Shown piece after piece: positions 1 to 64,000 of a stretch of DNA of 64,000 bases. The notes under the pieces were generated by a model. It did no database searches and was not told the DNA's origin. It saw nothing but the letters and a program-made list of their open reading frames with translations. Made by a program: the position numbers and the translations under genes. Every line of letters starts with the position of its first letter. Within the stretch, counting starts at the first letter, position 1. This stretch comes from Lingula anatina (taxonomy: Eukaryota > Animalia > Brachiopoda). Location of the stretch: positions 18,844,587-18,908,586 of the forward strand of contig CM120648.1 in NCBI GenBank assembly GCA_051362555.1, in the 5' to 3' direction.

Positions 1-3000
1 ACCTTCGATTTCTGAAAAATATCACACCAATGATCCCCTCTTGAAATTAGAATTTTGACCAGCTGAATCATAGTTCTAAACCATACCAAATGGTACTCTA
101 TAAAATAAATACCAACATTTTTCGGAGCCCTTCAGCGGGCCCCGAAACCCACGCCAAGGAGGGGGGGGGGGGGGGGGGGGGGGGAGGGTCGGCTTCCCCT
201 CCAAGATCTGTTTTTTGAACTTCTTTATTTTCTTGAAAGGTTAAATATTAAAATATTACAATGACACGCTTACCCGCGGACTCCCCCCCCCCCCCCCCTT
301 CAAATAATCTTGGATCCACCCCTGTTTTGTTACTTGATTAGTTGCTGGTTTGTACAGTAACAGCAGTAAAAACTGAAACAAGAGAGAAATCTTGCACTTA
401 TTTTTCCTTCTATGTACAGATTATTTTTATCGACACGACGAATATTTGAGATTGTCCGACCCAACGCTCGTATTGCAGTAAAAAAGAGAGTCAAACTCAA
501 GATGCAAATGTGTGAATTTTTATAAAATAAAATACCCCCCCCCCCCCAAGGTTGCATTAAAATGTTTAGGAAGAGGAAATGCATAATATGTTTATTAGTT
601 TGTGATTACGTACATGAGATAATAAAGCAAATGCATTGCGCAAAGAGCCCTGTAGGTTTGTAAAAACTAACTCAATAACCTCTTTGACTAAGGTACAATA
701 ACATTCAACAGCAACAAGACGCAGTGGTGTAAAGATTCTAACAAACATTTTATTAATTTATCCAGTGTTAACCACAGAAACACAGCTACAAAATTTTTGC
801 AGCTACATGACTGCTTTGCCCAGTCGCACGCACCAGTACTTAGTTAAAAGAACATCGAATTGAGGCTATACCAGCACTACAGTCCAGGCGACTTAATAAA
901 CATTCAAATATTTCTCTCATGATAAAAATTTCTACTTTCTATCAAAATCTTGTCACAAAAAGTCCTTACAGAAACAGATCCAACCTTCATTTCTTCTCCA
1001 CTAAGACCTAGGCACTAACCTAGGGGCCTATTTCATATTTCTAAACCACACACACACACAGCGATGGCGCATTGTTTTTCCATAATTGTCCACAGTTTTT
1101 AGATTTTCTGAAATTCCTTAATTCATTTTTCTTAAAGTTGTTTACTAAATCTCCGAATACTTATACAAAACCAGGAATACTCCTAGTCTTGTGAAGTCAA
1201 AGTTTCAAGGACTGCCATTTTTCTGTCTGTATGTCTTTATATACTTCCGTTTTCCAATTTTTATTTTCAAAATGAAAATCAGAAAAACGAACTGGCTTCC
1301 GTTTTTCCATTGAAACCATAATGGCAAAAAATGAACATGCTTCGATACTTCATTTCTTCACAGAAGGAGAAAAGGACGTATTTTTTAATATATTTCACTC
1401 TCTTGACACGGGAAAACAGTGGATGTTTCTATTTTCTATCACGTTTGGAAATCTGTCGTTTTTTGTTTTTTTTATGTCATAAAAAAGCGGAAAAAAACGA
1501 AAAATAATCTCGTTTTTCCACTTTTCATTTTAAAAGGAAAAACGAAAATCAAGGTTGATTTTCCATTTCATTTTGACAATTTATCAAATGAAAAGGAAAA
1601 ACGGCCGTTTTTTCATTTTCTGACGAAATGGAAATCACTTTGCCCCCCCATACACCGACCTGTTACATTAATATTTTTGATACTTTTTTTCGCTTTAACA
1701 AAAACTTGTAAAAATTGTATCTCCTTGACATTCTTGTATCTGTTAAATATCCCACTACAATATCCCCAAGTTATATAATCTTATAGGCCTATAGAAATGA
1801 ATTAAATGATTACCCATGATACGATAGCTTTCTGTAAGATAAGAGAGAGAAAGAGAGAAGCGGGGCAGAATTTTGCTGGAATTTTTGGTGAACTTGGCCT
1901 GGATGTGGTGTGAAACAATGGACATCGGACACATTTAATCGGACTTGAAGAACAAAACTAACAATCACAAAACAAGCACGAACGTAATCTCCTCTCAATT
2001 CATCTAACACACTCACGTGGTCACATGCACCCCAGGTCAGCCTCCCGGTTTATAGCCGCCGGTGGACCACTGGTGTACGGTCTACTGTTGGTGGTTAGCT
2101 GGTGTCAGATTGCCGTTGGTAATGTAGCTGGTGACCGGTCCACCGGTGACCCATTCGCGATTTTCTCATCGTATTGTAAAGTGTAGATTTTTTTTTTTAA
2201 ATACGCGTATGCGTATTGTAATGACGTTACCTCATTTCGGCGGAAGTGTTTTTTTTTTACCTTTGTTCACTCATTTGGGAGTGCGCAATTTCCTAGCATT
2301 TCATTGGCCTATAAAATTTACGTGACGTAGACTTACTGCACGCGACGGCTGCACGTGACGTCTGCGTCGACCACTCTACTCCGCCTGACTGCTGCCACTG
2401 GGCTTTGATTTCACTATATTTCATGTAAAATAGGTAAGCCTAATAATATTTAAATACACTGATTGCCAGATCTTTTCAATGTAGGCCTACATGAAGGAAA
2501 AATGTTGATTTATAAAACAGCTTTTTTAAAAATAAATTCTGGAAATTAGAACATTGTTATTGAGTGAAAGGAACAAAACGCGAAAGCTCCACCTAGGCCT
2601 ACTATAGCCCTATAAGATAGGCCTATAGCCTAATAATAGGTATGAAAAAAAATTGATTATAAGATTCGTATTTTGTATTTGAAAGTCTGGTATTTTTTGC
2701 TTCTTGAAAAGATCGAGTCAATTAAAAGGTATACATTTTCAAAGTGTATATGGCCTATATATTTTTTAAAAATTAATTAATTAATCAATGTGTTATGAAG
2801 GGTTTCTGTGGCTTTTATTTACGTAAATTTCATTTTAATAACAATTAAAATGGAAAAGACCCATAACAGATTTATGAATTATATTGATAACAATTGGAAA
2901 AAGTAAAATATCTTAAAATAAACCTTGGAATATTACCAGTGAACATTGGCCCTTTTTCTTATGTGTTCTACCCTGAGTGTCAGAGCAACGTAAAAGCTAG

Positions 3001-3530
3001 CTGGCTAAATATACCTTGTGGTGGAGTCGCTTTTACTAGTACCTGGTATTACTACTATGAGTTAGGCCTATATATGAAATCAAGATCGAGCTGGCAATAC
3101 CGGAATCTAGAACCTAGGGTAATGTGGTCCCGCCTAGCGGAATATTATTATTAAAATATCGGCAAAACGTCTGACATATGTACAATGACTTGAAAACTGC
3201 GCTGCACTCCAACGAGACAGATGCGGCTAATTACTCATTCAATTTGGTAGTTGTGCCGCCACCTTTATTTCTTATTTCAATTTATTAAACCCTTGACCCC
3301 AACGGCTCATCAGAATGGAATACAGTGACAATATAAAGTCATATCAACGAACTACCACAACAACAAAAACTACTACTGATACAAATAATAATAATAATAA
3401 CAATAATTCATTATACTGACGCTAATCTTAGCTCCGATGCACATTGTAGGTATTTCCCGAAGTTGTTTAATTGTGAGACATTGTTAAGTGATAATATTTA
3501 ATTAGTTTGAAGACTGCGAGCTTTTTGACC

Positions 3531-3535
<5 letters not shown>

Positions 3536-3597
<62 letters not shown>
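3536..3597. repeat. (TA)n microsatellite
   Basis: Read directly. Similar tracts at ~7647-7722 ((TA)n then (ATT)n) and ~47080-47126. Confidence 0.95.
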
Positions 3598-3600
<3 letters not shown>

Positions 3601-4146
3601 GCCAGGGATCTTCTCTTGAAATAGTATTTATTTCAAAAGATTTACACATCACGGTCTCCTCTGCATTCACAGCAGCGAGGCGGTCCGGCTCGCTAAAATT
3701 CTCAAGAGACTCGCTTAAATTTGTAAAAATAAATAAATAAATAACTCTCGCTGAGATAAATTACTACTAACAGTATTTTTTTATTCAGGTTAACTAAAAA
3801 TTATAAAGATGGTGAAGTAGCCATTCCTAAGGATCATGTAGAAAGGTGATGAATAAGAAAATATATGGAAAAATTGGTCGTTTATAAGTGACCAATATCT
3901 GAAGAAATAATACAGTTTACATTCAAGTTGTTTTGTGTTCTGCCCACCAATATCTGGCATATGCATATTTGTCATATTAAGATTTTTCATGTTTTTTTAA
4001 AGGCAATTCGGTGTTAATTAAATTAAGACTAGCCATAAGGAAGTGCACATGGTGCATTTTGTGCGTTTCGGTAGTCATTTTAAGGTATTTTCATTAATTC
4101 CAATCAGATTTCTTTACCGATAAATTATTCGAATTATGGTTTTCAG

Positions 4147-5168
4147 AGATCGTTTAATCTTCACCACCCTCCTGCAGATAAAAGCTATGCTGAAGAATAA
4201 CATTATTGTTCTTACAAGGTTAGAGCAAAGATTGAAACAGAACAGAAGTCCTGATGACAATATTGTCTCAACTGACGAGTTTGCATTTCCTATGGAGACT
4301 AGAGAAGATGTGGCAAGGGTTGAAAACATACTTAAAGATAAGCATAATGAAATTACTGGTAAGTAAAAAAAATAATAGTGTGATTAAAATTAATGTAGTG
4401 ATTGTTGTGCTGAAGCTACATATGGAAAAAATAATAAGTTGATTTTTAAAATAGTGGTTATTTGATAAATGATTAATATGACATTTTAATCTGAACACGT
4501 ATCATTTGTTGTATGAATAGGGCCTATATATAAATGTGCTTTACTTATTAAGAATATTTTATATTTATTTCAAAGGTCAAACCACCTTGCCACACTGGGA
4601 GGGTTTTCCTCCAAGGAAATGGTACGGTGTAGATAGGATCATGTCTACTATTTTTAAAACTAACATATTGCATGCCAGTGTAACTGGATTGGGAAGTGCG
4701 GAAAGGTTGCACTAAAAAACCTGACCTTTACAAAAGCAATGGAATGTCTGCATTTCGTAAAGATCAAATAATGTTTGCTCAGATATTTTTTTACATATTA
4801 ATTGTATTATTATGATCCTGAAGTAAAGTTACAGTTCAAAATATAAAGATTGTTTCTTCTGAACAACTTTGTCTTTTTAAGGTTTTTACATATATTCTCT
4901 TAAGGATAAACGCATATCAACCTATTTCTGTCCTTTGATGAGACCATTCCGTTTTGTAACTCCTTTTTGAACCATTTTTGTTTACTGTCCAATTTAGCAC
5001 TGTTAAGATAGGAGGATTAAGTTAAGTTTTTTATATTTTACAGATGCAGGTAGATCGAGAGCTACGGAGGCTGAATAAGACATGCATCAAATTGTGGCTC
5101 AAAAATGCGCATGATAGGGATGGCGGCAGAAAATTGAGGGAAATCAAAACAAGGAAAAAAGGAGGTAA
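4147..5168 (+). pseudogene. Degenerate DUF4806-like spliced gene, probably transposon cargo
   Basis: Exon pieces FPMETREDVARVENILKD / HLATLGG..KEMVR..IM..NWIGKCGKVAL / WLKNAHDRDGGR, with frameshifts. Family assigned from remembered motifs. Confidence 0.55.
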
Positions 5169-5171
5169 ATA

Positions 5172-5404
5172 AACACACTGGACAAAAGAAGTGTCACCCC
5201 CTGCAGAGTAATAAAAGTTATAATGCCTGGGTCTACTCTTAATATGACTATTGAGTATAAAACCGCTGTACTATGGAATTGTATTCTTTTCTTTTTTTTT
5301 TTTTTTGTGAATTTTGATGTTTATAAAATGATACCAGGAGCATATCATTCCAGAGTCATTTATCTCCCCCAAAGTATTGGTTCACTTCTATTGTCCAGTG
5401 TGTG
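5172..5404 (+). mobile_element. Tc1-derived MITE, a deletion derivative of the element at 42652-43911
   Basis: TIRs CACACTGGACAA.AGAAGTG / CACTTCTATTGTCCAGTGTGTG with TA on both sides. Internal sequence matches both ends of the Tc1 copy. Confidence 0.8.
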
Positions 5405-5617
5405 TAACAAAAATAATAAATAAATAAATAAATAAATAAAAATAAAAGAAAAATAAATCAAAATAAAATAAAATAAAAATCACTGTTACAGGTGATAACT
5501 GTGAAGAGAAATATTAGTTTTACGCATATCTATTTTATCTGATATTAAATAACCATTTTCCAGTTACCTTTGTACGGTATTTCTTTTGCGCGTCTATAGT
5601 TTTGCTATGAAAAAAAT

Positions 5618-5690
5618 ACCGGAAGTCGTGTTGCGCAAAGGATTATGGTCTATATGAATGAGGCGCCATTTTCTTCAACAACCAGGAAGT
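5618..5690 (+). promoter_or_regulatory. Candidate promoter of the NHL-Roc-COR-caspase gene
   Basis: ETS-type ACCGGAAGT (5618), C/EBP-type palindrome TTGCGCAA (5631), YY1-type CGCCATTTT (5664) and CCAGGAAGT (5682) cluster ~200 bp upstream of the ATG. Possible 5'UTR intron 5764-5857. Confidence 0.4.
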
Positions 5691-5871
5691 AACAGGACGG
5701 AGATTGTGGGATAATGTTGAACATATTTGACAAAGAAAGAGATATGATCTGACCGACTTGTAGGTATATGGAGCAAGTGTTTATGTTACTGTGATCTCCA
5801 AGCTGCAGCACCAGAAGTAAACATAAAGTTTAGCAATCGCTGACATAAATATTACAGGATCTACTGTCGGA

Positions 5872-6814
5872 ATGGAAGCCATATTAGGGCAATGGAGAAA
5901 GTTTAGACGAGGTGTAAATCCAAGATCAGGACAGGTGACAGTACAGACACAACCTCCATTAGCTGAACAGGAAACAAATACAACATCAGCTCCACATCCT
6001 AATGTTTTCTTTGACAAGACAGAATGTGTGCGTTCCTTCAGTCCTAAACTGGAAGATGATAGAAGAGGAATACACATAACTGGGTTAGCCATATATAAGG
6101 AACACATGTTTGTTGTGGATAATTGGAACAACAGAACAAAAGTATTCACACATGGAGGACAATTTAAGTTTGACATTAAAGTAAACAAACCATGGGATGT
6201 GGCTGTGTCACAGACTGGTCACCTGTATATAACATCAGAGGGTGACAGATGTGTCCAAGTGTACTCCACCAGAGGTCAGCAGGTGACAACCATGGGTCAG
6301 GGTCTACTGGAGTATCCACATGGTATTACACTGAACAGACAAGGTCATGTGATGGTTTGTGACAGTATAAAGAAGTCCATCTTCACATTCCATGCAGACA
6401 GTGGACAGCTCCTGAACACTATTCCAATCAGTATGTGTAGAAACCCAGAGTACATCACAGTGAACAGTGTGAATGATAACATTGTGATATCAGACATGGA
6501 CGGATACTGTGTACATGTGCTGTCACCTACTGGTGATCATCTGTACCAGTATGACGGCAGCAGAGAAGGCAGTGCACTGAGTTATCCACATGGAGTGTGC
6601 ACAGACAGCTATGGTCACATCTTCATTGCTGACTGGGATAACCACAGGATAGTGGCACTGAGTCCACAGGGACAGTTTATCAGATACATTGTCACTAAGG
6701 ATGATGGGTTGAAGTATCCCATGGCAGTAGTCATCAACCCTGCTACTGGTCAGCTGGTGGTGGGAGAGTATTACGGCAATGTTCAGACATTCCAGTACAT
6801 TGACCTGAAACAAG
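5872..6814 (+). CDS. Exon 1: NHL-repeat beta-propeller (TRIM-NHL-like), no RING/B-box
   Basis: 316-aa ORF with repeated NHL motifs (PWDVAVSQTGHLYI, YPHGITLNRQGHVMVCD, YPHGVCTDSYGHIFIADWDNHRI, YPMAVVINP). ATG context ggaATGG. Ends in donor CAAG|GTGAGT, phase 1. Confidence 0.9.
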
Positions 6815-7634
6815 GTGAGTAACATGTATTAACTGTGTGTAGATATGATTATTATGTAAAATATTTGAAAGTTAATTAGTCTTACAATGTTTTTATCCAT
6901 GAATATGTTTGCCTTTATTTCAATAAAAAAACTTTTTAAGCATATATTTAAATTCAGTGAGCACACAGCTGTGCTTTAGTAAAAATGTATGTAGAGTGGA
7001 GACATTTTCTATAGTTAATACTTTACTGTTACTGACCAATTTCTATGAACCCATTATAGTGATTAGGATTTTGAATAATGATGAAGAACTCTTTTTAATA
7101 GAATTTATAGTATGTTTTATTTGTATTTTTATGAAGTCACAAGAAAAACATTTTACATTGTTTAATCCCTGAACTTCTTGTACATTTGTCAGTAAAGAAC
7201 AACTCAAATCTCACAACAGAACAGTCCAATTCTTCGTATTCTTCATCTTGTAGCTGTTCATGAAAGCTTAGATATACCTAAATTCTCAAATGTACTTTTT
7301 CAAGTTTCTCGATGTCTTACCACTTCTAGATTCAAAGACATTTCATCACGAGTTTGTTGTTAACACACACAAATAAATTAAATGTTGAAGTACTTTGGAT
7401 GATACCTTATTTTCCTGACTTTGTGGATTGTTCTTTGCAAATAAAACTAGCAGACGACCATTTTTCATGAAATGGAACTACTTTTCACAGGAAGTAGTGT
7501 ATTCATACACAACAGTGACCTTGGGTTTGGAATACAAAAAAATAGTACATGCATTCATACTGTCACAGCATGCAAATTATAATGAAATATACAAAACTAA
7601 ACACATTTTTATGTAACACAAAAAGTTAAATGCA

Positions 7635-7724
<90 letters not shown>

Positions 7725-10700
7725 CTGGATAAAAATGTTGATGAAATGGTTTTGACCACCTTTTTGGACTTTTTAAACTTCATGCTGATGGACCCACATA
7801 TTTATGTCAAAGTCCCGGACCAAATCTAGTCCCATGCATAAAAAGCCCAGACCCCATGTTTATTACGCCCTGGCTGGGCCCATTCTTAATGGTGTTTGTT
7901 TTGTTAACAGCATAGTGGGCAAGTTAATTGACCAAGTTAATTGGCCAAGCTGCCAGTTTGTTTGTATGGCATGTGCAGGGGATGTCTTATAGAATAATAA
8001 AATCAGACAGAATATGCTGTGATTCCTAAATAAAATAGATGGGGGGGGGGGGGGGGGGGGGGGTAGGAGACACCAAGGGGCTCATGATTATAAATACCAT
8101 ATAGCATTAATAATGATGGTTACATCCCAGATATTTTGCTCCTATGAACAGTGTCTTTGATATCAGTCTATCGGCAATCTCCAATCATAAATTGTTAATT
8201 TATCAGACACTTGTAACATTAACCACATTTAATTGTTCACCCTGATTGTGAAACAGCTGTTTGCTCCAGATGTACTTAGTCTTCTCCAAATTAAAAAAAA
8301 AATATGGATGTTGATAAAATTTATTCTGAACAGTCTATAAGCCAGGCAGATTCAGTACAATGGCATATGTATTTGTAGGTTGATAAGTTATTAAATAAAG
8401 AAAAAAAAAAAAAACTTCATGTAATAATCATAATAGTGATACATAATACATGTATGATGATACATTTCACCACATTATGATGCAAACACCATCAAATGGA
8501 AACAAAAATAAACTTGTTATTAAACCAACTCAACAAATGTTTGTGCCAAGCAGATATTTAGCATTGTACAATGTACATGTATTTCAGGAACTGCTCAGAA
8601 TTATGCTGATTGCCATTTCAATTCTAAATTAAACAAACATCAACGTTGCCTACAAAACTGATACAACTGCACCAAATATCTCTTGCTATATGAAATACTT
8701 GTTGAAATGATGTTTTCAATAGAACTTATATTTTGTTTCATTTTTATGTACAGACACAGATGTGTCTGTACATATTGCCATCACCTGCGTCTGTCGTCGC
8801 CGATGGCGATGGCGATGGCGATGCCGATGCCGATGCCGGCGCCGTGCACTTTCCTTGTAAACACGATAAGTGGAGGGCAGTTTTACTTTTTGGCTTTATA
8901 TTTACAGAGCTGATGAATATTCATAAAACGCAGGTCAAGTTCGAAAATCAGCATGATCGGGCCATTATTGTAGAAGTTATGCTGTTTTTTCACTTTTCAG
9001 CATATTTTTCACATTTCCTCAGATTCAATTCTTAGGCATGTTAACAGTCTCATTATTAAACTAATAAGATACGTAAAAGTTTTTGTTTGACATTTCCTGC
9101 ATCTTTACAACATTGTTAGTTGATTTTGTAAAAATGATGGTAAACTTGTTATCATGTATTGTGTAATAAAGTTTCAAAAATGGAAATAAACTCATATCAT
9201 TCGGTTTGTCAGATTCAATCATTCACTATGTTCAGAATCTCAGAATGGAAGAAATGGGACATTTAACACTGCTCTGTTGATATTTTTCCCATCTCATCAA
9301 TTTTCTTAGTTGATAATATAAAAATGGCAGTAAACTGTTAATTTTGTTTTATGTTAAAAATTGTTAAAAATGGGAAAAAAAACATTTCAGAACAGTGCTG
9401 TCTTGTTTACATTTTGGCATTTTCAAGTTGAGACTTTGAAGTTCCATGGGCCTGAAGACCTTTGCTAGTCACATTTTCTGAATATCCATGATACTAATAT
9501 TTTATTCTTAAAAATTGATGGTCATCATGCTGTTAAACATTATGTAATATTGCATCAAAATTTGAAAAAAACCTATTTTGGGCACTGCTCCCATGATGAC
9601 CATTTAAGAAAAACCATGTCACTTACTGTTCTCAAACAGTACAGTAAATATATACAGATGTGTCTGTACATATTGCCATCACCTGCGTCTGTCGTCGCCG
9701 TCGCCGTCGTTGCCGTGCACTTTCCTTGTAAACACGATAAGTGGAAGGCAGTTTTACTTTTTGGCTTTATATTTACAGAGCTGATGAATATTCATAAAAC
9801 GCAGGTCAAGTTCTAAAATCAGCATGATCGGGCCATTATTGTAGAAGTTATGCTGTTTTTTCACTTTTCAGCATATATACAACACTGTAAACACATTTCA
9901 AGGAAAACCGATAGGCCTGTTGTCGTGAAACTCTCAGGAATAATCGATCTTACTAAAACGGAGGTCAAGTTCGAAAATCGGCATGCAGCCTGAGTTGGAA
10001 AAGCAGTCTAATTGGCTTCTTTTTCTGGAAGTTATACATTTTCAAAGTGTGAACTTGAACTCTCATGGGCCTGAAGCCTTATGCTTGTTACACATTTTAC
10101 TTTCATTGGTATTACCTGTTGAGCATAATTAAAATTTGATGTTGAATTTACAGTTTAACATAATGTACTTTTGCATCTGAATTGACAGTAGCCTATTTTG
10201 TGCATAGTTATTTCCTGCTTTTTGTCTGTACATTTGACAGCTTTGCTGCCTTGTTTTATTTAATCATGAGAAAAACATTCTAAAATGTTTAATCCCATTT
10301 CTTAGTATTATCATTATGCTTCACATATATATCAAGGCTGTTGCAATGTTTTTTTATGTACAGACACAGATGTGTCTGTACATATAGCCATCATCTGCAT
10401 CTGTCGTCGCCGTCGCCCGTTGGCGTGCACTTTAACCGTAAACACGATAAGTGAAAAGCCATTTTACCTTTTGGCTTGAAACTTACAGAACTGATGAATA
10501 TTCATAATACGCCGGTCAAGTTCGAAAATCAGCATGATCGGGCCATTTTTAGGGAAGTTATGCTTTTTTTTCACTTTTTTCAGCATATATGCAACACCGT
10601 AAACACGATAAGTGAAAAACTGTATTACATTTTGGCTTGAAACTTACAGTACTGATGAATATTCATAATACGCCAGTTAAGTTCGAAAATCAGCATGATT

Positions 10701-13700
10701 GGGTCATTTTTAGGAAAGTTATGCTTTTTTTTCACTTTTTTCAGCATACATGCAACACCGTAAACACGATAAGTGAAAAACTGTATTACATTTTGGCTTG
10801 AAACTTACAGTCCTGATGAATATTCATAATACGCCGGTTAAGTTCGAAAATCCGCATGATCGGGTAATTTTTAGGGAAGTTATGCTTTTTTTCACTTTTT
10901 TCAGCATATATGCAACACCGTAAATACGATAAGTGAAAAACTGTATTACATTTTGGCTTGAAACTTACAGTACTGATGAATATTCATAATACGCCGGTTA
11001 AGTTCGAAAATCAGCATGATCGGGTAATTTTTAGGGAAGTTATGCTTTTTTTTCACTTTTTTCAGCATATATGCAACACCGTAAACACGATAAGTGAAAA
11101 ACTGTAATACATTTTGCCTTGAAACTTACAGAACTGATGAATATTCATAATTCGCCAGTCAAGTTCGAAAATCAGCATGATCGGGTAATTTTTAGGGAAG
11201 TTATGCTTTTTTTTCACTTTTTTCAGCATATATGCAACACCGTAAACACAATATAAGAAAAACAGATAGGCCAATTGTCATTGTACTCACAGGAGTGGTC
11301 AATCTTACTAAAATGCAGGTTGAGTTCAAAAATCAGTATAATAGGGCCATTATTTTAGGAGTTATGCTGTTTTTTCACAATTCCTCAGATTCAATTCTTA
11401 GGCATGTTAATAGTCTCATAATTGAACTAATAAGAAATGTAATAGTGTTTGTTTGATATTTCCTGCATCTTTACAACATTTTTAGCTGATTATGTAAAAA
11501 TGATGGTAAACTTGTTATCGTGTATTGTGTAATAAAGTGTCAAAAATGGAAATAAACTCATATCATTGCAGTTTGTCAGATGCATTCATCCACTATGTTC
11601 AGAATCTCAGAATGGAGGAAGTTGGACATTTAACACTGTTCTATTGATACTTTTTCCATCTCATCAATTTTCTTCATTGGTCATATAAAAATGGCAGTAA
11701 ACTGTTTATTTTGTTTTATGTTAAAATAGTGTTAAAAATGGAAATAAACCCATTTCAGAACAGTGCTGTCTTGTTTACATTTTGGCATTTTCAATATGTG
11801 ACTTTAAAGTTCCATGGGCCTGAAGACTTTTGCTAGTCACATTTTCTGAATAACCATGATACTAATATTTTATAATTAAAAATTGATGGTCATTATGCTG
11901 CAAAACATTATGTAATGTTGCATCAAAATTTGAAGAAACCCCTATTTTGGGCACTGCTCCCATGATGACCATTTAAGGAAAATCATGTCAATTACTGTTC
12001 TCAAACTTACAGGAAAGAAACATGGGTCTAAAATACAGCTCCAGTAGACAATGCAGTCTGTTTGGTAAATTTTTCTGGCAATTAAACAGTTTTTTGTGAA
12101 AATTTAATTTTTTACTTATTGGCATTTCCAAGGTGTGACTTAGAACCTCCACGGGCTTGAAGACCCATGCTAGTCACATTTTCTTAAAATCCATGACAGG
12201 TATAATTTATTATGAAAAATGGATGGTCATTATGCTGTAAAACATTATGTCATATTGCATCAAAATTTGAAGAAACCCCTATTTTGGGCACTGCTCACAT
12301 GATGACCATTTAAGGAAAGTCATGTCACTTACTGTTCTCAAACTTACAGGAAAGAAACATGGGACTAAAATACAGCTTCAGTAGGCAATGCAGTCTGTTT
12401 GGTAAATTTTTCTGGTAGTTAAGCAGTTTTTTTGTGAAAATTTAATTTTTCACATATTGGCATTTTCAATGTATGACTTTGAAGTTCCATGATCCTGAAG
12501 ACCTTTGCTTGTCACATTTTCTGAATATGCGTTATACTAATATTTTATAATTAAAAATTGATGGTCATTATGCTGTTAAACATTATGTAATATTGCATCA
12601 AAATTTGAAGAAACCCCTGTTTTGGGCACTGCTCCCATGATGACCATTTAAGGAAAATCGTGTCAATTACTGTTCTCAAACTTACAGGAAAGAAACATGG
12701 GTCTAAAATACAGCTTCAGTAGGCAATGCAGTCTGTTTGGTAAATTTTTCTGGCAATTAAACAGTTTTTTGTGAAAATGTAATTTTTCACATATTGGCAT
12801 TTCCAAGGTGTGACTTAGAACCTCCACAGGCTTGAAGACCCATGCTAGTCACATTTTCTGAAAATTCATGACACTTATATTTTATTATGAAAAATGGATG
12901 GTCATTATGCCGTTAAGCATTATGTAATGTTGCATCAAAATAGAAGAAAACACAATTTTGGGTGCTGCTGCCTTGATGACCATTATGGGAAAACTGTGTT
13001 ACTTATGACTGTCAAACTTTCAAAAAAGAAACACAGGACTAAAATGCAGCCTGAGTTGGGAAAGCAGTCTAATTGGCTTCTTTTTCTGGAAGCTATACAT
13101 TTTAGTGTAATATTCATTATCTTTTTGGCATATTCATTGTGGGACTCAGAGCTCCCATGGACATGAAGCCGAATGGTAATCATATTTTCTACATGTCCAT
13201 CCTATTTATAGTCAATAAACAAAAATTGGTGATAATTATTCTCTAATTTATTATGTAATGTTACATCAAAATTGACAACAATCTTTTTGCACTGCTACTG
13301 CAAACATTATGAAAAGAAAACTGTGCGACTCATTATCATTTTTAACTTACAAGTACGATTTTTAGGATTGGCCTTCAGCTCATATGAGAAAACCAGCTCT
13401 ATTGGATTATCATTTTTATTGAATTTATGCATTTTTTGTGAAATTTTCATTTTTCTCATTCTGGCACTTTCTAAGTATAAACTTGAACTCCGATGGGCCT
13501 GAAGCCTTATGCTTTTAATTTCATCTGTGTTACCTGTTGATGTTGACTGTGCAGTTAAACATAATGTATTATTGCATCAGGATTGGTAGTCTCCTATTTT
13601 GGGCATTATGGTTTTGTGCTTTTCTTAAAGTGTGACTTATGGGCCTAAAGACCTTTGAATGGGTCAGTCTGTAAATTACCCTTGGGTATCACTAGATTAA

Positions 13701-16700
13701 TTTCAGAGTTATAAAGTCATTTGCCTTAATAGGCCATTAAATGAGATTACATAAAGCACACTTGTTGATATTTCCCTGTAAACGCCCAAAGGTAAAGCTC
13801 TCTGCTAGATTAATAATAAGGAAGCAGTGATAATTATGCAGGTAAATTTTGTTTAATATTGCAAATAAGTTTTAAATAATATATATATATATATATCAAA
13901 CTGGAAGATTAAAAGTTTGAATAGCATCTTCATTGGAATTATATTTACCTCAAGCTCTGCCAAGGAGGTCATATTTTCACCCCCGTTTGTCTGTCATCCA
14001 CATAACACAAAAAGTTATGGACTGATTTTGCAGAAATTTTCAGGAACTGTCGGAAGTGGGCCAAAGAGGACAATGATTAATTTTTGGTGGTGGTCTGGAA
14101 CAATAATCAATCAATTATCAATAATAATCAACAATTTCTGCCTTGACAGAGGTCTGCACTCTCAAAGTGCTTTTCTAGCTACGTTATGTTTTCCTTTATA
14201 ATTTTTTCTCAAACACTTGCATTTGTGACTTTTAACTCTCATCTGCCTGGGGCTCTGCACATTTTCTGTATTTCCACATAAGCAGTTGTATTGTTTTTTA
14301 TGTCTTTAAACATTATGTAATATTATTTTATGCACTGTCATCATTTTTCAAATATTGAGAGTTTCATAATGTGAATTTGAACTCTCATGGTCCTGAAACT
14401 GTAATTTTATTGAAGGGGTGGACCATCTTCTGGGTCTTCCTGAAGACAGTCAGGTTATTAAGTTTATATTGACTGGTATCTATTTTTTTCTGTTGGAAGA
14501 CCATCAAAATGGAGGATGGATCAACATAGATACTTTGTAATACTGTCAGAAAATATCTCTGGGTCCGCTCCTGTTATTGACCATGTTACCTGTTGTGCAA
14601 GATTAAAATTCAGTGTTGACTGACAGTGCTATTATAAGCATTATTTATTATTGCATCAAAATTGACAAAATGACCTTTTTTGCATCTTTATTTTCTGTTT
14701 TTTATCTGTACATTTGACAGCTTTGCTGCCTTGTTTTTTTTTTTTAACTAGTAAGCAAAATCTCTTACACTGCTACAGCACATCATCTACTTGCTACAAT
14801 TTTTACATCTGATGGTTTTTAAATTAAAGCTTACTGTCCCTGTGATTCATCAGCTGAGATTTTTTTTTTTTTTTTTGAATAAGTCATATTGTGTAATATT
14901 ATTCTGTGTTGTTGTTAAAGGGATAACAATTGTTTGTATGATATCCATATTTACTAATAAATATATTGTAAACAACTCATAAAAATATAACAAATTATGT
15001 TTTACCACTAAAATGGCAGTCAACACATTTATTCGTACCACCAGCCTGTAAGCTGTTGGTACTCCTAATTTTATTCCCGACCCGTCTCATACAGCTCCAC
15101 TAGCTCCGCATTCTGGAGCTGGATACAAGTCACCATTCTCCTCCTAGACCCCAAGGACCCATGTCCCCATCTCTTGGATTTAGGTCACATATTATCTCAA
15201 TTTGAACCCTTTTTTTTTTGGCTCAGTTGGTGCATTATCCTGGGCATGACGTTCGTTGAAACGCACCCTTGTCAAAATTTTTGAAAATTCGATGCCAAAT
15301 ATCTCTCAAACCAAAGGAATTATCGGAAAAATTACTATAGAATTTTGACCGAAAGTCATATTTGTAGATTCCAGATATGCCCTTGGATTTGACAGTTGAC
15401 CTTTATCTCAAGGTCAAACAGGCCAAAATCTCCAAAAAATGGGGATTTAAAAAAAATATGTTTGTGCCAATTTTTAGAAACTACACCGACCTAAGTGGGG
15501 GGATTACAATTTGGGACTTCTTCGGGAGTTTGGGGTCAATAGGTGCATTTTCACAGGAGAGGCAGCCGTTAGATGCCAAAGCTGAAAACTCTCTATTAAA
15601 CCAGAACCCTAAATACAAGAGACCTCTTGTTTTTTGCATTTCGTAGAGCTTGTCAAGCTCAATTGATACGTACTGGGGTTGGAATCCATTTTTTTGTTTG
15701 TTTTTGATATGTAGGTTAGGAGTTGTGCTATATAAAAAAGTACATTTCAATATTCAGTAGTGAAGCAAAATGTGAAATACTCAAAAACTGGCAGAGATAC
15801 ACCCATGGTTACTATTGACCTTGAATAAGAAGTCACATACTGGCAGCCAAACTGTGACCTTGAAATTGACCTTTGACCTACTTTTTCATCTTAAACTAAG
15901 TCTTGCAAATTTTTTGCCTCTTTTATCTGCAAAAATGGCAGAGATACACTTTGTGTGCAAATCGACTTTGTGATTTATGAAAAATGTCTGTATACTTCAC
16001 TTTGTTCTTCAGCAGTGATTCAGTATCCAGATTACACACCCTTTTTATCTATCTGTCTATTTTACTCGAAGTTTGTTTTACCCTGATATAAATAACGCAC
16101 CATAGTATTTTTGGGAATTTCTCAATTCAATTCAAAAATTTAATTAAGCTGCGATTTATCGACTTTTGTCATCGTGAAAATGTGAGATTTTACATAACAC
16201 ACTGTTACTCTCAAGCACATATGCAGGCATCCACCTCTCTAGATTTTCTCTCGCTTCCTCTCTGCTATCACTTCACAATAAATATAACGTCTGCAAACAT
16301 CATCGTTCACCTTATCCATGAGTCCTTTTGTCAATCTGAAGCATAACATATGTATTACCAGGTGAGTTTAATGAACGGCTTCGCCGATTGTGTGAAAGTG
16401 GTAAGATTCCAGTATACCGACAGCGAGTAGCTATTGTTGGACCTTACGGTGTGGGGAAGACTTATCTCGCCAAGCGCCTCATCCATGAGGAATATATCAA
16501 AGAAGAAGATGCAAATACAACTGGCGTGAATATATACCGCCATAGGTGTGTTGTCCATAAAGCTGGCCGATCCTGTTGGATCAGAGGAAAAGGTAAGCAG
16601 AATATAGGAAAACGTTTGACACATATGGAATATGTTTATAAAGAATACAAAGAACAGAAGATAAGACATTTTCAATTTTACCACATAATTCACAATAAGG

Positions 16701-18920
16701 AATTATACATACATGTACGTGTGGGTGTCCAAATGTGTCCTTCCCTATCTTAGTATGGTAGACGAGGGGCTGAGTGAAATAGTACCTAAATAAGTGGTGC
16801 CTTTGTATTGTTATCAATCAATTGACATACATGACACTTTACAATCTACTCCTACAGCCCATTGATTATTTTTTAACTGGGTACAAACACTATAATTTCA
16901 TTCTTTGTAAAAACACCATGCTTTTTTCTACTCAATATTGAATTGAATTTTTCAACGGTGTAGCCTGATACGTACACTCAGAAAGGGTACATTTAGATAC
17001 AACGCTTGATCTACCTGTATGATCCTTCCAACTATTCTCAGATGATCCAAAAGACCAGTTTGCACAAAACATGGCAATTGGAGTACAGAATTCAGATACG
17101 TTTTGTGAGCCGGACTTAACAGTATTGGACCAAACGCCACTAGAGGAATCCCCACCAGATTCAGAAGAGAATATTAATAACATGCTGACAAATAGAGGTA
17201 TTGTACATGATTGTCTCGAATAGTTCATCTTGGTGCAATTTAAACAGATATTTGTAGTTATTCTTCTTTTTTGCCAAGAGATTCCACCTTCTATGTGTTT
17301 TTCTTTGGCCATTCCACATATATGTGCCTTGAAAACATTTTTGTTTACTTCAAGGTTGATTCTTTTTCTGTTAGAATGTTGTTTGATATTATTCTTCTCT
17401 TTATTCTACAGCCGCTTCCCCTGATGACAGTGAATCACCTGCCTCTCCTGACAAAGCAGCAGGTAAGTAGTTCACATGTAGTAAAACAAAATTCTCGTGT
17501 ATTGCTCAGAATGTTCGAGAGTTTTTCTTAGCTTGTTGATAAGGTATGTGAGTTTCTATCTTCTTATTTTCATCATACTGGGACTTTGAACTCACATGGG
17601 CATGAAGCCTGGTGGTAATCAAATTTTCTTAATGTCCATGTTTTTAATAGAAGATAATTAAAATTTTGTGGTATTTATACAGTTGACCATTATGTTATAT
17701 TGCATCAAAAATCTACTTTGTGCACTATCACCATAACGTTATAAAAAGAAAACTGTTACCTATTTTATATTTACAAAAAATGATTCTTAGGATTGACAAA
17801 CAGCTTAAATTAGAAAAATCAGCTCTTTTGAATTATCCTTTTTATCGAATTATGCATTTTTTGTGAAATTTTTATTTATCTCATTCTGGTGTGAGCTTGA
17901 ACTCTCATGGGCCTGAAGCCTTATGCTTTTACTTACATCGTTATATACTGTTGTGCATAATTAAATTTTGGGGTTGACTGTGCAGTTAAGCATTGTATTA
18001 CATTAGAACTGACAGCCTCCTATTTTGTGCATTATTATTTTCTGCTTTTTTAAAATTGTGACTTAGATATTTCATGGGCCTGAATACCGTTGCTAGTCAC
18101 ATTTGGGTGACAAGCCTCTAATCTTCCATTGGGTAACTACTAGCTAAATTCAGAGCTATAAGGTCACTTGCCTAAATTAAGTTTCAAGTGGCAATAAAAT
18201 GAGATCATATAAAACACACATGTTGAGATTCCCTGTAAACTCCCATAGGTTAAGTTTTCTGCCAGATAACAGTGTCCATAATAGGGAAGCAGTGATAATT
18301 ATGCAGATAAATGTTGTTTAATTTTGCAAATTAGTTTTCAAAAAATTATTTTGTATAATGCCAACATTAATGCTAGTTTTAAAAGCAGCTTTACTGAAAT
18401 GTTTTGTTTTTAATTTTTTTCAAACACTGAGGGTTTCAACTCAATTTTTAACTCCCCTCCACCTGAAGCTCTGCACATTTTCTGTTTTCCCACAAAGGCA
18501 GTTGTATTGGTATTTATGTATTTCAGCATTATGTAACATTATATTATTCTATGCACTGCTTTCATATGTCAAATATTGTGATTTTTATTACTAGTATGTG
18601 AATTTGAACTTTCGTGGTCCTGAAACTGTAATCTTATCATAGGGGCAGATTGGGATCGTCCTCAAGGTTTTCAGGAAGACGGTCAGATTTTAAAGTTAAC
18701 ATTGACGGGTATCTATTTTTTTGTTGGAAGACCATCTAAAATGGAGGGTGGATTAACAAAGATATTTTAAAATACTGTCAGAAAATACATTTGGATCCGC
18801 TCCTGTTATTGACCATGTTACCTGTTGTGCATGACTTAAATTCAGTGTCGATTGACTGTGCTATTACAAGTATTATTTATTATTGCATCAAAATGAGAAA
18901 ATAACCTATTTTTTGCATCT

Positions 18921-18959
<39 letters not shown>

Positions 18960-21900
18960 TTTTGTCTGTAGACTTGTCCTTCAAGAAATACATGCCTTCA
19001 AGAAATCGACGAAAACTGGAAGTGCATGTTTTTTGCACTGTTTTTCCTGTCATGCCCATCGTAAACAATGTGTTGTCAAGTAAAAGGAAGCATCTGATAC
19101 AAAGTATCAAACGCGGCATTGACGTGCTTGCTTGCGATGTGTTCAGTACACTTTGTTTACACTGACAAGTCGAGGTCAGAAATGCACAATGTTTTTCTAT
19201 GTAATTATGCAGTTTCAATTTTGATTAGTGAATTTTCTTTTATCTGCATGGTCATTTTCCAAACATTTGTATAAGCCACGAAATATTTCTCATCGGAAAA
19301 TCACCCAGCAGCTTTCCAAGTACAAGCGAGTGACGTCATGACGCACTTCCGGTTTTCGTCAAGATCTTGAAGGGATTAGCGTTATGGTTTGCTGCACATT
19401 TAAAGCGTTCTGTCTCTAAATGTACTTGACTGCTTGGATTGAAATTTACAGAACTTATTCTTCACATGATATCACACATATGTGCTTAATTTGAGAGCTT
19501 TAGCTGTTATATATTTGTACCACCAGCGTTAGCGCTGGCGGTACACATGGTTTTAGTCCCGTCCGGTCCGTTCCGCCGGCTCCTGCGGCTCCGCCGGCTC
19601 CGCCGGCTCCGCCGCCATGTTACCGTTACCGCTTCTCCTCCTAGACGGTAAGGGCCCCCATACCCATCTCTTGGATTTAGGTCACCTATAATCTCAACTC
19701 GTTCCACGTAAAATTTGGGCTTTGTCGGTATTGGGGTCTAGGTGTGGCATTCATTGCAATGCACCCTTGTCCAAAAATGGCAAAATTAAATGCTAATTAT
19801 CTACCCTACGGAAGGAATTATGGGAAAAATTTCTACAGACGGCTTTCCAAAAGTCATATGTGTAGATTTCAAATATGCCCTTGGATTTGACCTTTGACCT
19901 TTATTTCAAGGTCAAACAGGCCAAATTTTTCAAAAAAATGAATTTTTTTACGAAAAAAAAATTATTTGCGCTGTTATTCAGACACCACACAGACTTAACC
20001 AATAATATTATTGGAAAATGATACCCTTCAGGTCATCTTTCATCTCCGTGAATTTGGGGTCAATCGGTGCATTTTAACGGGAGTAGCGGCCATAAGATAC
20101 CGAAACTGAAAACTGTCTCTAATTCGGGGACCGTTAATGCTAGAGACCCATTCTTTTTTGCATTTTGTAGAGCATGTAAAGCCCAACACTGAAGGTGGTC
20201 TCCGTTTTTTTGTTTTCCATACGGTTTTCGAGCTACGCTGTGTCAAAAAGTACATATTGGTCGTGAAAGCAAAATGTGCAGTACGGTAATGGATAATAAA
20301 TTTTGAACTCTGGAAAAATAAAACATAAGGCTTGGCTAAGCAGACAACTTGTGGTCAAAAATGACATTATTTCATCAAATTTGAACTTCTGGAACTTCAG
20401 AGCACCTCCCATTTCAAGAATTTTGACCAAAATGACCTTTTCTTTCTTTTAATTAATTTTTTCTGTAGGAAATTTATGGCACATTAAGGTAACTCCAAAA
20501 TTATAACATTTAGTCCCTTATATCTCCAAAACTGGCAGAGATAGGTCCATACTTACTATTGAAGTTGAATAGGAAGTCATATACTGGCAATCTAAATGTG
20601 ACCTTGAAATTGACCTTTGACCTACTTTTCACCATGAATTGAACTTTGCAAATTTTGCTTCCCTTTTATCTCCAAAACTGGCAGAGATAGGTCCATAGTT
20701 TCTATTGAACTTGAATAGGAAGTCATATACTGGCAATCTAAATGTGACCTTGAAATTGACCTTTGACCTACTTTTCACCATGAACTGAACTTTGCAAATT
20801 TTGGTTCCCTTTTATCTCCAAAACTGGCAGAGATAGGTCCATAGTTACTATTGAAGTTGAATAGGAAGTCATATACTGGCAATCTAAATGTGACCTTGAA
20901 ATTGACCTTTGACCTACTTTTCACTATGAACTGAACTCTGCTAATTTCTTTCTCTTTTAACTCCAAACCTGGCAGAGATAGGTCCATAGTTACTATTGAA
21001 GTTGAATAGGAAGTCATATACTGGCAATCTAAATGTGACATTGAAATTGACCTTTGACCTACTTTTCACCATGAACTGAACTCTGCTAATTTCTTTCTCT
21101 TTTAACTCCAAACCTGGCAGAGATAGGTCCATAGTTACTATTGAAGTTGAATAGGAAGTCATATACTGGCAATCTAAATTCGACCTTGAAATTGACCTTT
21201 GACCTACTTTTTATCATGAATTGAACTTTGCAAATTTTGGTTCCCTTTTATCTCCAAAACAGGCAGAGATAGGTCCATAGTTTTTATTGGACTTGAATAG
21301 GAAGTCATATACTGGCAATCTAAATGTTACCTTGAAATTGACCTTTGACCTACTTTTCACTATGAACTGAACTCTGCTAATTTCTTTCTCTTTTAACTCC
21401 AAACCTGGCAGAGATAGGTCCATAGTTACTATTGAAGTTGAATAGGAAGTCATATACTGGCAATCTAAATGTGACCTTGAAATTGACCTTTGACCTACTT
21501 TTCACCATGAATTAAACTTTGCAAATTTTGCTTCCCTTTTATCTGCAAAACTGGCAGAGATAGGTCCATAGCTTCTATTGAACTTGAATATAAAGTCATA
21601 TACTGGCAATCTAAATGTGACCTTGAAATTGACCTTTGACCTACTTTTCACCATGAACTGAACTTTGCAAATTTTGCTTCCCTTTTATCTCCAAAACTGG
21701 CAGAGATAGGTCCATAGTTACTATTGAAGTTGAATAGGAAGTCATATACTGGCAATCTAAATGTGACCTTGAAATTGACCTTTGACCTACTTTTTATCAT
21801 GAATTGAACTTTGCAAATTTTGGTTCCCTTTTATCTCCAAAACTGGCAGAGATAGGTCCATAGTTACTATTGAAGTTGAATAGGAAGTCATATACTGGCA

Positions 21901-24900
21901 CATATTGGTGGTGAAAGCAAAATGTGGAGTACGGTAATGGATAATAAATTTTGAACTCCGGAAAAATAAAACATAAGGCTTGGCAAAGCAGACAACTTGT
22001 GGTCAAAAATGACATTATTTCATCAAATTTGAACATCTGGAACTTCAGAGCACCTCTTATTTCAAGAATTTTGACCAAAATGACCTTTTCTTTATTTTAA
22101 TTAATTTTTTCTGTAGGAAATTTATGGCACATTATGGTAACTCCAAAATTAAAACATATAGTCCCTTATATCTCCAAAACTGGCAGAGATAGGTCCATAG
22201 TTACTATTGAAGTTGAATAGGAAGTCATATACTGGCAATCTAAATGTGACCTTGAAATTGACCTTTGACCTACTTTTCACCATGAACAGAACTTTGCATA
22301 TTTTTTTTTCCCTTTTATCTCCAAAACTGGCAGAGATAGGTCCATAGTTACTATTGAACTTGAATAGGAAGTCAGAGATAGGTCCATAGTTTCTATTGAA
22401 CTTGCATGGGAAGTCATATACTGGCAATCTAAGTGTGACCTTGAAATTGACCTTTGACCTACTTTTTATCATGAATTGAATTTTGCAAATTTTGGTTCCC
22501 TTTTATCTCCAAAACTGGCAGAGATAGGTCCATAGTTTCTATTGAACTTGCATGGAAAGTCATATACTGGCAATCTAAATGTGACCTTGAAATTGACCTT
22601 TGACCTACTTTTCACTATGAACTGAACTCTGCAAATTTCTTTCTCTTTTAACTCCAAACCTGGCAGAGATAGGTCCATAGTTACCATTAAAGTTGAATAT
22701 GAAGTCATATACTGGCAATTTACTGTGACCTTGAAATTGACCTTTGACCTACCTTACGATGAACTTAACTTTGATTGTACCATTTTAAGTTATATTTATT
22801 TTTTTGCATATTTTGAAAATTCTTGTTGATTGCATTTTTACAGCTTGTCAAGCATAAGACTGGTGGCTGTGTCCCTTCCTTTGTGTATGTGGGGGTCTAT
22901 ACGAATGCACTTGCTCCAGCTGGTGGTACAATATTCGGAGGCGGTATCGCCTCTCTGATCCTCTAGTTTCTACAGTGCCCATTCAAAATTGAAAAAGAGC
23001 TATTTTCCGTCAATTTTTCTTGAAGGGCAGGTCTACATATGACAGATTTGCTGTCTTGTTTTATCTGGGTACAAACACGACAATTTAATTTTCTGTAAAA
23101 TAAGTCTTCTTTATATGACTGAGGATTATTTTTCTTTTTGCCAAGGGATTCCACCTTCTATGTGTTTTTTGTTGGCCATTATACCTTATGTGCCTTGAAG
23201 ACTGGGCACTTGATACCAATTATACTTGATCTTATTAGATGCATTTTCGATGTAATTTATTTATTTTTATACAATATTTATAGACCAATATCCCAAAGTT
23301 ATATGTTAAAATTTTGTAAAGAAATTCCTTTATCTTAGCCACATTTTTGTTTACTTTAAGATTGAGTCATTTTCTGCTAGAATGGTGTTTGATATTCTTC
23401 TTCTCTTTATTCTACAGCCGCTCCACCTGCCTCTCCTGACAGAGCAGCAGGTAAGTAGTGCACATGTAGTAAAACAAGATTCCGTCTTTTGCTCATAATC
23501 TGCAAGAGTTGTTCTTAGCTTGTCGATTAAGTATGTGAGTTCCTGCATTCTTATTTTCATCAAACTGTATTAGTAATGTTATATTAAAATTGACTATACC
23601 TTACAATTTTAATTGATTTTAATGAATGTTAAAACATTCAGTATTTATCACCCAGTTATGTTTTGAGCTTACTCACTTGTATTCAACAGAGAGGATACAT
23701 TTTTAAGAAAAAAATGTTTTTTTTTTGGAAATTGCCGATAAACCTTCAGAAACAGATGAAAGCTTCTAATTTATTTGATAACTGTTTCACAAAGTTAATT
23801 GACACTAAATACATTCAAATTTTGTCAATGATTACAATACTTCTTTATGCTAAAAAGTTTTATTTTAACCGCACTGTTTATTGTACAGTCCTTTTCAAAG
23901 GTGAAAGTGGATCTCATACCTCTGGGGAAGAAAACATGGGTAGTATAAGAATGTTGACGATATGTCGATGTATGAACAGTCCCTGACAAATGAAATAAAT
24001 TAGATTGAAAGCATGTCTATAAAGATTAAGGTCTAGTCTCTCACAACCCCCCCCCCCCCCCCCCCCCCCCTTAAAGAAGGCACATCAGCTGAAAACTCAA
24101 TTGGGCGCTTGATACCAATTATACTTATTACATGCATTTTCAATCTAATTTATTTATTTTTATACAATATTTATACAATATACTGCGGGATTAATACGAT
24201 GATTTGGATAAATATGCACGCATTGCAATACATAACAATATGCATTATGCTAAAATCATTTAGTTTGGACATAGCTTATTGTATTCATCGCAGTGGCAGA
24301 AAGGAACCATCTAGATGATATTGACAAGGAGCTATTGGAAAAAATTGAGAAAATTGCCCGAGGGGAAGATGTGGAGCCAGAGAAACAGGTCACAATTTGG
24401 GATTTTGCAGGACAGGATGTCTACTACACCACGCACCAAACATTCCTCTCAGAGCGGATCATCTACTTGTTGGTATTCCGACTTGACCAGGACCTCGATG
24501 ATAAAATCCGTGTATACAGGGGAGAGAAGACGCTGAAAGGTATTGTTGAGCTTTATATCTTTACATGTATAAGCTACTCAGGGCCCTGATGTAAATAATG
24601 GCCTATCAACTGTGTGTAATTTCTTTATTAAAAGATCCACATTTTTAAATCTCTCTATTGCTCTTAATATATATATATATATATAACATTGAGATTTTAG
24701 TAGCGTTAATTTTAAATGGTTCCGATGAGTGTTTTGGATTGTAATATTCTAGTGATTTTAAGGATTTTAGTTATATTTACCATTGTAAGCCGCCCAATAA
24801 GAAACATTATTATTATTATTATTATTATTATATTATTGGCGCTATTTTTTAGCAATGCTGAGGAGAAAACACCGATTAATATTCATCTTTGCATTAACAT

Positions 24901-27900
24901 CAAGGCTTTGTATGTATTTTTCAGAGTTTATTATGTTTTGGTTAAACTCAATCCATATGCACACTATTGGAAAATTGAGGGAAGAAGACAAAAATGCCAT
25001 GCCATACGTCTTGATTATTGGAACTCATAAGGACATGTTATGCCCACAGGTGAAAACGCTTTTCTTTTCACAATTATTCAATTACTACCATACTTATTGT
25101 ACCACCAGCGTAGGCGCTGGCGGTACACATGGTTTTAGTCCCGACCCGTATGTTCCGCCGGTTCCGTCGGCTCCTGCGGCTCCGCCGCCAAGTCACCGTT
25201 ACCGCTTCTCCTCCTAGACGGTAAGGGCCTCCATACCCATCTCTTCGATTTAGGTCACCTATAATCTCAACATGTCCACGTAAAATTTGGGCTTTGTCGG
25301 TATTGGGGTCTAGGTGTGGCACTTATTGCAATGCACCCTTGTCCAAAAATGGCAAAATTAAATGCATATTATCTCCCCTACGGAAGGAATTATGGGAAAA
25401 ATTTCTACAGACAGCTTTCCAAAAGTCATATGTGTAGATTTCAAATATGCCCTTGAATTTGACCTTTAGAGTTTCGAGTTACGCTGTATCCAAAAGTACA
25501 TATTGGTGGTGAAAGCAAAATGTGCAGTACGGTAATGGATAATAAATTTTGAACTCCGGAAAAATAAAACATAAGGCTTGGCAAAGCAGACAACTTGTGG
25601 TCAAAAATGATATTCTTTCATCAAATTTGAACATCTGGAACTTCAGAGCACCTCCCATTCCAAGAATTTTGACCAAAATGATGTTTTCTTTATTTAAATT
25701 AATCTTTTCTGTAGGAAATTTATGGCACATTATGGTAACTCAAAAATTATAACATTTAGTCCCTTATATCTCCAAAACTGGCAGAGATAGGTCCATAGTT
25801 TCTATTGAAGTTGAATAGGAAGTCATATACTGGCAATCTACATGTGACCTTAAAATTGACCTTTGACCTACTTTTCACCATGAACTAAACTTTGCAAATT
25901 TTGATTCCCTTTTATCTCCAAAACTGGCAGAGATAGGTCCATAGTTACTATTGAACTTGAATAGGAAGTCATATACTGGCAATCTAAATGTGACCTTAAA
26001 ATTGACCTTTAACCTACTTTTCACCATGAACTGAACTTTGCAAATTTTGCTTCCCTTTTATCTCCAAAACTGGCAGAGATAGGTCCCTAGTTTCTATTGA
26101 ACTTGAATAGGAAGTCATATACTGGCAATCTACATGTGACCTTAAAATTGACCTTTGACCTACTTTTCATCATGAACTGAACTTTGCAAATTTTGCTTCC
26201 CTTTTATCTCCAAAACTGGCAGAGATAGGTCCATAGTCTCTATTGAAGTTGAATAGGAAGGCATATACTGGCAATCTAAGAGTGACCTTAAAATTGACCT
26301 TTGACATACTTTTCACCATGAACTGAATTTTGCATATTTTGCTTCCACTTTATCTCCAAAACTGGCAGAGATAGGTCCATAGTTACTATTGAACGTGAAA
26401 GGAAGTCATATACTGGCAATCTAAGTGTGACCTTTAAATTGACCTTTGACCTACTTATTATCAAGAACTGAACTCTGCTAATTTCTTTCTCTTTTAACTC
26501 CAAATCTGGCAGAGATAGGCGAATAGTTACTATTGAAGTTGAATAGGAAGTCATATACTGGCAATTTACTGTGACCTTGGAATTGACCTTTGACCTACCT
26601 TACGATGAACTTAACTTTGATTGTACCATTTTTAGTTATATATATATTTTTTGCATATTTTGAAAATTCTTGTTGATTGCATTTTTACAGCTTGTTAAGC
26701 ACAAGACTGGTGGCTGTGTTCCTTATTTTGTGTATGTGGGGGTCTATAAGAATGCGCTTGCTCCAGCTGGTGGTACAATATTCAGAGGCGATATCGCCTC
26801 TCTGATCCTCTAGTTCTATGTATAATTTGTATCCCTTCAACCATATCACGATTCCTGACGAGTGACTTAATTATTTAGAAACTTTTCACTATGTGACTAT
26901 TTGTGGATGGCATGATTTAATGTTGGGGGAAAAGGGTGTCCCTTGCCCACTGACTCCATCCTAAGTTTATAGGTTCATTGCAGCACACCCATTTTTCAAC
27001 TTGAACGAAGTGGACTATATCATATACACATATATACATGTACATACACACACCCTGGTAGATGTTTTCTTTCGCTCTGACACTTAAGCATTATTATATA
27101 GTAGTGCAAAACTACAAAAGAATCTTAACATCTTTTCATTCATAGGGCGAGGTTGAAAAGATTTTTGATAAACTCAAGAAGTGTCTCGATGACAAGCAGG
27201 TACTCAAGGACCACGTCTATCGATATTTTGCCATAAGCAACTTGGCCGAAGACGATGAGGAGTTTGCTGAAATAAAAAGAGCGATCGAAGATTTGTGCGG
27301 TTATAGCAGCGACAGTGAGGCTACCGTTCAACATCTTCCAGTGAGTTGGATTAAATTGGAAATGAATTTGGCAAAGAAGAGTGAAGAAACACCCATCATA
27401 AGTATTGAAAAATTGATGGAAATGGCGCAAAGGGTAGGACTCCCTGATGGAGAATTACAAGAAAAATTCATTCCTTACCATCACCGTCAAGGCGACATCC
27501 TACACTTTAAAATTGATGGACTGGAAAGTGTCGTCATAATAGATCCACTTTGGTTAGCAGTTGTGTTTTCTGCCATCATGACCCCGGCCAGCATTCACTC
27601 TGGATGCAGTCGCGGCCATGTCCTGAAAGATGAGCTTGAAAGAGGAGTCCTAAAAGAGGAGGTATTTGATGAGTATCTAAAAGAATTCAAGATGGCAGAA
27701 AAAAAGACTGAAATCATTCGACTTATGCTGCATTTCGACTTGATGTTAGAAATATCCCAATCAGTTGAAAACCCTCTGCCTGGACATGGAAAAAGAAGAT
27801 TCCTCGTACCCAGTATGCTGGTATCAAATAACAGTGCGAATGAGACAAATCCGCAGAAATATTTGCTTATCGCATTCCCTCATATTCTGTTTCCTACTGG

Positions 27901-30900
27901 GTTATTTCATCGTCTGACCATCCGTCTTCTAAGGAAGTATAAAGCTCAGCAATATAAAAATAACATCCCAGTTGTCGGGTTTGACAGCGCCTCCTTCCGC
28001 CTGGCTGATAAACAGTCGGTGCTGCATCTCGCCATTGAAAATAAGGCCATGAAGTTGTTTATAACTAACGCCACTGGACTCCCTCCAAGGACTCGCGTGT
28101 ATTCAGAAGCAAGAAAAACAGTTGAAAACGAGTTGACAGTCCTTCGGGATACATACTGCCCCAGGATGTATTTTGGCTACAGCATCAGGTTAACAAATGA
28201 CGGACCCAATATTCCAATAAATGCACATGACGTCCAAACAGCCGATTCCATATGTGCGTATGTAGAGAACTCTGAAGTGTCGGTAGATTTAAGGCCATAT
28301 CGCGTTTGGTTTTCTGGTAAGCAGTTTGAAATATCACGTAGTGTTGTTGTGAATAGACATTAGGCCCTATGCTATTTTAACATAGAACATGCATTCCGTG
28401 TTAATTGGTTCACAGATCTTAACATTTTAAAAGATCCCTGATTACACAGCATGTAATATCTGAAACCAGATACCATTTGAAAATTTAGGTTTGATTAGTT
28501 TTAATTTTCAAAATAATTTATCGGGAAAAATATATTAAGGATATTTCTGTTTTGTACATATATTTTTGAAAATATTGATTTTTTACACAAACACTAATGA
28601 CATACAATGTTAGTTATTTCTTATGAATACTCAATTGTATATGCAATAGACTAAAAAATGCTCAATTAGAAATTAATGGGAAAATTTATATTAATCTACC
28701 CTTCTTAAATGAACTATGTACTTGTTTGTAACATTTTTATTAGAAACAAAAGGCAAGATATCGTATTCAGATTTTACTCAAACATGTTATGAATTAGCAA
28801 CCTGTGATATCAAGTCATTAGAAACATGTCAGTGAGAGATAAAACCAAAATTAACAATCATTTCGGAATGACACTTGGATTTTGAAAGGAAAAGTATGGC
28901 GTATGATAGGACATAAAGTATTTTGATGGGGCCCTAGAGGCCAAGTGCCAATATATAATATACATAAGACCAATCTTACCATTTTAGCAGCCCCAGAGAA
29001 TCAAGACCGTCGTGCAGCCAAGTGTCCTGAAAACGAGGCAAGTTATGAGCTTTTAAATACGTTTGTGTCTTAGTACTGCGCAGCAAACACAGAACGTTAT
29101 TATAATGTTACCATATCATATGTCCAAAAACATTTTGGTAACATTATAGTAAAGTTCTGTGTTTGCTGACCATTATCCTCACTTGCACAAGTTTTAGTAA
29201 GACCATGAAATTAAATGTACTCGTATATACACAATCGTAAGAAAAATTGGATACACTTAGGCATAAATGCGCACTTTTCACTCTGTTACACTTGCTATAC
29301 GACCTCTGATATTTCTAATGATAAATTTCACATAAAGACAGTGTATGTGTGCGTTTCAGTACAAGAACGATTCCGAACCAAGAGGTCGTGCACTCATTAT
29401 CAACAACAAGACATTTTCCGTGGACTGGCTTCGAGAACGTGATGGTACCGAGGTAGATGTTGTTGCCTTGAGGAAACTATTCCGTTACCTCCATTATGAG
29501 ACAGACGTTATCAGTAACCTGACTGCAAATGTGAGTTCATTAATAAGATCATGGTGTGTTTGTAATAAAACGAACATCGTAAAAGCCAAATGGCTTTTAG
29601 GTTTCAAAGACTAACATACTTTTTGGTGATATCTAAATATATTTATCAGTGACACAAAGATGATACAATTGATACTTGAACCTTTTGGTTCAAAACAGGT
29701 GTTGTCAAACAAACTTTTCGGTCACATTTTATTATGTTTATCTATTTCACTGCAGTATATTTTTCTACTAAAATGAAGCTTTTCACTCGTTTCTGTTCAT
29801 TGCATGTATTTGTATTTATATGAGAGACGTATGGTACACTGTATAGGTATACAACATTGGTCAAAAAGGTTGTCCCACCCCTATTTCCATGTACTAATAT
29901 TTACAAATGATCACCTTACAGCTGTAAATTGTTAGAAATAGTGCTTTTTATTACGGATACCGTGTCTAACGTGATTAATGGTTTTAAAAATACAAAATAG
30001 TGGTGAAAATATACATATTTTATACCATTTAGTAAAATTTATAAGAGGTACCCCCTCAAATTGACTGTTTCACTGTGACTTCTACAGATGTAAAGAAATG
30101 TCTATAAAATTGAAAAGACGCCATCAAATGTCACCAAATTCACAGACAATTAGCATTAGGGTATGCTCGTTAAAGGTCACTTGCCTAACAGCGTGTGCGT
30201 CTACCGCGTACTGCAATTATCTCCTGTAGATGGCGCAACAAGCCTTCAACACAGGTTACAATTCTGCTTTGTGGGATATTGTCCGATTCTTCTTAAACAA
30301 GATGGGGGATTTGGCCCAGGTTTTTATGGGGTTGGTTCTCCTTTGCATTGCACACTCCAATTCATGTCACAGTTGATTAGTAAGTTTAATATCAGGGCTC
30401 AAAGATGGTGGTTCCATCCTTAGACCATTGTGTTTCTTCAACAAAAGCCAGGCGAGGGGTGTGAGCAAGTGTGTAGTCATGATAAAGCCTGAAGTTAACC
30501 CTAAAGTCAGTTCTTGAAGATGGAATGAGATATCAGCTGAGAATGCTACGTTCAGTGATCCCACAGGCACCTGAACCTGGTCATCCATCACTGGAAGGAA
30601 GTCGATTTTGATGCAGAATTAAATTATTGTACCACCAGCGTTAGCGCTGGAAGTACACATGGTTTCGGTCCCGTCCGGATCGTTCCGCCGGCTCCGCCGT
30701 CTCCGCCGGATGGCTACCGTTACCGCTTCTCCTCCTAGACGGTAAGGGCCCCCGTACCCATCTCATGGATTTAGGTCACCTATAATCTCAACTCGTTCCA
30801 CGTAAAATTTGGGCTTTGTCGGTATTGGGGTCTGGGTGTGGCACTCATTGCAATGCACCCTTGTCTAAAAATGGCAAAATTAAATGCTAATTATCTACCC

Positions 30901-33900
30901 TACGGAAGGAGTTATGGGAAAAATTTCTATAGACGGCTTTCCAAAAGTCATATGTGTAGATTTCAAATATACCCTTGGATTTGACCTTTGACCTTTACTT
31001 CAAGGTCAAATGGGCCAAAATTTTCAAAAAAATGAAATTTTTTACGAAAAAAAATTTTTTTGCCCTGTTATTCAGACACCACACAGACTTAACCAATAAT
31101 ATTATTGGAAAGTGTTACCCTTCAGGTCATCTTTCATCTCCATGAATTTGGGGTCAATCGGTGTATTTTCACGGGAGTAGCGGCCATAAGATACCGAAAC
31201 TGAAAACTGTCTCTAATTCGGGAACCGTTAATGCTAGAGACCCATTCTTTTTTGCATTTTGTAGAGCATGTAAAGCCCAACACTGCATGTGGTCTCGGTT
31301 TTTTTGTATTCCATACGGTTTTCGAGTTACGCTGTATCAAAAAGTACATATTGGTGGTGAAAGCAAAATGTGCAGTATGGTAATGGATAATAAATTTTGA
31401 ACTCTGGAAAAATAAAACATAAGGCTTGGCAAAGCAGACAACTTGTGTTCAAAAATGACATTATTTCATCAAATTTGAACTTCTGAAACTGAAACTGAAT
31501 TTTGCAAATTTTGCTTTCCTTTTATCTCCAAAACTGGCTGAGATAGGTCCGTAGTTACTATTGAACTTGAATAGGAAGTCATATACTGGCAATCTAAATG
31601 TGACCTTAAAATTGACCTTTGACCTACTTTTCACCATAAACTGAACTTTGCAAATTTTGCTTCCCTTTTATCTCAAAAACTGGCAGAGATAAGTCCATAG
31701 TTACTATTGAACTTGAATAGGAAGTCATATACTGGCAATCTAAATGTGACCTTGAAATTGACCTTTGACCTACTTTTCACCATGAACTGAACTTTGCAAA
31801 ATTTGCTTCCCTTTTATCTCCAAAACTGGCAGAGATAGGTCCATAGTTACTATTGAACTTGAATAGGAAGTCATATACTGGCAATCTAAATGTGACCTTG
31901 ACATTGACCTTTGACCTACTTTACACCATGAACTGAATTTTGCAAATTTTGCTTTCCTTTTATCTCCAAAACTGGCTGAGATAGGTCCGTAGTTACTATT
32001 GAACTTGAATAGGAAGTCATATACTGGCAATCTAAATGTGACCTTAAAATTGACCTTTGACCTACTTTTCACCATAAACTGAACTTTGCAAATTTTGCTT
32101 CCCTTTTATCTCAAAAACTGGCAGAGATAAGTCCATAGTTACTATTGAACTTGAATAGGAAGTCATATACTGGCAATCTAAATGTGACCTTGAAATTGAC
32201 CTTTGACCTACTTTTCACCATGAACTGAACTTTGCAAAATTTGCTTCCCTTTTATCTCCAAAACTGGCAGAGATAGGTCCATAGTTACTATTGAACTTGA
32301 ATAGGAAGTCATATACTGGCAATCTAAATGTGACCTTGACATTGACCTTTGACCTACTTTTCACCATGAACTGAATTTTGCAAATTTTGCTTCCCTTTTA
32401 TCTCCAAAACTGGCTGAGATAGGTCCATAGTTACTATTGAAGTTGAATAGGAAGTCCTATACTGGCAATCTAAGTGTGACCTTGAAATTGACCTTTGACC
32501 TACTTTTTATCATGAACTGAACTCTGCTAATTTCTTTCTCTTTTAACTTCAAACTTGACAGAGATAGGTCCATAGTTACTCTTGAACTTGAATAGGAAGT
32601 CATATACTGGCAATTTACTGTGACCTTGAAATTGACCCTTGACCTACCTTACGAAGAACTTAAATTTGATTGTACCATATATATTTTTTGCAATAGTTTA
32701 AAAATTCTTGTTGATTGCATTTTTACAGCTTGTCAAGCACAAAACTGGTGGCTGTGTCCCTTATTTTATGTATGTTGGGGTCTATACGAATGCGCTTGCT
32801 CCAGCTGGTGGTACAATATTCGGAGGCGGTATCGCCTCTCTGATCCTCTAGTTTCTTGTATCCCATCGATGGTCAAAAAGGGTCCATAGACATGTTATAA
32901 AATGTCTCTCGGAAGGGTGTGTGTAGGGTAATATCGCCTGAGGTGTCAGATCAATCCGCATTTGGAGAACATTCCAAGCCCATGATATTAGTACATTGTT
33001 CCTTTTGGAACAAAACGTAACAGGGGCATTTCAATGTAACATTCTCAACAGAAATCTCTATTTGCAAGAGGTGACTTCAGGGATGCTACTGGCCCCATTA
33101 TGACAAGCACTTGCTCACAGCTCTCGTCTGGCAAACGATTTGTTGCAGAAACACAGGGCTCTGAGAATGGGACAACCGTCTTTGATTCCGGATATTTATC
33201 CTACTGAGCACCTGTGGCATAAATTGGAATGTGCATTGCAGAGGAGAACCAATTCCTAAATAATCTTGACCAATTCCGCCACGCTCTTTAGGCGGAATGG
33301 GACAATATCCCACATAACAGAATTGTTGCCCATGTTGAAGGCTTGTCGCGCCATCTACAGGAGATAATTGCAGTACGCGGTAGACGCACACGCTGTTAGC
33401 ATGTGATCTTTAACGAGCGCACCCTAATGCTAATTGTGTGTGAATTTGGTGACATTTGATGGCGTCTTTTCAATTTTATAGACATTTCTTTACATCTGTA
33501 GAAATGACAGTGAAACAGTCGAATTGTGGGGTACCTCTTATAAATTTAACTAACACTCAAAGTCAATAAAACAGTGCAATTGCACTTTGAAAAATGTGCT
33601 CATATGACCAACCCCACATAATGTTCATCTCTTAGGAAAACATAGTCCCATAGCTCGGGAACACTGTCCAGAAACGGTTTCAACATTACTCTTTCCGTAT
33701 TTTAACAATCGAGCTTTAAAATATGGCAGTTTTTTTGCCCTTTTTTCACAATGTAACATTCATGACCATGTCAAGGCTGTCTCTATATAGTGGATAAATT
33801 ATTTCTTCTTTTAGCTTAACTCAAAAACTTCTTTTTTTCTTGAAGCTTGTATATTTGTTTCACAAAACAAACCTTCAAATGAGCATGACATTTTATTTTT

Positions 33901-36900
33901 TTCATTTATAACTCACAACAATAATCAATGAAAAACAATAAACACGTAAAAATAGAAATTCAAACAAAATGACTAGAATTAAATATCAATATCTTTGATG
34001 TATAATGTTTTAACTTAAAAAAAAAACAATATTTGTTTTTCATACAAATATTTAAGAGAAATAAAATGATTTGATTTCACAAATTTACATTGTCTTCTTC
34101 ATTTTTGGACGAAAAAATTAAAAGGTAGGAAAAGTAACGTATGTTTCATACATCAAGTAATAATGCCTCAATTTTACAGAATGGTTTTAGTAATTCAGTC
34201 TATCAAGTCATTGATTTGCTTTACACTTATTGTTCATATTTAGAACATTTTATATGTCAAATCACATTTTCTAACAATTCCTGGTGGTCTTATTCTTACT
34301 TTTTGAACATAAGTACACTATTTATGTTGAGTTATCCTTTTTATTATAATCACTGTGGAAGAAAAGAATAAACAAAAGTAATTTCACATTGTTAACAAAC
34401 AAACCTGAGTTACTCAGAATCTTTTAAACTAACATGGTGATGATGATGCATATAAAATCTCTCAATTATATACTAAGAAAGTCTGTAACGTATGTTACTT
34501 AATTTAGCAATGGATCTTTTCTGCATTAAATTGCCAACATGAAAATGATGTCACAGGAAAACATGACGAATTTCAATTAAACACTCCATTGCTTAATGGA
34601 GGAAACATTAAACATAACCATCATAAAAACATCATAAAACCTGTTCCTTACTCCCTTCATAAAAATCAAAGTTACGTATGTTACACATGATGAAATATGA
34701 TGCTCAATTATGCCTGAATTTACTCTCAACCAATTTCACATCCCGCTTACTGAATTTGAACATTCTTTTTGTTTTTTCCTTTTTTCCGGGCTGCATTGTA
34801 CTGTTGTCGTCGCAGACGTAAAATGCTGTTACCTGTCTCCTGAATTTGTATGCTGTTCGTTTTCTAATCTCTGCTGTGTCAATACCTTTACGTATTATAT
34901 TAGATATTAGATTTCTGTTTATCTTTGCTGACTTGCTAAAATGTGAAATACATCTGTACTTTTTTAACAGTTTTCCAGCAAAACTACCATACAATTGCAT
35001 CTTCTTTGCATTGCTTGTTGTTACATGCTTGAATTTTGAAGCCTCAGCCGTGATGACGTTTGTTAGCAGTAGTTGTTTTCTAACTCTTTTGCCCCCAAAA
35101 CCCTTTGATTTTAGAAAGAGTCTCTTTGTATTACTTCTAGGTGTGTTTGGACATGCTGGTATATTCATCTTTCTTTTTATTCTCTGCATCTTCCTTTGAA
35201 CGCATTTTACTTTCTTTTTTAGACCTTCATTTTCCTTTTTCAAAGATTTTAACTTGTCTCTGCTTTTTCTCAATGCTTTGCTTAGCCTCTTTCTGGGTCC
35301 GTTTCTACGATTCGGTAACCTTACTATGAGTCCAGTGCTATGGTCACTTTGCATTGTTTCATAACCACTGGTATCATTTGTGGACTCTACAGGGTTTGGA
35401 ACATCGATTGCAGCATTTTCAACGTTTTTCTTCTGCCTGCACTTTCTTACCCGCTCCTTTACTTCATCTCTTCTTTTTGACCTCTTTCTTTCTGTTAAAG
35501 TTCCTATTGGGACGTAATTTCTCTTTTGCCGTGCCCTCTCTTTGGCAAGGTATGTTTCCCTCTCGTTTCTTTTCTTCCTCTCCCTATAATTCTTTTGGAT
35601 TTCTGCTCTTGAAAGCGGCATCTTGACCTAAAATGGTAGAAGAAAAGATGATAGAAGAACATACATTACCAGACCAACGGGAATGTATGTTGTACAATAA
35701 CACTAAGCCATATCTTACTTTTAGCTTGTTTTTACTCATTTTCATGATAAGTATATGCAATCCATCCTTTTCTAACCAAATATCCAATATTTCAGGAAGA
35801 AAAAAAAATATCGAAAAAAATATTGTTCAATTAATATTATTCTTTATTGTATAAATTCTTCCTCATGCTTTCTCCCATTTAGTTCTTATAATTTTTCCTA
35901 CTAATGGACTAAGTTTAATTGATGAACTGACTCCCAATCTCAGATACTACAGGAATTCAAGGTTTCTTATCTTTTTATTGTTCAATATATACTAAGAAAT
36001 CTAGCTATAACTAGAGTAACATACGTTACCAAAAGTAACGTATGTTACTTTCACTGAATGCCCTACAATTCCAAGAAGAAAAACATTTCAAGCTAATGAA
36101 ATAAGTTTGTCTTGCAAGCACTTCTCCAAACTAATCTACATATGAAATGTTTCTTTTCAGAAAGATTGATATAATATTTTTGAAACTCAAATAATAGTGG
36201 TACTTACCTTAGAATATGGAAGAGTATTTCTAGGTTTTCCTTCTATGAATGCATGTTGTATTTAGTGGCTGAGAAACAGCATGGCGTCTTCAACTCATGT
36301 GACTAATCATGTGATCACAGATAAGGGGGAAAGGGTTTTACAAGGAATAATTTGAAAATGTAGGTAACGCATGTTACATCACGTATGTTACAAATCAGCT
36401 TTGACTATCAAATTGTGCCAAGATCTGAGACACTTTTTCTGACTTGTTGATATATTTTCTTCATTCATCAGCAAATACTGAAATTATGAAAGAAGCCATC
36501 GTATACTGTAAGCACTCAAATTATATGATAGGTAACGTATGTTACATCCTTAAATGACCAAACAATTTCAGGGTGAAAATCCTTTTTGTTTTCAGATAAC
36601 CTTTATTGGAGTGAAAGTTTTGATTATTCCTATATATGATAACATTTTCTATTCATCATAAATAAATGTAGCTGCTTATAAATGTATCGCACGGCAATTT
36701 ACTACTTTGTTTTAAATATAAGGTACTGAAAATTAAAAAATTGGTGACATTTTTCTACCAAATAAAAGCAAAACTTAATATGCTTCGATGGAAAAACAAA
36801 TTAGCATAAAAAGTTGGATATACATCACCTTTCAATATAATAAACAAATTACCAGGGTTTTCAGCCTTTATAACTCGTTTTATATATGTTGAAGACTAAA

Positions 36901-39900
36901 AATTAGAAAAGCGTCAGTAACGTATGTTACAAAAACGGGGGTTTAAGCAGGTACATCATGAAAATGACTTAACTAAACCCGACTTTTGCAATATGGCCAA
37001 TAAGGTCAGTAATCTCACTAAGTCATAATATAGTGAAATGCCCCATATCTTGTGTCTTTTAAACGTGGGAAGGTGACACCCCCATTTGCACTGTTTTATT
37101 GATTTTGAGTGTAAATGGTATAAAATGTGTATATTTTCACCACTATTTTGTTTTTTTTTTTTAACCATGAATCATCTTAGACACGGTATCCGTAATAAAA
37201 AGCACTATTTCTAACAGTTCACAGCTGTGAGGTGATCATTTGTAAATAAAAGTACATGGAAATGGGGGTGGGACAACCTTTTGACCAATGTTGTATACAA
37301 ACAGACATGGCGTACAATCTACAAATATACCACCATATGTCCGTCCTCGGTGGCTACTGCCTTTCACATTCTCTGTTAGCGTCAAGTATGAATTGATGCT
37401 GCCATTTTGCTTTACGCTGTCGTTGATAACCCAATTCCGTACGTACCACGTCTCTGCAGTCATTGCATGCTATTTCTTTTGAAGTACACTATGTTTTTAT
37501 GTCACTTCTTCTTTTATTTTAATGTGTAAAGGAAATGAAGGAAGAAATAGAACAAGAAAGTCAAAGAGACGATCACAAGATCTACGATTCTTTCATCTTG
37601 TTTCTACTGAGCCATGGTACCGAGGGTGCTGTTTATGGAACGGATGGCTATCCTTTACCCTTCAAATATATCAAAGCCATTTTGAATAACAGGAACTGTC
37701 TTGGCCTGTCGGGCAAACCGAAAATGATATTTATTCAGGCTTGCCAGGGAAGTAAGTTATGGAATGTATTACACAAGCTTGAATACCTGCGATGAAAATA
37801 ACATGCAAAACTATTAAACAAATGTATTGAGATATTAAACTGTATTAACAGTTTGTCTCCTTTAAATTATATTCAGCCACACGAAATGAATGACGCTTAG
37901 TATTATGTAATTGTTTAATTAGTTAATACTGATATCAATTCTAACTTATATGTAAACATGTAATTCACATAAGGGTGTATGGGGTATTTCATTTTTTTTC
38001 CATATTCGCCCAGAGATATTGGACAGTGGGACACTCCTGGACGGACAAACAGTTCAACAACCACAGCAAGCACCACCTGCAGCAAACCTTGGTGATGAGG
38101 TACCCGATGCGCCACACGAGATTCCAAAGCCATCCAATGATCCGACGATGTCCGATTTTCTCGAAGTCCATGCAACTTCACCAGGTACTTTAACCGTGTT
38201 TCTTTGTATGCCATTTTACTTAGGCCTTACAAATGTGTTTTTCATCAGAAAAAAAAATCAAAATGATAAGGTGCACGTGGTGATGCTGGGATTATGGCAT
38301 TGTGCCTCAGGTAGAAGATGGTGTGCATTTTGTGGTCTTTCGACATATTGTGGAGAACTGTATTGTACGTGTATACTTTAAAATGCGCACTACATTACTG
38401 CACCAGTAAATACTGAAAATGGTGCATGTATTTTTATACAGTATCAAATAAAATATATGTGCCAAATTTAATTAAAATGTACGTACATTTTTGCCATAAT
38501 GCTTTTAAAAATGCGTTCACGATCACTACGAAAAATGAAAGTGTGTCGAGACGTTACCTTATTGTATTTGGGAAGCTGTCAGACGATTTCTTTCGATAAA
38601 AAAGACTTGGTAGCTTATGCAAATGTTGAGAAAAAAAACATGCCGATTATGGAAAATTCATATATCAAAATTTAAACTATGTATTTCGACAGATTTTAAT
38701 TTAATTTAATTTAAAAATCGCGATAGTGTATTTCTGACATTGAATTCTCAGTGTGCACAAAGTGTAGGCATCGAAGGCATTCATGAATGTCGACACGTTT
38801 GATTCTTTGAATCAGACGCTTCATGTACTTGATAGCGCAGAGGCATGCCAGGGAAAACAGAGGAAGAAAAGCAAGTTCTGGTTTTTCTTGATTGAAGGCT
38901 TTGATTTGTTGAAGGGCAATTCCGTATAGCCTGGTTTCCAAAGATCGTGTCGCAGGCATATCAGCAAAACAAAATGCATCGCCAAGGACCCGAATGCCAT
39001 GGCAAAATGTTTTAAGTTTACTTTGTTATTTTGATACAAATAAGCTTCTGGTTGACATAGATTTGACTGGTCCTCAACTTTCCATGCTGCACTGTGCCTG
39101 ACCGAAAAAAAACCCCTTAAAATGAGTAGTGATTCAGTGTTCCAATCATGCCTGTGACGGCTAGAAATGTGACCCATATTATTTGCCTTTTGGAGATCAT
39201 TTCAGGTCGGTTCACTGTAACACTATCGGCAAATAAACTTTACTAATAGTTCCTCGATCTATGAGATTTATGAAATTTGCTTTTCCGCACTCTCAGTGAC
39301 ACTAAGTACTGTTATATTAACAAAATAAAAATAAACAGTACTGTTGCATCTACGAGTAAATAATTCGTTAAGGCTTCAGTATTTTCTGTTTCAGAATACG
39401 TATCTTGGCGACACACGGGAAAGGGAACATGGTTTGTTCAATCCATTGTCGATACATTTTATCGTGAAGCACACAAATATGACGTTTTACAAATGTTGGT
39501 GAATGTAAGTACTGAAATAACCTGAACTACATTATTTTGCATTGAAAGTGTGTTAAATTCATTAGAACACCAATCAAATATAAAACATAGCTGCCAGAAG
39601 AAGTGACATGTCGTAAGAGGTGACTTATGTAAATACAGTCCAACATGCACAGACTTTTTAAGAACCAGCGAAATGCTTTTCTGTATATTTTGACAGTTTA
39701 ATCAGAACTGTTCACTTCATGTTATATTTTATTTCACCAGGTCAATCACGCGATCTCTCAAAAGCAAACAACAATGGGCAATAAACAGGCACCAGAGATA
39801 GTTACCAGCTTACGAAAGAAAGTTTTCTTCAACATAACTCCAGGTAAGCAAAAAGAGTCACATCTTCCCGAGGTGTATTCGGCCGAATAATAAAGACCTG

Positions 39901-42604
39901 AGATCAAAAGTAAGCAAAAACAACGAACCTGGAACGTGTTAAGGTACAAACAATGCTGCCAGTCCTGCTGAAGATCTCATCCTTTTATCAAATGTCTCAA
40001 ATCTCCCACCCAGTTGCAGACCCCACCTACAAAATTGTTCTCAACTTCAATAAATCATTCCCAACTAAAGCTGGAACTTCAAGGTTATGATCTTCATAAG
40101 GTTATTTTTCTCATCAATGTTATTTCTATGTGTTTCCACCTAAATTGCACCACAACTCCCAGCATTCACGCACCTCACAGTCATTTATCAGTACTTACTC
40201 CTCCTGAAGCCATTTTGGACTACATTGAATCAGGTTATCCTTTGGGTAGATTGCTGGCACAATTTAGTCTCCTTCTTACAGATTTCAAATATTCAATGTT
40301 ACATGTTGTCCCTAAATCTGATCTTCACAAAACTCATGTAATTTACGATCTTTTTTTTTTTAATCCCAACCTGGTCTCGGTTGATTCTAACATTCCAAGA
40401 GAGTTCTCTGTGGCACAGTACGACTTCATTGATGCTGTTATCGCACATGTCCAACATTTTGTTCGTGGTGCTCTTTTAGGTATATCTTATATTCAAGATG
40501 TTTTCCACATTTTACCGATTATCAACTGCGTCCATCCCTTAAAGGCCCAGTGGGTCACCTGTGACCCACACATTTGACACGTCCCCACCCACACCACACA
40601 AAATGAATCCACTTCATTTTGCCATTTCCTTTTCCTTATGTACTAGTTTATCCTTGTTGACCAATTAGAAACTAGATCATTATCCTTCACTTCACTCAAA
40701 TATGTCTGCCTCCATAAGAAGGAGTTAATGCTATTGCCTAGTGGGTTTTTATGTGTCTGTATTGTCATCTCAAGGTAAATAATAATTTCAATATTCTGCC
40801 TTTTCATTATAAATACAATAGTCTTAAACCACACAGAGATGTTTTATACAGTTGTTAGCTACGCTTCCAGGTTTAAATTTATTTTTTATGTTGTTATTGT
40901 AATAAAAAGAGGTTTGTGATATCTTGAAACTTAGTCATTTGTTTACCTCTAAAGCCCAGTGGGTCACCGGTGGAACATAACCAAAAACTAGGTCAATGTT
41001 GCCCAAAACATTTTTTTCAACATTTATTGATAAATATGCTTATTACAATCCTATTACCTAGGTATTAAACTTTTCATGCAAGAAAAACATGTCTTGGGCC
41101 TTTAAGGGTTTTTCCTGGAATGATCTGTTTTATTATGAGAAATGTTTGCCAATAGGTGCAAGTTGTTCGTGCCAGATTTTTTAATCTATGAATAAAGCTA
41201 TGCAATGGATTATGTTGGAGAGATTTCATTATTCGGCCATGTCCCGTATACTAGATGATATCTGTTTCATTGGACCTCAAAATTCCAAGAAGTGTCAGGT
41301 TGATTTTTTTTGTGTTATGCACATGGATAAACGTTTCCATTAACGCAGTAAAAACCTTTACTCTGACCACTTGTTTAACGTAAACAACCTTTACTCTGAC
41401 CACTTTTGTTTATTTTATCTCATCGAAATAGATTCAATACAAATGAAACCTTGGATAGGCTTTTAGGGTTTAATCTGAAATAAAATTTCAGGCATTGGTC
41501 AAACGTGTCTAATTTGGTTCAGTTTTGTTGTGGGATATGGTTGATTGGGCGAGTAATGACCCACCCACTTATTGTCCATGTGGTTCAAGTATGGTGATTT
41601 TAATGACCAAGGTAACTACTTACTCCCTTGTTTCATTAAGTTATCTGCTATTCCAGGTTCTCTGTTCGAACCAGTAATCTCATTGTGCAACCTTAATTTA
41701 CTCCTAATGTGCCCCCTAGTCATGCGATTCCCAGATTATAACTTACTTTGATGTGTTTAGGATCTTATTATTTTTTTACTATTAAAAATGATAATTTTCA
41801 GTCATATGCACTTTACCTCATTTGCCTTTGAGCAAAAACAGAGCTGTGTTGTGCTAATGATCATTTGGCTACATAAAACAGCAATTTAGATAATTGTGTT
41901 TATGTAGGGAATGTCTACATCAGTGAGATTTAAGTCATCCAGCTTTTTAGCTGCTTGATATTTACCCGCATTGTTACGTAGTGCAGTTTAAGCAGCTACA
42001 CTGGAAGATTACTTGCTTCGTTATTTCATTTTTATTTGGACACATTCCACGTTCCCCCATCACCCGCCTTAGTCCTTGTGTTTTTCTCTATTTTTTTCTT
42101 TTTTTTTTACTAACCAGAGTCTCTATTTCTGCGCCAATAACTATTGTGGTTTCATATATATTTTATTCTGAATTTATCTTGGTTGCACCCATTAAACTAT
42201 ATTATTATTATTTATATTATAACATTTATATAGCATGGGGTGTATGATAATCCCCCATTTTTGTAAGTTTATATCTCATTATTCTTCGTCATTAATAAAT
42301 GACAGTTTTCAGTCATATGGACTTTATGCTATGTACCTTTGAGCAAAAAGCTTAGCTTTGTTGTGTTGGTGTGATTATTTGGCTACATGAATAGAATATT
42401 TCATCCACAGAGGTGTCTCTTGGCTGTAAGATATATGAAATAATATTCAAATAAATCTGAACTGAAAAAAATTAATTAATTCTATAAAACGCAATATTTT
42501 GAAGAAACATGTTGTTGTAAAGAACAATTTTCTTGCTGCTGTCATATCACCTGGTAATTGTTTGTGTTCTAGGTGAAGAAGAGTCAGTCCAAGACCAAAA
42601 CTAA
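5872..42604 (+). CDS. Multi-exon gene model: NHL-repeat / Roc GTPase / COR / caspase (peptidase C14) fusion protein, ~1270 aa
   Basis: Exons 5872-6814, 16362-16592, 17042-17197, 17412-17462, 23418-23450, 24294-24539, 24925-25049, 27146-28316, 28991-29037, 29360-29530, 37532-37751, 38014-38184, 39395-39504, 39741-39843, 42573-42604 (or read-through of the 39741 exon to TAA at 39888-39890). All have AG acceptors and GT donors (one GC), phases are compatible and there are no internal stops. Exon sum is 3810 nt. Confidence 0.8.
10439..11250. repeat. ~160-bp tandem repeat, ~5 copies
   Basis: TAAACACGATAAGTGAAAA...GTTCGAAAATCAGCATGAT...GCAACACCG recurs at ~10439, 10600, 10761, 10921, 11082. Confidence 0.9.
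11784..13020. repeat. ~337-bp tandem repeat, ~3.5 copies, alternating variants
   Basis: GGCATTT..A...GACTT anchors at 11784, 12121, 12459, 12796. Confidence 0.8.
13943..14178 (+). mobile_element. Short HINE/DINE-like element
   Basis: 5' CTCTGCCAAGG / 3' CCTTGACAGAGG subterminal inverted repeat, GTTTGTCTGT tract, 3' hairpin GCACT..AGTGC and CTAG end. Absent from the paralogous region at 17570-18930. Confidence 0.6.
15030..15950 (+). mobile_element. Diverged partial copy of the HINE family at 19513-22966
   Basis: GTACCACCAGC head, CTCTTGGATTTAGGTCAC, and a TGACCTTGAAATTGACCTTTGACC unit. Confidence 0.7.
16362..16592 (+). CDS. Exon 2: Roc GTPase P-loop (G1) and switch I
   Basis: RVAIVGPYGVGKT..L...EY..EDANTTGVNI. 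Acceptor ccag at 16358-61, donor AG|GTAAGC. Phase 1-1. Confidence 0.88.
17042..17197 (+). CDS. Exon 3: acidic insert within Roc
   Basis: ttctcag|AT GAT CCA... gives DDPKDQFAQNMAIGVQNSDTFCEPDLTVLDQTPLEESPPDSEENINNMLTNR, donor G|GTATTG. 156 nt, phase 1-1. Confidence 0.7.
17412..17462 (+). CDS. Exon 4: 51-nt microexon (AASPDDSESPASPDKAA)
   Basis: Polypyrimidine tract and ctacag acceptor, strong donor CAG|GTAAGT, phase 1-1. Confidence 0.7.
19513..22966 (+). mobile_element. Helentron/HINE-type element with 146-bp central satellite (copy A)
   Basis: Subterminal IR TTGTACCACCAGC...GCTGGTGGTACAA, 5' hairpin CCAGCGTTAGCGCTGG, (CCGCCGGCT)n tract, 3' hairpin GAGGCGGTATCGCCTC, CTAG end before TT. 146-bp units from 20524. 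Confidence 0.85.
23418..23450 (+). CDS. Exon 5: 33-nt microexon (AAPPASPDRAA), duplicate of exon 4
   Basis: Same acceptor and donor context as 17412-17462 with an in-frame 18-nt deletion. Phase 1-1. Confidence 0.6.
24294..24539 (+). CDS. Exon 6: Roc G3/switch II
   Basis: [32 protein letters not shown], the Roc signature of LRRK/MFHAS1/Dictyostelium Roco type. cag acceptor, G|GTATTG donor. Confidence 0.93.
24925..25049 (+). CDS. Exon 7: Roc G4
   Basis: EFIMFWLNSIH...PYVLIIGTHKD. tttttcag acceptor, CAG|GTGAAA donor, phase 1-0. Confidence 0.9.
25095..26813 (+). mobile_element. Same HINE family (copy B)
   Basis: Same termini as copy A, with fewer 146-bp units and an internal deletion. Confidence 0.85.
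27146..28316 (+). CDS. Exon 8: Roc G5 plus COR domain
   Basis: YFAISN, then LPVSWIKLE, YHHRQGDILHF, VIIDPLWL, LMLHFDLML, FLVPSML, FPTGLFHRLTIRLL (COR motifs). catag acceptor, G|GTAAGC donor. Confidence 0.9.
28991..29037 (+). CDS. Exon 9: COR-caspase linker ending in a GC donor
   Basis: tagcag|CC CCA GAG AAT... gives APENQDRRAAKCPENE, then GAG|GCAAGT. Converts phase 1 to phase 0, exactly as needed to join COR to the caspase exon. Confidence 0.7.
29081..29168. mobile_element. ~90-bp palindromic MITE remnant
   Basis: CAGCAAACACAGAAC ... GTTCTGTGTTTGCTG inverted repeat. Confidence 0.55.
29360..29530 (+). CDS. Exon 10: caspase large subunit N-terminal part
   Basis: YKNDSEPRGRALIINNKTF...RDGTEVDVVALRKLFRYLHYE...NLTA. 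tttcag acceptor, AAT|GTGAGT donor. Confidence 0.92.
30625..32851 (+). mobile_element. Same HINE family (copy C), nested in the foldback
   Basis: Same termini and 146-bp array as copies A and B. Confidence 0.85.
33554..37111 (-). mobile_element. DNA transposon with CACTC termini and 3-bp TAA target duplication (CMC-like termini), internally deleted
   Basis: TIR CACTCAAAGTCAATAAAACAGTGCAA / TTGCACTGTTTTATTGATTTTGAGTG with TAA on both sides. The empty site can be reconstructed from the foldback's other arm. Confidence 0.8.
34704..35621 (-). CDS. Truncated N-terminal part of a DNA-transposon protein (K/R-rich)
   Basis: 305-aa ORF with basic coiled coils and a V..FY..DDNS...PGKK motif that I associate with invertebrate transposase N-termini. 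No catalytic region follows. Lies within the 33554-37111 TIRs. Confidence 0.55.
   Translation of the reverse strand: MPLSRAEIQKNYRERKKRNERETYLAKERARQKRNYVPIGTLTERKRSKRRDEVKERVRKCRQKKNVENAAIDVPNPVESTNDTSGYETMQSDHSTGLIVRLPNRRNGPRKRLSKALRKSRDKLKSLKKENEGLKKKVKCVQRKMQRIKRKMNIPACPNTPRSNTKRLFLKSKGFGGKRVRKQLLLTNVITAEASKFKHVTTSNAKKMQLYGSFAGKLLKKYRCISHFSKSAKINRNLISNIIRKGIDTAEIRKRTAYKFRRQVTAFYVCDDNSTMQPGKKEKTKRMFKFSKRDVKLVESKFRHN
37532..37751 (+). CDS. Exon 11: caspase catalytic His/Cys
   Basis: FLLSHGTEGAVYGTDG...NCLGLSGKPKMIFIQACQG. Donor A|GTAAGT. Confidence 0.95.
38014..38184 (+). CDS. Exon 12: caspase inter-subunit linker and start of small subunit
   Basis: KILDSG...GDEVPDA...PTMSDFLEVHATSP. Phase 1-1. 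Confidence 0.88.
39395..39504 (+). CDS. Exon 13: caspase small subunit
   Basis: EYVSWRHTGKGTWFVQSIVDTFYREAHKYDVLQMLVN. tttcag acceptor, AAT|GTAAGT donor. Not in the ORF track. Confidence 0.92.
39741..39843 (+). CDS. Exon 14: caspase small-subunit C-terminus
   Basis: VNHAISQKQTTMGNKQAPEIVTSLRKKVFF (KQ.P...S.LRK..FF motif). Donor CAG|GTAAGC, or read-through to a stop at 39890. Confidence 0.9.
39950..41800 (+). mobile_element. Degenerate DIRS/Ngaro-type retrotransposon (RT relic)
   Basis: GRL..QF, VVPKSD, SVDSNIPRE...QY..ID, GALL...IQDVFHILPI, then after an insertion GFSW...YEKCLPIGAS.SCQIF, ILDDICFIG, IEIDS. Stops and frameshifts. Confidence 0.7.
40536..41108. mobile_element. MITE inserted into the DIRS-like RT (piggyBac-like CCC..GGG or Kolobok-like TTAA-AGG termini)
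   Basis: CCCTTAAAGGCCCA ... TGGGCCTTTAAGGG with an internal palindrome GTGGGTCACCTGTGACCCAC. It splits the RT reading. Confidence 0.7.
42573..42604 (+). CDS. Possible terminal exon (GEEESVQDQN*)
   Basis: tttgtgttctag acceptor, phase 1 matching the 39843 donor. Short, with no homology support. Confidence 0.35.
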
Positions 42605-42651
42605 AGACGGCTGTCAACGGTTTCATGCACAGAGATCCCGCAAACGAAGTA

Positions 42652-43911
42652 CACACACTGGACAATAGAAGTGTCACCCCCTAAATCAGAGTAATAAAAG
42701 TAGGCAGATCTTCGGTAGTATAATGTCTGGTCTACTTATAATGTGACTAATGAGTATAAAACCGCTATACCATGGAATTGTATTGTTGGTCTTGTACATG
42801 TACAGCAAATATTATTCCTGTCTTCCTCCAATATGGCAAGATACAGGCAATTACATAACGGTTATATGCGTCAAGTTTTTAACCTGAAGAGACGGAATAT
42901 AGGCAATGTCAGAATATCGATACAATTGAATTGTTCAGTCAGAATCATGCAGAGGGTCTGGTCTCGGTATGGAAACACTGGATCAAGAGACAAATTGCCT
43001 CTGATGGGTTGTCCAAGAAAAACTACTGGCCGTGAAGACCGACGACTGATTTTGATGTCCAGGTTGTCAAAGTTCGACACTGCTTGTCAGTTGACAAGAC
43101 AGTTGAACAATTTTACACATAAGAATGTGTCTGTGAAAATTATTAGGCGTCGGTTAAATTCTCAGAGAGTGTATAACAGGGTAGCAAGACAAAAAAAAAA
43201 CTCATATATCGTTACAAAACAGGCAAAGTAGAGTGAACTAGGGTCAACAGGATCTGGAACTGGACAGTCCATGGCAATTGGTCCTATATATTTTTTTCTG
43301 GTGGGTTTCGCTTTGGTCTGACCTCTGATGACAGATGGGTACGATGCTAGCGAACTGCTGGTAAAGCATTTGAAGCACATGCACTGAATTTTTGAACCCG
43401 GAGCAGCATATTTATCATGGTGTGGGGCTGCATCAGCATCCATTGCCTGGGCGAATTGGTAGTGGTTGATGGAAACATGAATCACTAGAAATATATCGAT
43501 GTTTTGGAGTCAGGCTTGCTACCATCTATTACTAACATGTTTGGTGACAGGAGTTATCCATTTGTTCACCAGGATGACAATGCTCCTTGTCACAGGCCCA
43601 GAGCAGTTGATGATTGGTTTGAACAACAGGACATTCACAGGTGATGTGGCCTGCCCAGAGACCGGATGCAAGACCGGATGCAAACATACCTGTAATTGAA
43701 AATGTGTGGAATGATATGTCAAAACTTTTGACAAATGTCCGTCTAACCAGTAGAGAATAATAGTTATATTATATAGAAGATAGTTATATTCAGTGTTTTT
43801 TTTTTTTTTTTTTTTTTGTGAAATTTGATGTTAATAAAATGATACCACAGTCATTTATCTCCCCCATAGTATTGGTGCAGTAGGGGAGACACTGCTATTG
43901 TTCAGTGTGTG
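42652..43911 (+). mobile_element. Tc1/mariner element with degenerate transposase
   Basis: ~31-bp TIRs, TA duplication, HTH ORF (GCPRKTTGREDRRL), VWGCIS, QDDNAPCH and IENVW, with frameshifts. Confidence 0.9.
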
Positions 43912-44518
43912 TACTTGCATTTTTTAGTAGATTCTATTTTAAAATGGAGATATTAGGCAGTTCTCTATGAACATTTCATTCGCCTTTGGTGTAAATACTA
44001 CAAAGGATTACGCAGTGAGAGGTCAAATGCCTGATATTAGGGACATTCTGTCCAGCTCTTAAGGAATTTTGGGGTAACATTTCATTAAACAGACTTGTAA
44101 TTATTTCTGAATATATGTCTCGCCGTCTACAGGAGACACATGCAGCACTTAGACATTAGCTTCTAAATAACGCAGTCTGATGCGGATAAAATATATGCTC
44201 TTGTTGATAATGTACATAAATTTGGTGAGAGTTGGCGGGGTCTTATCACTAAATGAATATTTTTACCTCTCCAGAAATCAATATAGAATATCAGATAAGA
44301 TGGGCATGAATAATCTAAATCTGCAATGTGGTATAAGATATGGATTTTCACACTGGTATTTTGTTTTATGTACCTTAGCCCATGTTGATTACAGTGTCTG
44401 CAATAAAAATATTAGAGACGGTTAACAGGTCTGATGCGATCATTTGTAAACGAAAGCACATGCAATTGGAGACGTGAAAACCTTTTTGATAAGTGGGTAT
44501 GTTATAATAGAAATATAA

Positions 44519-45535
44519 GGCCACACTTTTTTATTTTTATGGATGACATCCTCAGGGGACCCAAAAATCGGTGCGAGCGGGCGAAAAAAAAAAAAAGTCC
44601 AAAAAAAAAAAAAACCTGCTTAAGAAAAGTTGTGTTCAGTACACAGCTCTAAACACTAATTTACCACAGAAACGCGTATCAAACTAACAATATGTCTTTA
44701 TCCATGTTCCCAAAATATTAAAGCATTGTGAATATGGCCTGCTTCGTAGAAAGGTAAAAAGTCATGAATATACCTTCGTAGAAAGGTAAAAAGTCATGAA
44801 TATATATGTTGCATATTACCAAATCTATTTAAGGTTATTTCATGCATTCTGTTGGTATAGCAATCAATAAAACAAATATAATAAAATATAATAGCGTGTC
44901 TTTATTTGTACTCTCAGAAAATTAAAGCATTGTAAACACTTCACAGAATTGTTTAAAAAAATGAAGCAAAGATAGGCCTATGCTTCCTACTACCAAATCT
45001 AAAAAAGGTAATTTCGGTCGATGCCATTTTGTCTACTTCGACTCACACGTAGCAGCCAACTATCGGGTGGCCTGTCCGACCTTCAGTCCACCAAATACCA
45101 CGACGCTCTTGTCGACCCTTTTTTCGCTTCAAAAAAACCTGGTATGTGCTGCTTTGGACAGAATGTCACTGAAATTTCCTGGGCGATGATCGCTGGCCGC
45201 GGCCAGCCTTTCGTATAATTGTAAAAGGGTGATATCTCCATGACAATATCAATGGCAAACCAATCCAAAACGATGGCCCCGTTCTCTTTATGACTTTAAT
45301 TGTCGTGTATTTTGAAATGAATGCTAGAGATGAATTTGACGGCAAAGCTGCCATATTTCCACGTGGTGATAATACGCATGCGCAGAAAGCTCATTTTCCG
45401 CACTCGGAACTACTCGGATGTCTCCGCAGTCTACAATGACAGTATGGAGCTTGCGGAATAAGCCAAGGATTGCCGATTGCATTTTCCGGTAAATTCAATA
45501 AAGACGTTTGCGACAACCGACTTCCTTGGGGGGGG

Positions 45536-45584
<49 letters not shown>

Positions 45585-45645
45585 AGAACGGACGAAAATC
45601 GGTGCGCGCGCAGGATGTCATCCATAAAATTGAAAAAGTGTGGCC
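44519..45645. mobile_element. Non-autonomous TIR element with TAA target duplication (Zator/Harbinger-like)
   Basis: TAA-GGCCACACTTTTT..ATTTTTATGGATGACATCCT ... AGGATGTCATCCATAAAATTGAAAAAGTGTGGCC-TAA. Confidence 0.8.
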
Positions 45646-47077
45646 TAATATACGTACAAAGAAAATTATGTAATAGACTTGCATAGTTGGTTCTGATTTT
45701 TATTCGAATATTAAATGTAACAAATGTATTACAAAACATTTGTTTATTTATATAAGCTGTGAATACCTGTAGCTACGATGTTAATTCAAATGTCTGCCGG
45801 GCATTCTATTCATAGGCGTCCGATTTCCAACAACTGTGATGGCGAATCCACTGGGGCAAAGTAGGCCCTCTCCCTCATTTCTTAGCGATGAAACCACATG
45901 TGGGCATGTATTATCCTTACCCCACTCTTTCCCTAACAGACAAAACCAGTCAATATTCCAATTCATGCGCTCTGTATTACAATAAAAATGTCCTGGGCTC
46001 GGAATCTCGAAAGGATCGCTATGTTGCGCACGCGCTATAGCATGGCTAGCATGCGCTATCCCGTATCTCGAAAGCATCGCTACTTTGAGCGTCTGCGCTA
46101 TCATGGCTAGCGTGCGCTATCCCGTATCTCGAAAGCTTCGCAAATCCCGGCCGTGCGCTAATGTCCAAATCGCCATTAGTTTCGAGGCTATTATTTGCGG
46201 CCATACAAACTAGATGCAAGTGTTTTTACGCATGCGTACTTGGTCATTATATTGAAATCGTCATGGCGGCTAGTTTTGTTGTTATAAGAGAAAAATGCCA
46301 GGAAAATGCTAAAAGAAGGTGTGTGAGACATATAGATCCTATGGTAGAGTTCCAACCCCATATTTTTCATAAGAGATGCTGCATGACGCAGGAGAATGTG
46401 CTCAAACTGACCAATATTATTGAGGAACCTCTGAAAAGACCAACTACGAGGTCTTGAGCACTGTCACCCACTACCTAAGTTCTTGCTGCTTTACATGTAC
46501 TTGCTACTGGGTCAGATCACAAGGTGGTCGGCGACAGCCTTGATCTGTCACCAATGTCGGTGTCCAGAAGCCTCCATGCTGTGGTAGATTCAATTTTAAA
46601 CAGCCATGACCCAGCACTGCAGATCCAGTTTCCAACTGAAGAGGCAGATGTTAGGAGAGTGAAGAAGCAATTTTACGATGTTGCATGCTTCACTAATTTT
46701 ATCGGTGCCATCGATGGTTCTCTAATTCCAATAAAAGCTCCATCCCAAGATGAGAATTTGTTTGTGTGTCGTAAAGGCTTCCACGCTCTTAATATTCAAA
46801 CAATAGTGGATGCCAAATTGAAGTAAGTTAATTAACATTTTAAAGGCATTCAGATATTAGAAAAGCCTTTAGATCTACCCTTTGGCTGTTTCATGTTTGT
46901 TTCTATAATAAACTTATTAACTTCATTACATTATATAGGTAGTGTAATATACTGCATTATTATCCATTGTTATTTTATTACCACTTATCAAACTTATATC
47001 TTGAATTATTATTGATTTTAAATACCTCAGAGAAAATTAAATTTCAATGTACATTAGCTTAAAAATATTATTTATCT

Positions 47078-47134
<57 letters not shown>

Positions 47135-47431
47135 ATTTTTATTTTCATTATTGTTATTATTTCAGGTTTACAAATGTAGTTGCAACGCCAGTATTATGTA
47201 AAGTGCATTCGATTGTAACGAGTAAACACAGGTGTATAGTACGTAATTGCCTCTAGCAGTGACACTTGGTCATCTGCCTGATTTGCATGTAAATAAACGC
47301 CGAGTGCCTTGTCGGCACTTGAGGTATATGATTTGGACACTAAAGACGTGTTTGTTTGCTTCATGTCATGGCGTGGTGGCAGCGGTATTTTTAAAATTTC
47401 GTAACTACGTACGTCAGAGATACATTTGAAA

Positions 47432-48514
47432 ATGGCTAGTACAAATACAAGTTCACTTAGAGCACCAAAGCAATGGGTGCTTACAAAAACGGAGACAATA
47501 GGATCCTTCGAGAAGTGGAAGCAAAATCTCGAGTTTCTGCTCTCACAAGATGCAACATTTTCACACTTTTTGTCAAGTAGTGTGACATGGTTGAAGAAAA
47601 CCAAACAAAATCCTCTACGCGGATTTGTCGACGACGACGATACCATTTCTGAGAGACAACGACGCACAGCACAACAAAAGGTAACCCAATTAGAGTCTAT
47701 GCTAAATCAAATAGCCAACTTTTGTCCAGTAATTTCACGTGGATCAATTGTGAAAAGCTCTACCAGTCTGAATTCTGTTTGGCAGTCTATTCGGTTACAC
47801 TTTGGTTTTCAATCAACCGGCGCTCACTTTCTAGACTTTGCGCAAATAAAACTTGAACCCGACGAGAGGCCGGAGGATTTATATCAACGTTTAATGGCGT
47901 TTGTAGAAGACAGTTTGCTCACCGCCGATGGTGGTATTACTCATCACAACGAGGTTATGACAGACGACGAAGAAATTTCGCCTTCTTTAGAAAACTTTGT
48001 CATACTCACCTGGTTGAAGTTAATTCACAAAGATTTGCCCTTGCTAGTGAAAGAGCGATACGGAACGGAGTTACGATCTCGAACTCTCGCTTCAATCAAA
48101 CCTGAAATATCTCAAGCTTTAGATTCATTATTGGATCAATTGAATTCTCACGAGGAAATTCGTGCCATGAGAGCAATTACAAAGCAAAAACCCAAAATTT
48201 TCTCTCCCGTGAAGGAGCACGTTCCTATTTTCAACGCAAAAAAACGTTCTTGCCCGCTTTGTAAACAGGCCGGTCGACAACGCTACGATCATTTTCTCAG
48301 CACTTGCAAATTTTTACCCGAGCAAGATAAACTTTACATCACCAGGACTCACCAGGTTATGTGCAATGAAGAGTCATCCTCTGATGAGGAAATTGTTGTA
48401 GCAGACGTGTCTACCAACTCAAATTTTGAGATTCCCAGCGCAGAGGTCAACGTGTCCGCATTAGTCCTTCTCCATGCTTCGATGGTTATCACAATCAACA
48501 CCCGGTTCATTTAA
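47432..48514 (+). CDS. gag: Gag-like protein
   Basis: 360-aa ORF after the PBS with a CPLC..H....C zinc-knuckle-like motif. Confidence 0.85.
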   Translation: MASTNTSSLRAPKQWVLTKTETIGSFEKWKQNLEFLLSQDATFSHFLSSSVTWLKKTKQNPLRGFVDDDDTISERQRRTAQQKVTQLESMLNQIANFCPVISRGSIVKSSTSLNSVWQSIRLHFGFQSTGAHFLDFAQIKLEPDERPEDLYQRLMAFVEDSLLTADGGITHHNEVMTDDEEISPSLENFVILTWLKLIHKDLPLLVKERYGTELRSRTLASIKPEISQALDSLLDQLNSHEEIRAMRAITKQKPKIFSPVKEHVPIFNAKKRSCPLCKQAGRQRYDHFLSTCKFLPEQDKLYITRTHQVMCNEESSSDEEIVVADVSTNSNFEIPSAEVNVSALVLLHASMVITINTRFI

Positions 48515-51500
48515 CACTCGATTGTGGTGCCGAGTCTAATTTGATAAGTCAGACTACTGCAATAGAGATAGGAGCGCCCATCTTACCTAACAAGTCACAA
48601 ACAGCCAGCCAGGCAGACGGGAAATCCACCTTGAACGTTATAGGTGAAACTCGTATACACCTCACTCGAAATGAGAGATCGTTTTTCCTGGAGGCTCTCG
48701 TAGTAGACCAGTTGAGTACCGAAATTTTGGCCGGAACTCCATTTTTAGAGATGAACGATATTACTTTAAGACCAGCCCGAAAGCTGATTTCCTTTTCAGA
48801 TGGCTCCTCTATTACGTATGATGCTGGAAAAAACGTTCGATCTACAGCAAACATCAAACATACTCAGTCTCATATACTTCGCGCGGGACCAATAAATTCC
48901 ACGCTTTGGCCTGGAGACTATATTGAAACTGTCATTCCTGATAATTTGATTGGTGAGAAGGAACTCGCCGTTGAACCATGTGTCTATGGCAATGATTCTT
49001 CGCCTGTGTGGTTAAATCCGCAAGTCGTAAGATCAGTTCATAACAAAATAAGACTTACAAACGACACCGGACTACCATGTATTGTGAAACGCAACTCTCA
49101 CATTGGTTTTGTCTGTCCAGTGAGCGATAGTGAAAAATCGCTTGATTTCCAGCCATCCACTTTGGATACTTCGCCTGCCAACATTTCTATTGCGTCACCA
49201 GTACTTCACTCTGCTGCCGTAAAGTTGGATCCAGATTCTCTGTTAACATCAGGGGACAAACAAGATTTTCAGACACTACTTGTGTCATACGACAATGTTT
49301 TCAACCCGTCAATCCCCGGATACAACGGTGCTATGGGACCTTTTAAATCGGTGGTAAACATGGGTCCTACTCAACCGCCCCAGAGGAAGGGCAGGATTCC
49401 CCAGTATAGCAAAGACAAACTTGTCGATCTACAAGAGAAATTTGATTTTCTGGAGAGTGTTGGCGTCTTCGCAAAACCGGAAGATGTGGGTGTGAATGTC
49501 GAATATCTGAACCCTTCATTTCTGGTAAAAAAGAGCAACGGTTCGTTCCGCTTGGTTACTGCTTTCAACGAAGTTGGAAAATATTGCAAACCTCAACCGT
49601 CTCTTTTACCTGACGTAAATTCAACATTACGTAACATTGGAGGATGGAAACACATTATTACCACTGACTTATCCAGTGCCTTTTATCAGATTCCACTGGA
49701 TAAGAATTCTATGAAATATTGTGGAGTTGCTACTCCTTTCAAGGGAGTAAGAGTCTACACACGTTCAGCAATGGGAATGCCCGGGTCGGAGACAGCATTA
49801 GAAGAGATGATGTCACGTGTCCTTGGTGATCTTATAATGAAAGGCGTCGTTTGTAAGATCGCCGACGATCTTTACTGTGGCGGCGAAACTGTGAAAGAAC
49901 TGATGGATAATTTCCGACAGGTTCTACGAGCTCTCAGCAAGTGTGATCTCCGTCTTTCTCCGACCAAAACCGTGATTTGTCCAAGGGAAACAACAATCCT
50001 CGGATGGACTTGGAGAAGTGGTTTTCTCTCTGCCAACACTCACCGTATATCTACATTGTCGAACTGCGACCGCCCCATGACAGTTTTCGCGCTCAGATCC
50101 TTCATTGGTGCCTATAAAGCATTCGCACGCGTACTACCTGGCTGTGCTTCGATACTTGCTCCCCTAGATAGCATGACTGCCGGAAAACAGTCCCAGGATA
50201 AACTGTCATGGACGGAGGAGAATGTTGTTGCCTTCGAAAATTCAAAGAAAGCTCTACTCAACCATCGTTCTATTATGATTCCTCGGATCAACGATGAGCT
50301 GTGGCTTGTGACAGATGCCTCTTCTCGACACTCTGGTCTTGCTGCAACTTTGTACGCCAAACGCGGAGATAAGCTTGGTTTATCTGGATTTTTCAGCGCA
50401 AAACTCCGAAAACATCAGGTGACTTGGATACCGTGTGAGCTGGAAGCGTTAGCTATAGCTTCTGCGATCAAACACTTCGCTCCATATATTATACAGTCAA
50501 GTCACCAAATGCATGTTTTAACTGATAGTAAGCCTTGCGTACAAGCACATGTTAAATTATGCAGAGGAGAGTTTTCTGCAAGTCCACGAGTGTCCACATT
50601 TCTCTCTTTAGCCAGTAGATATCACGTTTCTGTGCAACACCTGGCAGGTTCAGATAATATTCCAACTGATTTCGCAAGTAGAAACGCAAAAGAATGCCAA
50701 AGCCAGAAGTGTCAAGTTTGCAGCTTTGTCTATGACCTACAAAACTGCGTGGTATCTAGTGTTTCCACCGACGATGTTCTTAGCGAGATCAAACAGCTAC
50801 CATTCACCAACCGGAAAGCATGGCTTCAAATTCAACAAGAATGCTACGATCTACGTCGAACTAAGGCCCACTTATCTCAAGGTACGCGACCTAGTAAAAA
50901 AAACAACGGAGTGTCTAACGTGAAACGTTATCTGCACATTGAGGGTCTTACCATCGCAAAAGACGGTCTTCTAGTAGTACGCCGTCAATCACCTTTGGAA
51001 AACGAACGTGATCTTATAGTAGTTCCCAGACAGGTGTTAAGCGGACTTCTTACTGCTCTCCACATCCGTCTAGAACATCCGTCCAGTTATCAGCTTAAGA
51101 GCGTAGTAAAACGCTACTTTTACGCGTTGAACTTAGACAAAGAAGCCGACGAGACATCGCATTCATGCCATCGATGTGCTTCCTTGAAAAAAATTCCTCA
51201 TCTTCAACAGGAACAGTCTTCAGAAGAACCCCCACCTACAGTTGGAGCATCATTTGCCGCTGATATTATGAAACGACACTCACAAAATATACTGATTGTA
51301 AGAGAAACGGTCACTTCTTTCACAACCGCATGTTTTGTGAAGGACGAAACTAAGGATAGTTTACGGGAAGGTCTCATTCAACTGTGTGCAGAAATGCGAC
51401 CACTTGACGGTCCATTTGCTGTCATTCGCACTGATTCTGCTCCTGGATTCAAATCATTAGTATCAGATGAGTCCCTTCGATCGTCTAGATTAGTCATCGA

Positions 51501-52281
51501 AATAGGACGTCCCAAAAACATCAATAAAAATCCAGTGGCGGAAAAAGCAGTTCAGGAACTTCAAGACGAAATTCTTCGCAAAGATCCCTCGCGTGATTCT
51601 ATTTCTCAAACTACTCTCAGCCTGTGCGTTGCTCAGCTCAATTCTAGAATGCGCCGAGGAGGTTTGTCTGCGAGGGAAATGCTTTTTCAGAGGGATCAAT
51701 TCACCTGTCAACAAATTCCCACTTCAGATAGAAAACTGATTATTGATCAGCATTCTATAAGAGCGAAAAACCACGACAGTAGTATGCAATCTAAAGCGCC
51801 TTTAAAACAAAGCGCCAATGATAACAATCTCAGTGTAGGAGATATCGTTTATTTACATCACGACAAGACAAAGAATTACGACCGAGATCGCTACATGGTG
51901 GTAAAAGTCGACGGTCACTGGTGCAATGTTCAAAAATTCATAGGAAATCAGCTACGATCTATGTCTTATAGAGTTAAACAATCAGACTGTTATAAGGTAC
52001 CCGTTTATAAATGGAGAAAAGTCAACGATTTATGTAGTGACAACTCCGATGATTCGGACTTATCTTTGTCTGACTATGAAAACGTAAATACTGCTGACAA
52101 CGACAAGGAACCTTGCAATGACTTTGACTCTTTCCATGAATTTCAGCCTCAAGTTGACGAAAGCAACGAAAATGGTGAAGTTGAAACTCCATCAGATCTA
52201 TGTGAACAACCAGCTCAAACTCTTAGACGTTCTACGAGAAAAAGACAAACTCCCAAATATCTTACTGATTATGTTTTGTAA
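48430..52281 (+). CDS. pol: Pol polyprotein (protease, RT, RNase H, integrase)
   Basis: Frame open from 48430. Protease LDCGA, RT TDLSSAFYQIPL..MGMPGS..IADD, RNase H TDAS..ELEALA..TDSKP, integrase H..H..C..C, RTDSAPGF, NPVAEKAV. Confidence 0.93.
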   Translation, partial: DSQRRGQRVRISPSPCFDGYHNQHPVHLTLDCGAESNLISQTTAIEIGAPILPNKSQTASQADGKSTLNVIGETRIHLTRNERSFFLEALVVDQLSTEILAGTPFLEMNDITLRPARKLISFSDGSSITYDAGKNVRSTANIKHTQSHILRAGPINSTLWPGDYIETVIPDNLIGEKELAVEPCVYGNDSSPVWLNPQVVRSVHNKIRLTNDTGLPCIVKRNSHIGFVCPVSDSEKSLDFQPSTLDTSPANISIASPVLHSAAVKLDPDSLLTSGDKQDFQTLLVSYDNVFNPSIPGYNGAMGPFKSVVNMGPTQPPQRKGRIPQYSKDKLVDLQEKFDFLESVGVFAKPEDVGVNVEYLNPSFLVKKSNGSFRLVTAFNEVGKYCKPQPSLLPDVNSTLRNIGGWKHIITTDLSSAFYQIPLDKNSMKYCGVATPFKGVRVYTRSAMGMPGSETALEEMMSRVLGDLIMKGVVCKIADDLYCGGETVKELMDNFRQVLRALSKCDLRLSPTKTVICPRETTILGWTWRSGFLSANTHRISTLSNCDRPMTVFALRSFIGAYKAFARVLPGCASILAPLDSMTAGKQSQDKLSWTEENVVAFENSKKALLNHRSIMIPRINDELWLVTDASSRHSGLAATLYAKRGDKLGLSGFFSAKLRKHQVTWIPCELEALAIASAIKHFAPYIIQSSHQMHVLTDSKPCVQAHVKLCRGEFSASPRVSTFLSLASRYHVSVQHLAGSDNIPTDFASRNAKECQSQKCQVCSFVYDLQNCVVSSVSTDDVLSEIKQLPFTNRKAWLQIQQECYDLRRTKAHLSQGTRPSKKNNGVSNVKRYLHIEGLTIAKDGLLVVRRQSPLENERDLIVVPRQVLSGLLTALHIRLEHPSSYQLKSVVKRYFYALNLDKEADETSHSCHRCASLKKIPHLQQEQSSEEPPPTVGASFAADIMKRHSQNILIVRETVTSFTTACFVKDETKDSLREGLIQLCAEMRPLDGPFAVIRTDSAPGFKSLVSDESLRSSRLVIEIGRPKNINKNPVAEKAVQELQDEILRKDPSRDSISQTTLSLCVAQLNSRMRRGGLSAREMLFQRDQFTCQQIPTSDRKLIIDQHSIRAKNHDSSMQSKAPLKQSANDNNLSVGDIVYLHHDKTKNYDRDRYMVVKVDGHWCNVQKFIGNQLRSMSYRVKQSDCYKVPVYKWRKVNDLCSDNSDDSDLSLSDYENVNTADNDKEPCNDFDSFHEFQPQVDESNENGEVETPSDLCEQPAQTLRRSTRKRQTPKYLTDYVL

Positions 52282-52995
52282 TAATGTCTTAAAAGAGTTT
52301 ATACCTATGAATCTGACACTCAGTTATCTATAAACGGAGAGGAGACTTCCATGTACCTTTGACATTGACACTCTACTGTTACACCTCTGTACATACTGCA
52401 CTAATGTTTTTGTATTGATTTTGCCGTTATTATACATTATTTAATCCTTTTATAAAAAAAAAAAAAGAAAGAAAGAAAGAGAAAGAGAAAGAAAAGTGAT
52501 TACGCCAGTATTATGTAAAGTGCATTCGATTGTAACGAGTAAACACAGGTGTATAGTACGTAATTGCCTCTAGCAGTGACACTTGGTCATCTGCCTGATT
52601 TGCATGTAAATAAACGCCGAGTGCCTTGTCGGCACTTGAGGTATATGATTTGGACACTAAAGACGTGTTTGTTTGCTTCATGTCATGGCGCAAAATGGCC
52701 AGGTTCAACTCATGACAGCTTCATTTTCAACCAATGTGCCATACATGAGATGTACGAAGCAGGAATGCTGCCAAGGAGTTATCTACTCGGAGACAGTGTG
52801 TATGCTCTGTCTCCTCTCATAATGACACCAATCCTGCACCCGATCACTGCAGAAGAAGAGGCCTATTCTGAGATCCAAAGGAAAACCAGGACTGTTGTTG
52901 AACAGGCACTTGGTGTAACTAAAGGCAGATTCAGGTATGTTTACCCTTTATGGGATATAAATCTAATCCCTATTGTGAAAACACCCATTAACTAA

Positions 52996-53210
52996 GGCTC
53001 TGTTCTCACAACTTTTAGATCGATCTATCACCGCGGGGAGTCTCACTAGATTACTGTCAGATAATCCCCCTTAAGTGTCCGTCCCCGCCTACTACAAGCT
53101 TTAAGGGGTAATTAACTTTCGTGTCCGCCCGGCTGACAGCTATTTAGCGTGAACCCCCAGGGAGTTAGGTCGATCCAATGTAGGTCGATCTAATCTATGA
53201 GAATGGGGTG
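52996..53210. mobile_element. Possible small MITE in transposase intron 2
   Basis: TAA flanks and imperfect IRs (TTCTCA..TAGATCGATCTA / TAGGTCGATCTA..TGAGAA). Confidence 0.4.
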
Positions 53211-53679
53211 TAAGTTTGTGTATTTACTTTCATCAATCAGTTCCCAACCTACATTCAATAGGGTGACTCCCCTTTTCACCCACACCCACACATAATTATA
53301 AAACCTGGCAAATAATTTTGTTTCAAAAGTCTTGGTTATAAATCATAATAACGTTAACTAGTAAAAAAAAAAAGTCTTATAAATTTGTGATTTATTGTTT
53401 CCTGTAAGAAATATAATCAAATGTTCTGATACAATAATATCTTCTTTATTTTAGGTGTATGTACAAGAATGGTGGTCATCTCTGGTACACCCCAGAGATG
53501 TGTGGGAGAATCATCATTGTCTGTTGTATCCTACACAATTTTTGTCAGGAAAACAACCACCCGCACCATGAGGATGAAGATCCTGACATTGATGCAAGTG
53601 TTCATGACAATGTGTGTTTGTTGGTCCTGTACTTTCCTCTGGTCTCAGGACCAGGGAAGAAATAATCAGGAACTTCTTT

Positions 53680-54455
53680 ACACATTAGTCATGTACACCT
53701 GCCTCGATGTCAGGATCTTCAACTCAGCAGCCCCATGAATCTGCCTTATGGTACACCAAGAGCCTTTTCAACAACACTTCTGTATTTTGACTCTCAGAAA
53801 ATGCCTCTTCCTCTCAATGATCGGCCCCAGGATTAATGACATCATGATTGGAGACAGTGGAAATACTGCCTCTGAGTGGGAAGCCACTTGGCATTTCCTA
53901 CCTTGTACATCTCTTGTATGGTACAGATATTGAAAATGAAGCTGTCGTGGGTTGTTAGCCAGCCCACCTTGGAACTACATTTGTACACTGAAAACTTTCC
54001 ACAAACAAACATATTCACATCAAAGGAATCAGGATGGAACTTTTATTGGAGCTAGAATAGCACTGATGGCACTGATGACCTTCTGGAAGCCAAATATATG
54101 TTTAACTCTCCTAACATCTCCCTCTTTACTTGGGAACTTGATATGCAGTGCATGGACATAGCATGGATACCGACAATGATGCCAGATCAAGGTTGTCTCT
54201 CTGCCACCACTTTGATCTGACCCAGTAGAGACTACATGTAAAGCAGCAGTAATTGGTGTAGCAAGCACTTGTGACAGTGTTTAAGACCTCGTGGTCAGTC
54301 TTCTTTAAGGTTCTTCATTGATCCCTTGAGTCAGTTTGAGCACATTCTCTGAAGTCATGCAGGATCTCTTATGAAATAGATGAGGTTGGAACTCTAGCAT
54401 AGGATCTCTGAGTCTCACACACACACTTCCATATTCTCCTGGTATTTTTCTCTAA
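53680..54455 (-). repeat. Inverted, diverged, intron-lacking copy of the Harbinger transposase CDS
   Basis: Reverse complement aligns by eye, in order, to 46285-46780, 47170-47185 + 52691-52933 and 53576-53612. Confidence 0.85.
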
Positions 54456-55397
54456 CTCTCAGTTGGATCATTTATGAATCATTGTGGGATGAATATGGAT
54501 TATTGTTTCATTAAACAAAATAATGAAAACTGATGTTCTCTTTAAAATGTCATAATTTATTATATTTTGCATATAATACTAAGAACTGAAATTTAAAATA
54601 AGTGTACAAAATGACAAAGGTGTACAGATTTGATTTAACATAACAGCTAGTGTTCATGCAGGAAATTTAATAACAAATTCCAGGAATCAAAAAGACTTAT
54701 ACTTTAAGTCAATTACTTTTGAAGTACACTTTCAATGCAAATAGGGCAAAATAAAATCACTTTAAAGTTTATGTAAGAAACAAAACAGATGGTCAAGTTA
54801 TGTTTTACATAAATTTTTTATTTTATGAAACAATAACATTATGAAAATATTAAATAAAATATAAAAATAATATTATAAACAATTTCCTAAATGTATATTC
54901 TTGTCTAAATTAAAGTTAATAAGTACAGTATAAAAATAAAGTCCTTTTCAAGGAAATGAAAACTATCCCTTATAAAAGATTTGTAACAAATTCCAGTTCT
55001 TTGCCGAGGTCATAAACTTAGTTTAAAATACAGCACTGAATGATCAAACTGATTCACATATTGAAAATTACTGAATGAAAAATACTGAAAAATTATCAAA
55101 AAGAAATTGCATAAATTAAAGGAAAAAATAATACAGTCAAGTTGGCATGTATATCCTTATAATCATTCTTGTACGTAAAAAAATAAGTAACAAAGTTTTA
55201 TTTTTCATTATATTTGTGGTGGCAGGGTCCACAATAGGGATTTTGCCAATTTTGATGCAATATAACATAATACTTAACAGCATATTCACTACAAAATTAA
55301 AATAATATATGTGAAAGTTCACAGTACAGGGATGATGACTGCAACAACAGATGCAACTAATGGCTAGTACAGTGATGTACAGTAACATACAGCTAGT

Positions 55398-55913
55398 ATG
55401 TGTCTTGGCAAAAACAAAAAAATATCATGATCCCAATAAGATGCACTCACTGGTAAGTATCTACAAGAGACTCGCACTTCAGTACATCCAACTTCATTTC
55501 ACAGTATTCTGTTATTTTTTCAAATAACACTTTGTTACTTTTGTCAATTTCTAATCTCTCCCTTTCTAACTGTAAACGCTCTTTTTCTACTTTCAACCTC
55601 TCCTCCTCTAATGCTAAGCGATCCTTCTCTACGTTGTAAAGCCTTTCACTTACATCTGTGTCTTGGCAAAAACAAAAAAATATCATGATCCCAATAAGAT
55701 GCACTCACTGGTAAGTATCTACAAGAGACTCGCACTTCAGTACATCCAACTTCATTTCACAGTATTCTGTTATTTTTTCAAATAACACTTTGTTACTTTT
55801 GTCAATTTCTAATCTCTCCCTTTCTAACTGTAAACGCTCTTTTTCTACTTTCAACCTCTCCTCCTCTAATGCTAAGCGATCCTTCTCTACGTTGTAAAGC
55901 CTTTCACTTACAT
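55398..55913. repeat. Near-perfect 258-bp tandem duplication of the Myb-gene terminal exon
   Basis: Coiled-coil exon and stop codon occur twice (stops at 55447 and 55705). Confidence 0.9.
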
Positions 55914-58900
55914 CTGAAATTTGAAGATGTATGTAATTAATAATTAAATATAAAAATGATATAATAAGAACTCAATCTTTTCAATATTCTAAATATTACA
56001 GATACTGTACTTTTAAGTCAATGTGATAGTTCTTCATAAATGAACATATTCCTGTTGAGTTGCAGCAACAAAAATGAAAAGCTGACCATCTGACAATGTT
56101 GAACGCTTTCATAAGCTATATGTTTGAAATTACCAATAAAGTTTCATTTGTTAATAGGTATAGAAATACGGTAATTAACTCATATGTTTCAACCAATAAT
56201 AGACTGAAAAGCACACCTGACTGCCCACAGATGGTAATGCCTATCACAGCCCTCATTTCCCTGATGAAGTCTGGCTGTAAGCAAACACTATATACATAGG
56301 TATATACTCCCCGAACAAATGATTTAAGAGCATTACTTATTCAAACACAAATGTAAATATTAATGTTTATATACCTTGTGATGATGTATGCACCTTCTTC
56401 TTTCTACTGGATGAACCGGTTGCTGAAATCAGCATTTACATGTTAAAATTGGCTGATATAAATAATAATAATAATCAAAATGCATTTTGATCAAGTGATT
56501 ATGTAATGTCCTAAATTCATGTGTTAAAATGGGTGATGTAATTATACATTAAAATATGCAAGTAATCAGAAGCAGTGAACATTGATTGGAAAACATAAAA
56601 TAAATACATATATTTTAATAAAATCTAAAATTAAATATAATAAATACCTCTTCTTTTAAATGGTACATGGCAGGAATGTTCATAGCTAACAAAGAAAATA
56701 GCAATACTATATATGAACATATGATGATTACCTTTCCCTGATGTTAACAAATAATATATCTGTATAAGGATGGGTCCCACTCTGCAGTGACTCTTGTAAA
56801 GTGTAATCTGCATAACTGAATGACATGCCTCCTCCAGCGGCTACAGGGTACTGAACTTGCATGTGTGCTCAGATTAATTACCTGCTAGGTGTTGAAGAAG
56901 GCAAGTCACACAGTAAAGGTATAAGGATCTCACACAGAGTTGTACCAATCCAACTTAATGTAATAGGCTGTGTTTCCCTGTATGGGGATCTAGGAGATTG
57001 CATTCTTTTAATTTTAATTTCAATGTTTCTCTCAATATGATAATTTATATTGTTTTACTTGCAACTTTAAAACAGATGCATTAGAATATATATGCAATAA
57101 GCACCTGTTGTTAAGCCCGTTTCATGACTAGAATCTGTAGCTTGCACGTCTTCATGCCTAGTATAGATGGAGGTGGATTCTGCATTACTATCATTCCTAG
57201 TATTCATGGAGGTGGATTCTGCATTACTATCATTCCTAGTATTCATGGAGGTGGATTCTGCATTACTATCATTCCTAGTATAGATGGAGGTGGATTCTGC
57301 ATTACTATCATTCCTAGTATTCATGGAGGTGGATTCTGCATTACTATCATTCCTAGTATAGATGGAGGTGGATTCTGCATTACTATCATTCCTAGTATAG
57401 ATGGAGGTGGATTCTGCATTACTATCATTCCTAGTATTCATGGAGGTGGATTCTGCATTACTATCATTCCTAGTATTCATGGAGGTGGATTCTGCATTAC
57501 TATCATTCCTAGTATTCATGGAGGTGGATTCTGCATTACTATCATTCCTAGTATAGATGGAGGTGGATTCTGCATTACTATCATTCCTAGTATTCATGGA
57601 GGTGGATTCTGCATTACTATCATTCCTAGTATAGATGGAGGTGGATTCTGCATTACTATCATTCCTAGTATAGATGGAGGTGGATTCTGCATTACTATCA
57701 TTCCTAGTATAGATGGAGGTGGATTCTGCATTACTATCATTCCTAGTATTCATGGAGGTGGATTCTGCATTACTATCATTCCTAGTATAGATGGAGGTGG
57801 ATTCTGCATTACTATCATTCCTAGTATAGATGGAGGTGGATTCTGCATTACTATCATTCCTAGTATAGATGGAGGTGGATTCTGCATTACTATCATTCCT
57901 AATATAGATGGAGGTGGATTCTGCATTACTATCATTCCTAGTATAGATGGAGGTGGATTCTGCATTACTATCATTCCTAGTATAGATGGAGGTGGATTCT
58001 GCATTACTATCATTCCTAGTATAGATGGAGGTGGATTCTGCATTACTATCATTCCTAGTTTTCATGGAGGTGGATTCTGCATTACTATCATTCCTAGTTT
58101 TCATGGAGGTGGATTCTGCATTACTATCATTCCTAGTATAGATGGAGGTGGATTCTGCATTACTATCATTCCTAGTATTCATAGAGGTGGATTCTGCATT
58201 ACTATCATTCCTAGTATTCATGGAGGTGGATTCTGCATTACTATCATTCCTAGTATTCATGGAGGTGGATTCTGCATTACTATCATTCCCAGTATTCATG
58301 GAGGTGGATTCTGCATTACTATCATTCCTAGTATAGATAGAGGTGGATTCTGCATTACTATCATTCCTAGTATTCATGGAGGTGGATTCTGCATTACTAT
58401 CATTCCTAGTATTCATGGAGGTGGATTCTGCATTACTATCATTCCTAGTTTTCATGGAGGTGGATTCTGCATTACTATCATTCCTAGTATAGATGGAGGT
58501 GGATTCTGCATTACTATCATTCCTAGTATTCATAGAGGTGGATTCTGCATTACTATCATTCCTAGTATTCATGGAGGTGGATTCTGCATTACTATCATTC
58601 CTAGTATAGATAGAGGTGGATTCTGCATTACTATCATTCCTAGTATAGATGGAGGTGGATTCTGCATTACTATCATTCCTAGTATAGATGGAGGTGGATT
58701 CTGCATTACTATCATTCCTAGTATAGATGGAGGTGGATTCTGCATTACTATCATTCCTAGTATAGATGGAGGTGGATTTTGCATTACTTTCATTCCTAGT
58801 ATTCATGGAGGTGGATTCTGCATTACTGTCATTCCTAGTATTCATGGAGGTGGGTTCTGCATTACTGTCATTCATAGTATTCATGGAGGTGGGTTCTGCA

Positions 58901-61709
58901 TTACTATCATTCCTAGTATAGATGGAGGTGGATTCTGCATTACTATCATTCCTAGTATTCATGGAGGTGGATTCTGCATTACTATCATTCCTAGTATAGA
59001 TGGAGGTGGATTCTGCATTACTATCATTCCTAGTATTCATGGAGGTGGATTCTGCATTACTATCATTCCTAGTATAGATGGAGGTGGGTTCTGCATTACT
59101 ATCATTCCTAGTATTCATGGAGGTGGATTCTGCATTACTATCATTCCTAGTATTCATGGAGGTGGATTCTGCATTACTATCATTCCTAGTATTCATGGAG
59201 GTGGATTCTGCATTACTATCATTCATAGTATTCATGGAGGTGGATTCTGCATTACTATCATTCCTAGTATTCATGGAGGTGGGTTCTGCATTACTATCAT
59301 TCCTAGTATTCATGGAGGTGGGTTCTGCATTACTATCATTCCTAGTATTCATGGAGGTGGGTTCTGCATTACTATCATTCCTAGTATAGATGGAGGTGGA
59401 TTCTGCATTACTATCATTCCTAGTATAGATGGAGGTGGATTCTGCATTACTATCATTCCTAGTATAGATGGAGGTGGATTCTGCATTACTATCATTCCTA
59501 GTATTCATGGAGGTGGATTCTGCATTACTATCATTCCTAGTATTCATGGAGGTGGATTCTGCATTACTATCATTCCTAGTATTCATGGAGGTGGATTCTG
59601 CATTACTATCATTCCTAGTATTCATGGAGGTGGATTCTGCATTACTATCATTCCTAGTATAGATGGAGGTGGATTCTGCATTACTATCATTCCTAGTATT
59701 CATGGAGGTGGATTCTGCATTACTATCATTCCTAGTATAGATGGAGGTGGATTCTGCATTACTATCATTCCTAGTATTCATGGAGGTGGATTCTGCATTA
59801 CTATCATTCCTATTATTCATGGAGGTGGATTCTGCATTACTATCATTCCTAGTATTCATGGAGGTGGATTCTGCATTACTATCATTCCTAGTATTCATGG
59901 AGGTGGATTCTGCATTACTATCATTCCTAGTATAGATGGAGGTGGATTCTGCATTACTATCATTCCTAGTATAGATGGAGGTGGATTCTGCATTACTATC
60001 ATTCCTAGTATTAATGGAGGTGGATTCTGCATTACTATCATTCCTAGTATAGATGGAGGTGGATTCTGCATTACTATCATTCCTAGTATAGATGGAGGTG
60101 GATTCTGCATTACTATCATTCCTAGTATAGATGGAGGTGGATTCTGCATTACTATCATTCCTAGTATAGATGGAGGTGGATTCTGCATTACTATCATTCC
60201 TAGTATAGATGGAGGTGGATTCTGCATTACTATCATTCCTAGTATTCATGGAGGTGGATTCTGCATTACTATCATGCCTAGTATTCATGGAGGTGGATTC
60301 TGCATTACTATCATTCCTAGTATTCATGGAGGTGGATTCTGCATTACTATCATTCCTAGTATAGATGGAGGTGGATTCTGCATTACTATCATTCCTAGTA
60401 TAGATGGAGGTGGATTCTGCATTACTATCATTCCTAGTATAGATGGAGGTGGATTCTGCATTACTATCATTCCTAGTATTCATGGAGGTGGATTCTGCAT
60501 TACTATCATTCCTAGTATAGATGGAGGTGGATTCTGCATTACTATCATTCCTAGTATAGATGGAGGTGGATTCTGCATTACTATCATTCCTAGTATTCAT
60601 GGAGGTGGATTCTGCATTACTATCATCTACATAAGAACAAATACATGTACTTTATTACCAAACATTACATTTAAACCACTTTCAAGAACTAAGTTGAATA
60701 ACTTGGTCACATATTTCTTCCAAAGCAGTTATTACAATTTCATACATCAAATTCATACACTGTAGCTATATCATTTGACCTTTACTAGGCTAATTCATTA
60801 TAGTTACATTTCATACCTATGAACAACTGGCTGTCGTTTCCAGCCAATTCTTTGATACCCTCTACTGCAGTTTCTCCAATTATCTCTATTACCTGATCAG
60901 TATAAACATATAGAGATATATGTATATATAAAATATGCCTCCTGGTTATTGGACATTCCAATAGGGCATGTCTGTGAAACTCAGTGTTGACGTATTCATA
61001 TTCACAGAGTCAGTCTAAGTTAATTACTCTACTAAATATCATCTTGATGTTCTTAAAGCAATTAAATATAAAACGAAGTTAGCCATTGTGCAATTTAATA
61101 TACAAATTCATTTTTTTAAAAATAAATAACAAAATAACACCTTCTTCTTCCACTCTGACAGTGGACTGGGCCCCACACCACCACCCTTCTGCCGCATTGC
61201 TGCACGGCGTTTGGCCTCTTTGCGCTTAGTGCGAGACGTGAGGTCATGCCATTTTTTCCTGACCTCTCGGAAACTCCTCTTTATATGTGAAACACTGTTA
61301 ACTCTAAAAGGAAAGCATTCATAATTTTAATAAAAAAAATATATAAGAATCACCACTTTATTGCTTCATCATACTGTGCATGACCATGTCAAGATGTGTT
61401 AATAGAGAGCAATTACAATTACTTTTATTGAATAACTACAACAACATACCAAACTAAATCATCAATAAGCAATAATTAAATATAATGGATATAATTTTAA
61501 CATGGCAAAACAGACTACGATTAACAGAAAAGGACTGTTAATCATAATTATTCAACTTACTTTTCGGCAACTGCAGCCCATTGTTTTTCTTTGGACTTTA
61601 GAGTCACGGTGTTGGTGAAGGGGCTAAATAGTGTAGGTCTACACGAGACCTCCTCCACCAACACCGCGAGCTCATCGGTTTTATAACGCTCCCTGCTGTG
61701 TTTCTCCAT
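55705..61709 (-). CDS. Harbinger Myb/SANT-like DNA-binding protein (NAIF1-like) with repeat-expanded exon, ~1388 aa
   Basis: Exons 61709-61561, 61303-61141, 60892-60817, 60626-57105, 56422-56375, 55913-55705, all GT-AG and phase-compatible. ELAVLVEEV..KQWAAVAEKVN..R...EVRKKWHDL...GGG. C-terminal coiled coil. Confidence 0.8.
57150..60626. repeat. 39-bp minisatellite, ~89 copies
   Basis: Unit GGAGGTGGATTCTGCATTACTATCATTCCTAGTAT(AGAT/TCAT). Confidence 0.98.
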
Positions 61710-64000
61710 TTCACGTGCGATTTACTATCGTTCCTCCAAACAAAAAAGAACCGCTAGGCGTACGCGTGTGTTCGAGACTATAATTGTACTTCCGGACAGG
61801 CATTTATTGCGTTGCGTTTGCTAAGGCTTCGAGATATCAGGTGGGTGCAATCGCACTAGCAAATAGCGCACGCTAGCTATGCTATAGCGCGTGCGCAACA
61901 TAGCGATCCTTTCGAGATTCTGAGCCCAGCTCTCTCTAACACTACGGTCCTGGCAACAAACACAGCAGACACATCAAAGCCGAATACGTCCTCACCTGTC
62001 CCGATGGCAATCACAGTGCTATCCCCGGGACAAAGTCCAATCCGGAGACCAATCACAACGAGCAAGGCTCACTCAAGACGATCGACACAAATGTCTCTCT
62101 AACGAAGCCTAATAAGCACTTCGTGTATCTTTACGTACAGGTAGGCCTAACTATCAGTCGTTACGATGACAAATTGACGATTACTTTGAGATCTCACCTT
62201 GTAGAAGGGTGTGACTGGTTGAAAATCCGTTCCCTCCCATACGGTGGATGGAATGTGCTATTGTTCAACTTAGAAGTACCGTCACCGTTTGTTTGCTATC
62301 TACCCAAGATCTCCGTAAAGTTCAGAGGTACGTCAATATCGTTGAAAACAGGAAAAGCTGAATCCTGTCGACTGCGCCATTTGTAACTGAGTATCACAAC
62401 AAACATCGACTGAATCTCAGAAGAATCAGCTTCTTTATTCCTGTACATACATACACGCCAACGTGACAGTGTGAGTAAAAATAACTCAAGAATACTGTTC
62501 AGTCTGTCCGGAGATTCCGAGCTGCGCGTGCACATTGACTGAAGCGACGGCCATTTCCGCACTACTTTCAGCAAAATCGAGTGAGAATGGACGACTTTTG
62601 ATCTCTTCTTGTTTTCATGTGTATTTTTGTCAACTGTTGATGTGATTAAACGATATGTATATAAAAGGAAGCGGGAATGTCTAGGGATTCGGAATTTTAA
62701 GGTTAGTTGTCATAAAAAATAGATTTAGAACTGTAAAATGGGAGATTTATCCACGCGGGTGATTGCAAATGGAGCCCCGTTTCAGGTGTCCGCAATTTTC
62801 TATTTAAAGATTTCTGTAAGAATTTGAAATCTCACAATTTTTTAAAAACTAAATCATGAAAGCCAATTAAGCTGGGTTTCTGGCAGTATATATGTTTTGT
62901 AAATTCAGCTTTGTCCATTTTTTTTAGCGCGAGGTGAAATCGACGCCAAGCACTCGCATTTCTGAAGCGTGTCACACCAGTGCGTTTCAACTATTACAAA
63001 ATTGCTACAATGTTTATTTCACCAGCGTTTTACATATATTCTAAAAGCTAAACAAGTGGGCTTCGTGTTGAAATTAAATATATGTTGCGTTCGGGTCCCA
63101 ACTGGCTGGCAAAGTGTTAATAATCCCGTGAAGTCTGTGTAAAAGTTGCAAAACCGATTATTTCAGGTGCAGTAGGTTACTGTGATTATGTATCGCAGGA
63201 AACGCAAAATATTTTCAAACAATTATATCTTGCAGAAAGACGAGATCATAAACTTTCAAATGCTATATCATAAGGTATGTCTCCTACAATTTTTACCCAT
63301 TTTGTGTGGGGAAATAAGTGAATCTCCAAAACGACGACAAAATGGAACCCCATTTTCGTCATAATTTATAGCGTCACGTGACCAACCTGAAGCACTGACC
63401 CGACTTAGAAAGACTACAAGTTTTCTTAAATATTCTGAATATCAGAGCAAACAGATTACAATGAAAATAAAAATACGAACAAGGACTGTACATCAAACAT
63501 CAGATTTATTCCAAGAGTTATATGCTTCATTCTGAAAACATCAAAAATGGTATAGTTATGATCCACCCCACAAGAAATCCAGTGTGAATTTTGACTAATA
63601 TAGGAAGATATTGCTATATCTAGTAATAAATAAAACACGATTTTTTATTTGGATATATATTTACTGTACAATGAAGTACTGGCCTATGGCCAGGTTGTAC
63701 TTTTTAAAGCCTGAAAGGGTTTTGATAATAAAAAAAAATCATTCAGCACCGGTTTATTCATTATATTAAGATCTGCACTAATGCCTTGTTCTCTTATTTT
63801 ACTGCTCAAGATTTATTTCTATGTACTAGTACTATTTTTGTCTCTTACATATTAAAATATTTAAAATGAGGCCCTTCCAATTATGATTTGAAAAAATCCC
63901 TTATCTACTTAAATTTACATGCAAAATATTAAAATCTGTGTAATAAACACAACTAAGTAAACTTGTGTCCTTAAAACACTGTTCCTGGGAAATGTTCATT

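Follow-up and report, generated by a model that had tools for sequence, protein, structure and literature searches.

According to the passages available from Kaur et al. (2021), the C-terminal effectors of bacterial LRR-AP-GTPase-COR proteins number at least 24, a caspase among them (PMC8195603). In Runella zeae, a Roc-COR-CHAT protease cleaves a bacterial gasdermin (bioRxiv 10.1101/2021.06.07.447441). A Roc domain joined to a caspase is also on record for an animal, the annelid Owenia fusiformis, whose ROC-prodomain caspase CAH1787638.1 is assigned to the caspase-Y clade (PMC11463336); the passages available from that paper present it as a species-specific oddity, possibly a chimeric model. 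The supplement of the same paper contains XP_013381226.2, which corresponds to the C-half of the gene described below, and Owenia CAH1786849.1, with the prodomain cell empty for both. Kinase-less Roco proteins have expanded in Trichoplax (PMC4104024), in Aplysia, as TIR-ROCO proteins (PMC9334734), and in brown algae (PMC11378527). For the Roco switch itself, the working model pairs GTP with the monomer and GDP with the dimer; LRRK2 in cells is mostly monomeric, and its KM near cellular GTP suggests GTP sensing (PMC6337361). A title in the reference list of PMC11463336 points to intramolecular signalling by the DAPK1 Roc.

The window analysed here is a stretch of 64,000 nucleotides from the brachiopod Lingula anatina (GCA_051362555.1, contig CM120648.1, positions 18,844,587 to 18,908,586 of the forward strand), which carries a gene joining an NHL propeller, Roc, COR and a caspase. 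With a probability of roughly 0.58, we take its product to be a self-contained, NLR-like immune receptor built on a Roco switch, whose caspase would be activated by induced proximity. Once the variable propeller had bound an invader molecule, Roc-COR would join two chains into a pair, which would turn on their caspase domains. By analogy with homologues, namely the cycle of the Chlorobium tepidum Roco (CtRoco), the resting state would be a GTP-bound monomer, and hydrolysis or ligand-driven clustering would yield a COR-mediated dimer. The linker of about 27 residues would then bring two caspase-Y-type domains together, as the apoptosome or DISC would. Putative substrates of the activated enzyme are effector caspases or brachiopod GSDME, a gasdermin reported for this phylum (PMC11508797, PMC8742441).

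The exon chain at 5872-42604 comprises 15 exons, 3813 nt when spliced, and encodes 1270 residues with its sole stop at the end (Table 1), in keeping with the 14 or 15 stop-free exons of consistent phase claimed in the preliminary description. All 14 acceptors are AG and 13 of the 14 donors are GT; the remaining donor (29037) is GC and is the only good one found in its interval. Searched as single exons, the chain yields Pfam matches to NHL (E 8e-21), to Roc in two halves (4e-6 and 3e-8), to COR-A (2e-21) and to Peptidase_C14 (2e-9, 9e-20 and 8e-8), in this order, which bears out the earlier claim of an NHL-Roc-COR protein with a full caspase. The G motifs and the His/Cys dyad are kept, and the reading of a single polypeptide with intact Roc and caspase motifs is supported. 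The surrounding sequence is intron-rich animal DNA of 36% GC, and the NHL, COR and caspase exons all have their best relatives among L. anatina RefSeq proteins, with identities of up to 96-99% over conserved parts. Exon 2 shares 76 of its 77 residues with the relative P0012, which also contains two units of the kind seen in exons 4 and 5 (an 80% DNA match, flanks included). The read-through tail of exon 14 has a counterpart in XP_013405061.1. An open reading frame at 18905-19162 was rejected as an exon; it has no Pfam match and no match to the paralogues.

Table 1. Exons of the NHL-Roc-COR-caspase gene, in window coordinates
Feature	Positions	Strand	Content
Exon 1, aa 1-314	5872..6814	+	Short leader and six-bladed NHL propeller with hypervariable top face; phase-1 donor; PF01436
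Exon 2, aa 315-391	16362..16592	+	N-terminal half of Roc; G1 P-loop GPYGVGKT at aa 341, switch-I Thr; PF08477
Exon 3	17042..17197	+	Acidic insert within Roc; tblastn 90% to P0007; part of the P0012 match
Exon 4	17412..17462	+	17-codon phase-1 mini-exon of the Roc insert
Exon 5	23418..23450	+	11-codon duplicate of exon 4; optional, frame-neutral
Exon 6	24294..24539	+	Roc G3 WDFAGQ at aa 507; PF08477
Exon 7	24925..25049	+	Roc G4 GTHKD at aa 586
Exon 8, aa 596-985	27146..28316	+	End of Roc (G5) and entire COR; PF16095
Exon 9	28988..29037	+	50-nt COR-caspase linker exon; GC donor
Exon 10	29360..29530	+	Start of caspase p20, S1-pocket Arg; PF00656
Exon 11	37532..37751	+	Catalytic SHG (His 1087) and QACQG (Cys 1130); PF00656, E 9e-20
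Exon 12	38014..38184	+	Inter-subunit linker with several Asp, then start of p10
Exon 13	39395..39504	+	p10 with VSWR; PF00656
Exon 14	39741..39843	+	End of p10; possible read-through to stop at about 39890 (alternative tail)
Exon 15	42573..42604	+	10-residue tail and stop; identical tail in XP_013381226.2

The AG acceptor that lies 14 nt upstream of the ATG (window 5858-5871) would keep the frame as a phase-1 junction and makes a further exon upstream, whether coding or untranslated, probable. A tblastn comparison with the fetched proteins located no such exon within the window; the identical Met opens three RefSeq relatives, and an exon before the start of the window is possible.

Transcription was assessed in four of nine raw RNA runs (X1, X4, X7 and X9) over the window part 23900-43000, with reads counted from 90% likeness, part of which may stem from a 95%-identical paralogue. 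In run X4, 41 reads span the joint 24539/24925, 39 span 25049/27146 (Roc to COR), 35 span 29037/29360 and 30 span 39504/39741, while 28316/28988 has nine reads with one differing letter at 28315. Among the joints listed for this run, at least five of the 14 junctions are therefore seen in RNA, both COR-to-caspase joints included. Depth per exon base in X4 is about 22-54x across Roc, COR and caspase exons alike and near zero over the gene region in X1, X7 and X9; expression thus appears to be sample-specific (one of four runs). The model was most vulnerable at the linker exon, which has to bridge a COR that leaves off in phase 1 and a caspase that begins in phase 0; a COR exon read on without splicing would run into a stop at 28361. 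Splicing of the linker exon from COR to caspase is settled by the nine and 35 reads on its two joints. Both had been proposed for checking: the downstream one was confirmed, and the upstream one is present with its acceptor at 28988, the proposed 28991 being rejected on the reads and on XP_013381226.2.

In RefSeq the gene is split into two fragments, which lie on separate scaffolds of 45,860 and 303,711 bases. XP_023930482.1 (641 aa) is 89% identical to residues 1-595; its NHL-to-Roc joint is the same, and its end is a read-through of the intron that follows exon 7. XP_013381226.2 (603 aa) matches residues 668-1270 without gaps at 581 of 603 positions (96%), linker and last exon included. RefSeq models draw on transcripts, and together these two cover 13 of the 14 junctions; the missing one, 25049/27146, is the one with 39 reads. 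Nine junctions, five upstream of 24294 and four in the caspase, rest on collinearity with the two fragments. The linker exon also occurs in a second, 95%-identical COR-caspase copy, XP_013405061.1. No single molecule links both ends, because the 1171-nt COR exon exceeds a read pair. The gene is real and expressed, and Roc, COR and caspase are spliced as one message.

The propeller has a confident predicted fold (AlphaFold pLDDT 95; TM 0.87 to the TRIM3 NHL, 7qrw) and derives from TRIM2/3-like genes; tblastn with all fetched proteins, Lingula TRIMs included, found no RING, B-box or coiled coil upstream within the window. Exon 1 is 82-85% identical to the N-termini of three L. anatina proteins. 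Compared with XP_023930482.1, its closest RefSeq relative, the NHL is identical at 226 of 267 positions and Roc at 277 of 281 (98.6%). The d-a and b-c loops of a propeller form its top face, and the faces were delimited with these loops as taken from the predicted model. On this basis the two proteins differ at 29 of 54 top-face positions, 2 of 52 on the bottom face and 11 of 159 elsewhere (Fisher p 5e-9, a post hoc value for a pattern noticed by eye before counting). Two further paralogues differ likewise at 24/54 top versus 1/52 bottom and at 23/54 versus 2/52 positions. The 54 top-face positions hold 6 K/R, 6 D/E and 13 aromatic residues, in the model an aromatic-rich face and not a basic RNA patch, on which the putative ligand would sit. 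In LIN41 and Brat, the upper surface of the NHL is the ligand (RNA) site (PMC5908797). Since the ligand face changes while the switch behind it stays, we infer a receptor for pathogens, and the suggestion in the preliminary description that the NHL acts as a sensor gains real support.

At the other end of the protein, the caspase begins about 27 residues after COR, with the dyad motifs SHG at 1086 and QACQG at 1128, a p20-linker-p10 layout and VSWR at 1192. Alignment identifies the Arg before DGT (1029), Gln 1128 and the Arg of VSWR (1195) as S1-pocket residues, roles which we take to be those of their counterparts in caspase-3/8. The model of the paralogue P0002 matches caspase-3/7/8 structures, and its Foldseek search returned solely caspases among the matches listed. 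The domain is best described as an intact-looking metazoan caspase (C14A) with a predicted Asp-specific S1 pocket. An unrooted tree of 38 rows, hand-picked among search matches, places it in a 99/93 clade of 12 rows with the CARD caspase XP_013405490.1, a PARP-caspase and a caspase-RIG-I helicase fusion. XP_013405490.1 is named Casp.Y3 in the supplement of PMC11463336, and by tree placement the window caspase is assigned to the caspase-Y type. Pfam found no CARD on the exons scanned, nor on P0012/P0204; NHL-Roc-COR stands in its place. Members of this caspase lineage have thus been plugged repeatedly onto sensor-like modules. Several relatives depart from the pattern. Lingula XP_023933245.1 and an older model (P0006/P0007) contain an 82%-identical caspase copy with Asp for the catalytic Cys (QADQG), which adjoins a Roc-COR-HEPN paralogue and may be a decoy or a decayed tandem copy. 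In the Roc-COR-caspases P0002 and P0052, SACQS replaces QACxG, which may alter the S1 pocket. In Lingula XP_013415815.1 and XP_013415812.1 (P0124/P0221), a complete caspase of the same clade lies N-terminal to a RIG-I/MDA5-like helicase, replacing the CARDs.

Between these ends lies the candidate switch. Roc is split by an acidic insert of 80 residues into two Pfam matches, and its G1 (GPYGVGKT), G3 (WDFAGQ) and G4 (GTHKD) are intact and match the paralogues; G2 Thr and G5 were presumptively assigned by consensus and alignment with LRRK2. COR follows directly (PF16095), with a profile that matches LRRK2, CtRoco (3dpu) and MbRoco2 (4wnr). Pfam COR-B has no match on the COR exon; the predicted model of the 77%-identical paralogue P0002 aligns to the CtRoco COR 3dpt over both subdomains (residues 262-593, Z 19.8, rmsd 3.2, 287 aligned). 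By every feature examined, the predicted protein is a member of the Roco GTPases, with G1-G5 in Roc and both COR subdomains. The C-terminal half of COR mediates the CtRoco dimer, and initiator-type caspases are activated by dimerisation, so that a role for Roc-COR as a nucleotide-gated dimeriser of the caspase is plausible. A complex prediction for two copies of the COR exon, run without an alignment, scored 0.00 and speaks neither for nor against a dimer.

The Roco cycle is debated and the DAPK1 Roc is described as signalling intramolecularly, so dimerisation need not be the switch. The gene could instead be an immune gene in which Roc-COR serves as an intramolecular brake, a scaffold or a GTP-level sensor, the caspase being freed or clustered by ligand with no GTP-gated COR dimer. 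We regard this as unlikely, and the monomeric state and KM of LRRK2 speak for it (PMC6337361), as does the Runella protease, which is active when simply co-expressed or purified (bioRxiv 10.1101/2021.06.07.447441). The position of the caspase in 11 Roc-COR-caspase fusions, found among the best 150 of 9305 phmmer matches, bears on both sides. In three it lies N-terminal of Roc, far from the C-COR dimer axis, but in eight it directly follows COR on linkers of 25-100 residues, an arrangement that, like the dimerisation-dependence of initiator caspases, argues for induced proximity.

These 11 fusions include the query, XP_013401300.1, and stand beside 37 Roc-COR proteins alone among the same 150 matches; all are gene models. 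The caspase follows COR in three Lingula proteins, Owenia CAH1786849.1, Branchiostoma XP_035660786.1, Exaiptasia KXJ13106.1 (a longer model with an N-terminal HEPN) and two unnamed ENA proteins, and precedes Roc in Potamilus, Antedon and Branchiostoma (partial). Roc-COR-caspases thus appear to occur in four phyla, those of anemone, annelid, brachiopod and amphioxus. A single clade for ten C-terminal caspases is rejected (AU p 2.6e-7 on the 38 rows, with at least six changes forced), pointing to repeated assembly or effector replacement. Quick trees were also made of 115 caspase rows and of 64 Roc-COR rows, the latter with five near-duplicate rows left out and P0218 unlabelled though it has a caspase. 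A profile built from eight Roc-COR-caspases retrieved 21 proteins, two of them with a caspase domain, both from Lingula. The ESM Atlas gave mollusc Roc-COR-Death/HEPN/CARD and cyanobacterial COR-CHAT clusters as leads only (feature matches of at most 0.80), and no Roc-COR-C14 cluster was among the matches listed. Owenia CAH1786849.1 (P0055) unites Bcl-2, Roc, COR and caspase in a single polypeptide (Pfam Bcl-2, E 5e-23). Lingula XP_013407220.1 (P0054), which neighbours it in the Roc-COR tree, has a similar-looking helical N-terminus with no Pfam match. Within the class, Bcl-2-Roc-COR-caspase may be an older form that is shared.

Within Lingula, a Roc-COR clade with support 100 carries as outputs the window caspase and a second caspase 39% identical to it (XP_013401300.1); its other modules are C-terminal HEPN_DZIP3 (two), N-terminal HEPN_DZIP3 and a RHIM-like tail (PF12721, E 0.007, under the cut-off). 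The NHL exon is likewise mobile, being joined in XP_013403180.1 to a Roc-COR of a second clade, with an identity of only 27%, and in XP_013391204.1 to a tail that gives a weak CARD match. In Lingula, near-identical Roc-COR cores are therefore fitted with interchangeable outputs: a caspase, HEPN or a RHIM-like tail. Such turnover also feeds an improbable account, in which the gene is a recent product of exon shuffling in a fast-turnover family, expressed as raw material or decoy with no dedicated coupling of its modules. Many modules are joined at phase-1 introns, the introns are transposon-rich, expression is low or nil in three of the four runs, and near-identical copies have different tails or a dead caspase; P0006, near-identical and with such a caspase, shows that copies can decay. 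However, all catalytic motifs are kept across 15 exons, two more near-identical COR-caspase copies are intact, the same architecture recurs in four phyla, and decay would not give face-specific variation.

The repeats of the window include a Gypsy-type LTR retrotransposon at 47185-52690, with identical 189-bp LTRs (47185-47373 and 52502-52690) and a gag-like ORF (47405-48511) that overlaps a pol ORF (48430-52278). It is inserted in a Harbinger-like transposase gene, of which DDE_Tnp_4 pieces lie at 46479-46823, 52564-52992 and 53438-53662 and a Myb/SANT piece at 61111-61326. A Tc1-like element with 34-bp inverted ends (42647-43916) begins 43 bases past the stop codon; the same family is also represented, about 470 bases upstream of the ATG, by a short copy with an internal deletion (5167-5406). 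A repeat built of 146-bp tandem units is present three times within introns (19507-22773, 25097-26619 and 30619-32668); its RNA depth is very high and strand-biased, and stems from copies across the genome. A 39-bp minisatellite of 89 copies (57152-60626) produces spurious open frames of 1200 codons on both strands, and an exact 258-bp tandem duplication lies at 55399-55916. No tRNA was found in the window.

It is very improbable that the NHL exon belongs to a separate transcript, leaving a Roc-COR-caspase with another N-terminal module or none. The first intron measures 9.5 kb, the RNA comparison covered a region downstream of the joint 6814/16362, and three RefSeq paralogue models lack G1, their starts being within the Roc insert. 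Yet XP_023930482.1 has the identical NHL-Roc joint, XP_013403180.1 joins the same NHL exon to another Roc, exon 2 has no Met before the P-loop, and tblastn of the fetched proteins found no other known module in the window; most likely, then, the propeller precedes Roc-COR-caspase in the same protein. Least probable of all is a developmental or RNA-regulatory role, in which the NHL would bind host RNA as in TRIM71/Brat and the caspase would be non-lethal: the TRIM2/3-like descent of the propeller and the RNA-binding upper surfaces of LIN41 and Brat would suit it, but the residue counts of the top face do not, and that face varies strongly between close copies, unlike one with a fixed host ligand.

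The immune-receptor reading matters beyond the locus. APAF-1 is absent from brachiopods, molluscs and annelids (PMC11463336), and a caspase with a built-in sensor and GTPase switch would be a concrete, testable answer to how initiator caspases are turned on in these lineages. In LRRK2 Parkinson disease, Roc-COR is the mutated module. Since dimerisation is directly reported by caspases, the protein would be a natural reporter for nucleotide control of Roc-COR dimers, and, if the reading is true, a direct enzymatic read-out of their disputed monomer-dimer cycle. More tentatively, at somewhat short of even odds, such proteins may form an unrecognised invertebrate class of one-chain inflammasome or apoptosome substitutes, based on a Roco GTPase instead of a STAND ATPase, repeatedly assembled from cnidarians to amphioxus, exon-swapped, and converging on the bacterial Roc-COR-CHAT/gasdermin design. 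Its proposed layout would be a sensor (the hypervariable NHL here, Bcl-2-like or HEPN modules elsewhere), Roc-COR and a caspase.

In a literature search that lay mostly outside subscription journals, no paper was found on an NHL repeat with Roc and COR, nor on Roc-COR with a caspase domain in invertebrates. The preliminary description had known of no characterised protein of this architecture. As far as the literature was searched, this holds for the NHL version and for any animal member; as a general statement it falls, given the Roc-caspase of Owenia (PMC11463336), the bacterial LRR-Roc-COR-caspases (PMC8195603) and the characterised Runella protease. What this search did not find in print is the hypervariability of the NHL top face beside a 98.6%-identical Roc, the swapping of effectors on near-identical Roc-COR cores in Lingula, and Roc-COR-caspases in anemone, annelid, brachiopod and amphioxus whose caspases are not one clade. 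To the described systems the locus would therefore add a complete four-part gene, a hypervariable NHL face, effector swapping within Lingula and recurrence in four phyla.

Each known relative shares part of this design. With TRIM-NHL proteins, the Lingula protein has the six-bladed propeller in common; with LRRK2, DAPK1 and CtRoco, the Roc-COR fold and G motifs. Those Rocos have a kinase or death-domain output, unlike the caspase of Lingula, and lack its large acidic insert between switch I and II. The Rocos of Trichoplax, Aplysia and brown algae likewise set Roc-COR beside repeat sensors and death-fold, TIR or peptidase modules, with a proposed immune role and exon shuffling, but their outputs are adaptors (Death, CARD, TIR) or a trypsin-like peptidase, and neither a caspase catalytic domain nor an NHL appears in the passages available (PMC4104024, PMC9334734, PMC11378527). 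Owenia CAH1787638.1 also joins Roc to a caspase-Y-type caspase in a lophotrochozoan, and COR, sensor and dimer logic are absent from the available passages of its account (PMC11463336). The Runella protease likewise has a repeat sensor, Roc-COR and a C-terminal caspase-clan His/Cys protease in one chain (PMC13475620 for LRR/NTPase), with gasdermin cleavage and death as the tested output (bioRxiv 10.1101/2021.06.07.447441). However, it is bacterial, with LRRs and a CHAT protease cutting after Leu, whereas Lingula combines an NHL with a metazoan caspase, predicted to be Asp-specific; a gasdermin gene adjoins the Runella protease gene, and none was seen within the Lingula window. The prokaryotic AP-GTPase (Roc)-COR counter-invader systems, as far as the passages available describe them, likewise have fast-evolving N-terminal repeats, an AP-GTPase-COR core, swappable C-terminal effectors including caspase, and several paralogues per genome (PMC8195603). 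They are bacterial with LRR sensors, whereas the Lingula protein is exon-shuffled, with a fast-evolving, TRIM-NHL-derived propeller in place of the LRRs and a caspase-Y-type domain; its variable C-terminal effectors (two caspase lineages, HEPN_DZIP3 and a RHIM-like tail on one Roc-COR clade) correspond to theirs. The Lingula protein would thus work like the bacterial AP-GTPase-COR-effector receptors without being one, and would carry over to animals a bacterial receptor design, fitted with a variable module for ligand binding that is new: likely a one-piece immune alarm of a kind so far tested only there.

What the first reader, a model, noticed from the sequence alone, without database searches (positions are those of the whole stretch)
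29360..39843. Caspase module looks catalytically competent and initiator-like, with no CARD/DED
Seen: catalytic His (LSHG) and Cys (QACQG), both S1-pocket Arg equivalents (RDGT, SWR), and an inter-subunit linker with DEVPD/A, a plausible autocleavage site. The LLSHGTEGAVYGTDG and KPKMIFIQAC segments resemble caspase-2, while QACQG is the caspase-8/10 pentapeptide. COR sits where a death-fold prodomain normally would, only ~16 aa upstream.
Basis: partly seen in the sequence, partly recalled or inferred. Interest (0 to 1): 0.7.

Follow-up and report, generated by a model that had tools for sequence, protein, structure and literature searches.

The report
GTPase-switched caspase in a brachiopod
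This expressed lamp-shell (Lingula-type) gene joins an intact cell-death protease directly to an LRRK2-type GTP switch, where other caspases carry a death-fold adaptor, so the switch likely turns the protease on, and sister genes carry the same switch with other effectors, which points to a likely mix-and-match immune family.

Summary
The caspase exons carry Arg1042, His1100, Gln1141, Cys1143 and Arg1208. RNA reads splice COR to a 50-bp linker exon and then, through a GC-AG intron, into the caspase. No CARD or DED was found in the window. The model is NHL-Roc-COR-caspase, 1283 aa, 96% identical to Lingula anatina XP_013381226.2, which a 2024 survey listed without a prodomain.

The subtype labels are wrong. 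It is a lophotrochozoan caspase-Y: about 86% identical to Casp.Y1, which has a CARD on the same linker exon. EVPD/A is one of two likely cleavage sites; TLLD/G is the other.

Sister ROCO genes end in a HEPN domain, a RHIM-like tail or a different caspase, and a clean crossover inside COR marks an effector swap. Roc-COR-caspases also occur in Owenia (noted in print) and amphioxus. Activity and dimer-driven activation are inferred, not tested.

The parts
5872..6814 (+). NHL-repeat beta-propeller exon, predicted first coding exon and likely sensor
   Evidence: Pfam NHL E 1e-20; phase-1 donor fits the Roc exon; the splice to Roc was not tested with RNA
16362..16592 (+). Roc exon with the G1 P-loop (GPYGVGKT) and G2 Thr
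   Evidence: Pfam Roc E 6e-6; 69% to P0005
17042..23939 (+). Four small phase-1 exons (17042-17197, 17412-17462, 23418-23450, 23901-23939) giving a low-complexity insert in Roc; predicted
   Evidence: Splice signals and open frame; first exon 90% to P0012; the other three not checked with RNA
24294..25049 (+). Roc exons with G3 (DFAGQ; 24294-24539) and G4 (THKD; 24925-25049)
   Evidence: Pfam Roc E 2e-8; 25049>27146 seen as loose ends in 41 and 15 reads
27146..28316 (+). Single exon with Roc G5 and the whole COR; holds the crossover between paralog types (between residues 793 and 911)
   Evidence: Pfam COR-A E 2e-21; RNA depth; site patterns 33 then 7 with no interleaving
28988..29037 (+). 50-bp linker exon with a GC donor, shared with the CARD caspase Casp.Y1
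   Evidence: RNA joints on both sides; present in XP_013381226.2 and XP_013403374.2
29360..29530 (+). Caspase exon 1 (p20 start, S1 Arg1042)
   Evidence: Pfam C14 E 8e-10; RNA
37532..37751 (+). Caspase exon 2 (His1100, Gln1141, Cys1143)
   Evidence: Pfam C14 E 2e-18; joints
38014..38184 (+). Inter-subunit linker exon with candidate sites TLLD1155/G (38040-42) and EVPD1177/A (38106-08)
   Evidence: Joints; low pLDDT loop in the model; alignments
39395..39504 (+). Caspase p10 exon (SWR, Arg1208)
   Evidence: Pfam C14 E 8e-6; joints
39741..39843 (+). Caspase p10 end with the dimer strand EIVTS; read-through to a stop near 39890 gives a minor C-terminus
   Evidence: Joints 39843>42573 and 39909>42573; P0010 has the read-through end
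42573..42604 (+).
   Evidence: 15, 18 and 44 reads; matches the end of XP_013381226.2

Best explanation
The gene is a spliced, expressed Roc-COR-caspase-Y fusion with intact catalytic residues, predicted to start with an NHL propeller, and it likely works as a one-chain death or immune switch in which nucleotide-controlled pairing of Roc-COR would bring two caspase domains together and activate them. Shown: the COR-linker-caspase splice, the residues, the caspase-Y kinship, and paralogs with other effectors. Inferred: a ligand sensed by NHL shifts the Roc GTP/GDP state; COR-driven dimers or oligomers replace the CARD-adaptor platform; the caspase dimer cuts itself at TLLD/G and/or EVPD/A and then cuts Asp substrates. 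Whether the GTP or the GDP state is 'on' is open.
For: RNA joints. Full catalytic and S1 set, untouched by the 15 exonic RNA variants checked. Caspase fold with pLDDT about 85-95 in the p20 core and Foldseek TM 0.79-0.89 to solved caspases. Roc G1-G5 motifs present. CARD and COR alternate on the same linker exon (Casp.Y1, 37 differences in 275 aa counted by eye). COR-mediated dimers and a nucleotide-dependent monomer-dimer cycle are reported for C. tepidum Roco (PMC6320773). Initiator caspases are activated by induced homodimerisation (PMC5123071). Roc-COR-caspase recurs in Lingula (P0002, P0006, P0007, P0057), Owenia (P0058) and Branchiostoma (P0175), with the amphioxus caspase in another clade. 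Bacterial LRR-AP-GTPase-COR proteins carry caspase among variable effectors (PMC8195603).
Against: No activity data. The dimer strand EIVTS is close to the strong caspase-3 type, so the caspase may pair without help. In C. tepidum Roco GTP causes monomers, and human DAPK1 dimerises through Roc and kinase rather than COR. NHL-to-Roc splicing is untested, and no read spans Roc to caspase. Reads were 92-99% alike and may come from the near-identical paralogs or alleles. Expression was seen in runs of one study only (2 of 4 runs). A paralog has Cys replaced by Asp (P0011), so copies in this family do decay.
Confidence: 0.58

Rival explanations
1. Roc-COR is a brake or address tag: the caspase is a ready-made dimer of executioner type, held latent or localised by Roc-COR and switched on when another caspase cuts its linker.
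For: Dimer strand EIVTS aligns with caspase-3 CIVSM, a motif that makes caspase-9 a constitutive dimer. TLLD/G aligns with the caspase-3 maturation site. Deleting Roc makes DAPK1 more active.
Against: It groups with CARD-bearing caspase-Y, not with short-prodomain rows. Casp.Y1 uses nearly the same strand behind a CARD. One RefSeq copy has Arg after TLLD.
Confidence: 0.22
2. The protein is a scaffold or decoy: it binds caspases or pathogen inhibitors, and its own proteolysis matters little.
For: A Cys-to-Asp copy lies next to a HEPN ROCO gene (P0011, P0012). Two other Lingula Roc-COR caspases have Ser for the S1 Gln.
Against: This copy and both RefSeq copies keep every catalytic and S1 residue while differing at 3-5% of caspase sites.
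Confidence: 0.1
3. The fusion is a recent, functionless by-product of exon shuffling in a repeat-rich paralog cluster.
For: Mosaic paralogs, partial copies and transposon-filled introns.
Against: Spliced at every tested junction, with an open frame. The architecture is shared with Owenia within one caspase clade (SH-aLRT 90) and occurs separately in amphioxus.
Confidence: 0.1

Closest known systems
Owenia fusiformis ROC-prodomain caspase CAH1787638.1, caspase-Y clade (Horkan et al. 2024, PMC11463336)
   Same: Roc GTPase and COR ahead of a caspase-Y domain; the related Owenia protein CAH1786849.1 has QACQG and a DYVSWR-type motif
   Different: Reported as one unusual gene, with no mechanism, COR or NHL discussed in the parts read. 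The same paper lists the Lingula counterpart XP_013381226.2 with an empty prodomain cell.
Lingula anatina Casp.Y1 (XP_013403374.2, CARD caspase-Y)
   Same: Same linker exon and about 86% identical caspase (by eye)
   Different: CARD in place of Roc-COR; it is a RefSeq model not checked here
Bacterial LRR-AP-GTPase(Roc)-COR proteins with variable effectors (Kaur et al. 2021, PMC8195603)
   Same: Repeat sensor, Roc-COR, and a swappable C-terminal effector that can be a caspase; several paralogs per genome
   Different: Here an animal, intron-rich gene with a true metazoan caspase-Y and a predicted NHL sensor; effectors are swapped by crossover in COR and phase-1 exon shuffling
ROCO proteins (C. 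tepidum Roco, LRRK2, DAPK1) and mollusc Roc-COR-Death/CARD/HEPN/TIR proteins
   Same: Roc-COR core; mollusc clusters with HEPN, Death or CARD are the nearest structural look-alikes; TIR-ROCO in Aplysia (PMC9334734)
   Different: The effector is the protease itself, not a kinase or an adaptor that must recruit one
Initiator caspase-9 on the apoptosome
   Same: Long prodomain, long linker with a P-D/A site
   Different: No CARD; the oligomerising NTPase is in the same chain and is a GTPase; separate clade

Membership tests
Caspases (peptidase C14A) | His-Cys dyad in SHG and QACxG | tested here: met
   His1100, Cys1143
Caspases (peptidase C14A) | S1 pocket Arg, Gln, Arg for Asp specificity (roles recalled from textbook knowledge) | tested here: met
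   Arg1042, Gln1141, Arg1208 align with caspase-3
Caspases (peptidase C14A) | p20/p10 caspase fold | tested here: met
   AlphaFold model of P0006 and Foldseek
Caspases (peptidase C14A) | Cleaves after Asp | not testable with these tools
   Needs an assay
Classical initiator caspases | CARD or DED prodomain | tested here: not met
   No profile hit; listed joints into 28988 and 29360 come from COR and the linker exon
Classical initiator caspases | Monomeric zymogen activated by induced dimerisation | not testable with these tools
   Dimer strand looks caspase-3-like; needs biochemistry
Caspase-8/10 (DED caspases) | Tandem DED and membership of the DED clade | tested here: not met
   No DED; outside the DED clade at 98/95; AU p 0.06 does not formally reject it
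Caspase-2 | CARD plus caspase-2 clade | tested here: inconclusive
   No CARD; no named caspase-2 in my trees; PMC11463336 reports caspase-2 lost in Lingula
Caspase-Y (lophotrochozoan) | Groups with Lingula Casp.Y sequences | tested here: met
   About 86% to Casp.Y1; 12-row group with Casp.Y6 at SH-aLRT 84, inside a 29-row group at 92
ROCO proteins | Roc with G1-G5 motifs followed directly by COR | tested here: met
   Pfam Roc and COR-A; motifs; Roc-to-COR splice
ROCO proteins | GTP binding, hydrolysis and dimer cycle | not testable with these tools
   Needs biochemistry

The most novel reading that the evidence does not exclude
Lingula runs a polymorphic, NLR-analogous immune system on a Roc-COR GTPase: variable N-terminal modules (NHL, Bcl-2-like, HEPN) and variable effectors (two caspase-Y types, HEPN RNase, RHIM) are re-assorted by crossover inside COR and by phase-1 exon shuffling, and this gene is a single-chain, GTP-gated apoptosome, the animal counterpart of bacterial Roc-COR effector systems.
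Probability: 0.4. Interest if true: 0.82.

Novelty: new variant of a known kind. Interest (0 to 1): 0.62.

Why it matters
Known animal initiator caspases are switched on by death-fold adaptors on ATPase or receptor platforms. A caspase wired directly to a Roc-COR GTPase would be a different activation route. It would also give a simple protease read-out for the disputed question of how nucleotide state and dimerisation of LRRK2-type Roc-COR modules control an effector. It corrects the reading of a Lingula caspase listed without a prodomain, and it shows effector swapping in an animal ROCO family.

Tried and rejected
No whole genome is held for this window, so copy number and neighbours could not be checked. 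No RNA holder was listed by index; runs came by species label. COR homodimer prediction gave no verdict (score 0.00, alignment not used); it is not used as evidence. The Atlas search with P0006 gave no usable hit; with P0002 none of the rows shown was a Roc-COR plus C14 cluster, which shows nothing about absence. A direct COR-to-29360 splice was rejected: the phases differ and reads use the linker exon. A HEPN, CARD or DED exon in the window was not found. Monophyly of the Lingula Roc-COR caspases tested was neither shown nor rejected (p 0.19), whereas window plus P0002 was rejected (p 4e-5). One search used an overwritten file and is void. Ten literature searches found no paper describing the Lingula Roc-COR-caspase; the library lacks most subscription papers, including a recalled 2018 survey of Lingula immunity that I could not check, and the figures of PMC11463336 are not visible.

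Full report
Gene structure. The window is intron-rich animal DNA. Sixteen + strand exons give an open 1283-aa frame: NHL repeats, Roc, COR, a 17-residue linker and a caspase. Pfam finds NHL, Roc, COR-A and C14 on single exons. The COR exon ends in phase 1 and caspase exon 1 starts in phase 0, so a bridging exon is needed; the candidates all use a GC donor at 29037. RNA confirms this: 28316>28988 in 13 and 4 reads, and 29037>29360 in 35 and 19 reads, in runs X4 and X5. Runs X1 and X7 had almost no exon coverage. Loose ends join 25049 to 27146 (41, 15 reads) and 29530 to 37532 (25, 17 reads). All later introns and a last exon at 42573-42604 are seen in 3 of 3 runs of that study. Reads were 92-99% alike and may include close paralogs.

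Identity. Residues 681-1283 are 96% and 95% identical to Lingula anatina XP_013381226.2 and XP_013405061.1, which begin inside COR. The window is therefore Lingula anatina or a close relative (inference). Horkan et al. 2024 (PMC11463336; passages, section 5 part 1, supplement parts 1 and 13 and search rows read; figures not seen) list XP_013381226.2 with an empty prodomain cell, and report one Owenia caspase with a ROC prodomain inside caspase-Y.

Catalytic anatomy. Arg1042, His1100, Gln1141, Cys1143 and Arg1208 are present and align with caspase-3; their roles are textbook knowledge. None of the 15 exonic RNA variants that I checked, out of the best-supported rows shown, alters them. The AlphaFold model of the RefSeq copy has a confident caspase core and a disordered linker and matches solved caspases at TM 0.79-0.89. 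The linker has five Asp. TLLD1155/G lies at Cys+12, aligned with caspase-3 IETD/S. EVPD1177/A resembles caspase-9 PEPD315/A (PMC5123071, passages) and the ERPD/A and ERTD/S of other Lingula CARD caspases. Both are plausible; neither is shown. The dimer strand EIVTS aligns with caspase-3 CIVSM rather than the weak caspase-9 GCFNF, a point against a simple monomeric initiator.

Which caspase. In a 33-row tree the domain lies outside the DED clade (98/95). In a 136-row tree it sits in a 9-row group (SH-aLRT 90) holding six Roc-COR caspases of Lingula and Owenia (the window included), the Lingula PARP caspase and a caspase-RIG-I fusion. That group is sister to Lingula CARD caspases including Casp.Y6. 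Rows dropped before that tree: near-duplicates, multi-domain and partial caspases. An AU test on 16 rows did not reject a DED grouping (p 0.06), so the tree alone is moderate. The stronger evidence is Casp.Y1 (XP_013403374.2): a CARD followed by the same linker exon and a caspase with 37 differences in 275 residues (by eye). QACQG is common in this group and is not diagnostic of caspase-8/10. The direction of the CARD-COR exchange is open; Roc-COR being the commonest state in the 9-row group suggests that the fusion is old and Casp.Y1 regained a CARD.

No death fold. CARD, DED and HEPN profiles found nothing under E 0.3 in six frames, while a control caspase profile found four exons. The listed joints into the linker and caspase exons come only from COR ends; 14 loose-end rows were not shown.

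Effector swapping. Lingula paralogs diverge right after the COR exon end and continue as caspase (P0002, P0007, P0057), HEPN_DZIP3 (P0001, P0003) or a weak RHIM (P0004, E 0.007); P0005 has HEPN in front of Roc. The window's Roc is 97% identical to the HEPN gene P0001 but its COR-B only 68%. Among four paralogs, 33 informative sites pair window with P0001, then 7 pair window with the caspase gene P0002, with no interleaving (2 sites of the third pattern; 0 of 300 permutations as extreme). That places a crossover between residues 793 and 911. Yet the caspases of window and P0002 are only 42% identical and are rejected as sisters (p 4e-5). RNA also shows a second, HEPN-type COR end spliced to the same linker exon (11 and 7 reads). 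These comparisons rest on RefSeq models.

Range. Of 54 of the 150 best representative hits scanned with Pfam, four further proteins have Roc, COR-A and C14: Lingula LOC106171421, Owenia CAH1786849.1, Branchiostoma floridae LOC118405396 and unnamed P0119; P0178 has COR-B, C14 and GT4. A COR profile over all held proteins found the same four. The amphioxus caspase falls in another clade, so the fusion likely arose more than once. Bacteria have LRR-Roc-COR proteins with caspase among at least 24 effectors (PMC8195603, section 15).

Mechanism. I commit to induced proximity driven by Roc-COR (0.58). C. tepidum Roco dimerises through COR and cycles between monomer and dimer with nucleotide (PMC6320773, passages), and initiator caspases are activated by dimerisation. 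A 17-residue linker would keep the two caspases close. All of this is inference. The brake or executioner model (0.22), the decoy (0.1) and the by-product (0.1) are the rivals.

Verdict. A real, expressed and apparently intact GTPase-caspase fusion. The architecture has one brief mention in print for an annelid and a bacterial precedent; its presence as a shuffled family in Lingula was not found in ten searches of the held library. Other papers seen: PMC4104024 and PMC9334734 (passages), PMC6284101 (outline only). New variant of a known kind; interest 0.62.

Noticed in passing
P0058 (Owenia CAH1786849.1) and P0057 (Lingula LOC106171421): Bcl-2-Roc-COR-caspase in one chain: Bcl-2 E 5e-23 in Owenia, a weak Bcl-2 match (E 0.003) at the same place in Lingula. 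A Bcl-2 fold fused to a GTPase-gated caspase in two phyla deserves its own look.
   Followed up: partly
P0063 (Lingula XP_013415815.1): A caspase of the same 9-row clade fused to the front of a RIG-I-like helicase.
   Followed up: no
P0097 (Lingula LOC106171938): Another N-terminal region with no Pfam family is joined to a partial caspase 63% identical to this one.
   Followed up: no
P0011, P0012 (beside LOC106168738): A partial caspase copy with Cys replaced by Asp lies on the same contig as a Roc-COR-HEPN gene and was fused to it in an older model.
   Followed up: partly
window 29864-37282: A 7.4-kb element with 142-nt inverted ends inside the first caspase intron, holding a 307-aa basic ORF (34704-35627, - strand, no clear Pfam family) and a nested element with about 390-nt inverted arms.
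   Followed up: partly
window 20514-22770, 25760-26619, 31493-32647: Four arrays of one 146-bp unit inside copies of an intronic mobile element.
   Followed up: no
window 47405-52281: Gypsy-like retrotransposon with open gag-like and pol frames (protease, RT, RNase H, integrase zinc finger).
   Followed up: no
window 57152-60626: A 39-bp minisatellite of 89 copies that is open on both strands over about 1200 codons; probably an artefact of a stop-free unit.
   Followed up: no
window 39396: The window has Glu1203 where most reads (85 of 85, 17 of 17, 25 of 31) and both RefSeq copies have Asp, the caspase-Y-type residue before VSWR.
   Followed up: yes
window 42719-43700, 46450-46830, 52564-52995: Fragments of Tc1-like and DDE (Harbinger-type) transposases (Pfam on 42719-43228 and 52564-52992; the 46450 piece read by eye).
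   Followed up: no

Follow-up and report, generated by a model that had tools for sequence, protein, structure and literature searches.

The transposase gene of a 15.9-kb PIF/Harbinger element, an animal cut-and-paste transposon located within the 64,000-nucleotide stretch of DNA analysed here (the window), is directly followed by an antisense, intron-free and decayed copy of a transposase coding sequence (CDS), referred to below as the arm (Table 1). On balance, the arm is best interpreted as an old fold-back copy that sits passively in the 3′ UTR of a probable multi-copy family, with a hairpin that is predicted for the transcript and is not maintained as a silencer. Any effect of the arm on expression would most likely act in cis and be incidental, through editing or retention of the folded mRNA, its decay or a block to its translation.

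The element is assigned to PIF/Harbinger by its DDE_Tnp_4 transposase, its Myb/SANT-like second gene and its 67-nt terminal inverted repeats (TIRs), which bound the element and are 96% complementary. The 3-bp target site duplication is imperfect, with CTG on the left (45993–45995) and CAG on the right (61927–61929), and these do not form a direct repeat; the unequal triplets may reflect mutation or recombination between two insertions. The transposase is 40–45% identical to HARBI1-like proteins, and the named relatives among the protein matches, all at identities of at most 45%, belong mostly to molluscs and other lophotrochozoans, with some from fish and cnidarians. A search for longer proteins using exon 1 returned none. 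The transposase of the studied copy is broken by two in-frame stops in exon 1, by a Gypsy LTR retrotransposon in exon 2 and by a 1-nt shift before the C-terminal motif G...R..II...F, which 62 of the 81 outgroup transposases of at least 330 aa also have.

The Gypsy insertion encodes gag (369 aa) and pol (1283 aa) in different frames and has unusual ends, starting with CGCCA and ending with TGGCG as an inverted pair, with a CAA duplication. Its 3′ LTR is preceded by a purine tract and TGATTA that are missing at the 5′ LTR, which might reflect integrase-independent insertion. The MITE-like insert in intron 2 is very high-copy and widely transcribed. The last exon of the Myb-like gene lies in an exact 258-bp tandem duplication (55399–55914, with the duplicate at 55399–55656); one DNA run of the species (X1) has no depth in the last bin covered (55569–55650), so the duplication may be restricted to this copy or may stem from the assembly. 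Elsewhere in the window there is a multi-exon Roc-COR gene (16340–28363; Roc E 3e-6, COR-A E 2e-21), an NHL-repeat ORF of 331 aa (5827–6822; E 1e-20) and a Tc1/mariner-like relic with 34-bp inverted ends (42647–43916; HTH_Tnp_Tc3_2 E 9e-4). Nested long inverted repeats that are 82–92% complementary occupy 29864–37282 (30052–30445 with 33139–33531, and 29864–30005 with 37141–37282), and a 102-bp inverted pair (75%) surrounds a 900-bp stretch directly left of the Harbinger element (44513–45651).

Table 1. Features of the PIF/Harbinger element and of the antisense arm, in window coordinates.
Feature	Position	Strand	Remarks
Left TIR of Harbinger	45993–46059	+	67 nt, flanking CTG included
Transposase exon 1	46263–46822	+	DDE_Tnp_4 match, translation; in-frame stops at 46455 (TGA) and 46476 (TAA)
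Intron 1	46823–47165	+	GT-AG, 343 nt; missing from arm
Transposase exon 2, first part	47166–47185	+	
Gypsy LTR retrotransposon in exon 2	47186–52690	+	Young; identical 188-bp LTRs; CAA duplicated at 52691–52693
Transposase exon 2, second part (exon 2b)	52694–52934	+	HD, LGD, VE catalytic region; DDE_Tnp_4 Pfam E 2e-12
Intron 2	52935–53454	+	GT-AG; missing from arm
MITE-like insert in intron 2	52993–53210	.	High-copy, 218 bp; not in majority DNA contig
Transposase exon 3	53455–53688	+	C-terminal motif G...R..II...F and TAG (53686–53688), both one frame off in studied copy
Core hairpin	53572–53724	+	Stem 53572–53644 / 53649–53724, 4-nt loop 53645–53648; AATGTGT/ACACATT 7-nt pair at join
Antisense arm, decayed transposase CDS copy	53680–54453	-	774 bp, exon order 3-2-1, 80% identical, intron-free
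First candidate poly(A) signals after stop	54510–54755	+	ATTAAA 54510, AATAAA 54750; inferred
Myb/SANT-like partner gene	55447–61709	-	Convergent with transposase; Myb_DNA-bind_5 E 3.3e-6 (exon 2); - strand RNA reads
Myb-like gene exons	exon 1 61561–61709; exon 2 61141–61303; last exon ~55705–55913	-	
39-bp tandem array	57150–60630	.	~89 units, 94–98% alike; inside Myb-like gene
Right TIR of Harbinger	61863–61929	-	67 nt, flanking CAG included

The original prediction described approximately 780 bp of reverse complement of exons 3, 2 and 1 following the transposase stop, and the alignment bears this out. Compared with the spliced CDS (53615 back to 46287, reversed), the arm exhibits 80.4% identity over 673 nt in blocks of at least 15 nt, with an alignment score of 653 against a maximum of 34 among 100 shuffles. 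With gaps, blastn gives 68–75% identity (E 9e-56 and 3e-36), and 77% of the exon sequence is retained. The arm lacks both introns, as claimed, with no detectable remnant of either (P 0.13 and 0.96 against shuffles). It also reads through the empty Gypsy site; this observation stands, though as a clue to origin it is trivial, because the two 188-bp Gypsy LTRs are identical while the arms differ by 20%, making the Gypsy insertion far younger. A processed retrocopy would have lost its introns precisely; here both introns are gone, but exon sequence is also gone at the junctions, approximately 40 nt from the end of exon 1 and approximately 107 nt from exon 3, in agreement with the deletions noted originally. 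The remaining deletions are small (1–25 nt). The poly(A) tail and target duplication marks of a processed retrocopy were not found, and there is no A-tract at the arm start. That start lies directly at the stop codon, where a 7-nt AATGTGT/ACACATT pair falls inside exon 3, and the far end lies 24 nt after the ATG, with no continuation into the leader or TIR (P 0.74). By a modest preference, the arm is likely an inverted duplication, old in age, of the transposase CDS of this very element. Viral contigs contained no relative, and the single Rfam match over 53400–54600 (E 0.96) is under its gathering score. A metagenome match to a 20-nt arm motif at one locus (L001) was rejected as chance (57% GC, no blastn match to the window).

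The innermost stem had been placed at 53576–53612 with 53681–53720, around a loop of approximately 65 nt. This stem is confirmed and slightly longer (53572–53615 with 53680–53724; z -8.96, 0 of 200 shuffles), but the supposed loop is itself a stem. It is self-complementary (0 of 2000 shuffles), and the palindrome runs on to a 4-nt loop at its centre, within the last codons of the gene. The right half of the palindrome is original coding sequence because it encodes G...R..II...F followed by the stop. For the spliced RNA as far as 54530, folding predicts -958 kcal/mol with 610 CDS–arm pairs in 88 helices, compared with -512 to -521 kcal/mol (about -518) when the arm is shuffled (3 shuffles). The claim that the spliced transcript folds back over most of its CDS thus holds as a prediction.

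Whether other copies share the arm had been put forward as a check, and DNA reads of the species point to an arm that is probably built into a multi-copy Harbinger family. The read data covered positions 52640–55650, and two high-copy inserts account for 11% of that part. Ten DNA runs contain this stretch; nine of them, from three studies, hold 0.35–0.61 of its words, one of the nine having merely 62 million letters, and the tenth (X10), with the same species label, holds 0.11. The eight longest contigs of X1 have depths of 302–902 and match at approximately 99%, with 20 differences in approximately 1,670 nt. A contig at 53636–53823 bridges the stop codon and the arm (depth 628), a joint from 52992 to 53211 skips the intron 2 insert (depth 388), and a variant contig has a depth of 17. 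Depth is uneven, rising from 300–390 in exon 2 and intron 2 outside the inserts to 570–1090 in exon 3 and the arm, and is not a copy number; neither a single-copy baseline nor a second insertion site was seen. These reads may instead derive from one deeply sequenced polymorphic locus, and the low share of words in X10 also speaks against a family; the high-depth contigs, the spread across runs and the variant contig fit a multi-copy family.

The arm likely lies in the 3′ UTR of the transposase mRNA. From the stop to 54510 the + strand contains neither AATAAA nor ATTAAA, and the - strand has AATAAA at 55197, 54817 and 54556; from this placement of signals, the transposase mRNA likely includes the arm and the Myb mRNA likely ends before it. 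Three RNA runs were aligned, using 6%, 6% and 25% of their reads. The arm is represented by approximately 12 reads in X15 and approximately 2 in X12, all first-mate minus and together about 7 fragments, and by no reads in X18. Reads from the last Myb exon (approximately 4 and 8) are all first-mate plus, which places the arm RNA on the + strand, the strand of the transposase. The arm reads carry the letters of the majority contig at 53733, 54249 and 54698, so the RNA derives from different copies or from other alleles. A single X15 read, of the same strand, connects 52992 with 53211, and RNA reads are almost absent from exon 2b and the 5′ half of exon 3. Bearing on a transcript with both arms are the + strand arm reads and one exon 2/intron 2 fragment; among the approximately 7 arm fragments of the three runs, no read was seen to link exon 3 with the arm over the centre of the hairpin. 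The leftmost arm reads of both runs start at approximately 53632–53638, near that centre. Either cleavage or stalled reverse transcription could produce such starts, the numbers being very small; stalling at stems has been reported for the Nmy hairpin (PMC2062475).

The differences between the CDS and the arm follow a pattern that looks like a gene under selection compared with a neutral pseudogene copy. The dN/dS between them is 0.57–0.63, the mismatches by codon position are 41/40/51, and synonymous differences exceed expectation (40 observed, 30.6 expected, P 0.02). Outgroup transposases were aligned from 123 loaded proteins, with P0001 and P0009 left out, and against these the 73 amino-acid differences are distributed as 34 favouring the CDS, 7 favouring the arm and 32 neither way (p 2.5e-5). 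The same direction is repeated in each third of the protein and in a smaller set of 7 outgroups (32 for the CDS, 6 for the arm). From these comparisons, the sense gene probably remained functional for some time while it already carried the arm. The CDS keeps 88 of 122 conserved columns, the 115 outgroups having a minimum of 75% and a median of 87%, and it has the defects R40C, R78H, G94D and N252S in common with the arm. Given these shared defects and the column count, some decay may predate the duplication; some of the shared defects are of the CpG type and could be parallel. The observed/expected CpG ratio is 0.31 in the CDS and 0.14 in the arm. At two of the 7 positions that favour the arm, the change is private to the studied copy, the majority contig having the arm's residue. 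Four majority-contig differences were examined, of which two are the arm's residue, a third is H at codon 277 and the fourth is silent, indicating that part of the damage is private to the studied copy.

The arm itself appears to decay neutrally, with no sign of selection for pairing. Between CDS and arm, 31 changes are G:U-compatible and 29 are incompatible A:C changes (p 0.90), and the excess of G:U-compatible substitutions sought in the original prediction was therefore not found. Paired blocks are not clustered either, as the longest CDS–arm paired run is 25 (null 27.3), 112 of 373 21-nt windows have at most 2 mismatches (null 136.5), and there are 11 perfect 21-mers (null 11.5). With neither a G:U excess nor clustering, the duplex shows no sign of selection as a silencer; the absent G:U bias would be compatible with function all the same, because a hairpin can act without selection for pairing.

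A functional role for the arm is conceivable but unlikely. The family would have kept it because the folded mRNA lowers transposase output, through dsRNA editing, through decay or through small RNAs directed at further copies, and this would have let the lineage persist. Consistent with this, the arm has survived approximately 20% divergence while the sense gene was more conserved, it lost its introns and retained 77% of the exon sequence, CDS and arm still pair over 112 of 373 windows at the threshold given above, and the leftmost reads start where cleavage would place them. The read starts are also explained by reverse transcription stalled at the stem (Nmy, PMC2062475), and the missing G:U excess, the lack of block clustering and the many indels argue against retention for pairing. 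The host machinery may also be absent, as the endo-siRNA pathway is reported to be lost in Trochozoa (PMC11114477); if the host is trochozoan, that loss would rule out an hpRNA-like route. It is similarly doubtful that this is an animal DNA-transposon lineage that stayed autonomous and whose 3′ UTR antisense copy, reverse-transcribed from its own spliced mRNA, would serve in every copy as a heritable self-limiter; the host, possibly without endo-siRNAs, would then respond through dsRNA sensing.

A terminal event similar to Mu killer is improbable. In this scenario the duplication arose in a failing copy, and the dead hairpin element, silencer or not, was then mobilised in trans or became fixed at a single site. 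The stops, the frameshift and the CpG depletion of both CDS and arm (0.31 and 0.14) would be expected, as would the defects at near-invariant residues present in both arms. However, neither the 34:7 asymmetry nor the synonymous excess would arise without post-split selection on the CDS, and part of the damage belongs to the studied copy only.

For the passive fold-back copy favoured here, a 3′ end exposed by a break at the stop codon would have primed on the small hairpin in the last codons, with the 7-nt AATGTGT/ACACATT pair as the putative priming site, and the gene would then have been copied backwards. Fold-back priming at breaks near pre-existing short inverted repeats has been described (PMC10622511), and a palindrome that continues to the 4-nt loop with a coding right half is expected if a pre-existing hairpin seeded the priming. 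A spliced mRNA is modestly favoured as the template over genomic DNA followed by two large deletions. In a rough placement model, the loss of both introns through two deletions of approximately 400 nt has a chance of 0.011, compared with 0.069 that the observed deletions would touch the two junctions of a spliced copy, and the DNA-template model requires two deletions far bigger than all others (at most 25 nt). Counting against an mRNA template, junction 1 can also be read as retaining the intron acceptor TTTCAG, and DNA fold-back is the commoner event. The junctions were considered as proof of DNA deletion and rejected as such, since junction 1 fits either template about equally.

There is a slim chance that the arm derives not from the same molecule but from a different and older family member, dead or processed, and was joined in inverted orientation by template switching at the C-terminal hairpin. 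Such a source would account for the extra damage and deletions of the arm without long co-residence, and intron loss could have occurred elsewhere, but the far end of the arm has no TIR or leader, the join is flush with the stop codon, and the mismatches are not third-position-biased as they would be between two selected families. An independent nested Harbinger is rejected, as the arm has no TIR or leader of its own (P 0.74) and its mismatches are distributed 41/40/51 by codon position.

If the arm lowers transposase output, the element would be a direct test case for self-restraint by a DNA transposon, and also for the handling of long endogenous dsRNA in invertebrates that have no clear siRNA pathway. 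A spliced-mRNA template would make the arm a natural record of RNA-templated repair in cis. Should neither be true, it is a tidy, ordinary fold-back relic. A literature search covering titles and abstract openings, with Repbase and most subscription journals outside its coverage, found no Harbinger family with an internal antisense transposase copy.

The element has in common with the PIF/Harbinger superfamily (PMC9179366) a DDE_Tnp_4 transposase and a Myb/SANT-like gene between TIRs; it differs in the imperfect 3-bp duplication and in its internal antisense arm, which goes unmentioned in the excerpted text of that source. Fold-back repair (PMC10622511) is similar in that the duplication begins at a pre-existing short inverted repeat, but it copies DNA and would keep the introns, whereas the arm is intron-free. 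The composite Ac/Ds insertions (10.1101/2020.01.07.897926) also feature transposon-derived inverted repeats that are transcribed into dsRNA. They are from a plant, arise by alternative transposition, include the termini and have demonstrated 21–24-nt siRNAs. The Nmy hpRNA of Drosophila simulans (PMC2062475) resembles the arm as an intron-free copy of a selfish gene that forms a hairpin homologous to its target, though that retrocopy is separate from its target, acts in trans and has near-identical repeats of 345 bp as well as TPRT marks. In the Harbinger element the target CDS is itself one arm of the hairpin, in cis, 80% identical and free of poly(A) or duplication marks.

The duplex of a Drosophila-type hpRNA evolves by G:U-preserving or compensatory changes and is processed by Dicer-2/Ago2 into phased 21-nt RNAs. 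In contrast, the arm exhibits neither the G:U-preserving pattern (31 vs 29) nor block clustering. Mu killer (PMC3440606) is similar to this element in its inverted duplication of transposase sequence within a DNA transposon and its proposed fold-back RNA. It is a single locus, recently rearranged, that contains the same end twice and has proven trans-silencing, whereas the present element keeps both TIRs and its partner gene, has arms that are 20% diverged, one of them intron-free, is seemingly family-wide, and would be a silencer only hypothetically. Its unusual features are the loss of introns, the apparent carriage of the arm throughout a family and the selection that acted on the sense gene once the two had split. 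The killer loci known so far are isolated accidents by which a family is switched off, while the hairpin described here appears old, element-borne and compatible with continued selection on the transposase.
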